A stretch of 64,000 bases of DNA, from the IMG/VR virus record IMGVR_UViG_3300025876_000016; one strand, written 5' to 3'. Source of the stretch: a virus. This document shows, piece by piece, positions 1-64,000 of the stretch. How positions within the stretch are numbered: position 1 is the first letter of the stretch; every line of letters starts with the position of its first letter. The position numbers and the translations under genes were made by a program. A model generated the notes under the pieces. The model made no database searches. It was not told the origin of the DNA and saw nothing but the letters and a program-made list of their open reading frames with translations.

Positions 1-148
1 ACTTATTTGAACAGAGAGGATATAAATTAACAAATCCCTGCTATTCTATAAAAAGCTATCATCTACATAATTCAAATGTCAGAAATTATATTAATCGTTC
101 TCACATAGAAAGATTGCCACCGCCATATTTAAGAGTAAAACCAACTAA

Positions 149-1087
149 ATGATGAAAAAGAAATTATTACATATTGCTTTAGGAAATCATAACACAGGCT
201 TATGGAAGGCTTTTGATACTCATTTTAATACATTTCATTATGATTGGTCTGAAGATTCAAAGGACATTGAAAAAGTCAATAAGAAAATACTTGAATTACA
301 TAAATGGTGGAAGCCTGATGTTGTTTTTATGCAAATTCAAAAAGCAGGAGTAATTTCAAATGAAACAGCAAAAATATTAACTAATCAAAGTTTTACAATT
401 AATTGGACAGGTGATGTTAGATACCCTTTACCAAAATGGTTTGTAGATTTAGGTAAAAATATTTCAATTACTTTGTTTAGTAATATGAAAGATGTTGAAC
501 TATCAAGAAAAGAAGGAATTAATTCAGATTTTTTACAAGTAGGATATGACCCTGAAATTTTTAATTGTGGGGGATTAATTAATAAGACACCTGCAATAAT
601 ATTTATGGGTTCTAATTACATAAATAGTCATTCATTTCCTTTATCGCAATTTAGGATAGACCTTGTTAGAAAATTGCACGATTATTATGGCGATGATTTT
701 AATGTGTATGGCGGTAATTGGGAGCATTTCGTACCTAATTCAAGATACTTAACTACAAATGAAGAATCATTAGCTTATAGAAGCTGTAAGGTAGCTATAA
801 ATCTTTCTCACTTTAATTATGGTAGATATTCTTCAGATAGAATTTTAAGATTGATGGGTAGCGGTGCATTTTGTTTATCTCATAATTACGATGGAATAGA
901 AAATGATTTTAAAATAAAAAAACATTTAGATACTTGGAGTAATCTTGACCAACTAATAACTAAAATAAATGATTATTGGTCAAATGATTATAAAAGAGAA
1001 CTGATTGCAAAAGAAGGTTGTAAATTTGTTCTTGAAAATTGCACTTGGGATAAAAGAATGATAGAATTGAAAAAACACATATTATGA
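149..1087 (+). CDS. CgeB-like glycosyltransferase (Glyco_trans_1_2 type)
   Basis: C-terminal YGGNW...YRSCKVAINLS...SDRILRLMGSGAFCLS resembles CgeB/GT1_2 family. Confidence 0.75.
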   Translation: MMKKKLLHIALGNHNTGLWKAFDTHFNTFHYDWSEDSKDIEKVNKKILELHKWWKPDVVFMQIQKAGVISNETAKILTNQSFTINWTGDVRYPLPKWFVDLGKNISITLFSNMKDVELSRKEGINSDFLQVGYDPEIFNCGGLINKTPAIIFMGSNYINSHSFPLSQFRIDLVRKLHDYYGDDFNVYGGNWEHFVPNSRYLTTNEESLAYRSCKVAINLSHFNYGRYSSDRILRLMGSGAFCLSHNYDGIENDFKIKKHLDTWSNLDQLITKINDYWSNDYKRELIAKEGCKFVLENCTWDKRMIELKKHIL

Positions 1088-1785
1088 AAACAACAATAGA
1101 TAATAAATGGGTTTACGGAATAAAAGATATTCCATTAAATAAAATGTATGCTCAATTTGGTGAAGAAGCTATTTTTGATTACATATTCAATAACATTGGC
1201 AAGAATAATAAATTTATTGTGGATTTTGGAGCAGGAACATTAAATTCAGGTTTATCTAATAGTCGTTATCTAATTGAAAGTGGTTGGAATGGATTATTAA
1301 TGGATGGAAACCCTGAAGAAGAAAACGATATAATTAAGAAAGAATTTATAACAGCAGAAAATATAGTTTCTTTATTAAGCAAATACAATGTACCTGAAGG
1401 ATTTGATTTATTATCTATTGACATTGATGGAAATGATTTTTGGGTACTAAAAGAAATACTTAAAAGTAAATACTCACCAAGAGTAATTATAAATGAGTTT
1501 AATGGATGTTTACAGGAACACCTTTTGCAGGTAATGAAATATAATCCAAATCATTCTTGGGATAATAATGATTATTATGGTGCATCATTTCAAGCGTTTA
1601 AAACACTTTTAAATCAAGCAGGATATACTCTCGTTCATCAAGTAGCTACTACAAATATGATTTTCATTAAATCAGATATTGTTGGAGATAATAATATGCC
1701 TGTAACATATAATAAAACACAATATCACGCTCACTCACCAAATAGAGAATGGGTTTATTTTAGTAATTCAGATAAATTAATATAA
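1084..1785 (+). CDS. FkbM-like SAM-dependent methyltransferase
   Basis: YAQFGEE, VDFGAG, SNSRYL, DLLSIDIDGND motifs. Confidence 0.75.
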   Translation: MKTTIDNKWVYGIKDIPLNKMYAQFGEEAIFDYIFNNIGKNNKFIVDFGAGTLNSGLSNSRYLIESGWNGLLMDGNPEEENDIIKKEFITAENIVSLLSKYNVPEGFDLLSIDIDGNDFWVLKEILKSKYSPRVIINEFNGCLQEHLLQVMKYNPNHSWDNNDYYGASFQAFKTLLNQAGYTLVHQVATTNMIFIKSDIVGDNNMPVTYNKTQYHAHSPNREWVYFSNSDKLI

Positions 1786-2423
1786 TGTCTTTAATAAGCG
1801 ATAATAAAAAGTTTATATTTTTTCATCTTTATAAATGCGGTGGAACAAGTTTCAGAAAAGTAATAACTGATTTGAAAATACCAACTAATGAATGGGAAGG
1901 TGTTCACGGACTACCTTTGGATGTAAAAACAAATTATAAAGCACTTAAACAGATTGATAAATTTAATGATTACTATAAATTCACTTTTATAAGAAATCCT
2001 TTTGACTTTTTAGTTAGCACATATTTTTATGGAAAATCATACCCTAATCACTTTATGCACAATGCTATAATTGAAAAAAATATGACTATGGAAGAATTTG
2101 TTCCATACTATATGAATATTCGATTACAACATAAAAACCCTTCGATTAGACCTATTGGCTCAAATAAGGTAGTTACATTTCAAGATTGGTTAATTGATGA
2201 AGAAGGAAACGATATAATGGATTATGTAGGAAAATTAGAAACTATGGATGATGATATAAAATTGATTTTCGCAAAATTAAATATCCCTATATCAAAAGCA
2301 CCAACAGTTAATGTAAATCCAAATAGAGATAAAAATTACAGAAAATATTATACGGATAAATCAAGGGCTATGGTTGAGGGTGCTTTTCATTGGTCTTTGA
2401 ATAAATTTAATTATACATTTTAA
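1785..2423 (+). CDS. Sulfotransferase family 2 protein
   Basis: FFHLYKCGGTS 5'-PSB loop and FTFIRNPFD..S 3'-PB motif. Confidence 0.8.
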   Translation: MSLISDNKKFIFFHLYKCGGTSFRKVITDLKIPTNEWEGVHGLPLDVKTNYKALKQIDKFNDYYKFTFIRNPFDFLVSTYFYGKSYPNHFMHNAIIEKNMTMEEFVPYYMNIRLQHKNPSIRPIGSNKVVTFQDWLIDEEGNDIMDYVGKLETMDDDIKLIFAKLNIPISKAPTVNVNPNRDKNYRKYYTDKSRAMVEGAFHWSLNKFNYTF

Positions 2424-2425
2424 TT

Positions 2426-3022
2426 ATGAATGAACCATTATTAATGCAGAATCAAGAAGGTGCTTTAAATCAAGACACTTTTGCACAAAAAGAATTTATT
2501 AATTTGAAAAATAAGTTTGGATTAAAATATGCAATCGAAACAGGTACTTGTCTTGGATATACAACTGATTTTCTTTGTGATAATTATGAAAAAGTACATA
2601 CCATAGAAATAAACGAAAAATATTTAAACTTCGCTTTAAACAATAGACTAAATAAAAGAGATAATGTTTTAGTGTATATTGGTAGTAGTGCTAATACTTT
2701 AATTAAAATGATTAAAGATTTACCTGAACAGGAAAACGTATTTATATTTCTTGATGCACATTGGGGGCAACATTGTCCTTTAAAAGAGGAATTAAAACAA
2801 ATAAAGGAATCCAAAATAAAACCTGTAATTGCAATTCACGATTTTGTTGTACCGAATCGACCTGAATTAGGATTTGATTCTATTAATGGTCAGCCCTTTA
2901 CTTATGAGTGGCTAAAAAATGATTTTGATTCCATTTATGGAGAGAAAGAATATAAATATTATTATAACTCTGAATCGGTAGGAGCAAAACGTGGAATTAT
3001 ATATATAACACCTAAAAATTAA
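2426..3022 (+). CDS. Class I SAM-dependent methyltransferase-like protein
   Basis: IETGT..G.TT, TIEI, GSS, FLDAHW, IAIHD motifs. Confidence 0.65.
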   Translation: MNEPLLMQNQEGALNQDTFAQKEFINLKNKFGLKYAIETGTCLGYTTDFLCDNYEKVHTIEINEKYLNFALNNRLNKRDNVLVYIGSSANTLIKMIKDLPEQENVFIFLDAHWGQHCPLKEELKQIKESKIKPVIAIHDFVVPNRPELGFDSINGQPFTYEWLKNDFDSIYGEKEYKYYYNSESVGAKRGIIYITPKN

Positions 3023-3023
3023 T

Positions 3024-3031
3024 TATTTTTG
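3024..3031 (+). promoter_or_regulatory. Putative Bacteroidota-type -7 promoter box
   Basis: TATTTTTG (TAnnTTTG) intergenic, 18 nt before ATG 3050. Confidence 0.4.
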
Positions 3032-3049
3032 TAACTAAATAAATTTATT

Positions 3050-3535
3050 ATGACGAATAACGAGCAAGAACACGAAAGAAAGGTACAATTAGCAACCGAA
3101 GTAAGTAAAATACTTCCTGAAGCAATAAATAAGACTGAACACTATAAAGAAGTTATTATAGCTGAAGGCGAATTATTAAACATATATCGGTCAAGAAAAA
3201 ATAATCCTTTTATATCTAAAGTAAAAAGAGCAGAAGAAAAGATTAAAATAGTTGATTTGAAAAATTCAATTATAAATAAACAAAAGATTTATGAATCTTA
3301 TTTAGGTAGAAAAAAGAAATATGAAAACTTCTTGGATGAAATGTCAATAGAAGTTTCTTCTAATTTTGACAAGACACTTGAAGAAGCAAAATCCATTAGT
3401 AAAAACATTAGACTTATGGAAACAATTAAAAAGTGGGAATCTGAAGAACACCTTGAAATTCAAGAAAAAATAGAGTTCTATTTATATTTGAATCAAGAGA
3501 TACTAAATCATAAAAAACATTCAAAGAAAAAATAA
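3050..3535 (+). CDS. Hypothetical coiled-coil protein
   Basis: Intact charged helical ORF. Confidence 0.6.
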   Translation: MTNNEQEHERKVQLATEVSKILPEAINKTEHYKEVIIAEGELLNIYRSRKNNPFISKVKRAEEKIKIVDLKNSIINKQKIYESYLGRKKKYENFLDEMSIEVSSNFDKTLEEAKSISKNIRLMETIKKWESEEHLEIQEKIEFYLYLNQEILNHKKHSKKK

Positions 3536-3541
3536 TAATAT

Positions 3542-3563
3542 AAGGGGGCTTTATTGCCCCTTT
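3542..3563. terminator. Bidirectional intrinsic terminator
   Basis: AAGGGGGC-TTTATT-GCCCCTTT hairpin between convergent genes. Confidence 0.7.
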
Positions 3564-4196
3564 TTAGTTATCCATAGTTTTAGGTATGTGGCATATTATG
3601 TAAGTAGCACCATAAATTTTTTCATAATTATTTGAAAAACGCATTAGTTTTTTTACAAATTTCCAATCGTGTCCATATCCATTACACCAACGCCAATTAA
3701 TTTTTTTGTTATTTATATGTGCTATACTTGAAGTTCCAATACTTCCGTGTTCTAAATCAACTTCTTTTTTAATTAACTTGCCACCATCAGGAAGTAAAAA
3801 GTCATTGTAGTAACACCAATCTAATAAATTATATTTCATTTGAGAGTAAACATTTGTTATGTGCCTATCTCCTAACATATCATCGGAATCAAGATACATA
3901 ATATAATCTCCATCACATATTTTTAAACCTGTCGTTCTTAATCTACCTGAAAATAGTTTTTGTTTTTTAGGCATATTATAAAACTTTATTTTTTTTAACT
4001 TTAGTTCATCAGTAAACTTTTCATATAATATACTTAATGATTTAGCACAGGCATCCCCTACAATAACTAATTCTTTATTTTCGTAATCATTATTTAAAAA
4101 AGAATTAATTGCCCTAACAAACTTTTCTTCTCTATCTTCAGCACACCCTTCATATTCACCTAAATATACAGGCATTATAACACTAACCTTTTCCAT
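3564..4196 (-). CDS. Glycosyltransferase family 2
   Basis: VSVIMPVY N-terminus, YLDSDD DxD motif, DWKF; start set at MEKV. Confidence 0.85.
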   Translation of the reverse strand: MEKVSVIMPVYLGEYEGCAEDREEKFVRAINSFLNNDYENKELVIVGDACAKSLSILYEKFTDELKLKKIKFYNMPKKQKLFSGRLRTTGLKICDGDYIMYLDSDDMLGDRHITNVYSQMKYNLLDWCYYNDFLLPDGGKLIKKEVDLEHGSIGTSSIAHINNKKINWRWCNGYGHDWKFVKKLMRFSNNYEKIYGATYIICHIPKTMDN

Positions 4197-4197
4197 A

Positions 4198-4884
4198 TTA
4201 AAATCTTTTAAGAGGTATATTTTTATGCTCACAGTAAATATCAGTATCGCAAAAAACAGAATATCCCTTTTGGTTTAAATCTGCATAGAAAAAACTATCA
4301 GGGTGAACAGGCGAACCTTCTTCATATCTAAATTTAATATCTGTTAAAACAGACTTATGAATTAAAACAGCCCCTAATCCACAACTAAAAACTCTTTTAA
4401 CTTTACCATCAACAAAACTTAAATCAGTTTCATCAAGATTAAATGTTTCTCTATGCTCAATACCAAAAGATTCTAATTCCTGTATCATTAATTTAGATTG
4501 CTCACCAAGTTCTATATGGTATAATCCACCGATAATCTTTTTTTTCTTTTCTAATAATCTTTCAATAATATCAATAGGTGGAAAAACATCAGATTCTAAA
4601 TGAAGTAAATAATCATAGTTACCTTTTAATGCTTTTTGTCTTATTGTTTCGTGAGATTTAGCCAAAGCCTTTTTAAATGAATTAAAATGTTCAGGATTAA
4701 CTCTCGCAAATTTAACATCTGTATATTTTTTCCGTATTGAATCGTAATATTCTCTACCTTCAGAATTATCTACTACAAAAATGTCTTTATTTTGATAAGT
4801 TAAATTATTCGCTTTAATAATCCATTCATTAAAACAATAGTCTTTTACATCCGCAACAGGACAAGCTACAAGTATTTTTTTCAT
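4198..4884 (-). CDS. GT-A fold glycosyltransferase (GT2-like)
   Basis: KILVACP N-terminus, LLHLESDV, CGLGAVLI, DSFF, CEH motifs. Confidence 0.75.
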   Translation of the reverse strand: MKKILVACPVADVKDYCFNEWIIKANNLTYQNKDIFVVDNSEGREYYDSIRKKYTDVKFARVNPEHFNSFKKALAKSHETIRQKALKGNYDYLLHLESDVFPPIDIIERLLEKKKKIIGGLYHIELGEQSKLMIQELESFGIEHRETFNLDETDLSFVDGKVKRVFSCGLGAVLIHKSVLTDIKFRYEEGSPVHPDSFFYADLNQKGYSVFCDTDIYCEHKNIPLKRF

Positions 4885-5037
4885 TTTTTTTCTATAATTA
4901 ATATTATATCAAAAATAATTAAAATTTATTATTTACAACCACAATACTCTAAAAAATAAGGGTGATGTTTATAAAATTTACAACGAGATGTAAATTATAG
5001 CACTTTTTATAATGCTTTTTATATTAGAAAAAAGATT

Positions 5038-5045
5038 TACTTTTG
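5038..5045 (+). promoter_or_regulatory. Putative -7 promoter box of the structural operon
   Basis: TACTTTTG in the divergent intergenic region upstream of 5106. Confidence 0.5.
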
Positions 5046-5105
5046 GTGAGAATAATATTTGAGATAATATTAAAAAAATAAATAAGAAATTTAAAAACAA
5101 TAAAA

Positions 5106-5288
5106 ATGTTAAAAGATATTTTCACGAAAGAAATGATGATTAATGCAGTTGTTACTCTTGGTGTCGTAATGGTAGGTCTTGCTGTTCACGATAAATTTGT
5201 ACGACCAAAAATGATGCAAAGTAACGATTCAACGCCTTCACCTGCTCCTGCTCCTGCTCCTGCTCCTGTAATGGATGAAGAAGCATAG
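5106..5288 (+). CDS. Small membrane protein with Pro-Ala tail
   Basis: One hydrophobic helix, (PA)n repeat; lies just upstream of the capsid candidate. Confidence 0.7.
   Translation: MLKDIFTKEMMINAVVTLGVVMVGLAVHDKFVRPKMMQSNDSTPSPAPAPAPAPVMDEEA
5241..5268 (+). repeat. (CCTGCT)4+ coding microsatellite
   Basis: Encodes PAPAPAPAP. Confidence 0.85.
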
Positions 5289-5334
5289 GCAAACAGGTGA
5301 TTTTTTTAATAATTAATAACTAATAACAGAAAAA

Positions 5335-6078
5335 ATGACAAAAAACAATTTTGACATTGATGCGTACCTGTTGGAAGCTGAAGAAAGATTTTCAGGTTTT
5401 GATGGTGTAGATGATTATGACGATTGGGATATGGATGAAGATTGGGATGGAGTTGATGGCGACTACTCAATGGCTTCAGGCGGTGGAGTGAATATGCTTA
5501 AAGCACCTTCACCTTACCAACTTACAGTTCAAAATACCACAGCAGGTAGTTTGACAGTTGTATTGTTTGGTAAAAACCAATTTCTTCTTTCAACGAACTT
5601 TGGTTCTGCGACAGGATTAATTGTAACACCTTCACAGGCAAATGTAACTTACCTTGAATTGCTTCAGCAATCTGCTGACCAACCATTTGAAACTTCACTT
5701 TTGAGAGTGCAATCTTCAAATGCTTCACAGGTAACTCAAATTTTGACTGTAACTGTAAAAGATGCGAATGGACAAAGTGCTACTTTGCCAATTATTACGC
5801 AGTCTTACTTCAGTTCATATCAGCAACAATCAGGAATTTTAGATGTTCCTTACAACCTTAAAGTTGATTCTAATACATCTATTACTTCACCGATTCTTGC
5901 AAACACAACGGTTACTTATACATTCTTCCCTGCGGAGAAAGTAAATGTTTCTAAAGGTCTTGCAGGTAAGAAACCTGTTCAGATTTACGGAAACCCACAA
6001 GTAAACTTGGGTGGTATGACTTTCCCTAAAAGACCTGCTTCTTTAGGTGGTCGAGTTAGAAAAAGACTTGGAAGGTAA
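5335..6078 (+). CDS. Candidate major capsid protein (jelly-roll-like beta domain, acidic N-terminal segment, basic C-tail)
   Basis: Beta-strand periodicity; homologous to domains in 12089 and 30706; first large gene of the operon, followed by a strong terminator; fold is inferred. Confidence 0.55.
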   Translation: MTKNNFDIDAYLLEAEERFSGFDGVDDYDDWDMDEDWDGVDGDYSMASGGGVNMLKAPSPYQLTVQNTTAGSLTVVLFGKNQFLLSTNFGSATGLIVTPSQANVTYLELLQQSADQPFETSLLRVQSSNASQVTQILTVTVKDANGQSATLPIITQSYFSSYQQQSGILDVPYNLKVDSNTSITSPILANTTVTYTFFPAEKVNVSKGLAGKKPVQIYGNPQVNLGGMTFPKRPASLGGRVRKRLGR

Positions 6079-6120
6079 TTAAGAGCCTTTCGCTCAATAA
6101 TTAACCGAATAGATAATTGT

Positions 6121-6158
6121 GAAAGGCAAATGACTTATGTTGTTTGCCTTTCTTTTTT
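6121..6158 (+). terminator. Intrinsic terminator
   Basis: GAAAGGCAAA/TTTGCCTTTC 10-bp stem followed by a T run. Confidence 0.8.
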
Positions 6159-6167
6159 AAAAAAATA

Positions 6168-6587
6168 ATGGAAAAAATATCTTTACAAGAACTAATAGCG
6201 ATAAACAATACACCAAAGGCAAAAGCATTAATTAGCCGATACGGTTATGACCCTGCACAAAACTATGAGGATTTAGTTTATAAACTTTTCAGATTAACTA
6301 AAGATTATAAAAAGGAAGCATTAAAAGATTTAGCTGAATTGCATCCACATAAAGACTTAATTTTAAATTATTTCCAAAGACCTGAATGTGATTGTCAAAA
6401 ACCTGAAAAAATTAGAAAAAGAATAGGAAAAAGATATTCTAATTTTGATTTAGCAGATGATTACATTGATGTAGAAGGGAATAATAATAAATTAGAAACT
6501 AAAGTAGATACTATAAAAGAGTATATGCCTATGATTGCTATTGCAGGTATTTTTGCTCTTGCTATAACTTCGATTAGTCGTAAATAA
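6168..6587 (+). CDS. C-terminally anchored membrane protein
   Basis: ATG at 6168; YSNFD motif; C-terminal TM helix. Confidence 0.7.
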   Translation: MEKISLQELIAINNTPKAKALISRYGYDPAQNYEDLVYKLFRLTKDYKKEALKDLAELHPHKDLILNYFQRPECDCQKPEKIRKRIGKRYSNFDLADDYIDVEGNNNKLETKVDTIKEYMPMIAIAGIFALAITSISRK

Positions 6588-7085
6588 ATGGAAACAGGTA
6601 TAAAAAATAACCTATCATTTGTTTTAACTGAAAACGCACCAATACTTTCATTGAAGGGAAGCAAGGTAGAAGATTCAGGCAAAAAATTAGTCAAAGGAAC
6701 GGTTGTAAATGGTTTGCTTAAAACAAGGGTTGTTAATATAAATGGAGAAAAAGTAGCATATAAATTTATAGAATTAGAAAATAAAAAAGGTTATATTTCA
6801 CCACAAGTTGTAAATTTGTATATAAGCACTTTTGCAAATTATGAAGGTGAAGCTAAAAACAAAGATGGCACACCTGTAAAAGAAACTTCTTTTGGTGAAA
6901 AAGAAGCTGTTAAAAAAAGAACAAAAAAGAATTATTTAATTAATTACGGACTACCAATAATAGGTGGCGTAGTTGGTTATCAAATAGCAAAAAGAACAGG
7001 AGCAGATAATAAAAAAACATTAAGCTATGTTCTTTTCTTCGGTTTGTTGGGGTGGCTACCGAGATATATTAATAAAACAAAATAA
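6588..7085 (+). CDS. SH3-like domain protein with C-terminal TM hairpin
   Basis: Beta-rich N-domain ending KGYIS; FANYEG motif; two hydrophobic segments. Confidence 0.55.
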   Translation: METGIKNNLSFVLTENAPILSLKGSKVEDSGKKLVKGTVVNGLLKTRVVNINGEKVAYKFIELENKKGYISPQVVNLYISTFANYEGEAKNKDGTPVKETSFGEKEAVKKRTKKNYLINYGLPIIGGVVGYQIAKRTGADNKKTLSYVLFFGLLGWLPRYINKTK

Positions 7086-7091
7086 CGAGTT

Positions 7092-7739
7092 ATGATTTAT
7101 GTAGAAAATGATTTTTATTCTAATTTTCAAGGTGCGGTAAAATCTAATGACGACCAATCTTTGAGAACAATGTTTGTAGACCAATTATCTAATATAATTG
7201 CAAAACATAGGGGAGAATTATTGGAATTGTTTCAAAAATCAGGTGTAAGGACAAGTGCTAATCCTTCAAATGAAGAAATTGTAAACTTAATTATTTTAAA
7301 CATTAAGGTAAATGTAAAATTAAGAGCAGGATTATCTTTTTTAATTGCAAAAAATAATGACCTACTTGCTACTTCAGTAAAAAATAATCGTAGCAAAGGA
7401 GATAAAGGCAATAAACAAAAGGAAGAAAAAATTAATTATGAGAAGTCAGCAGATACGGTTACATATATAGCTAATTCTCTTAATTTATTAATTAATGATT
7501 TAAAAGGAAAATCCTTAAATTCATTTAAAACAAAACTACAACAACAAACAAATAATAAAGCACCTAATTTTTCTTCACAAGCATATTCTAAAGTAGAGGG
7601 TGAATCGCCAAAGCCTAAAAAGAAAAGCAATAAGTGGAAATGGGTTTTATTAGCTGTTGCGGTAGGTGGAGTTTATTACGCATATAAAAAAGGTATGTTT
7701 AATAAATCAGTAGAAACAGGCGGTATAATTGAAAATTAA
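7092..7739 (+). CDS. C-terminally anchored membrane protein
   Basis: N-terminal YSNFQG motif; KKSNKWKW followed by a TM helix. Confidence 0.7.
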   Translation: MIYVENDFYSNFQGAVKSNDDQSLRTMFVDQLSNIIAKHRGELLELFQKSGVRTSANPSNEEIVNLIILNIKVNVKLRAGLSFLIAKNNDLLATSVKNNRSKGDKGNKQKEEKINYEKSADTVTYIANSLNLLINDLKGKSLNSFKTKLQQQTNNKAPNFSSQAYSKVEGESPKPKKKSNKWKWVLLAVAVGGVYYAYKKGMFNKSVETGGIIEN

Positions 7740-7744
7740 AAAAT

Positions 7745-7864
7745 ATGTCTAAAAAGTGGATTATATTAGGTAGTATTCTTGCAGTTGGATTAGGTGTAGG
7801 AACGTATTTTATTATTAAAGGAATTAATAAAGGAAATTCCGAAGATAATGAAGAAAAAAAATAA
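7745..7864 (+). CDS. Small membrane protein (39 aa, not in ORF track)
   Basis: MSKKWIILGSILAVGLGVGTYFIIKG..., fills the gap between genes. Confidence 0.6.
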   Translation: MSKKWIILGSILAVGLGVGTYFIIKGINKGNSEDNEEKK

Positions 7865-7882
7865 TAAATTAAAATAAGAAAT

Positions 7883-8422
7883 ATGGCTTTCGAAGAATTA
7901 GATATGAATAGTACGGAATGGGAAATTTTTCATAATTCAGAGGGTATGTTAGTTCCAATTATGGATGAATACCCTTCTCCTGAAAACACATTTGATGTTT
8001 GGTCAGGTGTTGATGATGCAAAAACAACAACTCCCCCACCAACGGAACAAACAAGACAAGGAATAGACCCAAACGCTCTCGCAGGTGCATTGACAACAGC
8101 AGTATCGGTAGGTTCTCAACTATATGCAAATAGAGATACATCTAAAAGAGAATTAAAAAATGTATGTGGTGGTAAACCTTTTTGTATTGGTAAAAACCGT
8201 TGTAGAGATAAAAAAGATAAATACGAAGCCTGTAAAAAGGAGTTTTATATGGGAAGCGGTGGATTTAAGTCAGGCGGTACACAGCAAGAACAACAAATGC
8301 CTGTTTATACCCCACAACCACAACCAACAGGAATGTCTACGACAGCAAAAGTAGGAATTGCTTTAGGAATTGTTGCTTTAGGAGTTGGCGGTTATTTTTT
8401 ATATAAAAGAAGTCAAAATTAA
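7883..8422 (+). CDS. Membrane protein with Cys cluster
   Basis: FHNSEG/WSGVDD motifs, Ala/Thr-rich helix, 4 Cys, C-terminal TM. Confidence 0.7.
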   Translation: MAFEELDMNSTEWEIFHNSEGMLVPIMDEYPSPENTFDVWSGVDDAKTTTPPPTEQTRQGIDPNALAGALTTAVSVGSQLYANRDTSKRELKNVCGGKPFCIGKNRCRDKKDKYEACKKEFYMGSGGFKSGGTQQEQQMPVYTPQPQPTGMSTTAKVGIALGIVALGVGGYFLYKRSQN

Positions 8423-8428
8423 AAGTAA

Positions 8429-8968
8429 GTGGCTCGTAAAACCGTATATGAATTATCATTTAGTTATGAAGCACCTGATTTAATAAAATCTGAACGAGCA
8501 GGTAAAATTGTTACGCAGTTTTTTGAAGAAGGTGAAATGATTATTGGTGAACCATATCAAAAAACAAAAATAATTGTAGAGGATAGGTTTATTATTCCTT
8601 TGGATTATGTTGAGAAAACTGAAAAGTTTCCATATTTAAAAAAGGATAGCAAATTTGATGAATCCATTAGTAGAATAAAGGAACAATCAGTTTTAATGAG
8701 CGAAAAACAAGAACAAGAAATAGACAAATTTGGTGAAAACGTCAAAGAAGTCGTTGAAGGTAAAACAAAAGTGAAATTAGATAAAGAATCGAAAGCATAT
8801 AAAAATGGTGCTTTAATCGGTTTAGGAAGTGGTGTTTTACTTGCTCTTTATTTAAAAAAGAGCGTTTGGATGTTAGGTTTATTAGGTGTAGCTATTGGTG
8901 GGTATGTATCACACAGATTAAATAAATCAAAAGAAGGAAATAATATTGTAAAACCAATTAGTGAATAA
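8429..8968 (+). CDS. Membrane protein with C-terminal TM hairpin
   Basis: GTG start; two Gly-rich hydrophobic helices. Confidence 0.65.
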   Translation: MARKTVYELSFSYEAPDLIKSERAGKIVTQFFEEGEMIIGEPYQKTKIIVEDRFIIPLDYVEKTEKFPYLKKDSKFDESISRIKEQSVLMSEKQEQEIDKFGENVKEVVEGKTKVKLDKESKAYKNGALIGLGSGVLLALYLKKSVWMLGLLGVAIGGYVSHRLNKSKEGNNIVKPISE

Positions 8969-8969
8969 A

Positions 8970-9566
8970 ATGGCAAATTTAGATTTAGATATAGATTTTA
9001 ACGGATTAAATAATGATATTTTAAATAAATCCGAAAGTGAAAGAGTAGATATATACCCAAGAGTTGTAAGATACGCTTCAGGGAAGGGTATTTCAAAGAG
9101 GGCGGTAGATAATATGATGCTTGAAGTTGCAGGTAAATATTCAAATATTACTGATGAAGAACTTCGAAAGGAAGCCCTATCAAGTAAAGAGTGTTCTCAA
9201 TTCAAATCAGATTCATCCGTAACACTTCCTACAAAAGAAGCAGAATTAGAAGCGTGTGTTAAATCATATATTGATAAAACAAAAAAGAGAGAATTAAGGA
9301 AATCTAAAAACGCAAATTTTTGGAATACATTAATAGGAACTGTAAATCAAGTTAGTGAGAATTTGAATAAAAATAATACTCAAAATACAGGCAATAATAA
9401 TAATAATAATAATGACTTCAGAAATGACGACCCTTTGCCTGATGCAGACCCAAGAATTTTGGGTATGAAACCTTTGGTATTTACCCTTGTTGCTTTAGGT
9501 ACTGTTACTACATTGGCAATAGTTACCGTACTATTAATGAAAAGAGGAAAAACTCCTAAAAAATAA
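8970..9566 (+). CDS. C-terminally anchored membrane protein
   Basis: ATG at 8970; Asn-rich linker; ILGM + TM + KRGK tail. Confidence 0.7.
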   Translation: MANLDLDIDFNGLNNDILNKSESERVDIYPRVVRYASGKGISKRAVDNMMLEVAGKYSNITDEELRKEALSSKECSQFKSDSSVTLPTKEAELEACVKSYIDKTKKRELRKSKNANFWNTLIGTVNQVSENLNKNNTQNTGNNNNNNNDFRNDDPLPDADPRILGMKPLVFTLVALGTVTTLAIVTVLLMKRGKTPKK

Positions 9567-9570
9567 TCTG

Positions 9571-11265
9571 ATGAAAAAAGAAACTACGCAAACTCCACAA
9601 AAAAATAAGGCGAGAAGAATACTTTCATCATTAAGGAATAAAGAAAGAGCCTGTAATACCAAACTTCAAAAAATTGGTTTAAGAATTAAACTTCTTGAAG
9701 AATTTGTAAATGAAACAAAAGGCAAGAAAATAACTCTTGCAAAATGGCTTGGACAAAAAGGTTACGATTGTGGTGTTTTATTTCCATCAATGGGTTATTA
9801 CACCCCTATTGGTCAATCAGTATCTTACGACAAAGAAAACAGGGATTTAAGCTATATGAAAGGTATGGCTCGTAATCCTGCAATAAAAGGTTATGTTCCT
9901 GAACCAAATGTAGTTGGTTCTGCGAATCATAAAATAATTACAAAGTCTAAATTAGGAATGACTTTTGACCCTGCTTTAAACTTATACTTTCCTACAACAA
10001 TTTTTGATACAGAATTATATGCAAGTGCTGAAGGTGAAGGTGAAGATGTAATGGATATGGTGGGATTTTATTCATCTGAAGATATTTCTCGTTTTAGTGC
10101 TTTTAATGATGATTCAGAGGATGTTGTTGATAATTTAATTGAATTATATGAGGAAGAATACGATAATGTTGAAGGGGAATTAGATACAATTTACGCTGTT
10201 CAAGAAAAATTGGGTTATGGAGAGGATTTTTCTAATGCAAGTGCAGGTAAAAATGCAACTTGTCGTTTTGGGTGTAATTTTAAGAGAAAATCAAAAAGAG
10301 CAGGATGTTTTACCGATTGCGATAAGAAACATCCACCTTCTCAAAAACAAGAAGAAAGAAGGGATAAGCAAGGTGAAAGGAGAACAGAAAGAAAAGAAAA
10401 TCGTGAAGAAAGAAAAGATGCTCGACAAGATAAGAGAAAAGCAATAAAGGATTGTAAAGCTGAAGTTAAATCAGGTAATATTTCAAAAAAGGATTTAAAA
10501 GCCTGTAAAAAAGAGCAAAAGAAAATAAAAAAAGAAAGAATAAAAGAAGCAGGTGGTAGTTTCTTGGCAAGAGTTGGTAGAGGTTTTGCTAAAGTATTTC
10601 CTTTAACAGCATCAGCAAGGGGTGGTGTATTAATTCTTGCAAGAATGAACGCTTTTGGTTTTTCAACAAGAGTAGCACCATCAATTTTACCTGAAGGTGA
10701 ATCTAAAAAACTATTTAAAGGTGTTGCTATAAAGAATGGTAAAAAGGCTTGGAAAAAGATACAAAACGCTTTTAGAAATTTAGGTGGAAATCCTAAAAAA
10801 TTGGAAGAAGCAATACTTAAAGGATATAAAAAGAAAGCCACTAAAGTAGAGAAGGAATCTTCAGCAGATGGCTATACAAAATTTACTGTTTCTAATTTTT
10901 CTAATGCAATAGACCCTGCAACAGCAACTTTAATTGGAACAGGTATTACAGCTTTAGTTTCTCTTATTGCTATTTTAGTACAAAACAAAGTACCTAAAGA
11001 CCCATATTTAGATGGTGAAGCACCTGATGATTGGAATCAAAGTAAGAGTGCAACAGATGAATTACCACCACTTGACCCAAATGAACCACAATTAGACCCA
11101 AATACAGGTGAATGGATAGACCCTGCGACAGGAAAGGTTATAGACCCAATAACAGGTGCATATAAGGGTGAAATATTTGGTATGAATCAATATTTATTTT
11201 ATGGATTAATTGGCGTTGGTGCAGTAGGGATTATATTGTTGATAAGAAAAATGACAAAAAAGTAA
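9571..11265 (+). CDS. Large multi-segment virion membrane protein
   Basis: Basic, acidic and Cys segments; several copies of the shared motif; internal hydrophobic helix; DPxTG repeats; C-terminal TM. Confidence 0.7.
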   Translation: MKKETTQTPQKNKARRILSSLRNKERACNTKLQKIGLRIKLLEEFVNETKGKKITLAKWLGQKGYDCGVLFPSMGYYTPIGQSVSYDKENRDLSYMKGMARNPAIKGYVPEPNVVGSANHKIITKSKLGMTFDPALNLYFPTTIFDTELYASAEGEGEDVMDMVGFYSSEDISRFSAFNDDSEDVVDNLIELYEEEYDNVEGELDTIYAVQEKLGYGEDFSNASAGKNATCRFGCNFKRKSKRAGCFTDCDKKHPPSQKQEERRDKQGERRTERKENREERKDARQDKRKAIKDCKAEVKSGNISKKDLKACKKEQKKIKKERIKEAGGSFLARVGRGFAKVFPLTASARGGVLILARMNAFGFSTRVAPSILPEGESKKLFKGVAIKNGKKAWKKIQNAFRNLGGNPKKLEEAILKGYKKKATKVEKESSADGYTKFTVSNFSNAIDPATATLIGTGITALVSLIAILVQNKVPKDPYLDGEAPDDWNQSKSATDELPPLDPNEPQLDPNTGEWIDPATGKVIDPITGAYKGEIFGMNQYLFYGLIGVGAVGIILLIRKMTKK

Positions 11266-11276
11266 TTCGTAAAAAA

Positions 11277-12086
11277 ATGAACGTGGATATTCCATCTAAT
11301 CACTTCCCATTTCAACTTTCTGTAACAGTAGAGAGTAAAAAACCTGTTTTGGTGCGAATGGTTGCTTATGACCCTAATAAACCTGCAACTCGTTATGGAG
11401 ATATTGGTGGGAAGGTAGATGGTAAACGTATTTTCACTTTAAGATTTCCTGTATCACCAAAAAGATTAAAATTAAAAATATTTAATCCTGAATTTGGAAA
11501 CTTACCTTATGGTGAGGATGTTTCTTTTAAGTTATTGGATATGAAAGTTCAAAAATTAAAAGAATATGATGTTTGGTGGAATCAAGACACTAAAAACTTT
11601 TACAAGTTTGCTGTGGAATTTAGTGAAAACGCAAGTATATTATCATCAGGAGAGAATAAGCCACATATTTACCGTTCTGACGATGGAAAATTTACGATAG
11701 ATTATTATAATATTATTATAGATAGAAATACAAATAAAAGATTAAGCACACCTGCGAGAATTGGTCATAATTCAGGAATTATTGAAGTTTCGAAAGCTAA
11801 ATTTCTTGACTACACAGTACCGATGCGTTTGGTTATTCTTTTACACGAATACGCTCATAAATATTTGAATCCCAAAATAAGTAGGAAAATCGAATATGAA
11901 ACAGGAGCAGATATTCAGGGTTTATATATTTATCTTGGAAAAGGATGGTCGCCTTTAGAAGCACATAAATCGTTTTTAAAGGTATTTAAAAGTTCTAATA
12001 ATAAAATGAATCATAAAAGATATAAAATCATCAGAGATTTTATTGAAAAGTATGATAGAGGGAAAGTTGAACGTATGAAGGTTTAA
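11277..12086 (+). CDS. Zincin-like metalloprotease (HExxH)
   Basis: LLHEYAH at 11844-11858 with downstream E..AD (YETGAD). Confidence 0.65.
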   Translation: MNVDIPSNHFPFQLSVTVESKKPVLVRMVAYDPNKPATRYGDIGGKVDGKRIFTLRFPVSPKRLKLKIFNPEFGNLPYGEDVSFKLLDMKVQKLKEYDVWWNQDTKNFYKFAVEFSENASILSSGENKPHIYRSDDGKFTIDYYNIIIDRNTNKRLSTPARIGHNSGIIEVSKAKFLDYTVPMRLVILLHEYAHKYLNPKISRKIEYETGADIQGLYIYLGKGWSPLEAHKSFLKVFKSSNNKMNHKRYKIIRDFIEKYDRGKVERMKV

Positions 12087-12088
12087 TT

Positions 12089-14392
12089 ATGAGTTGTGAT
12101 ATAAAAAGTAAAAAAAAGAATGTTCAGTTTGATATTGTTAATACAACGTCAAACCCTATATTCTTTAATCTTTTTGAACAAGGTATTACAACAACACCAA
12201 CAACGGATAGCGGAGTTTCTTCACCGCCATTAGCTTTGTCCAATACAGCAATAGGCTTCAGCGAAACAGCTTGGATTGAAAGAAATACAAATACAAATGA
12301 AATTTATTATTTTATAAAAGTAGGTATAAATTGTTCTGTTGATGTTCGTCTTGCCGATGGCACTTTCGTTACAAATATACCGATAGGTGTAAATTGCTAT
12401 GCAGGTGGCACATTCTGTCCAACACAAAATAAATTATATATACCTGATTTTAGTGGTCGTACCGTAACGATAATTGATACAACTACAAATACAGTAATAG
12501 CGAATCCTACCATAATCGGTGTTGGTTTTCAGTTAAGAAATTGTTTATACATTCCAAGTTCAGATGAAGTTTGGGTTTTAACTACTGACCCTGCAATTCC
12601 TTGTCAGGTACTTAATGTAGTTACAGATGTTTTAGGTGGAACACCTGCATTACCCCCTTGTACGCCTGAAGGTATTTGTTATTATGCACCACTCGATTTA
12701 ATTTATATTGCGTGTAATTCTATATCTGCAATATGGAAAATAGACCCTAATACACAAACCCTTTTATTACAAACTGCAACAGCTATGTCTAATCCTGTTT
12801 CTTGCGGTGTTGTAAATGATGAAATATGGATAGGCGGTAGAAACACTAATAGATTTATTATTTATGATACCGCTACCGATGGTACGACAGACAAAGTTTT
12901 ACCTGCCATAGGTTCGATTTACAGGGGTAATTGGTTGTATGTTGATTATTGGGATAGAGTATATGCTTACGATAGTCTTAATGGAGTTGTTTACGGTATT
13001 GATACAAGCGGTGTAATACAAGAGCAATTAGTTGCAGGTGCAACAGCAAGAGGGATAGTTGCTATTCCCATTGGAACAACTAACTTGCTTGGATTTGCAG
13101 GAGCTACAACTTATACTTATGAAGGAACATCAGTATCAACACCTATATATGTAAGCGGTAGTGCCGATTACAACTTTTTCGTAAATAGTCTTGAAGGTCA
13201 GCCTATTAAACTTGATTGTATGGATATTATAAGTTCAACGCAAGACCAATTAAGCAACGCAATAACAATTAGCAAAACGGATGCCGATGGACACTCTAAC
13301 CAAAAACCTACGTTTCCTATTTTAGATGTTTCTGCGTGGCAGGAGCAAGGAAATAGGTCGTCAATACCAATGGGCGGTATTATTTTAGATGGTAGAACAT
13401 TTTTTTCTCAATATAAAGTTAATGCAGGTGAAACGGTGGTTTTTGAATTATGTTACGAGCAATTAAATCAATTTTGCTTTGGAGAACACCCTGAATTATT
13501 TACATCATTAAAACCTATTGCTAAACAAGAAAAGGAAAAAATAGAAAATAAAATAATAGAAAGAGATAAAAAAGAAAGCGGTGATGATGAATCTAAATTC
13601 GAAATAATAAAAGACAGTATTATTATTGATATTTCTATATCAAACAATACTGCAAATTCATCAACATTTAATTTGTTTCAGGCAAATCAAAATCAATTAA
13701 TAATTAATACACCTTCAGTTAATTTTGCAGATGTAGATGCGTATAATTTTCTTGTTCAACAGTTAAGAGAAAGTCCATTAGTTTTAAATGCTGTGGAAAT
13801 TGTTTCTTCTGACCAAAATCAATTAACCTTACCTGTTTCTGTAAAAACAGATGATGCAAATGGAGATAGCATTACATATCAGCATTTTCCTATTAATAAA
13901 GTTGCAAGTACGCAAGAGCAAGGCAACAGAGTTATTGTAAAAACAAATAATCTGATTTTAGATGGATATACAACATTTGCGAGTTATAATATATTACCTA
14001 ATACTACTGTTTCTTTTATTCTTTATTATAGGGAATTTCATCGTTCTTTATTTCTACAAAAACATTTTTTTACTAAATTAAAAAAGCCAATATTTTCTAA
14101 CGGAATGGGGTTTGCTGAAGAAATAGAATACTTTAATGAAGTAAGTAAAAAATCTAATAATAAAAAGACTATTGGAAATAATTTAAAAAATACAGAAAAA
14201 AACATTAATTTTGGAACTGAACAAGTCTTTTCTGTAAGTTTTAATGGGGAAAATAAAAATAACCCATTTATATCCACGACTAAAAATAAAGTTGGCGGTA
14301 ATAAAAAACGAATTAACCATAAAAAATATAACTATCGTGATTATCTTAAAAACAATCTCGATAATAATAATTATAAAAGCAATATCTATTAA
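12089..14392 (+). CDS. Candidate vertex/turret protein: two capsid-like domains with a beta-propeller insert
   Basis: Two repeats homologous to 5335; YVTN-like blades (NKLYIPDFSGRTVTIIDTTTNTV) inside the first repeat. Confidence 0.55.
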   Translation: MSCDIKSKKKNVQFDIVNTTSNPIFFNLFEQGITTTPTTDSGVSSPPLALSNTAIGFSETAWIERNTNTNEIYYFIKVGINCSVDVRLADGTFVTNIPIGVNCYAGGTFCPTQNKLYIPDFSGRTVTIIDTTTNTVIANPTIIGVGFQLRNCLYIPSSDEVWVLTTDPAIPCQVLNVVTDVLGGTPALPPCTPEGICYYAPLDLIYIACNSISAIWKIDPNTQTLLLQTATAMSNPVSCGVVNDEIWIGGRNTNRFIIYDTATDGTTDKVLPAIGSIYRGNWLYVDYWDRVYAYDSLNGVVYGIDTSGVIQEQLVAGATARGIVAIPIGTTNLLGFAGATTYTYEGTSVSTPIYVSGSADYNFFVNSLEGQPIKLDCMDIISSTQDQLSNAITISKTDADGHSNQKPTFPILDVSAWQEQGNRSSIPMGGIILDGRTFFSQYKVNAGETVVFELCYEQLNQFCFGEHPELFTSLKPIAKQEKEKIENKIIERDKKESGDDESKFEIIKDSIIIDISISNNTANSSTFNLFQANQNQLIINTPSVNFADVDAYNFLVQQLRESPLVLNAVEIVSSDQNQLTLPVSVKTDDANGDSITYQHFPINKVASTQEQGNRVIVKTNNLILDGYTTFASYNILPNTTVSFILYYREFHRSLFLQKHFFTKLKKPIFSNGMGFAEEIEYFNEVSKKSNNKKTIGNNLKNTEKNINFGTEQVFSVSFNGENKNNPFISTTKNKVGGNKKRINHKKYNYRDYLKNNLDNNNYKSNIY

Positions 14393-14394
14393 TA

Positions 14395-14526
14395 ATGAAA
14401 AAAGGTATTATTCAAAACTATGGAACTACTATTATAATTTTCGGTGCTATGATTGGTGTCGGATATTATTTATGGAAATCCCACAAGGAAGGAATTGAAA
14501 AAGATATTGAAGAAAATTTTAAATAA
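14395..14526 (+). CDS. Small membrane protein (43 aa, not in ORF track)
   Basis: MKKGIIQNYGTTIIIFGAMIGVGYYLWK... Confidence 0.6.
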   Translation: MKKGIIQNYGTTIIIFGAMIGVGYYLWKSHKEGIEKDIEENFK

Positions 14527-14585
14527 AAAAATTGTCGTGTGTTCGACCAACTAATAATTTATTATAAATTAAAAAATAAAAAAAA

Positions 14586-14966
14586 ATGGCTGTAAAAAAA
14601 AGACGAGGTAGACCAAGAAAATCTACAAGTACACCTGCAAAAAAGACAGGAGCAAAAAGAGGGCGACCTGCAAAGAAAAAGACAGTAGCTAAAAGAGGGC
14701 GACCTGCAAAGAAAAAGACAGTAGCTAAAAGAGGGCGACCTGCAAAAGCAAAAACTGTTGCTAAAAGAGGGCGACCTGCAAAAGCAAAAACTGTTGCTAA
14801 AAAGACTGTTGCTAAAAAGACAACCGCTAAAAAGAAAACTGCAAGAAAACTTGGATTAGGTGATTGTGGTGGCAAATTAACTCGTTCAAGACTTGTTGGT
14901 GGGTACGCACTTAAAAAGCGTGTTCGTAAGCCAAAAATGAAAAGACGAGGTAGACCAAGAAAATAG
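14586..14966 (+). CDS. Multi-AT-hook, histone-H1-like DNA-binding protein
   Basis: Six RGRP cores; K/A/T-rich repeats. Confidence 0.75.
   Translation: MAVKKRRGRPRKSTSTPAKKTGAKRGRPAKKKTVAKRGRPAKKKTVAKRGRPAKAKTVAKRGRPAKAKTVAKKTVAKKTTAKKKTARKLGLGDCGGKLTRSRLVGGYALKKRVRKPKMKRRGRPRK
14655..14798 (+). repeat. Four tandem 36-nt units encoding KRGRPAKxKTVA
   Basis: Two identical pairs of units. Confidence 0.9.
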
Positions 14967-14987
14967 TTTAAATAAAAAACAAAAAAA

Positions 14988-15872
14988 ATGAAACTCAATA
15001 ATAATCATAAAATAATTTTAGGATTAGCTGTTGGTGGTGGAATTGCGTGGTGGCTGACAAGAAAAAAGTCGGCTACCACTTCTAATACTCCTGCTATAAC
15101 TAATGCTAATGCAGAAGATTTATCAAGAGAAGATAAAATAGCCTATATCGTTGAAAATATTGAAGCTAATGATACAGAGGTGTCCACAGGTTTTTCAGGT
15201 GAAAGATTTCAATATGATGCAAGATTAGGTTACTCACTACCAAGTGGAACTGTTAGAACACAGTCAGCAGGTGGAGAAATGGTGTTGCCGAGAGAAGGTA
15301 ATTTAGCACAGGAAGTATTCTTTAATGCGGATGGTGAAGAAACAGATAATCCTGTTGAAGAAGCAGAAGCAATTTTAGATGGTTTAACTGCAAGAGAATT
15401 GAATGTTGCTTTCAGAATCGCAAGAATGAGGGCGAAAAACAGAAAACTCACCGATGATGAAATAATTAAAATTGCTAAACTTGATGAAGATGGTAAAAAA
15501 TTATTTAGAGGAATCATTCGTGAAAAATTAAATGATGTAAAAGCATTATCTAAATCTCGTAATTGGAAAAAAGGCGTTATTCGTAAGATGAAACAGAGAA
15601 AGGCTATGCAGGGAATGTCTAAAGACCAAAGAATAGCTTATCGTTCAGAAATCCAAGCCCAAAGAAAGGCAAAACGTGAACGTAGGAATGACAGAAAAGA
15701 TAAACGTCAGGAAAGAAAAGAAGCAAGAGGAACAGGTGGTTTTGCTGATGAAGTTACTAATCGTCAAAGTGGTGCTATGTGGGGTGGTTACAGAAATGAT
15801 GGACTTCCTACAAACGCTGATGCAAGGCGACCTATGACAAGACGAATTAAATATAACGAAAGAAGAAGTTAA
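14988..15872 (+). CDS. N-terminally anchored protein with basic C-terminal region
   Basis: TM + RKK; FFNADG motif; Arg/Lys-rich tail. Confidence 0.7.
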   Translation: MKLNNNHKIILGLAVGGGIAWWLTRKKSATTSNTPAITNANAEDLSREDKIAYIVENIEANDTEVSTGFSGERFQYDARLGYSLPSGTVRTQSAGGEMVLPREGNLAQEVFFNADGEETDNPVEEAEAILDGLTARELNVAFRIARMRAKNRKLTDDEIIKIAKLDEDGKKLFRGIIREKLNDVKALSKSRNWKKGVIRKMKQRKAMQGMSKDQRIAYRSEIQAQRKAKRERRNDRKDKRQERKEARGTGGFADEVTNRQSGAMWGGYRNDGLPTNADARRPMTRRIKYNERRS

Positions 15873-15966
15873 TGACTAAAAAAGAAAAAATATTCGCTGT
15901 TATGTATGGAGTATTATTTATTTCTTATGGTGTTATGCTATTTCATAAATTACCAAAACCAAAAAA

Positions 15967-16308
15967 ATGAAAGAATTAATGAATTTAAAAAATATCGCAG
16001 GTGTAGGTACAGGCGTAATACTTGGACATTTTGTTTTTAAAAGTAAAAACCCTTTAGTGCTAATGGCTTTTGGTCTTGGTGGCGGTATAGTTGCACATAC
16101 TATGTTGAAAAGTCGTCAGCAAAAAATCGACAAAAATCAGCAAGAAGTAAAAGACTATATGGAGCAAGTTGAAACTGATGTTGAAGCTACACTAATACCA
16201 ACAAAGCCTAAAAGCGGTGAAGCATTTAATCCTGAAGTTGGATATATAACGCCTTTTGGACAAGTTGAAGAAGATAATCCAAGAGAATATATGGATGTTT
16301 CTTTTTAA
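15967..16308 (+). CDS. Membrane protein (N-terminal TM hairpin)
   Basis: Two Gly-rich hydrophobic helices. Confidence 0.65.
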   Translation: MKELMNLKNIAGVGTGVILGHFVFKSKNPLVLMAFGLGGGIVAHTMLKSRQQKIDKNQQEVKDYMEQVETDVEATLIPTKPKSGEAFNPEVGYITPFGQVEEDNPREYMDVSF

Positions 16309-16317
16309 GTTTAAAAA

Positions 16318-16527
16318 GTGAATAAGCAAACAAAAATTGCATTAATTACTTTCAGCGTATTTATGACTGAAGCGATTGTTCATTACAATTTTGGAAGTCA
16401 TAAACATACTGAAGATAAAAAATTCAAATTGCCACCAACTAATGATTTAATCAAAATTGGTGGCGTAGTTGCGGTTTTTAGCTTGATTAATGGATATGTA
16501 ATTAAAACAATAATAAATGGCAAATAA
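16318..16527 (+). CDS. Small two-TM protein
   Basis: Two hydrophobic segments. Confidence 0.6.
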   Translation: MNKQTKIALITFSVFMTEAIVHYNFGSHKHTEDKKFKLPPTNDLIKIGGVVAVFSLINGYVIKTIINGK

Positions 16528-16957
16528 TCCTTCACAAAATATACCTACTGCTCGTTCTTCCCCTTCCGAATGGATTGTTTGGCATAAAAGCCTAAAACAA
16601 ATGTTTGGGAAAAAGGAAGCTAATAAGATTTGGCTATACGCTTGGTCGAAAAGAGGGGGTATTGATAATGATGCTAATACCAATGAATTATCTAACTATT
16701 TAGAGAAAAATGGTATTGACATCGAGAGAAGTACGTTAGATAGCATTGGTGAAGGTATTTCTGATTTTCAGTCAGGTATTTTTACGATTGGTAAATGGAT
16801 GATTATTATTCCTTTAGGTATTGCAGGGGTTGTTATGATATTCATTTTAATTCAATTATTCAGAAACCCTAATAAAACCATTGGAACAGCTATTGCTTTA
16901 GCACCACAGGGAAGGGCTTTGAAAGGAGCAAAAGCTATGAAATCATTACCTAAATAA
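16517..16957 (+). CDS. Membrane protein
   Basis: Trp-rich N-domain plus TM helix. Confidence 0.65.
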   Translation: MANNPSQNIPTARSSPSEWIVWHKSLKQMFGKKEANKIWLYAWSKRGGIDNDANTNELSNYLEKNGIDIERSTLDSIGEGISDFQSGIFTIGKWMIIIPLGIAGVVMIFILIQLFRNPNKTIGTAIALAPQGRALKGAKAMKSLPK

Positions 16958-16963
16958 ATAAAT

Positions 16964-17512
16964 ATGGCAAATACAAAAGGTAAAATATTAATGGTAGTGG
17001 GTGCAACAACTGTATTTGGTATAGGGGGCGGTATAGTTTATGGTCTTGTTCGTAAAAAGAAAATAAAAGAAAAGATATACAACTCTTTAAACGATACTAA
17101 ATCTGTTGCAGGTAATCAAGCAACATTATCTGATAAAGATAGACACAAAGCCCTTGTAGGATTTGACCCTCTATTTTGGAAAAACGGAAAAAATGGAGTT
17201 AATCCTGATGTTAGCTTGTTATTTAGGGATATGGATGCGAGAGATAAAGCAAGAGATATATATGATGCAATTCACGACAACGATTGGTTCGGTGCGACAG
17301 AAGATGAAGATACTGTAATTCAGCAAGTTAAGAATTTAAAATCACAAGGTCAGTTATCACAGGTAGCGTATGCGTATGCTAATGCTTTACTTGGTGGTGG
17401 TCGAGATAATGGTGATTTATCTGAAGATATTGGTGATGCTCTTGAAGGTGGATATTTTACCAAAGATTATTTGGATGAATTAAATAAAGAAGTTGAAAAT
17501 AAACCATTTTAA
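16964..17512 (+). CDS. Anchored protein with annexin-like repeat
   Basis: FGATEDEDTV...SQGQLSQVAYAY...DLSEDIGDAL resembles the annexin GTDE repeat. Confidence 0.5.
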   Translation: MANTKGKILMVVGATTVFGIGGGIVYGLVRKKKIKEKIYNSLNDTKSVAGNQATLSDKDRHKALVGFDPLFWKNGKNGVNPDVSLLFRDMDARDKARDIYDAIHDNDWFGATEDEDTVIQQVKNLKSQGQLSQVAYAYANALLGGGRDNGDLSEDIGDALEGGYFTKDYLDELNKEVENKPF

Positions 17513-17513
17513 T

Positions 17514-18434
17514 ATGAATAAAGGATTAAAAATAGGATTAATTATAGGTGGTTCATTAGCAGTTGCAGGTGCAGGATTTTTTGTAGGTAGAAAAATAATT
17601 GTTAAAAGGAGAGAAAAAAGAGAGGAAGAAGATAGACTTGAAAAACAAAAGCAAGACCTTGAAACTTTACAGGCAAATTTGACCACAACATCAACAGGAA
17701 TAGGTGTTTCTCCTGATTGCTCTAAAAAAGATAGATGGATTCCGAATAGAGATAGAAACGGTTCAGTTATAAACCCATATAGCGAACTTAAAAATGTAGC
17801 CCTATCTGTTGCTCGAAAATCAGACGACCCTGAAAAAGGAAGTCAGTATGGACTTGGGTACGCCAATGTTAGAAATTCTCCTGCGGTAAATAATAAAACA
17901 GGAACATTTGATATTTCAAATAAAATATTTAAAGCCACAGGATATATTGGTAAAGTTGTTTCAGAATCCTACGATAATCAAAGCCCTTCTATGCGTTGGT
18001 TTAAAGTAAAATTTGCTTCAGCTAAAGAAGATTGTTCAGGATATACAGGTGGTTTCTTTGGTTGTGATAAGATTTGGTATGGATGGGTAAGAGCCGATAA
18101 TGTTACCTTTTCAGGAAAAGATATTGGTTGGTCTGATAAATGTCAAATAGTATCTCATTGTAAAGGTGATGGTTCTATAACACAAGGAGATTTAAAAACA
18201 GTTTTAAATAACGAAAAAAGTAGTAATCCAAGAAAATATAAGCAGACCTGTGGTGCTGTTGGAGTTGATTTAAAGTTATCAGATATTAAAAGTAATTTTG
18301 ATGGTATGGTACAGGTTTATGATACTTCTTATCAACTTGGGGCAAGTGTTTTTCCGCACTCAAATTGGGAAGAAGATTATTTAGGAATAAATGGTCAGAA
18401 ATTTGAAATAAATGATTCATTAACAGACTTATAA
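17514..18434 (+). CDS. Anchored protein with SH3b-like domain
   Basis: TM; ANVRNSP...WFKV...YGWVRADNV; six Cys; SNFDG motif; start set at MNKG. Confidence 0.6.
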   Translation: MNKGLKIGLIIGGSLAVAGAGFFVGRKIIVKRREKREEEDRLEKQKQDLETLQANLTTTSTGIGVSPDCSKKDRWIPNRDRNGSVINPYSELKNVALSVARKSDDPEKGSQYGLGYANVRNSPAVNNKTGTFDISNKIFKATGYIGKVVSESYDNQSPSMRWFKVKFASAKEDCSGYTGGFFGCDKIWYGWVRADNVTFSGKDIGWSDKCQIVSHCKGDGSITQGDLKTVLNNEKSSNPRKYKQTCGAVGVDLKLSDIKSNFDGMVQVYDTSYQLGASVFPHSNWEEDYLGINGQKFEINDSLTDL

Positions 18435-18435
18435 A

Positions 18436-19023
18436 ATGAAAAATATATTTTACATAGCTATTGGTGGTGGTATAGCATATTATTTATATCAAAGAAACCA
18501 AAAAAACAAAAAAGGTATTGCAAAAGCACCTTCGACTAATACTGAACCTGTTTCAGTAAATGAGGGAAATACAAAAACTGAAACTAACGATGTGTCTGAT
18601 AATAAAAAAGCAGTAGCAGATTTATTTCTAAAATTACAAAATAAGGCAGGTAACAAAACCGACCCTGAAGGAGATAAATATATATATAAGTATTTTGATA
18701 GTTTAAGCCCTGAAGATTTAAAAGATTGGGGAAAACTTTTGCGTTCAGAAGCCTTTATTGAATATAGTAAAGTTATTTCCAAAATGGATGTTACCATAAA
18801 AGAAAAAGAAATAGCAATTAAAAAATTTGCTAAAGCTGTTAATATGGATAGGGCAAGATTTGAAGGCTTAATGAAAAATATGGGATTATATATTCAGAAA
18901 CTTGTTTTAGTTTCTATGAAAGAAGCAGGATTTGATACTGAAAATGTTAAAATAACACCTTACGATGATAAAAGTAGCTTCAATGGTCAAAGATTTGAAG
19001 TAAACGATTTGATTGATTTATAA
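18436..19023 (+). CDS. N-terminally anchored helical protein
   Basis: TM; ends SSFNGQRFEVNDLIDL. Confidence 0.65.
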   Translation: MKNIFYIAIGGGIAYYLYQRNQKNKKGIAKAPSTNTEPVSVNEGNTKTETNDVSDNKKAVADLFLKLQNKAGNKTDPEGDKYIYKYFDSLSPEDLKDWGKLLRSEAFIEYSKVISKMDVTIKEKEIAIKKFAKAVNMDRARFEGLMKNMGLYIQKLVLVSMKEAGFDTENVKITPYDDKSSFNGQRFEVNDLIDL

Positions 19024-19043
19024 AGTATAAAAAAAGTAAAAAA

Positions 19044-19505
19044 ATGGACACAAAAAAAATATTAATAGGATTAGTAGGCGGTGCGGTTTCAGGATATGTT
19101 TACTACAAATATATTGCCAAGAATAAAGCAGTAAAAACAGTTACACAAGGCGTAGAGGAAATAGTTGATGAAGCTGAAGCAGAAGCTAAATCCATCGGTG
19201 GCGGTGGTGGTGGCGGTGGTTTTGGCGGTGGTGCTTTACCAACTGAAACAGAAATATCAGAAACAACAGAAACAACAGAAACATCACTACCTATCAAACC
19301 TACAACTACAACAAAACCTGCTGTTTTACCCACAGTTAAACCTACATTAACATCACCATTGGCTAAACCTATTGTAGATTCAAAGCCTACAATTTATACA
19401 AAGCCTTCTACGATAACAAGAGAACCTTCATTAGCCCCAATATCAAAATTTAGTGGAATAGGTGGAGATAGATGGGAAGCAAATTTGAATAATTTAGATA
19501 TTTAA
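19044..19505 (+). CDS. Anchored Gly/Thr/Pro-rich stalk protein
   Basis: TM, poly-Gly, PT-rich region. Confidence 0.65.
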   Translation: MDTKKILIGLVGGAVSGYVYYKYIAKNKAVKTVTQGVEEIVDEAEAEAKSIGGGGGGGGFGGGALPTETEISETTETTETSLPIKPTTTTKPAVLPTVKPTLTSPLAKPIVDSKPTIYTKPSTITREPSLAPISKFSGIGGDRWEANLNNLDI

Positions 19506-19507
19506 TA

Positions 19508-19621
19508 ATGTCAAAAACAAGTAGCATATTACTTTTATCTACAATACTTGTTGCCACAGGTGTAATAATATTTGGTACTGAATTAGTTATAGCTAAAAAT
19601 AAAAACAAAAATAATGTCTAA
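19508..19621 (+). CDS. Small membrane protein (37 aa, not in ORF track)
   Basis: MSKTSSILLLSTILVATGVIIFG... Confidence 0.5.
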   Translation: MSKTSSILLLSTILVATGVIIFGTELVIAKNKNKNNV

Positions 19622-20171
19622 AAAAGTAAATAGAGGAATGACGAAAAACCAAAAAATAGCTTTTGGTATAGGTGGCGTTATTATAGTTGCTGTTTTAGGT
19701 TATGGTTTGTATAGAAAATATAAATATAATAAGTTAAAAAAACAATGCGAAGATAGTGGTGGAACTTGGGATTCATCAACTAAAACTTGCATACCACCCA
19801 AACCAAAACCTGAACCTGTTGTGCAAAAACCTGTTGAAGCTATTGCACAAGATAGTTTACTTTTTAAAACAGGCAAATCACTTATACTTCAAAGTTCTTA
19901 CAATTCGCTAAATCAATTAGCAAAATGGTTAAAAGAAAATACACAATTTAATTTAAACTTAATAGGTCATACAGATAGTCAAGGTATGGAATCTTATAAT
20001 TTGACATTATCTAAAAACAGGGCAAAAGCGGTTAAAGACTATTTAGAAAAGCAAGGAGTAGGAGCAACAAGAATTATATCAAGCGGTAAGGGAGAATCAG
20101 AGCCAATAGCTTCAAATGATACTTCTGAAGGTAGAGCAAAAAATAGACGAGTTGAATTTACAATTAAGTAA
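19614..20171 (+). CDS. OmpA/MotB-like peptidoglycan-binding protein with N-terminal TM
   Basis: GHTDSQG..YNLTLSKNRAKAV..YL...GKGESEP...GRAKNRRVEF. Confidence 0.9.
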   Translation: MSKKVNRGMTKNQKIAFGIGGVIIVAVLGYGLYRKYKYNKLKKQCEDSGGTWDSSTKTCIPPKPKPEPVVQKPVEAIAQDSLLFKTGKSLILQSSYNSLNQLAKWLKENTQFNLNLIGHTDSQGMESYNLTLSKNRAKAVKDYLEKQGVGATRIISSGKGESEPIASNDTSEGRAKNRRVEFTIK

Positions 20172-20680
20172 TGGATAAAACTACGATACAAAGAATAGGA
20201 ATAGGTGCTGTAATGATTGGTGTATTTGGTTACACAATAAATTATTTGCTTAAACAAGTTAGAAAACTTGTTAATACTGAATTTACATTTAGTAAAGCAA
20301 AAATTAATGAAATTTCATTTCAAAAAATTAGTATTACTCTTTTTTGGAAAGTTGTTAATAAAAGCGATATTTCTTTTATCGTTAGCAATCAAGATTTTGA
20401 CATTTACTTAAATGATGCTTTTATAAAAAAAGTTGGATATACCGCACCTGTTGAAGTTAAACCTAATACAACATCTTTTATACCAACATATATAGTTTTT
20501 GAACCAAAAGAACTAACAAAAATAGGTATTGAAAATGCTATTTTATTTACCAATAAAGAAAATTGGAAAGATTTAAACTTATTATGTAAAGGAACATTTA
20601 CAATAAAAACATCAATTTTTGAAGTTAAAAAATTTCCTTTTGAGTTTGAAGATAATATTCATAACATAACAAATTATTAA
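20171..20680 (+). CDS. LEA_2/WHy-like membrane protein
   Basis: TM followed by beta-rich V.NKSD...D.YLND pattern. Confidence 0.5.
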   Translation: MDKTTIQRIGIGAVMIGVFGYTINYLLKQVRKLVNTEFTFSKAKINEISFQKISITLFWKVVNKSDISFIVSNQDFDIYLNDAFIKKVGYTAPVEVKPNTTSFIPTYIVFEPKELTKIGIENAILFTNKENWKDLNLLCKGTFTIKTSIFEVKKFPFEFEDNIHNITNY

Positions 20681-20697
20681 ATTTTAAAATAAAAAAA

Positions 20698-20922
20698 ATG
20701 AAAAACGTAACGGAGATATTAAAAAGTAAACAATTCTTAATGGGATTAGGAATTGGGTTTGCAGGTTATTGGGCTTATAATAAATATATGAAAAAAGAAT
20801 CTACATCATCTGCATCAGGTCATTATTGCACCTGTCCAAGTAGTAAATTAGGAGTAACAAGATATTATACTTCAAGTATTTGTCCTTGTCCTGACGACCC
20901 TTATAAAAAGAAAGTAAGGTAA
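20698..20922 (+). CDS. Small membrane protein with Cys-rich tail
   Basis: TM, SSASG motif, CTC..CPC. Confidence 0.65.
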   Translation: MKNVTEILKSKQFLMGLGIGFAGYWAYNKYMKKESTSSASGHYCTCPSSKLGVTRYYTSSICPCPDDPYKKKVR

Positions 20923-20947
20923 GACAGAAAAAATATTAATAATATAT

Positions 20948-20955
20948 TATCTTTG
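20948..20955 (+). promoter_or_regulatory. Putative -7 promoter box
   Basis: TATCTTTG intergenic, upstream of 20979. Confidence 0.45.
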
Positions 20956-20978
20956 GGGATAATTAAAAAAGATAAATT

Positions 20979-21353
20979 ATGAACGAGCAAGTAAAGACAG
21001 TAATGCAATACGCATTACTATCGACAAGTAAAAGTATGAATGTAGATTTAAGAAGTCTACGAATACAAATGAAATTATCGAATAATGGAGTAGATTGTTA
21101 TTCGATGAATAAGACTGAAGTTATTGGTAGCCTGTCTTGGAATAAAATTTTGGGTATTAAATATATGGCTTTTAAAGGTTTAATTGTAAGCAATATTCAA
21201 GATAAATTAAAAGCTATGGCTAAAAATAAAAAAATAGAAATGAATAATATAAATGTAAGGGTTTCTGCAATTAATCCAAGTGGTGAACCTACATTACACT
21301 TATTCAATAGCGGAAAAGTAATAGACACATTGGATATAAAAGAATTAGTATGA
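20979..21353 (+). CDS. Hypothetical protein
   Basis: Intact ORF, no TM helix. Confidence 0.6.
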   Translation: MNEQVKTVMQYALLSTSKSMNVDLRSLRIQMKLSNNGVDCYSMNKTEVIGSLSWNKILGIKYMAFKGLIVSNIQDKLKAMAKNKKIEMNNINVRVSAINPSGEPTLHLFNSGKVIDTLDIKELV

Positions 21354-21619
21354 GTTTAGTTGATAACGTATCGGTATTTACAACCACATTAAATAATGAA
21401 GTTTTTACAATTCCTGAAGGGGCGAGAACTATTGACTTGTATAATAGTGGTGGAGCAAGTGCTACATTTGTGGGTGATTCAAGTAGGGGCGGTAAAAGTT
21501 CAAGTGCTGTTACTTTAATATCAACACAGGCATACTCTTTTGGTAATTTAGGAAAGCCATATCCTGAAATTCAAGTACGAGCATTAGGAACAACTGTTGA
21601 AATAACTGCAAATTATTAA
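21350..21619 (+). CDS. Small all-beta protein (possible spike adaptor)
   Basis: Beta periodicity; precedes a spike-like gene. Confidence 0.5.
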   Translation: MSLVDNVSVFTTTLNNEVFTIPEGARTIDLYNSGGASATFVGDSSRGGKSSSAVTLISTQAYSFGNLGKPYPEIQVRALGTTVEITANY

Positions 21620-21622
21620 AAT

Positions 21623-22555
21623 ATGACTTATACATCAAGATTTGGGAATTTAACGGTTGTAGATGAACCTGTATATAAAAGCGAATTATATGAAGCACCT
21701 GCAAGTAATTTGAATAGTATTCTTACAGCATCTACTCAATTTGGTAAAACATTAGGTGCAAATGTTCCACTTATAACAGGGGGCGTAGCGAATGGGTGTA
21801 CTTTTTTTGACCCTGTTGCTGATAAAGATGCAGATGGAACGACTTCTTATAATGAAATTCCTATTGCGTATGGTATAGATTTAACTTTAACAGGCACAAG
21901 TGGAACTGCTAACATTGGAATAGATACAGGAAGTGGAATTGTAAATTATTTGGCTACTTTTAATACTGATTTACCAACAACAACGCAAGATTGGATAGCA
22001 ACACACGGAGCAACATTAAAGGCTTTAGGTGTTAATGTTTTATATAATGGCGGTAGCACATTAAACCCTGTAAATAATGGAAATCAAACAATTAGGTTTT
22101 GTGCAAGTCAATCTGCTTGTAATTCAGTACAAATAACAACTCTTACAGGAGATTTAAACGGAACAAGAATTAATTTGTTTACAAATGTAAATCAAGCCGA
22201 GCCTGACCATTTTTTAGTGCCTTACGATGGCACACCTTATGAAGGTTATAGAATTAATCAAACTATTCGTACAAATTTTAATATTGTTACAGGTTCGGTT
22301 CAATATGCTGAACTTGGACTATTTAGGTTTACTGATGATAGTTTAATAGGTTCAACAATAGTGATTTTAAGAAACCCTGATACAACAGGTAGCTTATCGG
22401 TAATAGAAACATATACAGCAAGTGCATCTGACCCATTTGTAACAGGTGGGTTTTATGTTGCTCTTATCAATAATACAGGTACTACCTTAACATTTACAGG
22501 TAAGGCAGGTATTCTAATTCAAAGCATATTTCAAAAACCTGTAAATTTTTCATAA
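21623..22555 (+). CDS. Putative spike/receptor-binding protein
   Basis: Thr/Gly/Asn-rich beta protein. Confidence 0.45.
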   Translation: MTYTSRFGNLTVVDEPVYKSELYEAPASNLNSILTASTQFGKTLGANVPLITGGVANGCTFFDPVADKDADGTTSYNEIPIAYGIDLTLTGTSGTANIGIDTGSGIVNYLATFNTDLPTTTQDWIATHGATLKALGVNVLYNGGSTLNPVNNGNQTIRFCASQSACNSVQITTLTGDLNGTRINLFTNVNQAEPDHFLVPYDGTPYEGYRINQTIRTNFNIVTGSVQYAELGLFRFTDDSLIGSTIVILRNPDTTGSLSVIETYTASASDPFVTGGFYVALINNTGTTLTFTGKAGILIQSIFQKPVNFS

Positions 22556-22869
22556 TGGATATTAACAATTACATAGGAATTTTAGCATCACTTGTCGGTG
22601 GTGTCTTTGGTGCATACTTAATTGTGAGGGTGGCTATTGCTGAACTAAAAAAAGATATTGATTATTTAAAAGATAAATTAGATTCAGAGATAGAATCAAA
22701 AAATAAATTAGAAAACACGCATCAAGCTGTAATAAATGAGGTGCGTGATGATGTAAAAGCTATTTTTAGGACATTAACAAAAATGCAAGTAGACCAAGCT
22801 AAAACTGAAGGTCAAGAAATAATGATTAAAGCATTAAAAGAAGCTATAACCGACTTAAATAATAAATAA
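22555..22869 (+). CDS. Putative holin-like protein
   Basis: N-terminal TM plus coiled coil, directly upstream of the amidase. Confidence 0.45.
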   Translation: MDINNYIGILASLVGGVFGAYLIVRVAIAELKKDIDYLKDKLDSEIESKNKLENTHQAVINEVRDDVKAIFRTLTKMQVDQAKTEGQEIMIKALKEAITDLNNK

Positions 22870-23840
22870 TGGAAGTTTTAAGAAAAGGTAGTCAAGGCGA
22901 AGTTGTAGGATATTGGCAGGAGTTTTTAAAAAATCTTGACTTGTATTCTTACGAAATTGATTATGACTTTGGAAATCTAACTCATAATTCTACCATTGAA
23001 TTTCAAAAATTAAATGGATTAATAGCTGATGGTATTGTAGGTAATAAGACTTGGGAAAAAGCCTACGAACTTGGTATAATAACTACGGATGAAACTGAAG
23101 AACCTGTTGTTCCTGAAGATTTTGATTTAAACATAGTAAAATCATATTTACCTAAAGGAGAATACTATCCTTCTTCCGAATATAAGCGATGGATTTTTAT
23201 TCATCATACCGCAGGGTGGAATAATCCATTCAAAACCATAAAACATTGGGGAGCAGATAACAGAGGAAGGGTTGCGACTGAATTTGTTATTGGCGGTCAA
23301 AAAATAACTGATAATAATAATGAATTTGATGGTGTTGTTGCACAAGCGTTTCCTGATGGTGGATATGGGTGGCATTTAGGTATTGGTAACAATATAATGC
23401 ACAGGGCATCAGTAGGTATTGAATGTAATAATTTTGGCTATTTAACTAAAGGTGGATATTACAAAAGAGTAAATGGTAAAAAAACATTTATATCAAAAGA
23501 ATCAAATAAATTTTATACTTATGTTGGTACTGAAGCAAGTAGGTGTCAGATTGTAGAATTAAAAGAAGAATTTAGAGGACATAAGTTTTGGCATAGGTAT
23601 TCTGATAAACAGCTTTTAGAGTTAGGAAATACAATAAAATATATAGGTGAAAGGGATGATATAGACTATCGAAAAGGTTTACCTGAATTAATAAAAGAAA
23701 AGGGTTCTGAAGCATTTAATATATGCGATGTTAGTATGTGTAACAATACAAGAGGATTATGGTCGCATACTAATTGTAGAACCACAAAATTTGATATGTT
23801 TCCACAACAGGAATTAATGGATATGTTAATAAGTTTGTAA
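22869..23840 (+). CDS. Endolysin: PG-binding domain + N-acetylmuramoyl-L-alanine amidase
   Basis: LRKGSQG..V..WQ..L..DG.VG..TW; IHHTAG, SVGIECNN, WSH...KFD. Confidence 0.85.
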   Translation: MEVLRKGSQGEVVGYWQEFLKNLDLYSYEIDYDFGNLTHNSTIEFQKLNGLIADGIVGNKTWEKAYELGIITTDETEEPVVPEDFDLNIVKSYLPKGEYYPSSEYKRWIFIHHTAGWNNPFKTIKHWGADNRGRVATEFVIGGQKITDNNNEFDGVVAQAFPDGGYGWHLGIGNNIMHRASVGIECNNFGYLTKGGYYKRVNGKKTFISKESNKFYTYVGTEASRCQIVELKEEFRGHKFWHRYSDKQLLELGNTIKYIGERDDIDYRKGLPELIKEKGSEAFNICDVSMCNNTRGLWSHTNCRTTKFDMFPQQELMDMLISL

Positions 23841-24185
23841 ATGACAAAAAAAGTAAAAATATTTGTTGGAATTGCTTCAGTAATTGGAGTTTATGGGGCA
23901 TTTTATTTTCTTGTTTACAGAAAAAGAAAACCGAGTTTTTCAATAATAGGCTATGAATGGGATAAAAAGTTTTTGGAAGCAAAATTTGGAAATTCACCTA
24001 TAAAAATTTCTGAATATGTTTCAGGTGATTTTACAGCAGGTAAAACTTTTGATGAAAAAATATACCGATTAACTTCTACACCTTTAAACAATGGAAAAGT
24101 TTCAGTAACAATAAGTAAAAATGGATTGCCTGTCGAAAGTAAAATAATTGATTTCGATGCAAGATTAATAATAGATAAAAATTAA
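23841..24185 (+). CDS. N-terminally anchored protein
   Basis: TM + RKRK. Confidence 0.65.
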   Translation: MTKKVKIFVGIASVIGVYGAFYFLVYRKRKPSFSIIGYEWDKKFLEAKFGNSPIKISEYVSGDFTAGKTFDEKIYRLTSTPLNNGKVSVTISKNGLPVESKIIDFDARLIIDKN

Positions 24186-24190
24186 AAAAT

Positions 24191-24499
24191 ATGTATAATA
24201 AATCAATATTTAAAGAGAAAAATTATTGGATAGGTGTCGGTGTAGGTATCGCAACAGTATTAATTTATCAAAAGTTTTTCAAAAAGGAAAAAACTTCAAG
24301 TGCTGATGGTGATAGATTTGGTGATAATCAATATGGTCAAAGTTCTTGTACTTCTTCTGATGATACAGTTTGTACTCAATATTGCGAAAGTGTAGGGGGT
24401 GCATTTGATTCAAATGACCGTAAATGTTATATTGAAGGAGTTGCTTACACAGGTGGATATTTTAGTGGTGGAAAAAATCGCTCTAAACTACAACGATAA
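24191..24499 (+). CDS. Small membrane protein with Cys-rich domain
   Basis: TM; SSADG motif; C..C..YCESVGG...C. Confidence 0.65.
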   Translation: MYNKSIFKEKNYWIGVGVGIATVLIYQKFFKKEKTSSADGDRFGDNQYGQSSCTSSDDTVCTQYCESVGGAFDSNDRKCYIEGVAYTGGYFSGGKNRSKLQR

Positions 24500-24673
24500 A
24501 TGAAATTCAATAATCAAGATTTAAAAGGTTTTGCTATTGGTGTAGTTGCTTCTATTTCAGCAGTTATAATTTGGGATGTAATTAAACGTAGATATAAGAT
24601 ATTTAATTATACCAAAGAAAAAAGTAAAGAATTAGGTGATGAAATAATAAATATTGAAAATGAAATTAGGTAA
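24500..24673 (+). CDS. Small membrane protein (57 aa, not in ORF track)
   Basis: MKFNNQDLKGFAIGVVASISAVIIWD... Confidence 0.55.
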   Translation: MKFNNQDLKGFAIGVVASISAVIIWDVIKRRYKIFNYTKEKSKELGDEIINIENEIR

Positions 24674-24836
24674 AACAGTAGGAATAACAGAAAAAAGTTT
24701 AAAACACTTATACACCATTGGTGGTGCAGTTTCAGTATTACTGATTATGTATTATGGTACAGGAATTTATAAAAATTACCTTGAAATTCGTAAGATAAGG
24801 AATGAACCAAATCCTGAAATAATTAAAGAAGATTAA
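24660..24836 (+). CDS. Small membrane protein
   Basis: ATG at 24660; one TM helix. Confidence 0.55.
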   Translation: MKLGKTVGITEKSLKHLYTIGGAVSVLLIMYYGTGIYKNYLEIRKIRNEPNPEIIKED

Positions 24837-25349
24837 ATGGTTGAAGTTCCAAAAAATAAAAGTAAGTCAGCAGTTCTTGAAACAGTAGTAGTCGCAGGAT
24901 TATTTATGTCTGCTTTTTATTTTCTTTTTTTTGAAGAAATAGATGAAGTATTAAAAAAATACGGAGTAAAAGAGGGTGGAGATTTAAAAGAAAGTGATAA
25001 TAATACAATACCTGCACCTACACAACCTTTGAATCCTGAACAATATGAAGGTAGAACTGAATATTGTAGTGATAATAATAATCCTGATAGCTGTGTAAGA
25101 GGATTTCCAATGCCAAATAGTATTGATGATTTAAACTTTGCAGATAATGGTCATATAAGAATTATAACTAAACCTTTCGCCAATCCTTTTGGACTTCCTG
25201 AAAAAGCGATGGTTAGTCTTTATAGAAGTGGTGATAAATTAGCTTATAATGGTCGAATAGATGGAGTGAAAGACATTTATATAGAAAACTACAATGATGT
25301 TAAGGATGAAATTGCCCTTGTTAATAACAAATATTTAAACATAAACTAA
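24837..25349 (+). CDS. N-terminally anchored protein
   Basis: TM near N-terminus. Confidence 0.6.
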   Translation: MVEVPKNKSKSAVLETVVVAGLFMSAFYFLFFEEIDEVLKKYGVKEGGDLKESDNNTIPAPTQPLNPEQYEGRTEYCSDNNNPDSCVRGFPMPNSIDDLNFADNGHIRIITKPFANPFGLPEKAMVSLYRSGDKLAYNGRIDGVKDIYIENYNDVKDEIALVNNKYLNIN

Positions 25350-25360
25350 AATAAAATAAA

Positions 25361-25690
25361 ATGGAAAATCTAAATTGGGAATATATATTATTAGCTGTAC
25401 TTGGTATGGTTATACATATTTTAATGAAAATTGCTGAAAGAGGAAATAAAAAATCTAATCCTTTTAGCTTTAAAGTATTTTTTGCCGATAAAATGAATTG
25501 GGTAAGAATTGCTCTTTCACTTACTTCAGTATTAGCATTAATGTTAATGGCTGAAGATTTAAGTGATACATTAGGTATTCAATTATCCGATGGTTCACCT
25601 GCAAAAAGCATTTTTTCTTTTGGAGCAGGGTATTTGAATCATTCATTGATTAGAAATATTTTGAAAAGATTTAAAACAGAAGGTGAGTAA
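25361..25690 (+). CDS. Multi-pass small membrane protein (holin-like)
   Basis: Three hydrophobic segments and a basic C-terminus. Confidence 0.5.
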   Translation: MENLNWEYILLAVLGMVIHILMKIAERGNKKSNPFSFKVFFADKMNWVRIALSLTSVLALMLMAEDLSDTLGIQLSDGSPAKSIFSFGAGYLNHSLIRNILKRFKTEGE

Positions 25691-26243
25691 AATTGCTAAA
25701 ATATCTATAATTACAGCAAGTGCAATAATGGTTATTGCACTTATTTATTATGGTTTTAAAAATAAATCTAAAGTAATTAAAAAGAAAAAAGGAATTTTAT
25801 TACTTGGTGGATTGGATAATAGAAGCGGTGATAAAAAAATAGATGAACAGGTTCAATTAGTTAAAAAAGGAATAATAGATAATATAGATGTTAAGGGATA
25901 TAGGTACAATGATTTGGATGGTATTTTAAATGCTATTAATCTAAACCCTGATTATACCATAATGTTATTTAGTGCAGGTGCTTCTAAAAGTAAAGAAGTT
26001 GCACAAAAAGTAAAAGAAGTTGGTGGTAGTCTTGATAATATTTATATAATCGAGCCTTATCACAAAGGCGGTACAGCTACAAAATCAGTTAGAAAAGCTG
26101 TTGAAATAGGAGTACCTGAAAAAAATGTAATTACAGGTACTTATGATTCAGTTGGTAAGGGTATTGTTGAAAATTCAACACCAACCCCCAAATGTAGCCC
26201 TTCGCATTGGTGTAGTTTGACTGAAGTGGCTAAATTTGTATAA
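25683..26243 (+). CDS. Anchored alpha/beta-hydrolase-like protein
   Basis: LLLGG strand, LFSAGA nucleophile-elbow-like motif, terminal H. Confidence 0.45.
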   Translation: MSKIAKISIITASAIMVIALIYYGFKNKSKVIKKKKGILLLGGLDNRSGDKKIDEQVQLVKKGIIDNIDVKGYRYNDLDGILNAINLNPDYTIMLFSAGASKSKEVAQKVKEVGGSLDNIYIIEPYHKGGTATKSVRKAVEIGVPEKNVITGTYDSVGKGIVENSTPTPKCSPSHWCSLTEVAKFV

Positions 26244-26268
26244 AATAAATAAATAAAAAACAATAGTT

Positions 26269-26400
26269 ATGAAAATGGATAAAAATACAATGTTTATGAT
26301 AGGTGCAGGAGTGCTTGGATTTATCGCTGTAAATTACTTTCTAAAAAATAAAGAAACAAAAGACACTAAAAAATCAAGTGCCTGTGGATGTGGTGCTTAA
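26269..26400 (+). CDS. Small membrane protein ending SSACGCGA (43 aa, not in ORF track)
   Basis: TM plus motif variant; next gene starts 3 nt after the stop. Confidence 0.6.
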   Translation: MKMDKNTMFMIGAGVLGFIAVNYFLKNKETKDTKKSSACGCGA

Positions 26401-26403
26401 ATA

Positions 26404-27240
26404 ATGGGATTTAAAGTAGACAAAAATAATGCAATTAGTCTATATAAATCTAAAGGTGGAAAAATCAAATTTGAAAATGATTTAAGAAAAATCTTTGGAT
26501 ATGTAGAAAATGACAATCGAATAAATGATGTTCGTGAGTTGGCGTATTTATTAGCTACTGCTGAAGTTGAATCAAGTTATTCTCTATCTCGTTGGGAAGC
26601 TGATTACGTTTGTAAAGATAAAAATGGAAAAGGTCTTACAGGAATAAGCTATATAGGTAATTTACCCAATAATATGCCTTGCCAAAGTGCTTTAAATTAT
26701 TACGGAAGTAGTGATGGTAAAAGCGACTATTATTCTAAAGGTGTAGATAAAAGAGGTTTGCCTTATTTCGGTAGGGGTTTAATTCAGATTACTAATCCAT
26801 CGAATTATAAAAAAAGAGGTAAAAATCTTGGTATGGGCGATGCTTTATTTAACGACCCTGAACTTATAATGAAAAATCCAAAAATTAGTTATGATGCTTC
26901 GGTGGATTTTTTAATTATGGAAAAAGGGAGTAATAAAGACAGCACTTTTGATTTAGTAAAAAAAGGAGATTTAACAGGTGCAAGAAGATGGGTTAATGGA
27001 TGTTCAAGAGAAAGTTGTAAACGTGAAGCTGAAGAATTATATAATAAATGGTTATCTGTTTTAAATGATTCAAGTGTTAATATAAAAGCCACAAAAGGAT
27101 TTTCACCACAAGAATCATCTAAAATTGTTACATCGAATAAAAAAAAAGGAAAAGGATTAAAAGCATTAGGTTTTGGGATAATGTTTATTAGTGTAGTTGG
27201 CTTTGCGTATGGTTTATATTACTTTTCAAGACAAAAATAA
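26404..27240 (+). CDS. Glycoside hydrolase family 19 lysozyme-like protein with C-terminal TM
   Basis: LAYLLATAEVES, YFGRGLIQIT..SNY, ARRWVNG. Confidence 0.8.
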   Translation: MGFKVDKNNAISLYKSKGGKIKFENDLRKIFGYVENDNRINDVRELAYLLATAEVESSYSLSRWEADYVCKDKNGKGLTGISYIGNLPNNMPCQSALNYYGSSDGKSDYYSKGVDKRGLPYFGRGLIQITNPSNYKKRGKNLGMGDALFNDPELIMKNPKISYDASVDFLIMEKGSNKDSTFDLVKKGDLTGARRWVNGCSRESCKREAEELYNKWLSVLNDSSVNIKATKGFSPQESSKIVTSNKKKGKGLKALGFGIMFISVVGFAYGLYYFSRQK

Positions 27241-27837
27241 ATGGCATTTAAAGAGGGCATAGGTGAAAATGGTAAACTTGATGGTTCGGTCTTAAAACCG
27301 ATTGATACAGGTCAAAAATTATATATACCTGCATCTACTTCTTATATGCGTATGAAAAATAATGCAAAAAAAGATGGAGTAGATTTAAAATTAGCAGGTA
27401 ATTATAGTGGTTTTAGACCTTGTGGAGAAAGAGGGGATTATACAAGAGGATTATCGAATGGTGCTTTTACACAATGGTATGCTTGGGAACTATATAAAGC
27501 AGGTAAAGGAAATCTTGCTTCAAATCCTACTACGACAAAAGGATGTAAAAGTAATCACGGTTACGGAATTGCTGTTGATATAAAAGGAAGTAGTGCTAAA
27601 AAGTGGATTAGAGAAAACGGTGAAAAGTACGGATGGTGGTGGGGGGAAGCCCCAAGTGAAGATTGGCATTTCACCTACGATAAAAAAAGAGATACATTTT
27701 TAGATGAATCTGATGATGTAGATGAAAAAGGAGAAACAAATAATGGTAAAATATTAAAAGCATTAGGGTTTGCTACTATCTTTATAACTGTTGTTGGATT
27801 CGCTTATGGTATGTATTATTTTACAAGACAAAAATGA
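27241..27837 (+). CDS. M15/VanY-like peptidase with C-terminal TM
   Basis: SGFR, SNHGYGIAVD, W..EN..KYGW, SEDWHF. Confidence 0.8.
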   Translation: MAFKEGIGENGKLDGSVLKPIDTGQKLYIPASTSYMRMKNNAKKDGVDLKLAGNYSGFRPCGERGDYTRGLSNGAFTQWYAWELYKAGKGNLASNPTTTKGCKSNHGYGIAVDIKGSSAKKWIRENGEKYGWWWGEAPSEDWHFTYDKKRDTFLDESDDVDEKGETNNGKILKALGFATIFITVVGFAYGMYYFTRQK

Positions 27838-28532
27838 CAGAAAAAGAAAAAATATGGTTAGCAGGTTTAAGTATTGGAACTCTTGGGTTCGCAACACTTA
27901 TTATTTTATATAGAAAAGAAATAAAATCAGGAGTTGCTTCAGGATTATCTTCTTTTAAAAAATCTATTCTTTCAATAGCAAATAATGAATGGAACGAATG
28001 GAATCCTAATAATCAAAGAATTAAAGAAGGCGATTCAAGAACTATGGATAAGTTAAGAAGTTATTGGAGAGAAGGTGCTAACCTTGATTGGTCAGACCAA
28101 AAAATGATTGATGAAGCGTGGAGTAGTGCTTTTATTTCTTGGGTAATGAATAAAGGTGGGGCAGAGGGTCAATTTCCAAAAGTAGCATCACACTCAAAAT
28201 ATATTCGTGCTTCAGTAAAAAATAGAAAAGAAAATAATTCAAATCCATTTAAAGCATATAAAGTAAATGAGCCTGAAGCAACAGTAAAAGTAGGCGACCT
28301 TGTATGTTATCCAAGACAATCAAATGTTGGTTACGACACATTAAGTGCATATAAATCCCATTGTGATATTGTTACTGAAATAAAAGGTAATGAAGCTGTA
28401 ACCATTGGTGGTAATGTTGGAAATAGCGTTACAAAAACTATTGTTCCAATAGATAGCAAGGGTTACATAGATAAAACAAGAGATAAAAAAGGTTATGGTG
28501 GTTATTTTACCGTAATTAAAAATAATAAATAA
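27834..28532 (+). CDS. DUF2272 (NlpC/P60/CHAP-like) amidase with N-terminal TM
   Basis: AWSSAFISWVM, H..YI, VGDLVC..R, SHCDIV, IGGNVGNSV. Confidence 0.75.
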   Translation: MTEKEKIWLAGLSIGTLGFATLIILYRKEIKSGVASGLSSFKKSILSIANNEWNEWNPNNQRIKEGDSRTMDKLRSYWREGANLDWSDQKMIDEAWSSAFISWVMNKGGAEGQFPKVASHSKYIRASVKNRKENNSNPFKAYKVNEPEATVKVGDLVCYPRQSNVGYDTLSAYKSHCDIVTEIKGNEAVTIGGNVGNSVTKTIVPIDSKGYIDKTRDKKGYGGYFTVIKNNK

Positions 28533-28909
28533 TGAGTGGTAAATTAGTAAAGAAAAAAAAGACTATTACAGCATTAGCCACGATTGGTATAATCGGTGGT
28601 GTAACTGTACTTGCCTTCTTTCTTGTTAAAAAACACAGTATTAAAATAAATTCAATTATTGAAGATAAAGTGGGGGATAAAATAATATCCAAGAAGTATT
28701 TGATGAATGTAGGTTTAAGATATGTTGAAGTTACATCTAAACCTGATGAAAAAGATAATTTTGTACTTAAAGAGCCTGTATTTACATATACTTTTGATAC
28801 AATAGACGAAAAAGACAAGGATGGAATACCAAAAGTAGAGGTAACTATCAAAAATAGATTAAATAAAAAAGAAGATAAGATAATTTTAGAAGATGCCTTA
28901 CCGAATTAA
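28532..28909 (+). CDS. N-terminally anchored protein
   Basis: TM near N-terminus. Confidence 0.6.
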   Translation: MSGKLVKKKKTITALATIGIIGGVTVLAFFLVKKHSIKINSIIEDKVGDKIISKKYLMNVGLRYVEVTSKPDEKDNFVLKEPVFTYTFDTIDEKDKDGIPKVEVTIKNRLNKKEDKIILEDALPN

Positions 28910-29186
28910 AAACTATACAAAACAACAGGCAAAAAAACACAATCTAACAGTTAAGCCAAGTAAAAATAAAGGCAAGAAGATTGATGTTTTTAAAAAAGGT
29001 GTTAAGGTAGCATCGGTAGGAGCGACAGGATATAATGATTATCCAACTTATTTAGAATTAGAAAGAAAAGGTAAAAAGCCTAAAGGTTATGCAAAACAAA
29101 GACGTAAACTTTATAAGATAAGGCACAATAAAAATAGAAACAAAAAGGGTACTAATAGTTGGTATGCTGATAAATTATTATGGTAA
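28893..29186 (+). CDS. Basic protein resembling DUF5754
   Basis: KKIDVF..GA.GY.DYPTY...RH......ADKLLW pattern (recognised from memory). Confidence 0.55.
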   Translation: MPYRIKNYTKQQAKKHNLTVKPSKNKGKKIDVFKKGVKVASVGATGYNDYPTYLELERKGKKPKGYAKQRRKLYKIRHNKNRNKKGTNSWYADKLLW

Positions 29187-29675
29187 ATGGAAATAACAGG
29201 AAAAATAGTAGATGCAACAAGTAAAGAGCCAATTCCCTTTACATCTGTAATTCCGATTAATGATGCAGGTAATGTTGTTGGCGGTGGTTCAGTTGGTTCA
29301 AAGACTGATTTTGATGGTAATTACATATTAAAAATACCTGATAATTTTAAATATGATTCTATTTTAATAAGACCAAGTGATTATACATATAAAGAAAAAA
29401 AAGTAAAAAATTCAGGACAAAAATTAATTAATGCAGAATTAGATTATGCAAAAGCTGTTCAACAATTAAATACAGTTACGGTTGAGGCAAAATCAAACGC
29501 AACATTATGTAAAGAAAAGGGTGGAACATATTTAGAATCAACTAAAGAATGTAAAATGCCACCAAGATTTAAAACGCCTAAAATTAATTGGCAAAAAAGA
29601 ATTTTAGTTGGTGGAATTGTATTAATTGTTATGGGAACAGCAACGTATTTTATTGTTAAAAAATTAAGAAATTAA
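29187..29675 (+). CDS. Carboxypeptidase-regulatory-like domain protein with C-terminal TM
   Basis: ITGKIVDA.SKEPIPF...TDFDGNY.L; L.TVTVEA. Confidence 0.7.
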   Translation: MEITGKIVDATSKEPIPFTSVIPINDAGNVVGGGSVGSKTDFDGNYILKIPDNFKYDSILIRPSDYTYKEKKVKNSGQKLINAELDYAKAVQQLNTVTVEAKSNATLCKEKGGTYLESTKECKMPPRFKTPKINWQKRILVGGIVLIVMGTATYFIVKKLRN

Positions 29676-29677
29676 TA

Positions 29678-30055
29678 ATGGCAGAAGCAGGGTCTAAAAT
29701 ACCAAAAGAATGTATTCCATTCATTGACAAACCTTATCAGGTAGGTACTATTAAATTAACGTGGATAGACCCTGATAATTATAAAATATTAAGCGGTAAA
29801 ATGTTTGATACAGTTGAGGAAGCATTAAATAATATTCCTAAATCTAAAGGCAATAATTGGCTGTTATTCAAACTTTTAAAAACTGATGGAAAAGAATATA
29901 ATTGGGAATTAATGCCTTATGGGAAGTATAAGGGATATGAAAATGGGATGAAATTGCGAGATAATAAATTACTTTATTATGGTAGTATTTCATTAATGTT
30001 ATTAGGTGCTTTTTATTTAATTAAAATAGCAAATAAAAAACTAAAATTGAAATAA
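29678..30055 (+). CDS. C-terminally anchored protein
   Basis: TM near C-terminus. Confidence 0.6.
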   Translation: MAEAGSKIPKECIPFIDKPYQVGTIKLTWIDPDNYKILSGKMFDTVEEALNNIPKSKGNNWLLFKLLKTDGKEYNWELMPYGKYKGYENGMKLRDNKLLYYGSISLMLLGAFYLIKIANKKLKLK

Positions 30056-30060
30056 TTATA

Positions 30061-30198
30061 ATGAAAAAATATTTATTCGTAATTTTAGCGTTAATTTTGA
30101 TAGGTTGTGCAAGTAAAAAAACAACTAATTGTGATGCTTACGGAAATAAATCAGTCATTAAAGATGCTCAAAAAATAGAAAAAAATGAAATTGGATAA
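30061..30198 (+). CDS. Small lipoprotein (45 aa, not in ORF track)
   Basis: MKKYLFVILALILIG-C lipobox, then ASKKTTNCDAY. Confidence 0.6.
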   Translation: MKKYLFVILALILIGCASKKTTNCDAYGNKSVIKDAQKIEKNEIG

Positions 30199-30697
30199 AA
30201 AGAATTTAATGATTATTGGTGGCGTATTACTCGCTGTCGGTATCGGTGTTTACTTTTGGCGTAAAAGAAAAGCCGAATCTGAAACTGAAACTATTGATGT
30301 TGATGCTGTTGTTGTAGATGATGATGGAAACGAAATAAAAAAATCTACAAGTGGTTCAGTAAGTGCAGACGACCCAAGATATAATTATACACGAAGTCCT
30401 TTGTTATCTAAAATAGAAAATAAAAATATTGCAGGTTATTTAAGTAATCTCCTTTCTACTGAAGATATATACAGATTAAGAAGTTGGCTACGTTTAATTA
30501 ATGAAGAAAGAGCAAAAGATTCGTCAAAATGGGGTGATGCAAATGGTCTTACAGGACAAGCATCTGACATTGGACACGCATTATTTCAGATGAAAAAGCA
30601 AAACGAAAAATTAGGCGATACGAGTAAAATGGCTTCTAAAACTAAAGGTGAACTATGGAATAATATCATACGAACTGATTTAACAGATGCTCAATAA
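30185..30697 (+). CDS. N-terminally anchored protein
   Basis: Anchor nearly identical to that of 61252. Confidence 0.65.
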   Translation: MKLDKKNLMIIGGVLLAVGIGVYFWRKRKAESETETIDVDAVVVDDDGNEIKKSTSGSVSADDPRYNYTRSPLLSKIENKNIAGYLSNLLSTEDIYRLRSWLRLINEERAKDSSKWGDANGLTGQASDIGHALFQMKKQNEKLGDTSKMASKTKGELWNNIIRTDLTDAQ

Positions 30698-30705
30698 AAG
30701 CTGTA

Positions 30706-31440
30706 ATGGATAAGAAAAAGTTATTAATAATTGGTGGTCTTGCAGGAATAGGATTTCTTTATTGGAAATTAATTTCAGGTAAAAAAATACTTGATAAAAA
30801 AAGTTCTTTTAATGGAAGTCCATTTGGTCAAAGAGTTATGTTCACGTTATCGAACACGACAAACACAACTCAAAACGTACCATTATTTAATGCTTATTCA
30901 AATATTCAAAATCCAAAAGTTAATATAACCCCCTCAATATCTGAATTTAATCGAACATTACTCAATGAACCTAAAAAAGTTTCAATGATAGAAGTTCGAG
31001 CATCAGGAAATCAAAAACAGGCAGAACAACCGATAAGTGTTCAATGTAAAGATGCTTCAGGAGAATATAAAGGTCAATTTTTATATCCATTCGTTAGTGT
31101 TTATCAAAAGGCATTAGATATGACTTCCGTATCGCCTAACAACTTGATATTAAGTGGTGAGTGCTATCTTAACTATACACTTGCCCCAAAACAAACAGTA
31201 GTTCTTATCGTGCATTATGAAAAACAAACAAAATTTCAAGGTGCTGAAAAAATAATGGAATCTCAAAATAAAGAAAATAAAGGTATTGTATCTTCAACTA
31301 AAAGAAGTGCTGATGCAAATTTATCAACAACTACAAAACCAATAAATGAAAATGTGGTTAAAAAAGAAAGTAAGTTAAAGCCCTATATTATTGGTGGTGG
31401 TGCTGTTGCATTAATTTACGGATTAACTAAATTAAAATAA
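30706..31440 (+). CDS. Capsid-domain paralog with TM helices at both ends
   Basis: LSNTT..LFN, KDASG, YQ, LILSG, TV.L homology to 5335; flanked by SSFNG and KFQG. Confidence 0.55.
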   Translation: MDKKKLLIIGGLAGIGFLYWKLISGKKILDKKSSFNGSPFGQRVMFTLSNTTNTTQNVPLFNAYSNIQNPKVNITPSISEFNRTLLNEPKKVSMIEVRASGNQKQAEQPISVQCKDASGEYKGQFLYPFVSVYQKALDMTSVSPNNLILSGECYLNYTLAPKQTVVLIVHYEKQTKFQGAEKIMESQNKENKGIVSSTKRSADANLSTTTKPINENVVKKESKLKPYIIGGGAVALIYGLTKLK

Positions 31441-31458
31441 CTGACTAAATTAAATAAA

Positions 31459-32349
31459 ATGAAAAATAAAAAATGGTGGATTATCGGTGGATTAATAGTA
31501 GCAGGTGCAGGTGTAGGTGCTTACTTTTTATTTAGACCAAACAAAGAAGAAAGGATAAAAAAGAAATTAGCAAAGGAGAATGATTCAAAGGATGATGAAG
31601 ATTCAAGTTCTTTAGGGGAAACTCCCCCAAAAGATAATGTGAATGAACAACAGGTTTCAAAACCTGCGTATAATTCAAGACCGAGAGAGGTATATCCTGA
31701 AACACCATTTAAAGATGCGATTGAAGGTAATGCTTTTAGAAAATGGGTAAATGATAATTATAGTGATTATGCAAAAAATATGGGTAATGGTTGGAAATTA
31801 GACCCAACAGGTAAATATAACAACGCATATATTCGAAAAGCGTATCAAAAATACGGAACGGAATATGCAAAATCATTAACTGAACAAGAGAAAAAAGATG
31901 CAGGTGTTTTAACTATTGATATGACAAAAGCATTTCAGGATGCTATGATTAAATGGAATAAGCCATCTTCTATTACTACAACAAAAGTACCTTACTTTGT
32001 GCTACATTTTAGACCTTTATACTCGCAAGATAATTCACATAATAAATATGTTCCTTCTTATGTAAATGAAGTGAAAGGTGCTTGTAATGGTAAATTATAT
32101 ATTTACAACAACTTTAACAATACTTCACCTAAAGATGGAAAGGTAGCTTGGGCAATAACTTGGAACGGTGTTACATCGGCAAAAGGATATGGAACTCCTA
32201 ATTTAAGAGATATTACACAAACCTATAATAAAAATGCTGATAGAAAATCAATGGGCTTTACAGGTAAGGCTTCTGTTGGTAATAGTTTTGGTCAAATTAT
32301 TGGTTGGGATGGAAACTTTGAATCTAAAATTAGATTAGCTTGGTGTTAA
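31459..32349 (+). CDS. N-terminally anchored protein
   Basis: TM; FR.WV...LDPTG..N.YIR.AY segment possibly PG-binding-like. Confidence 0.6.
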   Translation: MKNKKWWIIGGLIVAGAGVGAYFLFRPNKEERIKKKLAKENDSKDDEDSSSLGETPPKDNVNEQQVSKPAYNSRPREVYPETPFKDAIEGNAFRKWVNDNYSDYAKNMGNGWKLDPTGKYNNAYIRKAYQKYGTEYAKSLTEQEKKDAGVLTIDMTKAFQDAMIKWNKPSSITTTKVPYFVLHFRPLYSQDNSHNKYVPSYVNEVKGACNGKLYIYNNFNNTSPKDGKVAWAITWNGVTSAKGYGTPNLRDITQTYNKNADRKSMGFTGKASVGNSFGQIIGWDGNFESKIRLAWC

Positions 32350-32358
32350 TATTCTAAT

Positions 32359-32727
32359 ATGGGGGGCATACAAATTAAAGACAAAATATTAGCTTGGTTA
32401 AGCACAATGGCTTTTCTTGTGTGCCTTTATTTTTTAATATCAGTTTACATACAAAAAAGAGATTTAGAAAAATTTCGTGATAATAGTATGGAAGAACTAA
32501 AAAATGAAAAAAAAGAATTGATAAAAAAAAATTATGAATTTATTGATTCTTTGAAAGGAAATATTTTGCAATATGAATTGGAAATTAAAAAAGCTAATTC
32601 AACAATAGATAGTTTGAAAAATAGAAAAGTAAATATTAGATATATTTACATAGAAAAAATAAAAGAAATTAAAGAATTAGATGCTAATTCACTAAACGAT
32701 TATTGGAAAAATGAATTATCTAATTAG
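32359..32727 (+). CDS. TM + coiled-coil protein (spanin-like)
   Basis: Type II membrane topology, end of late operon. Confidence 0.45.
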   Translation: MGGIQIKDKILAWLSTMAFLVCLYFLISVYIQKRDLEKFRDNSMEELKNEKKELIKKNYEFIDSLKGNILQYELEIKKANSTIDSLKNRKVNIRYIYIEKIKEIKELDANSLNDYWKNELSN

Positions 32728-33124
32728 CTTTTTATTTTTAATTGTTCCTTACATAACATTTAGTCAGCAATATCCTAAAACATCAGTTATTGATGAAGAT
32801 ACGGTATTGATTTTTTCGCAAGAACAGGCAAATAAAATTGCACAATGGAATGAAGAAAGAAAATATTGTAAGGAGAATAGTATTTTGTTGGAAATAGAGA
32901 TTAATCAAAAGGACACTATAATTAATTCTTTAGAAGGGAAGTTGAATGAATTTAATATTATCGAAGATAAGTATAAAGAGATAATAAAAGGAAAGGATGA
33001 TTTACAGGATATTTGTGAGCAAGAGAAGAATATTCTAAATAAAGAAATAAAAAGACAGAAAAGACACAAATGGATAGCTATTATTAGCGGTGTTACTGTT
33101 GGAATTGTTGCAATAATTTTATAG
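32711..33124 (+). CDS. Signal peptide + coiled coil + C-terminal TM (spanin-like partner)
   Basis: Overlaps the previous gene. Confidence 0.45.
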   Translation: MNYLISFLFLIVPYITFSQQYPKTSVIDEDTVLIFSQEQANKIAQWNEERKYCKENSILLEIEINQKDTIINSLEGKLNEFNIIEDKYKEIIKGKDDLQDICEQEKNILNKEIKRQKRHKWIAIISGVTVGIVAIIL

Positions 33125-33190
33125 CCTGTTTTCTATTGCTCGTTGGAAACAGGTTTTTTGAAAGCCCTGACCCCCATCAGGGCTTTCTTT
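33123..33190. terminator. Double hairpin bidirectional terminator
   Basis: AGCCTGTTT/GAAACAGGTT and GAAAGCCCTGA/TCAGGGCTTTC stems at the convergence of the two arms. Confidence 0.8.
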
Positions 33191-33456
33191 TATATGTCAG
33201 TTAAAGCGTGATGTAATTTTTGCAAACTATTTTCTAATTTCGATTGAATATATTTACAATACTGAATCTCGTCATTAAGCTGTTTTATCATTTCGGCACT
33301 CGTAGTTTCATTTTTCATTTTTTTTGTGCGAATACCCCTTGACTTTATTTCAGATAATTTATGTTTAAGTGCAGAGTTGATTATTGTTAGTACATCATAT
33401 TCAATACCTGAAATCATAAAGTTATTTGTTTCATCTACACTTCTGAAAATATTCAT
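33190..33456 (-). CDS. Hypothetical protein
   Basis: Intact ORF in operon. Confidence 0.55.
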   Translation of the reverse strand: MNIFRSVDETNNFMISGIEYDVLTIINSALKHKLSEIKSRGIRTKKMKNETTSAEMIKQLNDEIQYCKYIQSKLENSLQKLHHALTDI

Positions 33457-33689
33457 ATTGACATATCTTTAATATCCAAATACTTTTTAACTTTATATAT
33501 CAGCGTTAGGGATATTGTTTTTGCTTTAGCCTTTTCGATTTTACAAATCCATTCGTGGCTAACACCTACTTTTTCTGCAAGTTGTTTTTGTGTTAGGCTT
33601 TTGTCTAATCTTTTTTGTTTGACTACTTCACCGAATTTTACTAAAAATTCTTTGGATGTATTTTGGGGTGAATTATCTATTACTATCAT
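33453..33689 (-). CDS. XRE-family HTH regulator
   Basis: R....LTQKQLAEKVGVSHEWICKIE. Confidence 0.85.
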   Translation of the reverse strand: MIVIDNSPQNTSKEFLVKFGEVVKQKRLDKSLTQKQLAEKVGVSHEWICKIEKAKAKTISLTLIYKVKKYLDIKDMSI

Positions 33690-34578
33690 ATTTATAATCT
33701 TTAATCTTTTTATTTACTTTACTTTCAAAATCTATTTTGTTTTCTACACAATTTTTCATAAAATCATACACAGCAATACGCATAGCACCAATTCTAATTT
33801 GATTTTTAAATGTAGGGTTGCTACCTTCTTCTATTTGCTTAAAGGAACGCTCTAAATCAACTTTAGCCATACTTTTACCACGCATAGTCAAATCTTTATT
33901 ACGTTGTATTAGGTTCGCTCTAAATTGTTCCTCGCTTTTTTTCATTAGTTTAGATTTTTGTTTATTATCTAAATTAATGAATCCGAATTTTTCTAAAAAC
34001 CGATAACCAATATTTCCAAAATCATAATAGGTATAAACACCTTTATCTTTTAATTTAAGAAATTCTTCAATAAGGGTATTTGAGATTGACCTGTCAAATT
34101 GTTTTTCAGTCATTTTGTCCTTTTCATCTTCAGGCTTCGGCAAAAACTTCTCTACACTTTTATATGCAGGTGGCATTAATTCATAACGAAAGTTTTTAAG
34201 CCACTTATAAAAAGTAGATGAATTTAAACCAAAATATTCGCCCATTTCTTCACGAACCCCATAATAAAAAGCTAATTTAATTTCTTCCAAAGTATATCGT
34301 GTAAAATCACGAAGTATATCTTCAGTTACTCTTTGCTTTAAATAGGTTTGTTCTTCAGGTGGCATATTAACACCCTTGTCCATTATTGTCATATTAACAA
34401 ATGTGTGTATTTGTTTAACAACAACATTCATATCCTGAATTTCTGATATTTTAGGAAAATTCTTTCCTGCAAGAAATAGTTCTCGATGTTTATTTGATAT
34501 TGGTAATTCTTTTGGAATCACTAATTTATCATTCTTTTGAACAATTAAATTGTTTTCTGATTTAATAATATTTGACAT
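33673..34578 (-). CDS. Putative replication accessory/helicase-loader-like protein
   Basis: Follows the initiator; TLEEIKLAF..G....GEYFGLN...FY.WL. Confidence 0.45.
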   Translation of the reverse strand: MSNIIKSENNLIVQKNDKLVIPKELPISNKHRELFLAGKNFPKISEIQDMNVVVKQIHTFVNMTIMDKGVNMPPEEQTYLKQRVTEDILRDFTRYTLEEIKLAFYYGVREEMGEYFGLNSSTFYKWLKNFRYELMPPAYKSVEKFLPKPEDEKDKMTEKQFDRSISNTLIEEFLKLKDKGVYTYYDFGNIGYRFLEKFGFINLDNKQKSKLMKKSEEQFRANLIQRNKDLTMRGKSMAKVDLERSFKQIEEGSNPTFKNQIRIGAMRIAVYDFMKNCVENKIDFESKVNKKIKDYKYDSNR

Positions 34579-34581
34579 AGC

Positions 34582-35328
34582 TTATGTTGTTTCTTCAGGT
34601 TTATAAACAGTATTCCAATCCACACCATCAAGACTTTCACTACTTTCTCGAATTTTATCCATTTTAGTAGCATTACTTGTTATGTTGTTTCTGTCATACC
34701 AATTAATAATCCAAGTATTAACAGCACCTTTCCATACCTTCATCGGATTCTTTCCTACTTTCCAACCATTCGATTCAAACCAATTCCAAAATCGTTCAGC
34801 TTCTACTTTTGCAGGTACAAATTCTTTTTCCTTCATATATTCAAATAGTTCCTGTTGAGTAGGTTTTACGAATTTTGTTGTTTTCCGAGTACGTTTTGGT
34901 TTTGGTTTTTCTACATTAACAACAGGCTGTTTTTCAACAGGAATCGCAGGTAATAACATTTCTATTTCTTTACAACCTTTAAATCTATCTTTATCCTCTA
35001 AATTTTCACGAAGAATCATCACTATTTGTTTGTGAGCATTATTCTTCCAATTTAAAGGAGTTAATTTTTGATGTTTTAAAAAATTCTTTAACCAAATTTT
35101 ACCACCATCATTTGATTTTATATACGCTTTTCCTATTTCTTTAATTGCATTTTTTAATTCCACTTCACTAAAGCCCAATAAGAACAACATAAATTTCTTA
35201 TTCACTTCATATATCCCTGCATTATCACAATTCTCGTAAAGAAATATAAAAAGCAATTTTGCATTAGCAGATAAATCTGAAAACCACGAATCAGTCCATT
35301 TATCAGAGTTTGTATATCTATAACTCAT
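34582..35328 (-). CDS. Phage replication initiator (N-terminal wHTH, DnaD-like C-terminus)
   Basis: W.D.WF..LS..AKLLF.FL; PT..E..EY...F......NGW.VGK.PMK.WK.A..TW. Confidence 0.65.
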   Translation of the reverse strand: MSYRYTNSDKWTDSWFSDLSANAKLLFIFLYENCDNAGIYEVNKKFMLFLLGFSEVELKNAIKEIGKAYIKSNDGGKIWLKNFLKHQKLTPLNWKNNAHKQIVMILRENLEDKDRFKGCKEIEMLLPAIPVEKQPVVNVEKPKPKRTRKTTKFVKPTQQELFEYMKEKEFVPAKVEAERFWNWFESNGWKVGKNPMKVWKGAVNTWIINWYDRNNITSNATKMDKIRESSESLDGVDWNTVYKPEETT

Positions 35329-35726
35329 ATTAATTCTATTTTTATTTTATAAATCGCTTCTATTAACTTTTTCTTCAATTTGAAAACATCAGTAGTTATC
35401 CACTTATTTGTTTTCTTATCCTTCGCTTTAATATCAATGTGTTTAATATCTCCATTAGGATAGTAGACTTTAAAATCAAGAACATAGTATGCTATATGAA
35501 TATTATTTACTTCAATAGGCATTTTTACTTGTCGTTCAAATTTTAGTATTTCTTTTGCACGTTCAAGTAGCTTTAATTTAGAATAGTAGTCAGCTTCTTT
35601 TTGAGAATCGAAATTAATACCATCTATTTTAGTTTTGGTATTACGATACTTATTATAACTACGTTTTTTTACCCACTTACCATTCTTCAGTATAAAACCT
35701 TCTTTTTCTAAATCCTTGATATTCAT
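35325..35726 (-). CDS. DUF1064 family PD-(D/E)XK nuclease
   Basis: NKYRN.KT.IDGI.FDS.KEA; Y.LDF; FKLKKKL. Confidence 0.75.
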   Translation of the reverse strand: MNIKDLEKEGFILKNGKWVKKRSYNKYRNTKTKIDGINFDSQKEADYYSKLKLLERAKEILKFERQVKMPIEVNNIHIAYYVLDFKVYYPNGDIKHIDIKAKDKKTNKWITTDVFKLKKKLIEAIYKIKIELI

Positions 35727-36695
35727 TTAAAAAAGCGTTGAGTTTTGTTGGTGTTCATCGTCTGAATCAGATTTAAACTCACTTTCTAATTTTGAATTAA
35801 GAGCAGGATTATCTTTTTTAGATATATATTCTACTTTAATTGGTTCATCTGTCTTTTTTTCAACCAATTTTGGTTCTTTTTCTTCAGGTTTTTGAGATTC
35901 AATATCATCAAAGGCATTAGAAATCCCACCATTTTTCTTATCCATTACTAAAGGCATCGTAGTATCATCAGGATTGTCTAACAAGTCTACTTTAACACTC
36001 GCACCACCTTCAAATTTGCTATCATATTCGATTGCTTTCGAAATTTCAATTACACTTGCCTTTGGAATTAATTTTGATAGCTTTTTAATAGCTGATTTTA
36101 TTTCCATATAATGATGTATGTCTGCTCCGTTGTTATATGGGGAATATTTCGAATCACTTGATTGCGAAAAATTACGCAATTTAACTAATTCACTTTGCTC
36201 CACTACCGTAAAAATAGGGTCAGCATCTTTTAGTTTACATACTGCATAAACACATTGTAAAGAACCTCTATCACCACCTCTATAAGGTTTATGATTCATA
36301 AATGGATTTAATCCAAAACCATAATCAAATTCATCCTTTTGAAAAACTGCTTCTGCATAAATAGATTGAACTCTTGGATTACGATACATCATTTCTACTA
36401 AACCTTTATATCCTATTTGAAATTTAGCTTCACCTTTATATGGAATAATAAATGCGTGTTGTTCAGGTGTATTGGGTCTTAAACCAACTTCCGCACTTAA
36501 TAAAATTGCACCAAACAAAGATTTTGGGTCGCATTGAAGAAGTCGTGGATTCTTTTTTACAGCATTAACGCAAGTAACATAAAATTCCTCGACACCAATA
36601 CCATATTTTTCTTGTAGTAGTTGAGCGATACTACGCTCATAGTTTTTCAAAACTGATGAAAAACCATTAATTGTTGTTAAATCGTTTTTTGACAT
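35727..36695 (-). CDS. recT: RecT-family single-strand annealing protein
   Basis: L.QCDPKSL.GA....A..GL.P...A.IIPY.GEA.FQIGYKGL. Confidence 0.9.
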   Translation of the reverse strand: MSKNDLTTINGFSSVLKNYERSIAQLLQEKYGIGVEEFYVTCVNAVKKNPRLLQCDPKSLFGAILLSAEVGLRPNTPEQHAFIIPYKGEAKFQIGYKGLVEMMYRNPRVQSIYAEAVFQKDEFDYGFGLNPFMNHKPYRGGDRGSLQCVYAVCKLKDADPIFTVVEQSELVKLRNFSQSSDSKYSPYNNGADIHHYMEIKSAIKKLSKLIPKASVIEISKAIEYDSKFEGGASVKVDLLDNPDDTTMPLVMDKKNGGISNAFDDIESQKPEEKEPKLVEKKTDEPIKVEYISKKDNPALNSKLESEFKSDSDDEHQQNSTLF

Positions 36696-36737
36696 TTTTT
36701 TTAATTTTAAAAGGGGGATTTTACTCCCCCATTGATT

Positions 36738-37304
36738 TTATTTTATACACTTAATTTGCTCAATAAATAATTTAGAATTTATTACAGGATAACTTTCGTA
36801 ACCTTTTGACCAATACATCCTTACTTTATCTATTTCTTTAGTTGATAAATCTTTTATTTGTTCATCACTTAAAATTATATAGGTTGAATAAGTTGTATAA
36901 TCATAATCATAATTCGTATCGCCTGAATCACTTTTACTAAATACTAATGTTAATGTAGAGCCATCAGTAAATTTTAAGATAAACTTTGAATCAGTATAAA
37001 TACCACCAAAATATTTATAAGCCGATTTTGTGTCTAAACGCCAAGAAAGATAAGCGACTTTCATATCGTTAATTTTGGCACAATAAATATCACACTCAAC
37101 GTAACTGTGTTTTTTACGTTTATAATATTTCATTAAACTCGAATCAGTAAAAGCAATAAAATTATCACTTTCTAAAACTAATTTACTTGTACCTGTAAAT
37201 TCATCAACTTCTTGGGTTCTATAATTACAATTTTGTGTAATTGAATCCTGTGCATAAAGATTTGCACTTATAACAATGGCTAAAACGGTTAATAGATTTT
37301 TCAT
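36738..37304 (-). CDS. Exported protein with Sec signal peptide
   Basis: MKNLLTVLAIVISANLYA-Q signal. Confidence 0.6.
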   Translation of the reverse strand: MKNLLTVLAIVISANLYAQDSITQNCNYRTQEVDEFTGTSKLVLESDNFIAFTDSSLMKYYKRKKHSYVECDIYCAKINDMKVAYLSWRLDTKSAYKYFGGIYTDSKFILKFTDGSTLTLVFSKSDSGDTNYDYDYTTYSTYIILSDEQIKDLSTKEIDKVRMYWSKGYESYPVINSKLFIEQIKCIK

Positions 37305-37333
37305 TTTTCTGTTTTTATTATTTATTTATTTAT

Positions 37334-38209
37334 TTATTTATTTAATTCATCGTATCTCTTTTCGAGAAACATCTTTTTTTCTTGCAAAATATTTATCTGT
37401 TTGTTAATTGCACCTATCTCTTTTTTTAACGCAGGTAAATTAACAGGATAAGTTATGTTTATATCTAACTTTTCCTTCTGAACGTGAATCATTACTTCCT
37501 CTGAATCAATATTTTTCTCTAAACCAAATGCTAAAGATGTTTGAGGTTTTTGAGGTTCTTCAGTTATTGGAAAACTTGCTTCCTTATATTCACCTAAACC
37601 ATTTTTTATTAGAACTTCCTGTGTATCTTCAGGCAAAGATTTTTTAATCATCATACAGGTAGTTTTCAAATTCGTTAAAATAAAACCTGCTTCATCACTT
37701 CGCTCCCCAAAATCTTTGGGATTTATTTCTGCTAATTTATTTTCTATCTCCTGAATTTCACTTTTGTTTTTACAAGAATTAATATCAGGTAGTACAGAGT
37801 TTAAGTGCATTAATTTTTCATTTAAAGCATCTTTTTCCTGTTGCTCCTTTTCTTTTGCAATTCTTTCTTGCTCTTTTATTTTTTCCTGCTCCTGTTCGTA
37901 GGGTAGCATTTTTTCTTTTAAAATAGATTCAGCATCTTTTAATGGAACATAAATAGATTTTGCAAACGCATCTAATGATTTACCTGCTTCGATTATCGGT
38001 GCTTTTAATTCTTTTCTTTTTTTCTCAACCGCAACGTGAGTATTTTTTATTACTTTTTTTAATTCAACCGCTTCTTTGTAGGAATCTTTATCATCCACTT
38101 TTACTATAATAAATTCTGCTGATTTTATTAATTGATTCACGTTTTCGTGAACCGACATTAAATCTACTTTTACTTTTTTTTGTATTGAGGTAATTTCACT
38201 TTGTATCAT
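37334..38209 (-). CDS. Coiled-coil protein (DUF1351-like)
   Basis: EKKRKELKAP...K.LDAFAK pattern; between exonuclease and RecT. Confidence 0.5.
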   Translation of the reverse strand: MIQSEITSIQKKVKVDLMSVHENVNQLIKSAEFIIVKVDDKDSYKEAVELKKVIKNTHVAVEKKRKELKAPIIEAGKSLDAFAKSIYVPLKDAESILKEKMLPYEQEQEKIKEQERIAKEKEQQEKDALNEKLMHLNSVLPDINSCKNKSEIQEIENKLAEINPKDFGERSDEAGFILTNLKTTCMMIKKSLPEDTQEVLIKNGLGEYKEASFPITEEPQKPQTSLAFGLEKNIDSEEVMIHVQKEKLDINITYPVNLPALKKEIGAINKQINILQEKKMFLEKRYDELNK

Positions 38210-38219
38210 AACAACTTAT

Positions 38220-39044
38220 TTATTCAGGTTTAACAATTTTTATTGGCGGTATATCTTGTTTGAAAGTACACCATTGATTATAGGCACAACTTCTACACAT
38301 AGAATATTCAGGTATAGGCTCAAAACCTTTATCTAAAGTTCTTGTTAAATAGTTTTTAGCCTTGTTTAAAAATATTTCGTGCTGAATTAAATCATCCGTA
38401 GAAATATCAACATAAATAATTTTGCAAGTACCTATTTTTTTAGAATCGAAAACAAAAAAGAAAAAAGGTGGATTATATCCATATTCTTTCCAAAAAAGAA
38501 ATTTATAATGTGTTGCTTGAAGCATCGTGCCTTCTTTTTTAGGAAGGAAATCTAAATGCCAACCAAATTCACTCCATTTATCTTCTAATAAGCCTGAATA
38601 TTTTAAATCAATAATGACGACATTTTCAGTATTGTTTGGGTCGTGAAAAACATCTTTATTCTCAAAAACTTCATCCCACCTTGCTTTAATATCCAAAGTG
38701 CCTACCCATTGTTCTTCAGCAATAACCTTTTCACCTGCTGTGAGTAGTTCAATTCCATATTTCTGAATTACTTCTTTAAAATAAGTTGCTTGTTGTTGAG
38801 CGACTTTAAAATCTGAAGTTAATTCTCCTTTTTTAGTGGTATCAGGTTTTGGTGCTTCAGTTTCTCCTTTAGCTAAAGCACCTGTGCATAAGTATTCAAA
38901 GTAGTGTCCTAAATTATTAGCCTTACTTCCTTTTCCAAATTGCTGTAAAATCCATTTGTTTTGAAATAACAATCCACATAACTGTTTCTTTTGATATTTC
39001 ACAAGGTCTTTTACCATCGACTGATTAATTAATAGCTTACTCAT
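38220..39044 (-). CDS. Cas4/RecB-like PD-(D/E)XK exonuclease
   Basis: GTLD, IIDLKYS, Q...Y, C..C.Y...C plus N-terminal Cys; start set at MSKL. Confidence 0.75.
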   Translation of the reverse strand: MSKLLINQSMVKDLVKYQKKQLCGLLFQNKWILQQFGKGSKANNLGHYFEYLCTGALAKGETEAPKPDTTKKGELTSDFKVAQQQATYFKEVIQKYGIELLTAGEKVIAEEQWVGTLDIKARWDEVFENKDVFHDPNNTENVVIIDLKYSGLLEDKWSEFGWHLDFLPKKEGTMLQATHYKFLFWKEYGYNPPFFFFVFDSKKIGTCKIIYVDISTDDLIQHEIFLNKAKNYLTRTLDKGFEPIPEYSMCRSCAYNQWCTFKQDIPPIKIVKPE

Positions 39045-39339
39045 AATTATCAATTTGCAGATTATCTTCATACCAATCATCAAAATCATTTACTTCAAAT
39101 GATTCATCTTCGAATAGATTCCAAAATGCCTGTCTAATTAAATCAAAATTGGCAAATTCTTTTTTATCTACATATACTTGTGCTTTACCTATAAATATTG
39201 ACAAATCACGAATAATATATGTTGTGTCTAAATCTATTCCCATTGAAATTTTATCGCCATAACAATCTTTTGTTTTTGGTGTCCAATTACATTCGCATAT
39301 ATATTTTATAGCGAGATTCATTTTATCTAAATCTTTCAT
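39037..39339 (-). CDS. Hypothetical protein
   Basis: Intact ORF downstream of a hairpin. Confidence 0.55.
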   Translation of the reverse strand: MKDLDKMNLAIKYICECNWTPKTKDCYGDKISMGIDLDTTYIIRDLSIFIGKAQVYVDKKEFANFDLIRQAFWNLFEDESFEVNDFDDWYEDNLQIDNYE

Positions 39340-39397
39340 AATTTAAAATATTAAGGGGGTGAAATAAATCACCCCCTGATTAAAAAAAAAATATTAA

Positions 39398-40597
39398 TTA
39401 AGGCATTTTAGATGTTTTAACTTTCAAGTCTGTCTTGTCGAAAGTTTTAATATCATCCAAAATGGTTACTGATTTATGCTCAATTTCATACCTTTCTTCA
39501 GGCGTTGCATCGTGTTGTGCATAATAAGTAAGTGCCTGTGATACTCCGAAAGCATTTGTGTCGCCACCTTGAATAAAATAATTAAGGATATTTTTTTCCT
39601 TATCTTCAGGAATAGCTAAACTCTTGGTAACATTTTTTACGCAATCCAAAGGGTTTTCTAATTGTTGATTACCCTTTTCAGTTAATTCGTGAATTTTCGC
39701 ACCTAAATATTCTTGCGAAGCATAGGTTTTAATTGCATCTTTTACTTGTGAAATAACAAGGTCATAATTTTTTTGCCTTGTATCTTCAGACCAATCAATA
39801 GTTGAAAATTCATCCATTTTTGCTCCTAAATGGGTTTTTGCAAACGCATCATTTTTAAATATCATTCCATTCCTACAAGCTAATACAACTGCTCTTGGTG
39901 ATATAGAAAATTTACCATAGCCTGTTTCAGAATTGGAAACGACAAAACCTGTGATTATTCCATTATTTTGATTTCCACCTTTAGGCACTCGGTAATTTTG
40001 CAAAATGTCAGGGGCTTGTACTTCAATATCAGGCAAAGTAAATCGCATAAAGAATTTCCTATCAGTAATATCTCCGCTTTCTATTTGCACGTTTAAGCCA
40101 CTTTCACGGATAGCATCAAGCGTTGCTAACATAACATCATAATTGTCTATTACGTTGTATCTATCAGATAAAATGGCTCTTGCTATACCTTCGTTTTTTT
40201 CTTTGTTCACGAAAGTTCTTAATAGATAATTTTTATTCACTTTTGACAGCCAATGATTCACGTTAAAATCTAAAGCGTGAATGTTATCATCAGTTCTCAT
40301 TTTATCATAATATCTTTTTGGAATATCCAAACGTGAAGATATTTGAGAATGAAGCGTATCTAATGAAGCTAAATTAATAGTTTGCTTATCATAAACACTA
40401 TCATCAACCGCTATACCTGTGTCAATAAGTAATTGTGTCAAAGAATCTAAATCATCTTTGTTAATTACTTTTAAATCGCCTTTTACCATTTCGATAAAAC
40501 GACTTGGGATTACAAAATCATATTTTTGTAGATTTTGTTCTTGTAGAGCCTGAACGATTTCCGTTATGCTCAAATTTTTAAGATTTAATTTTTCCAT
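39398..40597 (-). CDS. DUF932-like protein
   Basis: RAILSDRY..IDN; G..VSNSETG.G.F.I......LACRNGMI. Confidence 0.65.
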   Translation of the reverse strand: MEKLNLKNLSITEIVQALQEQNLQKYDFVIPSRFIEMVKGDLKVINKDDLDSLTQLLIDTGIAVDDSVYDKQTINLASLDTLHSQISSRLDIPKRYYDKMRTDDNIHALDFNVNHWLSKVNKNYLLRTFVNKEKNEGIARAILSDRYNVIDNYDVMLATLDAIRESGLNVQIESGDITDRKFFMRFTLPDIEVQAPDILQNYRVPKGGNQNNGIITGFVVSNSETGYGKFSISPRAVVLACRNGMIFKNDAFAKTHLGAKMDEFSTIDWSEDTRQKNYDLVISQVKDAIKTYASQEYLGAKIHELTEKGNQQLENPLDCVKNVTKSLAIPEDKEKNILNYFIQGGDTNAFGVSQALTYYAQHDATPEERYEIEHKSVTILDDIKTFDKTDLKVKTSKMP

Positions 40598-40640
40598 TGT
40601 GATTAGAATTAATTATTTATTATTTGAATTAATAGTTCAA

Positions 40641-40648
40641 CAAAAGTA
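40641..40648 (-). promoter_or_regulatory. Putative -7 promoter box
   Basis: TACTTTTG on minus strand upstream of 40597. Confidence 0.5.
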
Positions 40649-40697
40649 GCATAAATAAATTACTATACAACTTTCATTGATTAAAAAAAAGGGGGTA

Positions 40698-41330
40698 TCA
40701 AGCCCCTTTGTAATTTATGTCAGAATATTTATCCTGCTCGTCAGGGAATAATTCCAAATAAATCGGAATCCAATAACTTGAATAAAAAGAATGTCCTGCT
40801 GATTTCATAAATATCAGATTATTGAAACCATCTAATTCTTCAATTACTCCACAACCTTTAGACAAAACAACATCAGTTGTATCAGTAGAATTATAGTATG
40901 AATCTCTCCATTCAAATAAAGTATTCCACAGGGGATAATTCTCTTGCTCGTCTATATACTCCTGAATATCATCTGCATATTCATTTTCTGTGAAAGATAA
41001 AAACCCATCCCAATCTTCATCTATACAAGTGATAAATGAATCTTCAATATTGCCTTTAAATGCAACATATTTATCAACACGGTCTTTAGTGTTGTCAATA
41101 CCTGTTGAATTGCAATAATCTTCAATAATCGTGATTTCATCACAATCATCTAAATATTCAATAATTGAATCTTGAAAATCAGGCGTAACAATATTGTCTA
41201 TTAACATATCATCACTTACCTTTTCAAGCACTTCTAATTGAATGAAATTAAATTGGGTGTTTACCCAATCGTGTACTTTTTGCTCTAACTCACGGAGCAA
41301 ATCTGCTTTTGAAACTGTTTTCGTTTCCAT
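40698..41330 (-). CDS. Acidic hypothetical protein
   Basis: Intact ORF. Confidence 0.6.
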   Translation of the reverse strand: METKTVSKADLLRELEQKVHDWVNTQFNFIQLEVLEKVSDDMLIDNIVTPDFQDSIIEYLDDCDEITIIEDYCNSTGIDNTKDRVDKYVAFKGNIEDSFITCIDEDWDGFLSFTENEYADDIQEYIDEQENYPLWNTLFEWRDSYYNSTDTTDVVLSKGCGVIEELDGFNNLIFMKSAGHSFYSSYWIPIYLELFPDEQDKYSDINYKGA

Positions 41331-41547
41331 AACTAAAAATTAAATTAAATGTGCGTTAAGGATTTCGCACCCCCCATTAAAATATTTTATTTGAATTAAA
41401 TCTATTTTCAAAAAAACTCGTTAAACGATTAATGTTTATATTTAAAAATGTTGAATCCTTGTCTTTTTTTTGTATGTATATTCTTGAATATAATTCCCAA
41501 TTAATATTATCCCAACCAAAAGACCAATGATTATTTTTGTTCATAGC

Positions 41548-41775
41548 TTATGTTTTAAAATAAATAGTATCATCATCTTCATCTTCTAAATCTTCAGCTT
41601 TATTAATAGCTTTTTCGATTTCGTAAGACCAATAATGTAATTCACTTTTAAATTCGTCAGAATCATCAGAATCAAGAATAGCTTTGGATATTAATAAATC
41701 TAAAAAACATTCTTCATTCTTTTCTCGTTCATCTTGCGATTGAAAAATCTGCAAGGCAAATTGTTCTTTCTCCAT
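41548..41775 (-). CDS. Acidic hypothetical protein
   Basis: Coupled to the neighbouring ORF. Confidence 0.5.
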   Translation of the reverse strand: MEKEQFALQIFQSQDEREKNEECFLDLLISKAILDSDDSDEFKSELHYWSYEIEKAINKAEDLEDEDDDTIYFKT

Positions 41776-41969
41776 TAATTTTGAATAATAGAATCTTCTA
41801 ACAATTTAACAGCTACACGAAAATCGCTAACACGATTTAATTTTAAATTGTAATTGACTGCAACTATTTTTAGTGATGGTAGAACTTGGCTCAATTTTAA
41901 AGAACCAATTTTCATTATATGCAATTTGGTTAAAAGCACAGGTTCGATTAAAGAATAATTATTATTCAT
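41775..41969 (-). CDS. Hypothetical protein
   Basis: Coupled ORF. Confidence 0.45.
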   Translation of the reverse strand: MNNNYSLIEPVLLTKLHIMKIGSLKLSQVLPSLKIVAVNYNLKLNRVSDFRVAVKLLEDSIIQN

Positions 41970-42022
41970 TGTGATTAAATTAAATAAGCCTACTCTATAT
42001 GGTTTTCAGCATCCCCAATATT

Positions 42023-42283
42023 TTATTTTAAATAAGTTAAATTTGTTAATGTGTCTGCTTCAATAAATGTATCAGGAACACGACAAGTAACTATATGATT
42101 GTATTTTACTTTTTTATCTTTATTTAGGGCAATCATAATTTTTGAACCATTAACAAATTTAATTGTCTTGTAACCTCGTACATAGAAATTATCAGATTTC
42201 TTTTGCCAACCATTTTTAATTAGAAAATCTTTAAAATTAAAAAACATAACTTCTTTCTTTTTGGAAAATATTTTTGTAAACAT
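42023..42283 (-). CDS. Hypothetical protein
   Basis: Start set at MFTK, downstream of a hairpin. Confidence 0.45.
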   Translation of the reverse strand: MFTKIFSKKKEVMFFNFKDFLIKNGWQKKSDNFYVRGYKTIKFVNGSKIMIALNKDKKVKYNHIVTCRVPDTFIEADTLTNLTYLK

Positions 42284-42332
42284 TTTATTTATTATTAATG
42301 GGGGCAAAAACACCTCTGCCCCCTGTAAGGAA

Positions 42333-44249
42333 TTAAAATTTTGCTAACGTAGAAATAACATTAATTTTTTCGTCATTAAATTCTCTGTGCTGTTTGATAG
42401 TTGCTCTAAACTTCACTTTAGAACCTATCTCCACTTCTTCGTGGTCGCTTACAATAAATCGGTCATTAATTTGTCCGAATTTTGAAAATAGATTTCCCTT
42501 ATCATCTTTCATTTCATAAAGAAAAGTATCTCCCCATTTATTGCTTATTTCTTTTACTAATGTAACTTCAAGTTCCGCAGGATATTTTTCACCAATTTCG
42601 CCTACCCATTTTGAGTTAATTAATTTCTTAACATTATCGGCTTGACTTTCTGAATCAGAATCACCCCACGCATCAAAATTGCTTTTAGGAATAAACGCTA
42701 ATACATTTTTTGCTCTTGTATATGCAACATAACGTAAATTTTCTTCCTGCTGAATTTCCCAATCTTGCTCGGCAAATTTGCTCGGCATTAATTCAGGGTG
42801 AATAATAAAAACATTATCGGCTTCTAAACCTTTTGATTTGTGAATAGTAGATAAAACAATTCCCTCTTTATTGTTATCAGAAAATATTAAATCAATCTTT
42901 GCAATTAAATCGCTTGGCTTGTCTGCATTTTTAGAAAGCATTTCAATAACAGAAATTTTTTCTTTTGCTGTTTCGTAGGTTTGCGTTTCCGTTGCTTCAT
43001 CAGAATTTAATCCCTCTTTTCGCATTATAGATTTTTTAACCTTTTCTAAATCTGCATAAATACGATTAAACATATTTTCCAAAGACCATTCTTCACGCTT
43101 ACGCTTGGTATCTTCAACCATCTTAATTAATGACCTACCAATATCACCGCCCATAATTCGTGCTTTTTTGCCCTCTGAAAGGAATTTAAGACACAATCTA
43201 ACCAAAGGATAGGTTTGTCTACATAATACCATATCAGAATCGCTTATATCGGCTAATTTGCAATCTTCCTTTACTTCGCCATCTTTTGCACCATCAAAGG
43301 CTTCTATATGGCTTATAATCTTTTTTGCTTTAGCAATTATGTTTTTTCCACACCGATAGCAAACTGAAAGTGGTAACTGAATTGTATTTTTTATTGCACA
43401 CAATTTTTTGAAAGAATCTGAATCTGCTCCTGCAAAACCATAAATAGCTTGGGCAGGGTCGCCAACTGCAACAAATCTACCTGTATTTGGCTTAATTGCT
43501 TTTTGCATTAAAGTACGCTGACAAGCATTTAAGTCTTGGCACTCGTCAATAAATACAATATCATATTGCTTTACTTTTACGTTAAATTTAATTGGTAAGA
43601 AAATCATATCGGTAAAATCCATTTTTGCAAAATATGACATTCCTAATTGAATTAAATTCCACGCTCTAAAACACTCGCCATTTTGTAATTCGACATTATG
43701 CTTTTTTGCGATTAAATTTAATTCATCAATTCCCTTAACACGATTATCTGTATCAATTAAATTAAGTCTACCTAAATCGCATAATTGAACAACTCGGCTT
43801 AAATAAGATTTCTTGTTATCTATTTCCTCACCTACCCAATCAACTTCCATTTCGTAAACTAATTTCATATCACTACCTGAAAATTTGTAGTCTTTAATTA
43901 CATCTAAATTACTTGTATGAATGAACTCAAATATTTCACGAATCATTTTGCTATATTTTCCTGAAAAAATATCAATAGAATAATCTTGCAATAATGATGA
44001 ATAGCCAAAACCGTGTACGGTCTTAACGTGAACATTAGGAACATTAGGAATACGCTCTTGTATTTCTTTAGCGATACTTTTATTAAACGCTAAAAACAAA
44101 ACACGCTTATTGCTCGGAATTAATTTTAGGGCATTTAACAATGTTGTTGTTTTCCCTGAACCTGCGACTGCGGAAACTACTGCATTTCCTGTACCATCCG
44201 TAATGAAGTCATAGATTTTTTGCTGAAATTTACTTGGCTTAAAAGACAT
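42333..44249 (-). CDS. UvrD/Rep-like SF1 helicase with C-terminal OB-fold-like extension
   Basis: AGSGKTT, IDECQD, VGDPAQAIYGFAGAD, STIHKSKGLE, YVAYTRAK. Confidence 0.92.
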   Translation of the reverse strand: MSFKPSKFQQKIYDFITDGTGNAVVSAVAGSGKTTTLLNALKLIPSNKRVLFLAFNKSIAKEIQERIPNVPNVHVKTVHGFGYSSLLQDYSIDIFSGKYSKMIREIFEFIHTSNLDVIKDYKFSGSDMKLVYEMEVDWVGEEIDNKKSYLSRVVQLCDLGRLNLIDTDNRVKGIDELNLIAKKHNVELQNGECFRAWNLIQLGMSYFAKMDFTDMIFLPIKFNVKVKQYDIVFIDECQDLNACQRTLMQKAIKPNTGRFVAVGDPAQAIYGFAGADSDSFKKLCAIKNTIQLPLSVCYRCGKNIIAKAKKIISHIEAFDGAKDGEVKEDCKLADISDSDMVLCRQTYPLVRLCLKFLSEGKKARIMGGDIGRSLIKMVEDTKRKREEWSLENMFNRIYADLEKVKKSIMRKEGLNSDEATETQTYETAKEKISVIEMLSKNADKPSDLIAKIDLIFSDNNKEGIVLSTIHKSKGLEADNVFIIHPELMPSKFAEQDWEIQQEENLRYVAYTRAKNVLAFIPKSNFDAWGDSDSESQADNVKKLINSKWVGEIGEKYPAELEVTLVKEISNKWGDTFLYEMKDDKGNLFSKFGQINDRFIVSDHEEVEIGSKVKFRATIKQHREFNDEKINVISTLAKF

Positions 44250-44314
44250 AGTATATATATTAAATAATAGGGGTAAATAGCCCTACCCCTTTAGGCTTTT
44301 TTGAACTGTGGGTT

Positions 44315-44322
44315 CAAATATA
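44315..44322 (-). promoter_or_regulatory. Putative -7 promoter box
   Basis: CTATATTTGAAC, identical to the box at 50589. Confidence 0.55.
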
Positions 44323-44347
44323 GTTTATTAGATTTGAAAAAACAAAA

Positions 44348-44869
44348 TTATTTCCAATCATCTACTTCAACAGATTCGTTGATATATTCTTTTTTGTCAA
44401 AGAAAACATCGCTTAAAATATTGTGTAAATTACTTTTAATTCTGTCGTTGTAATTAAATCGACTTCCCATAAATAAACAAAGGGGGATTTCTTCTACGAT
44501 ACAATCTTCTAAAAAATCAAAATCAATATCAAAATAATGACTCGGAAAAATTGAAATTGTTGTAGCCTTTTGACCATCAATTATTTTTTCTTCTTTTTTT
44601 CTTCTGAACGGTACTTCTCTAAAACAATTAGCAGAAACACAATTAGCATTTTCATCTTGAAAAAGAAAATTCATTTCCGATTCTTTCACACCGCAACATT
44701 CGTTGTCTATTAAATAACTATTTACATCGGTTTTTAAAAAACCATCATAATCAATCATTAAATTAAAATTCTGACCAACTGCATTACTAATTTTTTCTGA
44801 CAATTTATCTTTGTCGATAATTGATACTTTAAGTTCTAAAGCACCTTTTGGAATATTTACTTTTTTCAT
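44348..44869 (-). CDS. Hypothetical protein
   Basis: Start set at MKKV. Confidence 0.55.
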   Translation of the reverse strand: MKKVNIPKGALELKVSIIDKDKLSEKISNAVGQNFNLMIDYDGFLKTDVNSYLIDNECCGVKESEMNFLFQDENANCVSANCFREVPFRRKKEEKIIDGQKATTISIFPSHYFDIDFDFLEDCIVEEIPLCLFMGSRFNYNDRIKSNLHNILSDVFFDKKEYINESVEVDDWK

Positions 44870-44926
44870 TTTTTTTAGTTTTAAAAAAGGGGGCAAATAA
44901 ATACCCCCTTGAAATAAATAATTTAA

Positions 44927-45628
44927 TTAATTTTCGTGTTGTTTATTACGCTGTATTAATTCCTGAAACTTTTTATCTTCTTCCGAAACAGATTCATTAT
45001 TTAATACTTCTTCTTCATAATTAACTATACGCTCATTTATTATATTTAATTGTTTAACAAGTATTGGATAAACTTCTTGAAATTGTTTTTCTTCATCTGA
45101 CAATGATTTTTCCTTTTTCATTCTTTTTATTTCAGAATCATAAAATTTAATCACATCATCAAAAACAACAGTTGTTTCTGCTGTTACTGATAAATCAATC
45201 CAATTCGTAAATTCCTTGTGAAAGAAATCAGCTAAATAGCCTTTTTCTTTACAATAGAAATGTATATTCTGTCTGAATTTATTTAAAGCGAATTTTGTTT
45301 TACCCTCTCTTAACATTTGTCTATCCACTAAATAAGCTAACTGACCGATTCTATTATTCAAATCAGATATATACGATTGTAAAGATTCTATTATTTCATC
45401 ACGCTCTTTCAAATCTTTATCCGAATAGCTTTCTTGATTTAATAAAATAGATAATTTTTCTCGAATCAACTTATCAAGTTGCTGTTTCACAGGGTCGGTT
45501 TCTCGACCAATAAGATTGCCTATATCTTGACGACACATTTCTTCATTTACAAAAGCATCTAAAATTATGTCGTTTTCAATTTCAGTATATACTTTGTTGT
45601 GGTTTTCTTTTTTTGATTTTTTTGCCAT
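44927..45628 (-). CDS. Coiled-coil hypothetical protein
   Basis: Intact ORF. Confidence 0.55.
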   Translation of the reverse strand: MAKKSKKENHNKVYTEIENDIILDAFVNEEMCRQDIGNLIGRETDPVKQQLDKLIREKLSILLNQESYSDKDLKERDEIIESLQSYISDLNNRIGQLAYLVDRQMLREGKTKFALNKFRQNIHFYCKEKGYLADFFHKEFTNWIDLSVTAETTVVFDDVIKFYDSEIKRMKKEKSLSDEEKQFQEVYPILVKQLNIINERIVNYEEEVLNNESVSEEDKKFQELIQRNKQHEN

Positions 45629-45654
45629 TTTACTATTTTTTAAAAATTAATTAA

Positions 45655-45924
45655 TTAAGAGAAATCGTAACTATCAACACGAAACGCATATCCTTCTTTT
45701 TCTAACGCTTTATTAACACAATACGCTATGTGGTATGGGGGTTCGCTGTCATATACTTCATCAAATTTTTCTTCAATTTTTCTGCAACCTATTTTACACA
45801 TTTCCGTAATTAATTCGGCTGACACTTTTTGCTGACCTTTAATTTTACGAATTACTTTTTTAACTAAACTTTGACAGGCTTTATTTCCTGCCTTTGTAAA
45901 CATTTCATAATCTGAATAAATCAT
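45655..45924 (-). CDS. Hypothetical protein
   Basis: Intact ORF downstream of a hairpin. Confidence 0.55.
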   Translation of the reverse strand: MIYSDYEMFTKAGNKACQSLVKKVIRKIKGQQKVSAELITEMCKIGCRKIEEKFDEVYDSEPPYHIAYCVNKALEKEGYAFRVDSYDFS

Positions 45925-45988
45925 AATTATTTATTTTAAATAAAAAAAATAGGAACATCTTACCCTGCTCCTTTGGGATTAATAATTG

Positions 45989-46124
45989 TGGGGTGTGCGG
46001 AAGTCGAATCCGCAATTAACCACGTTGGTAGTATTCATATTTTACCGACAAGGCTCTATTGTTGTTCCTCTTAAATAAGATTTCCCACATTTCCATAGAT
46101 TTACTGTTCACCTTGTAACACCCC
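45989..46124 (-). ncRNA. 136-nt tRNA-like RNA with an enlarged internal domain
   Basis: GGGGTGT/ACACCCC acceptor, discriminator A, GCGGA-TTCGACT-TCCGC T-arm; no canonical anticodon arm. Confidence 0.55.
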
Positions 46125-46137
46125 AATTTACGTTTAA

Positions 46138-46353
46138 TTAAAATTCAGTTTTTAAATTTTCAATTTCGTTTTTTAAATCCAACGTATCAGAATTTAAAAT
46201 TTCATCGAGCATTTGCCCTATATTATTAATTGTTTGTTCTCTTGAATTTCTAATTGCTGTTTCCAACGCTCCCTCACTCTCCAAATCAGCATATTCATCG
46301 TACTTCAAACACCAACTCGCAAACACTTTTAATTTTTCTTCAGTAGTTGCCAT
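46138..46353 (-). CDS. Hypothetical protein
   Basis: Intact ORF. Confidence 0.5.
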   Translation of the reverse strand: MATTEEKLKVFASWCLKYDEYADLESEGALETAIRNSREQTINNIGQMLDEILNSDTLDLKNEIENLKTEF

Positions 46354-46355
46354 AA

Positions 46356-46589
46356 TTAAATTTTTATATCGTAAATACTATCAACACCTTCTTGGATAAG
46401 AATTTCTTCTTCTAATTCCGTAGCTTTTCGGTCAATTATTTCCATCGCTTCATATATTAAATTAGATGGGCTATCAGTAGAAGTTGTCGAATCAATTTCC
46501 TCAACAAAAGAATCTTGAAATAAAGAATTTAATTCATCTGTTATTTCATTTAATCTTTCGTACTTGCTTATTTTTTCTGCTATATTCAT
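46356..46589 (-). CDS. Acidic hypothetical protein
   Basis: Intact ORF. Confidence 0.5.
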   Translation of the reverse strand: MNIAEKISKYERLNEITDELNSLFQDSFVEEIDSTTSTDSPSNLIYEAMEIIDRKATELEEEILIQEGVDSIYDIKI

Positions 46590-46592
46590 AAT

Positions 46593-46967
46593 CTATTTTT
46601 TTAAAAATGTAGAAAGACCATTTGAGCATCCTAAAATGCTATTTGCTCGTTCCTCTAATGATTTAATTTGTTCTTGAATATCTTTTACATCAAAAGATAC
46701 ATAGTAGCCTTTAGACGAGCCTATAATTGGCTGTTGTCCTGTACTGCGTATATAATTAATTAATTTACGCAATCTTACACCGCTTAATTTTCTGATTTTA
46801 TATTTAGTGTTATTACTTAAAAAAACATTAAACCCTTTAATTACAGCATCGCTTTTAATTGGATTGTCTTTTTTGTATTTCTTAAAACCATTAATTACCA
46901 ACGGAACTAAAAGTAATTCGTCAGGCGTTAAATCGTGGGTGTGGTCGTTAAATTCAAAAGTATTCAT
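46593..46967 (-). CDS. Winged-helix DNA-binding protein
   Basis: VRLRKLINYIR...PIIGSSKGYY; start set at MNTF. Confidence 0.6.
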   Translation of the reverse strand: MNTFEFNDHTHDLTPDELLLVPLVINGFKKYKKDNPIKSDAVIKGFNVFLSNNTKYKIRKLSGVRLRKLINYIRSTGQQPIIGSSKGYYVSFDVKDIQEQIKSLEERANSILGCSNGLSTFLKK

Positions 46968-46968
46968 A

Positions 46969-47178
46969 TCATCCAAAATTAATTTGTTCAAATTCCGTTC
47001 TTGTACCAAAATGTTCCTTTACTCGAACTTCGATACACTCCATCATTTCAAAATCAAAGAATTGATTTAATAACCTTAATTCTTTTAATTCAAGAAAGCG
47101 TTTAGTTTTTTTTCTTCGCTTGTCCTTCCATACGATTGTCCATTCAATGAACTCACGCAAAATTTCTTTTTCTTTCAT
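46969..47178 (-). CDS. Hypothetical protein
   Basis: Intact ORF in operon. Confidence 0.45.
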   Translation of the reverse strand: MKEKEILREFIEWTIVWKDKRRKKTKRFLELKELRLLNQFFDFEMMECIEVRVKEHFGTRTEFEQINFG

Positions 47179-47179
47179 A

Positions 47180-47359
47180 TCAATAAATTTTATTTACACA
47201 TTTTATTTGACTGCGTTTTATACAAAACACTCTTTCCATACGAGGGTGATTTTTGCGAAATTGTTTTAACGCATCTTTTCGACTTCTCGCTTTTATTGTG
47301 GCTTGTTCTATTAAAGAACCTGCCCACGTTGTACTGCGATAAAAAACATAATAATTCAT
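47180..47359 (-). CDS. Small hypothetical protein (59 aa, not in ORF track)
   Basis: MNYYVFYRSTTWAG..., downstream of a hairpin. Confidence 0.5.
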   Translation of the reverse strand: MNYYVFYRSTTWAGSLIEQATIKARSRKDALKQFRKNHPRMERVFCIKRSQIKCVNKIY

Positions 47360-47503
47360 AGCCTTATAAAATTTTTTATAAAATTGTGGGGATAACTACC
47401 CTACCCCCATAGGTTCAATAATTAATCTTCTTTGTTTTGGTTTATTAATGTACCTGTAATGAGCAATCCCATTATAATTGCCCAAGCTAAAACACATATC
47501 CAT

Positions 47504-56568: not shown

Positions 56569-56964
56569 TTATTTTTTCATTTGTTTTATTTGCAAATAAA
56601 GTATATAGTGAACGTAAAAAAGTATAGGTAAAATTAAAAATGACAAATAAGAAACCTTTTTTACTGCTCTATTTATTTTTGATGAATCATTATTTTGAAC
56701 AGATATATAAAATTGCCCAATAAAACCTATATATGGCTTCATTGAATCATTATCTCTCATTTTCTTCATAGAATTATCGTCATTCATTATCCCACCAAAC
56801 CAAGTAAGAACGTAAGGAATAAATGTTCGTATAAAATATGTTTTAGAAAAAAACATATACGTTACGCTAAATATAACAGCGATAATTAAATCATTTGAAA
56901 ACAAAAAGTGAAAAATGAATCCGAAAAAATAATAAATTAAAAATACAGGTATAACTACTTTCAT
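56569..56964 (-). CDS. Multi-pass membrane protein
   Basis: Three hydrophobic segments. Confidence 0.55.
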   Translation of the reverse strand: MKVVIPVFLIYYFFGFIFHFLFSNDLIIAVIFSVTYMFFSKTYFIRTFIPYVLTWFGGIMNDDNSMKKMRDNDSMKPYIGFIGQFYISVQNNDSSKINRAVKKVSYLSFLILPILFYVHYILYLQIKQMKK

Positions 56965-56984
56965 ATTGCTCGTTTAAAAATTAA

Positions 56985-57218
56985 TTATAAAAATTCTCTA
57001 TCACAAATTTCGCAAAAATTACTGAATACCATCTTATTTCTTGCACATTTACTATTAACGCAAAGATGAACACCATTATATATTCGATATTCAGAGTTCA
57101 TTCTTTCATCGTAACAACCTAAACAAATAAAAACATTAGGCTCACGAAAAAGTAATTTGTCGTGATACTTTTTCTTTAAAATGAACGGATTTTTACATTC
57201 AAAACACTCTTTTTCCAT
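56985..57218 (-). CDS. Small Cys-rich (Zn-finger-like) protein
   Basis: Several CxxC pairs. Confidence 0.55.
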   Translation of the reverse strand: MEKECFECKNPFILKKKYHDKLLFREPNVFICLGCYDERMNSEYRIYNGVHLCVNSKCARNKMVFSNFCEICDREFL

Positions 57219-57235
57219 AAGCCAAATCTACAAAA

Positions 57236-57700
57236 TTAAAACAAGGACATTTGGCTATCTCCATCTTCTTTTATAGAATCAGCATTATTTGATTTTACTT
57301 TTTTTATTTGATTAGTTTCTTTTTGAGTTTCAAAGTCTTTGTTAGGTTTTATAACATTATTGTTTTCTATACCTTCAATTACTTTAAAATCTATATCATT
57401 ATTCTTATTTTTGGCATAATTCTGCTTTTCAGGGGGTGGTGTTTTGCTCATAACTTTATTTTTAGGAATAGTTTGCATAGTTTTTTCCACCCCCTTATTT
57501 TTCATCAAAAGTTTTATAGCGTTTACAACTCTTTCGTAGTGAAGCATTTTAATATGTTTTGAGTTAGAAACACATTCCATTACGGAAATATGTGATTCAA
57601 AAAATTTATCTAAATCAAATATTGTAGAGCATTGATTTAATTTAAGTTCTTCAGGCATATCAAATTCTCTTACAAACTTTTTAATCTCTTGTAGTTTCAT
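57236..57700 (-). CDS. Hypothetical protein
   Basis: Folded N-domain, low-complexity C-tail ending QMSLF. Confidence 0.55.
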   Translation of the reverse strand: MKLQEIKKFVREFDMPEELKLNQCSTIFDLDKFFESHISVMECVSNSKHIKMLHYERVVNAIKLLMKNKGVEKTMQTIPKNKVMSKTPPPEKQNYAKNKNNDIDFKVIEGIENNNVIKPNKDFETQKETNQIKKVKSNNADSIKEDGDSQMSLF

Positions 57701-57811
57701 TTTTATATATTTGTATTATGTCAAGGATTTAATCCTATACATTGTGGTTTAAATGCAAGGGGGGTAAGTCGAGTTTAATAGTTATAACCTTCTTCAACTC
57801 CCCTTCATTTA

Positions 57812-58264
57812 TTACAAGTAAATATCTTTTATTTCATTAGAATATTTACAATCAGGGAATCCACTACACCCCATAAATTTATGTCCATAACGATTTTCTC
57901 TTTGCAATAACCAAAAATCACATTCAGGACAATAGCTTTTTTCCATTCGTTCTTCAACCAAATAAATTTCTTCTAATAATACTTCTTTCCAATCTTCATC
58001 TATATCAACTTCCGTAATGTTACCGAACATTAAGTCCGTTTGACAATCGTAGAGAAAAAAACTAAAATAGTTTTCGGTAGAAAAGCAACTATTTGTCATA
58101 TAATTTAATATAAATGGTGTTCTTATTACCATAAGAATAGTGCTATCTATAAATAAAGGTTTAGAATAAGCTATTGAGCCTTTTAGATAGTCTATTTTAG
58201 TTAAATGGGAATCGTAATGACCTAATTCTTTATTTAACCATATCTCAAAGTCTTTACGCTCCAT
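57812..58264 (-). CDS. Protein with topoisomerase-type C4 zinc ribbon
   Basis: CPEC..LL.R....G.KFMGCSGFPDCKY; start set at MERK. Confidence 0.7.
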   Translation of the reverse strand: MERKDFEIWLNKELGHYDSHLTKIDYLKGSIAYSKPLFIDSTILMVIRTPFILNYMTNSCFSTENYFSFFLYDCQTDLMFGNITEVDIDEDWKEVLLEEIYLVEERMEKSYCPECDFWLLQRENRYGHKFMGCSGFPDCKYSNEIKDIYL

Positions 58265-58532
58265 TGTCAGTAAAGAAATCATCGCAATAAATAGGTTGCT
58301 GAAGTCCATTCATTTCACCTTGCGTACCTTCAATGTTGTATGAGAAAAATTCAAGTGCATCAATTATAGTCATATTATCTCGTTGCATCATTATATCAAT
58401 AATCTTTTCTTTTGACATAATTAATCGCATTGTTAGACCTTCTAAACCTATGACTGCATCTTCAAATCCTGTTGGGTACAGAAAACCATATTCATCCCCA
58501 AATCTTTCTTCAATTTGTTCTAAAATATTCAT
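58254..58532 (-). CDS. Conserved phage hypothetical protein
   Basis: GFEDAVIG...M...DALEFF.YNI.G pattern. Confidence 0.6.
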   Translation of the reverse strand: MNILEQIEERFGDEYGFLYPTGFEDAVIGLEGLTMRLIMSKEKIIDIMMQRDNMTIIDALEFFSYNIEGTQGEMNGLQQPIYCDDFFTDNGA

Positions 58533-58557
58533 TTGCTCGTTTTTTAATTATTAATTA

Positions 58558-58866
58558 TTAAAAGGGTAATATATCTGACGACTTACATCCTAACCCCATA
58601 CATAGTCTGTAAATTGTATCAATTTGAAAAGCGTGTTTCCCTGCCTTTACTCTTGAAATTATTGTTGGGTTACTGAATCCACATTTTTCACCTAATTCAT
58701 TTGTGGATATTTTATTTAATTTTTGAATTGTTTTTACTTTAAAGCCGATATACTCATATAGATTCACCCAAATCTCTTGCTCATACCCATTTTTCTCAAA
58801 TGTTACTTTATATTGCCTTTTTCCATTTATATCAGCAATAGAGCCAACTATTTCTTTATTCTTCAT
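58558..58866 (-). CDS. XRE-family HTH protein
   Basis: ISTNELGEKCG...ISRVKAG...IDT.YRLC.GLGC...DIL. Confidence 0.7.
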   Translation of the reverse strand: MKNKEIVGSIADINGKRQYKVTFEKNGYEQEIWVNLYEYIGFKVKTIQKLNKISTNELGEKCGFSNPTIISRVKAGKHAFQIDTIYRLCMGLGCKSSDILPF

Positions 58867-58978
58867 ACTTATTTTGTAAATGTTATGATAAGATATTCAA
58901 CGCCTGAAATGATAATTAAGTGGAGATATGAAAACCTCTTATTAATTAATATTTCTACCGCATTATCAAAAAGTTTTT

Positions 58979-59182
58979 TCATAGATATTTATTGATTATT
59001 TTATGCCAAATAGTTTCGTGTGTGTAGTACAATATCATTTTGGTTATTAATTCTATACCACCTATTTTAACACCTGTATATGGATTCCCTGTTATTATCC
59101 AAGCGATAACAATAGTATCTAAAGTACCGACCAATCTCCAAGTAATCGTTTTGGCAATATGTATTTTTTGAATTGCTGACAT
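58979..59182 (-). CDS. DUF2061 small membrane protein
   Basis: KTITWR.VGTLDT....K..LYY.HE..W. Confidence 0.75.
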   Translation of the reverse strand: MSAIQKIHIAKTITWRLVGTLDTIVIAWIITGNPYTGVKIGGIELITKMILYYTHETIWHKIINKYL

Positions 59183-59191
59183 TGTGGATTA

Positions 59192-59199
59192 CAAATATA
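59192..59199 (-). promoter_or_regulatory. Putative -7 promoter box
   Basis: TATATTTG upstream of 59182. Confidence 0.5.
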
Positions 59200-59231
59200 G
59201 TATAAAAAACATAAATGTAATTTGTTTTAAT

Positions 59232-59271
59232 AAAAAAAAAGACCAAAGGTTCAGCCTACCAATGGTCTTTT
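59232..59271 (-). terminator. Intrinsic terminator
   Basis: AAAAGACCA/TGGTCTTTT stem with an A run on the plus strand (T run on minus). Confidence 0.65.
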
Positions 59272-59305
59272 CGAAATAAAAAAGAAACACAGTTCTTCTT
59301 TCAAA

Positions 59306-59881
59306 TTATGAAGGTATTGGAGTACCCCCCTTTTTTAGATATTCAGCATACCAATTTGTTGTGGTGTTATAATATTGCGGTTTATAGACACGGTTAAATT
59401 CTTTTTGTAAACTATTTATAAGTTTCTGACCGTATTCTTTAACTAAATTATCTTTTTCGTTTTTATAGAATTTATCTTTGTATTTGATAAAGTTTCTACT
59501 TAATAATATCCAAGTACCCTGTGTAGCACCTAAACTAAAGGGTTCTTTGTTTTTACAATTAATTATTTGAGCAGTTGATGTAGGACACATTACAAATTGT
59601 TCATTAGAGAAAATATCATATCCTTTTGCTAAATCCTTTTTTAATTCAACTACATTGGGATTCTTTTCTAATTCCTCAACTTTTATTATTGCTTGTTCAG
59701 GAGAAGAATTAGTTTCTTTTTTTATTTCCTCAATAATTTCTTCTTTTGCTGTTTCTTCAATTTGCTTAATTGATTTTGGGATTTCGTTTTTCTTTTTTCT
59801 TTTATATATAAAATAAGAAATGACACCAATCAATCCGATAGAGCCACCTACAATTAAACCTATTTTTAAATTACGATTCAT
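59306..59881 (-). CDS. N-terminally anchored protein
   Basis: TM + KRKKK. Confidence 0.65.
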   Translation of the reverse strand: MNRNLKIGLIVGGSIGLIGVISYFIYKRKKKNEIPKSIKQIEETAKEEIIEEIKKETNSSPEQAIIKVEELEKNPNVVELKKDLAKGYDIFSNEQFVMCPTSTAQIINCKNKEPFSLGATQGTWILLSRNFIKYKDKFYKNEKDNLVKEYGQKLINSLQKEFNRVYKPQYYNTTTNWYAEYLKKGGTPIPS

Positions 59882-60468
59882 TAAATTTTAAAAAGTTTGT
59901 CGTCAGCATTATAATAACCAACCGTAGAGCCGAAAATTTTAGATAACATATTTTTTACATCAATACCTTCATAAGTACCTTTCTCAACTTGGTATTTTTC
60001 AGTAAATTCACTTTCTTTAGGTACAATTTTAACTTTAGTTCCGTTTTTATTTAGCCACTTGCCTGAAGCTATCCATTCGGGTTCTCCCTTTTTCTTTGTA
60101 TCGTAATCATAAGGAGTGTAATATATTCTAAAATCACCATCTTCATACCAATAACCTGAAAGTCTTTCGGCTTGTTTAGGGTTATTCATATCAACAATTC
60201 CAAAATAATAATAAGGATAAATTTTTCCTGCTAATTTGTCGCCTTCTCCACTTGTTCTTGGTTCGCCTAATTTAACTTCAGGTGAAGGTAAATATTCAGG
60301 GAAATTCTTTTTTAAATCTCCCCATTCCTTAACAGTTTTACCTGCGATTTTTTCACTCTTATCTGTTACTTTAGTTCTATTTCTTCTTTTTATATAAAAG
60401 TATGTTCCCACACCAATAATTAATACAGCAGAAGTTATTAATAATATATTTCGTGTTTTTTTAGTCAT
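59881..60468 (-). CDS. N-terminally anchored protein
   Basis: Start set at MTKK; TM + KRRNR. Confidence 0.65.
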   Translation of the reverse strand: MTKKTRNILLITSAVLIIGVGTYFYIKRRNRTKVTDKSEKIAGKTVKEWGDLKKNFPEYLPSPEVKLGEPRTSGEGDKLAGKIYPYYYFGIVDMNNPKQAERLSGYWYEDGDFRIYYTPYDYDTKKKGEPEWIASGKWLNKNGTKVKIVPKESEFTEKYQVEKGTYEGIDVKNMLSKIFGSTVGYYNADDKLFKI

Positions 60469-60521
60469 ATCGAATAAATTAATATCAAAAGCGAAATTAA
60501 GAAAAAACGAGTACAATTCAT

Positions 60522-60529
60522 TATATTTG
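60522..60529 (+). promoter_or_regulatory. Putative -7 promoter box
   Basis: TATATTTG at the divergence point. Confidence 0.45.
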
Positions 60530-60796
60530 AATGTGTAATAATTAATGGTAAGAATAATATTTATTGTTAATGAAATTATTATATAATGAATAACGATAAT
60601 AAAAAATCATATAGAATAGAAAAAACTAAAGATAAATACAAGTTAAAAGTCATTGATAAACAACAAGATAAGCCTGTTTTTACGATAACATTTGTTGAGG
60701 AAATGTCTTTTGAAGAAAGAGAAGAAATAATCATTAAGATTAATTCTGTTTTAAATTAATTATTTTATCGTAATTTAGCACATTAAAGATTAACTT

Positions 60797-61249
60797 ATGG
60801 CATTAAGTAAAAAACAAAAAATAATTATAGGTGTAGTCGGTGTAGCAGTAGTCGGTGTCGCAGTATATTTTTTAACTCGCAAAAAACCTTCAGAAGATGA
60901 TGAAGTTTCGGATGATATGGTTGATGATGCGTTAAAAAGTGCTGAATCAGGTACGCTTACAGTAACACCTTCAAATTCTTGTTCAGGAAACATAATGGGT
61001 TATTTGTCTTATCGTGATGGCGGTAAACATCCTGTTCATTTTGGTTCACCAAGACCTTCAGGAGGTTCTTATAAAGCAGGTGATAAAGTAAAAATATCCA
61101 ACACTTCTTTTGATGGAGAATATACTGTTAGTTCAGTATGGAATGATGCAAATGGAAATGTAGGTGCTGTTTATTTACCAATTAGTTATACACCAACAGG
61201 AAAAACGGATAGGACTTTTGAAAATAAAGGTTGTATCACAAAAGTTTAA
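60797..61249 (+). CDS. Anchored protein, paralog 1 of a tandem beta-domain family
   Basis: TM; FDGEY.V...W.D.NGNVGAVY...DRTFENK. Confidence 0.7.
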   Translation: MALSKKQKIIIGVVGVAVVGVAVYFLTRKKPSEDDEVSDDMVDDALKSAESGTLTVTPSNSCSGNIMGYLSYRDGGKHPVHFGSPRPSGGSYKAGDKVKISNTSFDGEYTVSSVWNDANGNVGAVYLPISYTPTGKTDRTFENKGCITKV

Positions 61250-61251
61250 AT

Positions 61252-61839
61252 ATGAAATTGGATAAAAAAAAGATGATGATTATTGGTGGCGTATTAATCG
61301 CTGTCGGTGTAGGTGTTTATTTTTGGCGTAAAAGAAAAGCTGAAGAAGATGCTCTTGAAGATTTAGATGAAGATACATTAGTTGATGAAGAAGCTGAATC
61401 AGAAGAATTAAAGAAAAGCACAACAGCAACAGATGAAACAGATGCAAAAGATAAAATTGCTGAAATTAAGTCTAAACGACCATTATTATTTTCTCCAAAT
61501 AATAAAAGACCTTCAAATACAAAAGGGTGTCCACCAAAATCTGTAAGAATGGGTTATTTGCAAAGACCAAAAGACAGTCCATTGTTGTCTGTTCATATTG
61601 CAGGTGAGGATAGACCAAAAGCAAGAAGTATTTTAAGGTCAGGCTATACAATTAAAATAACAGGTACGTCTAAATTTGATGGAAACCATAGAGTTTTTAA
61701 AACTTGGAGTGATAAAAACGGAAATATTGGGGCTGTTTATATAATGGTAAAACCGCAAAAATACGCATCAACAGAAACCGCAGATAGGACTTTTGAAAAT
61801 AAAGCCTGTATTTCGCTTGTTCGAAAAAGTCTTATATGA
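61252..61839 (+). CDS. Anchored protein, paralog 2
   Basis: ATG at 61252; FDGN..V...W.DKNGNIGAVY...DRTFENK. Confidence 0.7.
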   Translation: MKLDKKKMMIIGGVLIAVGVGVYFWRKRKAEEDALEDLDEDTLVDEEAESEELKKSTTATDETDAKDKIAEIKSKRPLLFSPNNKRPSNTKGCPPKSVRMGYLQRPKDSPLLSVHIAGEDRPKARSILRSGYTIKITGTSKFDGNHRVFKTWSDKNGNIGAVYIMVKPQKYASTETADRTFENKACISLVRKSLI

Positions 61840-62360
61840 AAAAGGGAGCAAAAATAGGAATTGGAATAGGAGTAGTTGTCGCATTAGGTGTTGCTTCATA
61901 CTTTTTGTTTTTTAGAAAAGATAAACCTAAAAAATCTGATTCTGATTCTGATTCTGATTCTGATTCTGATTCTGATTCTGATTCTGATAGTTTTAAAGAA
62001 ACTATATATCAAGGCAAAATAACTCATAGAGTTTTGGAAGGGGCTAAATGGATGGGGGGGTTTAGCGATAAAGAAAGTTATATTAAATTCACACCTTCTT
62101 CAAAAGCTAAAATTAATAAAGGAGATATTGCACTTATTTCTGATACGAATAAAGAATTAGATGGTGAATATCCTGTTCTTGGAGTTTATAAAAAGGACAA
62201 TGGAACTATAACTGCGGTAAAACTTGCGATTAATAAAAATTACCAACCTGTTTTTGTTGGAGATAAACAAAAAGATGAAACATTTAGTGGTTTTGGAAAA
62301 ATAAAAATATACAAAGAATCTAAATCCGACATTGGGGGATGTGGGTGTGGTGCTGTTTAA
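61836..62360 (+). CDS. Anchored protein, paralog 3, with Ser-Asp repeat stalk
   Basis: (SD)9; LDGEY.V....DNG.I.AV...DETF; ends GGCGCGAV. Confidence 0.7.
   Translation: MKKGAKIGIGIGVVVALGVASYFLFFRKDKPKKSDSDSDSDSDSDSDSDSDSFKETIYQGKITHRVLEGAKWMGGFSDKESYIKFTPSSKAKINKGDIALISDTNKELDGEYPVLGVYKKDNGTITAVKLAINKNYQPVFVGDKQKDETFSGFGKIKIYKESKSDIGGCGCGAV
61935..61988 (+). repeat. (TCTGAT)9 perfect microsatellite
   Basis: Counted nine in-frame copies. Confidence 0.95.
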
Positions 62361-62362
62361 GT

Positions 62363-62470
62363 ATGGATGATAGTAATAAAATATCTTTGGTTATTTTAAT
62401 AATTGCGATTGGCGGTTTGCTTGTTGCTTTTAATATGCCAAAACCAAAAGAAGAACAAACAATTAAATAA
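62363..62470 (+). CDS. Small membrane protein (35 aa, not in ORF track)
   Basis: MDDSNKISLVILIIAIGGLLVAF... Confidence 0.5.
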   Translation: MDDSNKISLVILIIAIGGLLVAFNMPKPKEEQTIK

Positions 62471-62478
62471 AAAAGAAT

Positions 62479-62607
62479 ATGAAAAAAATTTTAGACATTG
62501 TAAAAAGTAAAAACTTCCTTATAGGAGTTGCGGTTGGTGTAGCAGGTTTATATGCTTATAATAAATATGCAAATAAAGATTCAGCTACAATTACTATTAA
62601 GTCATAA
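62479..62607 (+). CDS. Small membrane protein (42 aa), paralog of the 20698 N-terminus
   Basis: KSKNFLIGVAVGVAGLYAYNKY vs KSKQFLMGLGIGFAGYWAYNKY. Confidence 0.65.
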   Translation: MKKILDIVKSKNFLIGVAVGVAGLYAYNKYANKDSATITIKS

Positions 62608-62633
62608 AGATTAATATTCTCTTTACAGGCTTA

Positions 62634-63167
62634 ATGCTGAAAATTAAAAAATATTTGAACATTCCATATAACGATGATATTAATTATCAACGTGCAGAAT
62701 TGATTTATTTAAAATCTTTGCCTAAAGATAAAATTTGGGCTGATAATGGTGATAATATACGTCAATATTATTACGACTATTTAGCTTCACAAAATAAAAC
62801 TTTAAGTGATGAACAAAAACTCAAAATAAAAATTTTTAGCAAAGGTCTTGTAAAACCTATAATGGCTTTAAAGAATCATTATAATCGACAAAGACCTTAT
62901 CAATTAGCGAAGAAATTAAATATGAGTTTTAAATTTGTACCTTTAGAAAGTGCAAAAACACCTGCATATCCTTCAGGACATTCAACACAGGCTGTATTTT
63001 TATCAAATATTATTGCAGACTATTTTCCTGAATTAAAAAATGATTTGAAATATGTTGCTAACGATATTTGTTTCTCACGTTTAATTGCAGGGGTACATTT
63101 TCCTTCAGATGATGTATTTGGAAGATATTTAGGCACAGAATTTTATAATCAAATAAAAAGAAAATAA
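62634..63167 (+). CDS. PAP2/acid phosphatase superfamily protein
   Basis: K..YNRQRP, YPSGH, SRL.AGVHF.SD. Confidence 0.85.
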   Translation: MLKIKKYLNIPYNDDINYQRAELIYLKSLPKDKIWADNGDNIRQYYYDYLASQNKTLSDEQKLKIKIFSKGLVKPIMALKNHYNRQRPYQLAKKLNMSFKFVPLESAKTPAYPSGHSTQAVFLSNIIADYFPELKNDLKYVANDICFSRLIAGVHFPSDDVFGRYLGTEFYNQIKRK

Positions 63168-63169
63168 AG

Positions 63170-63595
63170 ATGGACAAAAAAGATTTAGCGAGTAAAATGA
63201 CACCTTCTCAAAAAGCAAGATATATGAACATTACTTATCTCGCAGGGTCAGTTGCATTAGTCGGTTCAATAGGTGCTGTAATATATGCCAAGAAAACAGG
63301 TGGTGGTTTTTGGAGATATGTGGGTTATTGGATTGCAGGTGGATTAGTAGTAGGAATACCTGCAAGATTAGTGGCACTTCCTTTTCAAAATAAAATTTTG
63401 AGGGAAGTAGGAAATAATCCTGATGTAGAAACAAAATTAAGCAAATATTCACCAAGCGACATTTTAAAAAAAGCAGAAGAAGTTTGTGAAGCACAATATG
63501 AAGAATGTTTAAAAAAACAAACAAAAGGTGATTTTGGAAATTGTGGAAATTTGTTACAGCCCTGTAAAGATGCTTTCGTGAAGAAAAATAGTTAG
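63170..63595 (+). CDS. Two-TM protein with Cys-containing C-tail
   Basis: TM hairpin; four Cys. Confidence 0.65.
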   Translation: MDKKDLASKMTPSQKARYMNITYLAGSVALVGSIGAVIYAKKTGGGFWRYVGYWIAGGLVVGIPARLVALPFQNKILREVGNNPDVETKLSKYSPSDILKKAEEVCEAQYEECLKKQTKGDFGNCGNLLQPCKDAFVKKNS

Positions 63596-63622
63596 AATGT
63601 GCTGTAAAATAAAAATAATAAT

Positions 63623-64000
63623 ATGTCAATAACGCAACAAGGTTGGAGAGCAGGTACATCATCAGGTGGTGGTGGTGGCTCTGATGAAAAAGTAAAAATA
63701 TCATCAGCAGATACAACAACTGATTTTTTAGAAAATAAATTAGTTGCAGGTGCTAATATTACCCTAACCAAAGTAAATGCAGGTGGAAATGAACAAATTG
63801 AAGTTATAGCATCAGGTGGTGGTGGTGGAATTACATCATTAACTATTGAAAATACTGTATATGTTTCTAAAAATGGTAATGATGGAACAGGGGTTCGAAA
63901 TGATATGTCCAAACCTTTTTTGACTATTGCAGGTGCTAACACAGTTGCACAGGCAGGAGATTGTGTTTACGTTTTTTCAGGTTCTTATTCTGAAACAGGA
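63623..64000 (+). CDS. Truncated spike/fibre protein starting a pectin-lyase-like beta-helix
   Basis: Open to the window end; VYVSKNGND.TG...PFLTI..A...A..GD.VYV..G.Y.E. Confidence 0.65.
   Translation, partial: MSITQQGWRAGTSSGGGGGSDEKVKISSADTTTDFLENKLVAGANITLTKVNAGGNEQIEVIASGGGGGITSLTIENTVYVSKNGNDGTGVRNDMSKPFLTIAGANTVAQAGDCVYVFSGSYSETG

What the first reader, a model, noticed from the sequence alone, without database searches (positions are those of the whole stretch)
5106..63595. About 50 proteins with terminal membrane anchors
Seen: by eye roughly 50 ORFs in 5106-33124 and 59306-63595 carry a Gly-rich TM helix at one end. It is typically followed by aromatic then basic residues (YF..RKRK). 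Several ORFs of 35-57 aa are missing from the ORF track (7745, 14395, 19508, 24500, 26269, 62363, 62479). Inference: the virion has a lipid membrane densely populated with proteins. The positive-inside rule would place most soluble domains on the cytoplasmic side during assembly.
Basis: partly seen in the sequence, partly recalled or inferred. Interest (0 to 1): 0.75.

Follow-up and report, generated by a model that had tools for sequence, protein, structure and literature searches.

The report
Fifty membrane-anchored proteins in a marine virus
An uncultivated marine bacterial virus encodes about fifty small proteins that each carry one stereotyped glycine-rich membrane anchor, interleaved with jelly-roll capsid-like genes, which suggests (but does not prove) a large tailless phage with a very protein-rich internal lipid membrane.

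Summary
In 5106-33124 and 59306-63595, 49 of 63 ORFs carry a terminal hydrophobic anchor and 52 of 63 have some membrane segment. The rest of the window has 2 of 57 (Fisher p=3e-18); residue shuffling gives about 2. There are 37 N-terminal and 13 C-terminal anchors, averaging 18 residues and 17.6% Gly. They usually end in Y/F/W and are followed by a K/R cluster.

The trait is lineage-wide. Four related 97-148 kb marine contigs, including one at 42% GC, show it in colinear, partly orthologous genes.

The block also encodes a widespread predicted jelly-roll protein family: 5335, two copies in 12089, and one in 30706 anchored at both ends. A HerA/FtsK-like P-loop ATPase lies just upstream of the window. 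No portal, terminase, HK97 capsid or tail family was detected. PRD1, PM2 and SSIP-1 virion membrane proteins carry the same style of anchor.

The best reading (about 0.55) is a new, large lineage of internal-membrane phages, probably infecting Bacteroidota. Virion lipid is not shown. Topology is ambiguous because both flanks of the anchors are basic. The capsid and ATPase assignments are only moderately supported. The scan has not found this on other DNA.

The parts
5106..33124 (+). Block A: 53 co-directional ORFs (presumed late/structural module); 41 have a terminal anchor and 44 have some membrane segment
   Evidence: a Bacteroidota-type TAnnTTTG box at 5038 lies 68 nt upstream of the first gene
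59306..63595 (.). Block C: 10 ORFs (2 on the minus strand, 8 on the plus strand); 8 have an N-terminal anchor; includes paralogues of block A genes
5106..5288 (+). 60 aa, N-terminal anchor at residues 14-27; first gene of the block
   Evidence: conserved in L020 (75% identity) and L017
5335..6078 (+). 247 aa, no anchor; predicted single jelly-roll (residues 55-215); capsid-protein candidate
6144..6587 (+). 147 aa (139 aa from the ATG at 6168), C-terminal anchor 130-145
   Evidence: orthologue in G002
6588..7085 (+). 165 aa, short C-terminal anchor 144-157
7092..7739 (+). 215 aa, C-terminal anchor 184-198
   Evidence: orthologue in G002
7745..7864 (+). 39 aa, N-terminal anchor 5-24
   Evidence: homologue in L020
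7883..8422 (+). 179 aa, C-terminal anchor 157-174; four Cys in the soluble part
8429..8968 (+). 179 aa, two adjacent helices at 127-142 and 145-161
   Evidence: orthologue in G002
8961..9566 (+). 201 aa, C-terminal anchor 172-193 preceded by ILGM and followed by a basic tail
9571..11265 (+). 564 aa, helix 450-470 and C-terminal anchor 541-558 preceded by IFGM
11277..12086 (+). 269 aa, no anchor; HExxH motif; always sits immediately upstream of the double jelly-roll gene
   Evidence: E=2e-82 to its G002 orthologue; synteny
12089..14392 (+). 767 aa, no anchor; N-terminal propeller-like part followed by two copies of the jelly-roll domain (357-454, 514-750)
14395..14526 (+). 43 aa, N-terminal anchor 9-27
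14586..14966 (+). 126 aa AT-hook protein, no anchor; the antisense ORF 14519-14998 is spurious
   Evidence: Pfam AT_hook; AT-hook gene at the same position in L020
14988..15872 (+). 294 aa, N-terminal anchor 9-24
15872..15970 (+). 32 aa, N-terminal anchor 7-24
15967..16308 (+). 113 aa, anchor 30-43
16318..16527 (+). 69 aa, C-proximal segment 44-62 (found by the KD window only)
16517..16957 (+). 146 aa, strong internal helix 94-112
   Evidence: KD 2.77
16964..17512 (+). 182 aa, N-terminal anchor 8-29
17493..18434 (+). 313 aa (probable start at Met8), N-terminal anchor 14-32
18436..19023 (+). 195 aa, short N-terminal anchor 4-18
19044..19505 (+). 153 aa, N-terminal anchor 6-21
19508..19621 (+). 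37 aa, N-terminal anchor 4-24
19614..20171 (+). 185 aa, N-terminal anchor 15-33 plus an OmpA-like peptidoglycan-binding domain
   Evidence: Pfam OmpA E=5.7e-24
20171..20680 (+). 169 aa, N-terminal anchor 9-23
   Evidence: orthologue in G002
20698..20922 (+). 74 aa, N-terminal anchor 13-27; paralogue of 24191 and 62479
22555..22869 (+). 104 aa, N-terminal anchor 6-24 plus a coiled coil, directly upstream of the endolysin; holin-like candidate
   Evidence: same gene pair in L020
22869..23840 (+). 323 aa soluble endolysin (PG_binding_1 + Amidase_2), no anchor
23841..24185 (+). 114 aa, N-terminal anchor 7-26
24191..24499 (+). 102 aa, N-terminal anchor 12-26; Cys-loop motif
24500..24673 (+). 57 aa, N-terminal anchor 10-25
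   Evidence: homologue in L020
24654..24836 (+). 60 aa, anchor 19-39
   Evidence: homologue in L020
24837..25349 (+). 170 aa, N-terminal anchor 16-32
25361..25690 (+). 109 aa, two helices (7-25 by KD, 50-64)
25683..26243 (+). 186 aa, N-terminal anchor 7-25
26269..26400 (+). 43 aa, N-terminal anchor 7-21
   Evidence: homologue in L020
26404..27240 (+). 278 aa GH19-like muralytic domain with C-terminal anchor 254-275; no signal peptide
27241..27837 (+). 198 aa VanY/M15-like peptidase with C-terminal anchor 174-195, homologous to the anchor of 26404
27834..28532 (+). 232 aa, N-terminal anchor 7-26 plus DUF2272
   Evidence: DUF2272 E=1.2e-28; orthologue in G002
28532..28909 (+). 125 aa, N-terminal anchor 11-32
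29187..29675 (+). 162 aa CarboxypepD_reg-like domain with C-terminal anchor 139-157
29678..30055 (+). 125 aa, C-terminal anchor 98-115
30061..30198 (+). 45 aa, lipoprotein-type signal (hydrophobic 4-18 ending in Cys) rather than an anchor
30185..30697 (+). 170 aa, N-terminal anchor 8-25; paralogue of 60797 and 61231
30706..31440 (+). 244 aa, a jelly-roll domain held between an N-terminal (6-20) and a C-terminal (227-241) anchor
   Evidence: orthologue in G002
31459..32349 (+). 296 aa, N-terminal anchor 6-25
   Evidence: orthologue in G002
32359..32727 (+). 122 aa, N-terminal anchor 10-31 plus a coiled coil
32711..33124 (+). 137 aa, hydrophobic N-terminus, coiled coil, C-terminal anchor 121-137
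59306..59881 (-). 191 aa, N-terminal anchor 7-26
59881..60516 (-). 211 aa (probable start at Met17), anchor 24-42
60797..61249 (+). 150 aa, N-terminal anchor 9-27
61231..61839 (+). 202 aa (probable start at Met8), anchor 15-32
61836..62360 (+). 174 aa, N-terminal anchor 7-26
62339..62470 (+). 43 aa (35 aa from the ATG at 62363), anchor 15-31
62479..62607 (+). 42 aa, anchor 13-27
62634..63167 (+). 177 aa PAP2-family phosphatase, no anchor detected
63170..63595 (+). 141 aa, two helices at 21-40 and 50-63

Best explanation
The window is part of a genome of at least 78 kb from an uncultivated marine bacterial virus. The host is probably in the Bacteroidota. The virus belongs to a widespread, undescribed lineage.

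Its late module encodes about 50 bitopic membrane proteins. Each has one stereotyped glycine-rich helix that ends in aromatic residues and abuts a Lys/Arg cluster. These genes are interleaved with jelly-roll capsid-like proteins.

Proposed mechanism, all inferred:
1. The anchors insert into the host cytoplasmic membrane. The soluble domains of both the N-anchored and the tail-anchored proteins stay on the cytoplasmic face.
2. A membrane patch enriched in these proteins is captured under a jelly-roll capsid lattice, as in PRD1 and PM2. The doubly anchored jelly-roll protein 30706 could tie lattice to membrane.
3. DNA is packaged by the HerA/FtsK-like ATPase encoded just upstream of the window.
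4. The anchored GH19, M15, DUF2272 and OmpA-like proteins then ride in the virion membrane and open the cell wall at entry.
5. The soluble amidase 22869 and its holin-like neighbour 22555 handle lysis.

Shown computationally: the anchors, their conservation, the jelly-roll predictions, and the absence of detectable tail or portal genes. Inferred: membrane insertion, topology, presence in the virion, and a role in entry.
For: Anchors:
- 49 of 63 ORFs have a terminal anchor against 2 of 57 elsewhere (p=3e-18); shuffled proteins give about 2.
- The anatomy is stereotyped.

Conservation:
- The same trait appears in colinear blocks of four relatives: G002 30/43, L010 11/15, L017 (GC 41.6%) 23/31, L020 21/32.
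- Several anchored proteins are orthologous and in the same order.

Capsid-like proteins:
- The 5335 family has 687 clusters.
- The domain recurs twice in 12089 and once in 30706.

ATPase:
- A 272-aa P-loop ATPase lies in the upstream flank (L007:7562-8377). It has Walker A and B motifs and weak DUF87/HerA signals.
- It is conserved in more than 180 clusters, many carrying precomputed PF01935.

Absence of tailed-phage hallmarks:
- None was found by Pfam or PHROGs in blocks A and C, the largest block B proteins, or the flanks.
- None appeared among the families listed for 103 proteins of a 97-kb relative; the tool listed 25 of 32 Pfam and 25 of 47 PHROG families hit.
- Direct searches of two ~100-kb relatives for Terminase_6N, Phage_capsid and Phage_portal were empty while the controls were positive.

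Calibration with the same detector:
- PRD1 15/31, PM2 7/21, SSIP-1 11/68, lambda 9/82.
- Known virion membrane proteins show the same style of anchor: PRD1 P16, P11 and P7/P14; PM2 P3 and P8; SSIP-1 structural gp34 and gp41.
- PRD1 and PM2 assemble from a phage-protein-enriched patch of cytoplasmic membrane and carry membrane-associated lytic factors (PMC6356626).

Anchored wall-acting domains lack signal peptides, and a separate soluble endolysin exists.
Against: - There is no evidence for lipid and no virion proteome.
- The double-barrel arrangement of 12089 is not validated (pLDDT 60, pTM 0.39).
- The ATPase assignment is weak. DUF87 at E=1.9e-4 is below Pfam's cut-off. The profile against PDB HerA gives E=0.06. 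hhalign against PRD1 P9 gives 13% probability. Its best PHROG is labelled terminase large subunit. No homologue was found in G001 or G002.
- Automatic taxonomy of related Atlas clusters says Uroviricota.
- The genome is incomplete, so tail genes could lie in unseen DNA.
- Both flanks of the anchors are basic, net charge does not favour one side (19 of 37), and about 12 anchors span only 13-16 residues.
- Fifty membrane-protein species is far beyond any known phage virion, so many may not be virion components.
Confidence: 0.55

Rival explanations
1. The virion has no membrane; it may be tailed, with its structural genes outside the sequence seen. The anchored proteins act at the host cytoplasmic membrane during infection, for example in lysis, superinfection exclusion, envelope remodelling, or building an intracellular membrane compartment or assembly platform.
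For: The genome is incomplete, with at least 78 kb seen. Related Atlas clusters are automatically labelled Uroviricota. The ATPase's best PHROG is annotated terminase large subunit. Some anchored genes do look lysis-related: 22555 next to the endolysin, the lipoprotein-like 30061, and the coiled-coil proteins 32359 and 32711. G002 has a 10-kb sub-block of unassigned non-membrane proteins.
Against: No terminase, portal, HK97 capsid or tail family was found in the window, its flanks or two ~100-kb relatives. The anchored genes are interleaved with jelly-roll genes in one conserved colinear operon, as in PRD1 and PM2. One jelly-roll protein is itself membrane-anchored at both ends. No known tailed phage devotes about 28 kb to roughly 50 single-pass proteins.
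Confidence: 0.2
2. The N-terminal hydrophobic segments are type II signal anchors or SAR-like (signal-anchor-release) domains. They would export the C-terminal domains to the periplasm, where the proteins act on the wall or outer membrane and not in a virion membrane.
For: The N-flanks look like n-regions of signal peptides (Met followed by 2-4 Lys). The high Gly content (17.6%) recalls the weakly hydrophobic SAR domains of some endolysins (own knowledge). Several soluble parts are periplasm-type: OmpA-like, DUF2272, and paired cysteines.
Against: A K/R cluster follows the helix directly: at least two K/R within six residues in 30 of 37 N-anchors. By established knowledge of Sec export, that opposes translocation of the C-terminal side. 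Thirteen anchors are C-terminal on proteins without signal peptides, including GH19 and M15, so they cannot be Sec signal anchors. PRD1 P16 has the same flank pattern and is a virion membrane protein (own knowledge).
Confidence: 0.1
3. The particle has an external envelope or is pleomorphic, like cystoviruses or plasmaviruses. The anchored proteins would be envelope proteins, not components of an internal membrane under a capsid.
For: A large number of bitopic proteins with sizeable soluble domains (up to about 300 aa) is more typical of envelopes. The capsid role of the jelly-roll proteins is only predicted.
Against: Jelly-roll proteins together with a HerA-like ATPase are the gene set of internal-membrane viruses (PMC8328091 abstract). 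One jelly-roll protein is anchored at both ends, which suits a capsid-to-membrane link. Sequence alone cannot discriminate between the two.
Confidence: 0.1
4. The pattern is an artefact: low-GC codon bias or spurious ORF calls create hydrophobic stretches by chance.
For: The window is about 30% GC, which enriches Ile, Phe, Tyr and Lys. Several ORFs are very short. One antisense ORF (14519-14998) is hydrophobic and spurious.
Against: The equally AT-rich remainder of the window gives 2 of 57, and shuffled proteins give about 2 of 63. A relative at 41.6% GC shows the same trait. Anchors are enriched in Gly, a GC-rich codon family. The short ORFs are conserved in synteny and were called independently in public assemblies.
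Confidence: 0.02

Closest known systems
Tectiviridae (PRD1, PR772)
   Same: Late operons interleave capsid genes with many small single-pass membrane proteins. Under the same detector 15 of 31 PRD1 CDS have terminal anchors, and P16, P11 and P7/P14 show basic-hydrophobic(Gly)-aromatic-basic anchors. Muralytic enzymes are virion-associated, and assembly starts from a phage-protein-rich patch of cytoplasmic membrane (PMC6356626). The jelly-roll model matches the P31 penton and P3.
   Different: PRD1 is 15 kb with about 15 such proteins; here at least 78 kb are seen (relatives' contigs reach 97-148 kb) with about 50. There is no sequence similarity, and hhalign of the ATPase profile against P9 gives 13% probability. 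No terminal protein, protein-primed polymerase or validated double-barrel MCP was found. The anchors here are richer in Gly (17.6% against 11.8%).
Corticoviridae (PM2)
   Same: Marine host and an internal membrane. P3, P8 and gp j have C-terminal Gly-containing anchors followed by a short basic tail. P3's pre-anchor FGVPQK resembles the ILGMPK pre-anchor motif of this lineage.
   Different: PM2 is 10 kb and circular, with 7 of 21 anchored proteins. There is no sequence similarity.
[quoted passage not shown]
   Same: A lipid-containing icosahedral phage of a Bacteroidota host with single-barrel capsid proteins (PMC6356626). Its structural proteins gp34 and gp41 carry Gly-rich C-terminal anchors.
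   Different: SSIP-1 is 43.8 kb at 57% GC, with 11 of 68 ORFs anchored. Neither phmmer nor the profile found any similarity to the window's proteins.
Helvetiavirae / Sphaerolipoviridae-like viruses (P23-77, IN93)
   Same: Single jelly-roll capsid proteins plus a packaging ATPase and an internal membrane (PMC6356626; PMC8328091 abstract).
   Different: The two-MCP gene pair typical of that group was not identified here. Genomes are about 5 times larger, and one gene (12089) has two tandem barrels plus a propeller. No direct comparison was possible with the tools left.
Membrane proteomes of large eukaryotic DNA viruses (PBCV-1, poxviruses, ASFV)
   Same: Dozens of virion membrane proteins with single terminal anchors, and an internal membrane under a jelly-roll lattice (own knowledge). 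Weak structural matches to PBCV-1, EhV-201 and faustovirus capsid chains.
   Different: The gene content points to a bacterial host: peptidoglycan hydrolases, an OmpA-like domain, RecT, and Bacteroidota-type promoters with no Shine-Dalgarno motif. There is no sequence relationship.
SAR endolysins and tail-anchored proteins
   Same: Weakly hydrophobic Gly-rich helices fused to muralytic domains; C-terminal single helices on proteins without signal peptides.
   Different: The muralytic domains here are mostly C-terminally anchored, or their N-terminal helix is followed by a basic cluster. The short tails are strongly basic, which is unusual for tail-anchored proteins.

Membership tests
Internal-membrane jelly-roll viruses of prokaryotes (Varidnaviria: Tectiliviricetes / Helvetiavirae-like) | Major capsid protein with a vertical jelly-roll fold (one double barrel or two single barrels) | tested here: inconclusive
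Internal-membrane jelly-roll viruses of prokaryotes (Varidnaviria: Tectiliviricetes / Helvetiavirae-like) | FtsK/HerA-superfamily genome-packaging ATPase | tested here: inconclusive
   A 272-aa P-loop ATPase lies in the upstream flank. DUF87 E=1.9e-4 is below the Pfam cut-off. Many homologues carry PF01935. The profile against PDB HerA gives E=0.06, and against PRD1 P9 13% probability.
Internal-membrane jelly-roll viruses of prokaryotes (Varidnaviria: Tectiliviricetes / Helvetiavirae-like) | Lipid bilayer inside the virion | not testable with these tools
   Needs particles: solvent sensitivity, lipid mass spectrometry, cryo-EM.
Internal-membrane jelly-roll viruses of prokaryotes (Varidnaviria: Tectiliviricetes / Helvetiavirae-like) | Virus-encoded small integral membrane proteins interleaved with capsid genes in the late operon | tested here: met
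   52 of 63 ORFs have membrane segments and flank the jelly-roll genes. PRD1 and PM2 score 15/31 and 7/21 under the same detector.
Internal-membrane jelly-roll viruses of prokaryotes (Varidnaviria: Tectiliviricetes / Helvetiavirae-like) | No HK97 capsid, portal, terminase or tail genes | tested here: inconclusive
   None was detected in the window, its flanks or two ~100-kb relatives. The genomes are incomplete, divergent genes can escape profiles, and the alignment scans listed only the top 25 families.
Caudoviricetes (tailed phages) | HK97-fold capsid, portal and large terminase | tested here: inconclusive
   There were no Pfam or PHROG hits, and direct searches for PF03237, PF05065 and PF04860 in G001 and G002 were empty with positive controls. 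The only 'terminase' label comes from phrog_2666 matching the small HerA-like ATPase.
SAR (signal-anchor-release) endolysins | N-terminal weakly hydrophobic helix fused directly to the muralytic domain, in N-in/C-out topology | tested here: not met
   GH19 (26404) and M15 (27241) are anchored at the C-terminus. DUF2272 (27834) has an N-terminal helix, but it is followed by Arg-Lys. Topology itself was not measured.
Tripartite C-terminal sorting signals (LPXTG, PEP-CTERM, GlyGly-CTERM type) | N-terminal signal peptide plus a C-terminal motif, a helix and a basic tail | tested here: not met
   The C-terminal motif, helix and basic tail are present in 8961 and 9571 and in many proteins of the relatives (ILGMPK). 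These proteins have no N-terminal signal peptide.

The most novel reading that the evidence does not exclude
This is the first view of a globally distributed lineage of large (about 80-150 kb) tailless, jelly-roll-capsid bacterial viruses. Their internal membrane would carry about 50 virus-encoded protein species. That is several times the genome size and membrane proteome of any known membrane-containing phage, and a prokaryotic counterpart of the membrane-rich virions of large eukaryotic DNA viruses. The glycine-zipper-like anchor with basic residues on both flanks would be a dedicated virion-membrane targeting module.
Probability: 0.4. Interest if true: 0.85.

Novelty: new variant of a known kind. 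Interest (0 to 1): 0.72.

Why it matters
Known membrane-containing phages are small. Those compared here are 10-44 kb and encode about 7-15 anchored membrane proteins.

A lineage with roughly 100-kb genomes and about 50 membrane-anchored proteins would stretch the known size range of membrane-containing bacterial viruses. It is recurrent in marine metagenomes from 15 studies between 2014 and 2025. The jelly-roll protein family has hundreds of sequence clusters. None of the 50,697 GenBank phage records matches it.

Such a lineage would offer a bacterial model for how complex viral membranes are populated and sorted. It would also expose a blind spot of tail-centred phage discovery in coastal blooms.

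The stereotyped anchor is directly testable as a membrane- or virion-targeting signal.

Tried and rejected
- blastn of 9571-14392, and tblastn of the jelly-roll protein and the ATPase, against 50,697 phage records: no match.
- Single-protein scans of IMG/VR with 12089 and 21623: nothing.
- Alignment A1 was too diverse for the locus scan.
- No whole genome is held for this window.
- Foldseek against PDB for the 5335 model: no hit at E<=1e-3, only weak jelly-roll capsid rows.
- phmmer of the ATPase against PDB: only a Walker A match.
- The ATPase was not found in G001 or G002.
- Host inference from the GDP-mannose dehydratase gave scattered taxa (Phycisphaerales, Gammaproteobacteria, Pelagibacteraceae and others) and is uninformative.
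- Atlas look-up of 21623 scored 0.76, within noise.
- Extending the contig through flank proteins gave nothing new.
- The largest contig carrying an ATPase homologue showed no bacterial flanks, so it gave no host.
- SSIP-1 shares no detectable sequence similarity.
- A conjugative-element or type IV secretion reading was considered and dropped: no VirB4- or VirD4-type ATPase family was found, and the context is viral.
- An archaeal or eukaryotic host was considered and dropped because of the peptidoglycan hydrolases, the OmpA-like domain and the Bacteroidota-type promoter and translation signals.

Full report
**Origin and layout**

The window is about 30% GC and no whole genome is held for it. 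Identical genes occur on contigs from North Sea and other marine metagenomes (JGI 3300001347, ENA KRUG19-1 scaffolds, SRR1699595). Near-identical DNA is present in marine runs from 15 studies dated 2014-2025.

I curated 120 ORFs. They fall into four blocks:
- Z (149-4884): glycosyl- and sulfotransferases.
- A (5106-33124): 53 ORFs, all on the plus strand.
- B (33190-59182): mostly minus strand. It holds RecT, a PD-(D/E)XK nuclease, a UvrD-like helicase, GDP-mannose 4,6-dehydratase and an epimerase, plus a tRNA-Arg.
- C (59306-63595): 10 ORFs.

The genome continues on both sides. At least 9.7 kb lie upstream (L007) and 4.6 kb downstream (L004), so at least 78 kb have been seen.

**The observation**

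Three hydrophobicity criteria agree.
- A Kyte-Doolittle 19-residue window at >=1.6 finds membrane segments in 33 of 53 block A ORFs and 7 of 10 block C ORFs, against 8 of 50 in B and 0 of 7 in Z.
- The Hessa scale gives 28, 7, 3 and 0 for the same blocks.
- The third detector suits the shorter glycine-rich helices: an uncharged stretch of at least 13 residues, mean KD >=1.2, lying at a terminus. It gives 41 of 53 and 8 of 10, against 2 of 50 and 0 of 7.

Blocks A and C together score 49 of 63 against 2 of 57 elsewhere (Fisher p=3.4e-18). Shuffling residues within each A+C protein leaves 1.9 anchors on average and 7 at most. Adding three proteins with only internal or KD-window segments gives 52 of 63 with some membrane segment. 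One of the 49 (30061) looks like a lipoprotein signal peptide.

- There are 37 N-terminal and 13 C-terminal anchors, with a mean length of 18 residues.
- Gly makes up 17.6% of anchor residues against 6.2% in the proteome.
- An aromatic residue lies in the last five positions of 43 of 50 anchors.
- At least two K/R lie within six residues after 42 of 50 anchors.
- The polarity is the same at both termini: hydrophobic, then aromatic, then basic.

Five small ORFs have syntenic homologues in a relative. Public gene calls include several of them.

**The trait belongs to a lineage**

The 247-aa protein 5335 has 687 homologous cluster representatives at E<=1e-3 among 1.8 billion proteins. Through it and through 12089 I reached four related contigs:
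- two IMG/VR contigs of 102 and 97 kb (L010/G001 and L011/G002);
- two NCBI metagenome contigs of 148.5 and 110 kb (L017 and L020).

In each, the genes downstream of the 5335 homologue carry the same terminal anchors: 11/15, 30/43, 23/31 and 21/32. L017 is 41.6% GC, which rules out a low-GC artefact. Many anchored proteins are orthologous and colinear between the window and G002. In the relatives, C-terminal anchors are usually preceded by a conserved ILGMPK-like motif. In the window only 8961 and 9571 keep that motif.

**What else the block encodes**

Pfam on all 63 A+C proteins finds only 13 families:
- wall-acting or wall-binding domains: GH19, VanY/M15, DUF2272, Amidase_2 with PG_binding_1, Amidase_6, OmpA;
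- CarboxypepD_reg-like domains (two families);
- AT-hook, PAP2, an MRJP-like propeller and DUF5754.

PHROGs adds mainly endolysin families. GH19 and M15 are C-terminally anchored without signal peptides. DUF2272 and the OmpA-like protein are N-terminally anchored. The amidase 22869 is soluble and follows a small anchored coiled-coil protein.

**Capsid candidates**

The same domain recurs elsewhere:
- twice in 12089, after a propeller-like N-terminal part;
- once in 30706, where it sits between an N-terminal and a C-terminal anchor.

**Packaging ATPase and missing hallmarks**

Upstream of the window is a conserved module: DnaA_C-domain protein, a 434-aa protein, then a 272-aa P-loop ATPase. For the ATPase:
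- It has Walker A and B motifs.
- It gives weak DUF87/HerA and AAA_22 hits.
- It has more than 180 homologous clusters, many with precomputed PF01935.
- Its best PDB profile hits are HerA proteins at E about 0.06.
- hhalign against PRD1 P9 gives 13% probability.
- Its best PHROG is labelled terminase large subunit.

No terminase, portal, HK97 capsid or tail family appeared in any scan. The scans covered blocks A and C, the ten largest block B proteins, block Z and the flanks. They also covered 103 proteins of G002, for which the tool listed the top 25 families hit. Direct family searches of G001 and G002 were empty while the controls were positive. All of these genomes are incomplete, so absence is suggestive only.

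**Calibration against known viruses**

The same detector gives:

| Virus | ORFs with a terminal anchor |
|---|---|
| PRD1 | 15 of 31 |
| PM2 | 7 of 21 |
| SSIP-1 | 11 of 68 |
| lambda | 9 of 82 |

The anchors of bona fide virion membrane proteins look like those here. Examples are PRD1 P16, P11 and P7/P14, PM2 P3 and P8, and the SSIP-1 structural proteins gp34 and gp41. All have a short basic lead or pre-anchor, a Gly-containing helix, an aromatic end and a basic residue. They are less Gly-rich, at 11-13%.

PRD1 assembly starts with phage membrane proteins entering the host cytoplasmic membrane. A virus-specific patch is then pinched off and capsid proteins assemble on it. In PRD1 the internal membrane later forms the DNA-delivery tube, and PM2's transmembrane P3 and P6 are thought to register capsomers on the membrane (PMC6356626).

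**Host**

Three signals favour a Bacteroidota host:
- Only 5 of 120 genes have a Shine-Dalgarno-like core, and positions -13 to -10 are A-rich.
- The Bacteroidota -7 box TAnnTTTG is enriched 2.5-fold in intergenic DNA, whereas TATAAT and TTGACA are not.
- A CarboxypepD_reg-like domain is present.

The host is not established. A search with the dehydratase gave scattered taxa.

**Interpretation**

The best-supported reading (about 0.55) is a large internal-membrane, jelly-roll-capsid phage whose late operon supplies the virion membrane proteome. The anchored wall-acting proteins would be delivered with the particle for entry, and a separate soluble endolysin would act at lysis.

The topology claim needs tempering:
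- K/R counts favour a cytoplasmic C-terminal side for 29 of 37 N-anchors.
- Both flanks are basic, however, and net charge is balanced (19 of 37).
- C-terminal anchors would have to push a basic tail across the membrane.
- A glycine-zipper packing role, or a monotopic insertion, cannot be excluded.

Four rivals remain:
- host-membrane effectors of a virus without a membrane (0.2);
- exported signal-anchor or SAR-like proteins (0.1);
- an external envelope (0.1);
- an artefact (0.02).

**Novelty**

I found no description of this lineage in three literature searches or in GenBank phages. The scan's own index holds no look-alike on other DNA. The kind of virus, a membrane-containing jelly-roll phage, is known. 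The scale is not: the genome is at least 2-3 times the largest compared here (SSIP-1, 43.8 kb), with about 50 anchored proteins. The uniform anchor module is also new.

Noticed in passing
window 11277-12086: A 269-aa protein with an HExxH motif is among the most conserved genes of the lineage (E=2e-82 to its G002 orthologue). It always sits immediately upstream of the double jelly-roll gene, which makes it a candidate maturation protease or capsid-associated enzyme.
   Followed up: partly
L010, L011/G002 and L017 (many genes); window 8961-9566 and 9571-11265: C-terminal anchors in the relatives are preceded by a conserved (K/D)ILGMPK motif. Motif, helix and basic tail together resemble a sorting or cleavage signal, and also PM2 P3's FGVPQK, but these proteins have no N-terminal signal peptide.
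   Followed up: partly
window 19614-20171, 24191-24499, 29187-29675: A small two-cysteine loop, C-x(2,3)-GG-x-[WYF]-x(5,6)-C, recurs just after or before the anchors. Several other anchored proteins have paired cysteines, which hints at an oxidising location or structural disulfides.
   Followed up: no
window 14586-14966: An AT-hook repeat protein (Pfam AT_hook) lies inside the structural block and is conserved at the same position in L020. The overlapping antisense ORF 14519-14998 is hydrophobic but spurious.
   Followed up: partly
window 28893-29186: A very basic 97-aa protein with a weak DUF5754 hit (E=5e-4); possibly a DNA-binding core protein.
   Followed up: no
window 149-4884 and 54458-56477: A glycosyltransferase/sulfotransferase island, plus GDP-mannose 4,6-dehydratase and an NAD-dependent epimerase. 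The virus may build or modify a glycan on the virion or on the host surface. The island is also present in the relatives.
   Followed up: partly
window 62634-63167: A PAP2-family phosphatase with no detected membrane helix is embedded in anchor-rich block C; it may have a role in lipid or undecaprenyl-phosphate metabolism.
   Followed up: no
L007:5786-8380 (upstream of the window); also L009, L025, L043: A conserved module: DnaA_C-domain protein, a 434-462-aa protein, then a 271-288-aa HerA-like P-loop ATPase. In L043 it is preceded by a large polyvalent protein (ART-PolyVal); in L007 a 1582-aa ORF occupies that position.
   Followed up: partly
window, intergenic regions (e.g. 3024, 4917, 5038, 20948, 40648, 50596-50635, 60522): TAnnTTTG boxes are enriched 2.5-fold in intergenic DNA and lie 5-80 nt upstream of gene starts. 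Only 5 of 120 genes have a Shine-Dalgarno-like core, and positions -13 to -10 are A-rich. These are Bacteroidota-type expression signals.
   Followed up: partly
window 30061-30198, 32359-32727, 32711-33124, 22555-22869: A small lipoprotein-like ORF and anchored coiled-coil proteins could be spanin- or holin-like lysis factors and not virion components.
   Followed up: no
window 30185-30697, 60797-61249, 61231-61839, 61836-62360: A paralogous family of N-anchored proteins that share a C-terminal domain (E down to 4e-24) is split between block A and block C.
   Followed up: partly
window 56492-56566: A tRNA-Arg (anticodon TCT) lies on the minus strand within the replication and metabolism block.
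   Followed up: no
window 5106-14392: Near-identical DNA (23-88% of sampled 31-mers) occurs in marine metagenome runs from 15 studies dated 2014-2025, so this is a persistent population.
   Followed up: partly

What the first reader, a model, noticed from the sequence alone, without database searches (positions are those of the whole stretch)
45989..46124. 136-nt tRNA mimic with perfect acceptor and T arms but a rebuilt interior
Seen (minus strand): GGGGTGT/ACACCCC plus A and a GCGGA-TTCGACT-TCCGC T-arm. Inside, CAAGG/CCTTG closes a ~55-nt loop region containing TCTAT/ATAGA and TCTT/AAGA stems, followed by a GGTA/TACC hairpin with a 12-nt loop. It sits in a gap between genes. Inference: the elbow is preserved while decoding is lost. 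Possible roles are a decoy for anticodon nucleases or T-loop-binding proteins, an RNase P/Z processing signal, or an unusual intron-containing tRNA.
Basis: partly seen in the sequence, partly recalled or inferred. Interest (0 to 1): 0.62.

Follow-up and report, generated by a model that had tools for sequence, protein, structure and literature searches.

The report
tRNA-framed phage RNA, invariant core
This is a real small-RNA gene of an uncultured phage: it keeps the top half of a tRNA but cannot read codons, and it carries a roughly 36-base folded core that is almost letter-for-letter the same in otherwise unrelated phages, which suggests that it binds some conserved host molecule not yet identified.

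Summary
Observation confirmed. The 136-nt element (45989-46124, minus strand) belongs to an uncatalogued phage RNA family: 33 IMG/VR contigs plus 9 metagenome contigs, 135-226 nt, no Rfam, ARAGORN or isolate-phage match. In 19 distinct members all 7 acceptor pairs and all 5 T-stem pairs show compensatory changes. The acceptor sequence is free and the discriminator is A or G, so no charging identity is kept. The helix at the D-arm position holds a core with 33 of 36 positions invariant, across phages sharing 0-1 proteins with the window. The anticodon-position hairpin varies in size and sequence; no single deletion turns the window RNA into a tRNA, so it is neither a decoder nor an intron-containing tRNA. 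A D-loop-like UGG sits just before the T arm. Best reading (inferred, about 55%): a tRNA frame gets the RNA cut out and stabilised by host enzymes, and the core binds a conserved host factor early in infection. Closest precedent is T4 species 1 RNA (same layout, no shared core). This scan noted other tRNA-framed phage RNAs elsewhere; sequence look-ups found none like this one. No expression data exist.

The parts
45989..46124 (-). Whole tRNA-framed RNA gene, 136 nt to the discriminator A; CCA not encoded (A-C-A-A), like the window's true tRNA-Arg (A-C-T-A)
   Evidence: scores 131.6 bits with family model R1, by construction
46118..46124 (-). Acceptor stem, 5' strand (GGGGTGT); followed by U8 at 46117 (U in 16, C in 3 of 19)
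   Evidence: 7 of 7 pairs with two-sided changes; alignment A2
46110..46116 (-). P2 5' strand (ACAAGGT), helix at the D-arm position
   Evidence: 3 of 7 pairs covary, inner 4 invariant
46100..46109 (-). 10-nt bulge GAAMAGUAAA, part of the invariant core
   Evidence: relaxing it in the search gave no further members
46095..46099 (-). P3 5' strand UYUAU (pairs with AUAGA; only change is C-G to U-G)
   Evidence: relaxing it gave no further members
46087..46094 (-). GGHAA-UGU segment, invariant apart from H
   Evidence: AAUGU was not imposed by the pattern
46060..46086 (-). Hypervariable insert (26-81 nt in the family), here with the TCTT/AAGA hairpin
46048..46059 (-). 3' strands of P3 and P2 (ATAGA-GCCTTGT); AUAGAGCCU invariant in 19 of 19
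   Evidence: not imposed by any core pattern
46027..46046 (-). P4, hairpin at the anticodon-arm position; 4 bp with 12-nt loop here, from about 12 to about 100 nt in relatives; no conserved anticodon
46014..46026 (-). Linker AACGUGGUUAAUU: stemless D-loop-like GG and invariant AAU before the T stem; candidate G18/G19 partner of the T loop (inferred)
   Evidence: GG in 21 of 22 members; the exception L292 has UAG together with a changed T loop
45997..46013 (-). T arm, 5 bp with UUCRA loop
   Evidence: 5 of 5 pairs covary
45989..45996 (-). Acceptor 3' strand and discriminator (A in 14, G in 5 of 19); next base C in all members printed
45951..45972 (-). Terminator-like GC hairpin in the 3' trailer, one of a family of such hairpins in this phage; not part of the RNA family
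   Evidence: absent behind distant members
46138..46353 (-). Upstream 71-aa ORF of unknown function, syntenic in near relatives with and without the RNA
45655..45924 (-). Downstream 89-aa ORF of unknown function

Best explanation
A non-decoding, tRNA-scaffolded phage RNA whose working part is an invariant folded core. Shown: the acceptor stem and T arm are kept as structure but not as sequence; the anticodon position is free; the core at the D-arm position is kept letter for letter across unrelated phages; no phage protein goes with it. Inferred: it is transcribed with the early small-gene operon, cut out by host RNase P at the 5' end, trimmed and given CCA at the 3' end, and folds an elbow in which the T loop pairs with the UGG strand in front of the T arm, giving a stable RNA. 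Inferred, weakest step: the exposed core (two purine-rich bulges on P2/P3) binds a conserved host macromolecule, most likely a protein, as an aptamer or decoy that helps host takeover or blunts a host defence. It is an accessory gene that moves between phages.
For: Covariation of acceptor 7/7, T stem 5/5, P2 3/7. 33 of 36 core positions invariant in 19 distinct members while mean column identity is 42%; 14 of these were not imposed by the pattern, and two relaxed scans added only chance hits. Carrier genomes of 32-93 kb share 0-1 proteins with the window and no protein family is common to all. Carriers include phages without Shine-Dalgarno use (0-7% of ORFs, incl. the window) and with it (38-53%), so probably different host groups. 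Near relatives lack the RNA at the syntenic site. Discriminator A or G even on the same acceptor (L279 vs L294); G3-U70 in 1 of 19. C74 in all members printed. Sister pair L280/L292 differs in T loop (UUCGACU vs GGCAGCA) together with linker UGG vs UAG while GGUAA is unchanged.
Against: No expression, processing or binding data; all members are metagenomic. The target is not identified and the core matches no E. coli rRNA or RNase P segment better than shuffles. Invariance does not tell binding from catalysis or ligand sensing. Members were found by core patterns, so diverged-core members would be missed. The T-loop/linker co-change is one event, and I found no natural tRNA or paper to confirm that rule. 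P3 is not proven by two-sided changes.
Confidence: 0.55

Rival explanations
1. The core is a ribozyme or small-molecule-sensing module and the tRNA frame only presents it.
For: Sequence invariance even in paired positions, with variable peripheral arms, is typical of catalytic and ligand-binding RNAs (general knowledge).
Against: No Rfam ribozyme or riboswitch match; no conserved downstream gene or expression platform.
Confidence: 0.13
2. Plain tRNA decoy: the elbow and acceptor soak up tRNA-binding proteins or anticodon nucleases.
For: Elbow and acceptor are structurally conserved; tRNA-cutting defences are common (PMC13434031).
Against: Does not explain the invariant core; the anticodon-position loop is the most variable part and has no fixed size.
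Confidence: 0.12
3. Cis processing or stability signal: RNase P and 3' trimming split the early polycistronic transcript; the excised RNA is a by-product.
For: It sits co-oriented between small early ORFs, 13 nt after a stop codon, ahead of a terminator-like hairpin.
Against: A processing signal needs only the top half; neighbours are not conserved; some members have a TATAAT box about 7 nt upstream of the 5' end, suggesting their own transcript (L198).
Confidence: 0.08
4. A Y-RNA-like partner of host Ro60/Rsr, with GGUGAAMAG standing in for GNCGAAN0-1G.
For: Loose motif likeness near the 5' end; YrlA RNAs mimic tRNA and occur in phages (PMC4201824); B. thetaiotaomicron has a TROVE protein (control).
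Against: The motif's C is an invariant U and the spacer is 2 nt; no TROVE gene in 26 carrier contigs, 8 of them at least 90% complete; arm order is that of tRNA, not YrlA; no RF02553 match.
Confidence: 0.07
5. Intron-containing or otherwise spliced tRNA, or a decaying tRNA pseudogene.
For: P4 loops of four members carry Leu-type triplets and some deletions give ARAGORN tRNA-Leu calls; GCCCAAG acceptors recall tRNA-Leu (from memory), so a tRNA-Leu ancestor is plausible.
Against: No deletion works for the window RNA and three others; calls in other members are inconsistent (Leu, Ser, Stop, none); the supposed intron ends are the most conserved part; compensatory changes exclude decay.
Confidence: 0.03

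Closest known systems
Bacteriophage T4 species 1 RNA (rnaC, NC_000866 70908-71046, 139 nt; annotated 'small, stable RNA')
   Same: Similar length and layout: terminal stem, long irregular helix at the D position opening with AGG/CCU, one hairpin, canonical T arm; no anticodon. Function unknown (from memory).
   Different: No sequence likeness: rnaC does not score with model R1 at E up to 1 and its homologue lacks every core motif. rnaC lies in a tRNA cluster and its BLAST homologues are enterobacterial phages; this family mostly lies alone among small early genes.
tmRNA (SsrA) tRNA-like domain
   Same: Acceptor plus T arm, a stemless D-loop-like strand, large non-tRNA interior (from memory of tmRNA).
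   Different: No G3-U70 (1 of 19), no tag reading frame or pseudoknots, 135-226 nt, GG strand lies 3' rather than 5' of the insert; ARAGORN -m and Rfam negative.
YrlA bacterial and phage Y RNAs (Chen et al. 2014, PMC4201824)
   Same: tRNA-like module joined to a conserved non-tRNA helix; YrlA is cut by RNase P and gains CCA.
   Different: Arm order not permuted; GNCGAAN0-1G not met; no Ro60 gene nearby.
Class II tRNA-Leu (RF00005)
   Same: Possible ancestor: Leu-type triplets in P4 of four members; T4 tRNA-Leu is the best-scoring true tRNA under R1, 25.9 bits.
   Different: No canonical D arm, no fixed 7-nt anticodon loop, discriminator not fixed; no RF00005 hit.

Membership tests
Canonical tRNA (RF00005) | 7-bp acceptor stem with discriminator | tested here: met
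Canonical tRNA (RF00005) | 5-bp T stem with UUCRA loop | tested here: met
   one variant loop in L292
Canonical tRNA (RF00005) | 3-4 bp D stem with GG in its loop | tested here: not met
   69-nt irregular arm instead
Canonical tRNA (RF00005) | 5-bp anticodon stem with 7-nt loop | tested here: not met
   4 bp and 12 nt in the window; size varies widely
Intron-containing tRNA | Removal of one segment gives a canonical tRNA, at matching boundaries in homologues | tested here: not met
   0 of 1339 deletions for the window RNA; inconsistent elsewhere
tmRNA | G3-U70 alanine identity | tested here: not met
   G3-C70 here; G-U in 1 of 19
tmRNA | mRNA-like domain with tag frame; model match | tested here: not met
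YrlA Y RNA | GNCGAAN0-1G motif near the 5' end | tested here: not met
   GGUGAAMAG, invariant U in place of C
YrlA Y RNA | Ro60/TROVE gene within 4 kb on the same strand | tested here: not met
   0 of 26 carrier contigs; window neighbours have no such family in PHROGs
YrlA Y RNA | Binding to Ro60 | not testable with these tools
   needs a binding assay
T4 species 1 RNA (rnaC) | Sequence homology to rnaC | tested here: not met
T4 species 1 RNA (rnaC) | Terminal stem, long D-position helix, one hairpin, T arm, no anticodon | tested here: met
   predicted folds
T4 species 1 RNA (rnaC) | Stable RNA matured by tRNA-processing enzymes | not testable with these tools
   no transcript data; C74 conservation is only suggestive
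Interdigitated double T-loop module (RNase P, T-box, L1 stalk) | Pentaloop closed by U-A (UGNRA) facing a second T-loop strand | tested here: inconclusive
   UGAAA in 12 of 19 but UGAAC in 7; AUAGA is probably paired in P3 (motif background PMC4810234)

The most novel reading that the evidence does not exclude
A horizontally mobile phage RNA effector: a natural tRNA scaffold with a transposed D-loop strand that displays an invariant aptamer (or catalytic) core aimed at a target conserved across bacterial phyla, acting without any phage protein partner; in effect an RNA anti-defence or host-takeover factor of a new class.
Probability: 0.3. Interest if true: 0.85.

Novelty: new variant of a known kind. 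Interest (0 to 1): 0.62.

Why it matters
tRNA-shaped phage RNAs such as T4 species 1 have had no known function for decades (from memory). This family is more tractable than most, because it separates a freely varying frame from a small invariant core, found in phages with no shared proteins and apparently different hosts. That gives direct controls: core mutants against frame mutants in pull-downs and infection assays, and a natural L280/L292 pair to test an elbow built from a relocated GG strand. If the core inhibits a conserved host factor, it adds to the short list of RNA-based phage effectors.

Tried and rejected
ARAGORN default and relaxed, tmRNA mode, and Rfam at gathering and E-value thresholds: no credible match. 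BLAST of four members or cores against isolate phages and plasmids: only chance hits; the cr126_1 and Clostridium plasmid hits were checked and rejected. Core pattern with 2 mismatches in 401 genomes of the phylum of G028 (Owenweeksia MAG): none found in those searched. Core as a mimic of E. coli 16S, 23S, 5S or RNase P RNA: no better than shuffles. Ro60 linkage: none. Conserved partner protein: none. Search for natural tRNAs with a GGCAGCA T loop to confirm the A18/G55 idea: no example, no paper. Theta (HDV-like) ribozyme in the 3' trailer: the hairpin lacks P3/L3 by inspection, rejected. Double T-loop and 11-nt tetraloop-receptor readings of the core were considered by inspection and left unsupported. 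Literature searches for this motif or for T4 species 1 gave nothing usable; the T4 genome review is not held. Fremin et al. 2023 (PMC10690425) list 8495 IMG/VR candidate RNAs; their supplement is not held, so overlap could not be checked.

Full report
Setting. The window is AT-rich phage DNA (about 30% GC) with RecT, a PD-(D/E)XK nuclease, a UvrD-like helicase, an amidase and sugar-nucleotide enzymes. Only 1% of its ORFs have a Shine-Dalgarno motif and intergenic TAnnTTTG boxes occur, which suggests a Bacteroidota host (inference from my knowledge of that promoter type). The element lies on the minus strand in a run of small co-oriented ORFs, 13 nt after the stop of a 71-aa ORF and ahead of a terminator-like hairpin. 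No promoter-like box lies right upstream; the nearest intergenic TATATTTG upstream is at 50596, so it is probably cut from a long early transcript (inference).

Observation. Every feature named is present. ARAGORN and Rfam do not call it; the only tRNA called in the window is tRNA-Arg at 56492-56566, which also lacks an encoded CCA. Alone, the evidence is modest: z = -2.15, and such an acceptor/T-arm layout arises in 8 of 100 shuffled windows.

Family. An acceptor/T-loop pattern found two syntenic homologues in metagenomes, L059 and L067. A pattern from the interior found L144, with a different but paired acceptor and T stem and the same interior start. The pattern AGGTGANNAGTAAATYTAYGG then gave 33 IMG/VR contigs: 30 hold a full tRNA-framed RNA, one has a variant T loop (L292), two are cut by the locus end. 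Neighbour-protein look-ups added six contigs with one near-identical copy and one partial copy. Lengths run from 135 to 226 nt. No isolate phage, plasmid or sampled bacterial genome holds it.

Structure. On 19 distinct members (alignment A2) the model acceptor / P2 / P3 / T stem pairs 99.8% of cells, with 15 of 24 pairs changed on both sides; no shuffle reaches this and slid controls fall to 37-51%. Acceptor 7/7 and T stem 5/5 covary; P2 3/7; P3 only varies C-G to U-G. The order is: acceptor, one linker base (U or C), P2, a 10-nt bulge GAAMAGUAAA, P3, GGHAA-UGU, a hypervariable insert of 26-81 nt, AUAGAGCCU, a hairpin at the anticodon position (tiny in L281, about 100 nt in L280), a linker with GG and an invariant AAU, the T arm, the acceptor 3' strand, A or G, then C.

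The core. Positions 12-38 and 66-74 are invariant at 33 of 36 sites while mean column identity is 42%. Ascertainment is a concern, but 14 of these sites were not in the pattern, and scans with P3 or the bulge left free added only chance matches. Whole carrier contigs of 32-93 kb share 0-1 proteins with the window and no protein family is common to all; neighbours within 4 kb are clade-specific. Carriers split into phages without and with Shine-Dalgarno use, so probably different host groups. Near relatives of the window phage lack the RNA at the same site. So it is an accessory, mobile gene under tight sequence constraint with no phage partner evident.

What it is not. Not a decoder: no fixed anticodon arm. 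Not an intron-containing tRNA: none of 1339 deletions gives a tRNA for the window RNA, L059, L067 or L144, and other members give mixed Leu, Ser, Stop or no calls. Not a pseudogene: covariation. Not tmRNA: G3-U70 in 1 of 19, no model match. Not a YrlA Y RNA: motif not met and no TROVE gene in 26 carrier contigs. No conserved charging identity: the acceptor is free and the discriminator differs on the same acceptor. The core is no closer to E. coli rRNA or RNase P RNA than shuffles.

The elbow. In tRNA the T loop pairs with D-loop G18 and G19 (PMC4810234). Two GG candidates exist here: the GGHAA bulge and the linker. The linker has GG in 21 of 22 members and reads like a D loop. The exception, L292, has UAG and at the same time a GGCAGCA T loop, while its sister L280 has UGG and UUCGACU, and both keep GGUAA. 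This favours the linker as a relocated D-loop strand, but it is one event and I could not confirm the rule in natural tRNAs or papers.

Mechanism. Most likely (0.55): host RNase P, 3' trimming and CCA addition release and stabilise the RNA through its tRNA top half, and the invariant core binds a conserved host macromolecule early in infection as an aptamer or decoy. The conserved frame, the lost anticodon, the invariant core and the absence of a phage partner are shown; processing, the elbow contact and above all the target are inferred. Rivals: catalytic or ligand-sensing core (0.13), plain tRNA decoy (0.12), cis processing signal (0.08), Ro60 partner (0.07), spliced or decaying tRNA (0.03).

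Comparison. T4 species 1 RNA (rnaC) has nearly the same length and predicted layout but no sequence relation. The finding works like that kind of RNA but is a separate family. Earlier notes of this scan describe other tRNA-framed phage RNA families, unchecked by me; look-ups by sequence and place found none like this one beyond my own window. No paper in the library names the motif; overlap with the 8495 IMG/VR candidates of PMC10690425 could not be checked.

Verdict. Real, conserved, uncatalogued as far as I could search; a new variant of a known but unexplained kind. Interest 0.62, raised by the invariant, testable core and lowered by the lack of expression data, an isolate or a target.

Noticed in passing
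window 49800-49878 (-); L264 8239-8310, L267 4000-4072: A second tRNA-like element: 9-bp acceptor-like stem, D arm with UGG, AT-rich arm without a usable anticodon, 4-bp T arm; weak tRNA-Sec model hit (27.9 bits, E 0.0046). Conserved in relatives that lack the focal RNA, within a conserved non-coding block.
   Followed up: partly
window 49760-50600 (-): About 0.8 kb with little credible coding content downstream of a TATATTTG box at 50596; at least the 3' 200 nt are about 90% conserved in L264 and L267. May be a larger non-coding RNA.
   Followed up: no
window 45951-45980, also 42300, 44269, 47387, 48300, 49410 (-): Family of GC hairpins upstream of early genes; most have CC or CCC a few bases 5' that could pair with GG(G)T in the loop as an H-type pseudoknot (5 bp in L067).
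   Followed up: partly
L001 7748-7873(-), L003 3178-3303(-), L027 185-309(+), L034 182-306(+), L002 4551-4691(+), L025, L029, L071: Other enlarged tRNA-framed RNAs (125-144 nt) with GGGGTGT acceptors and intact T arms, several with a normal D arm and a giant variable arm; unrelated to this family's core, not called by ARAGORN where tested.
   Followed up: no
L143 1409-1547 (T4 rnaC); L360: An rnaC homologue in Enterobacter phage SonariX is partly annotated as tRNA-Met, probably a mis-call of its 3' half.
   Followed up: partly
window 56492-56566 (-): The window's only canonical tRNA, Arg(UCU), CCA not encoded.
   Followed up: no
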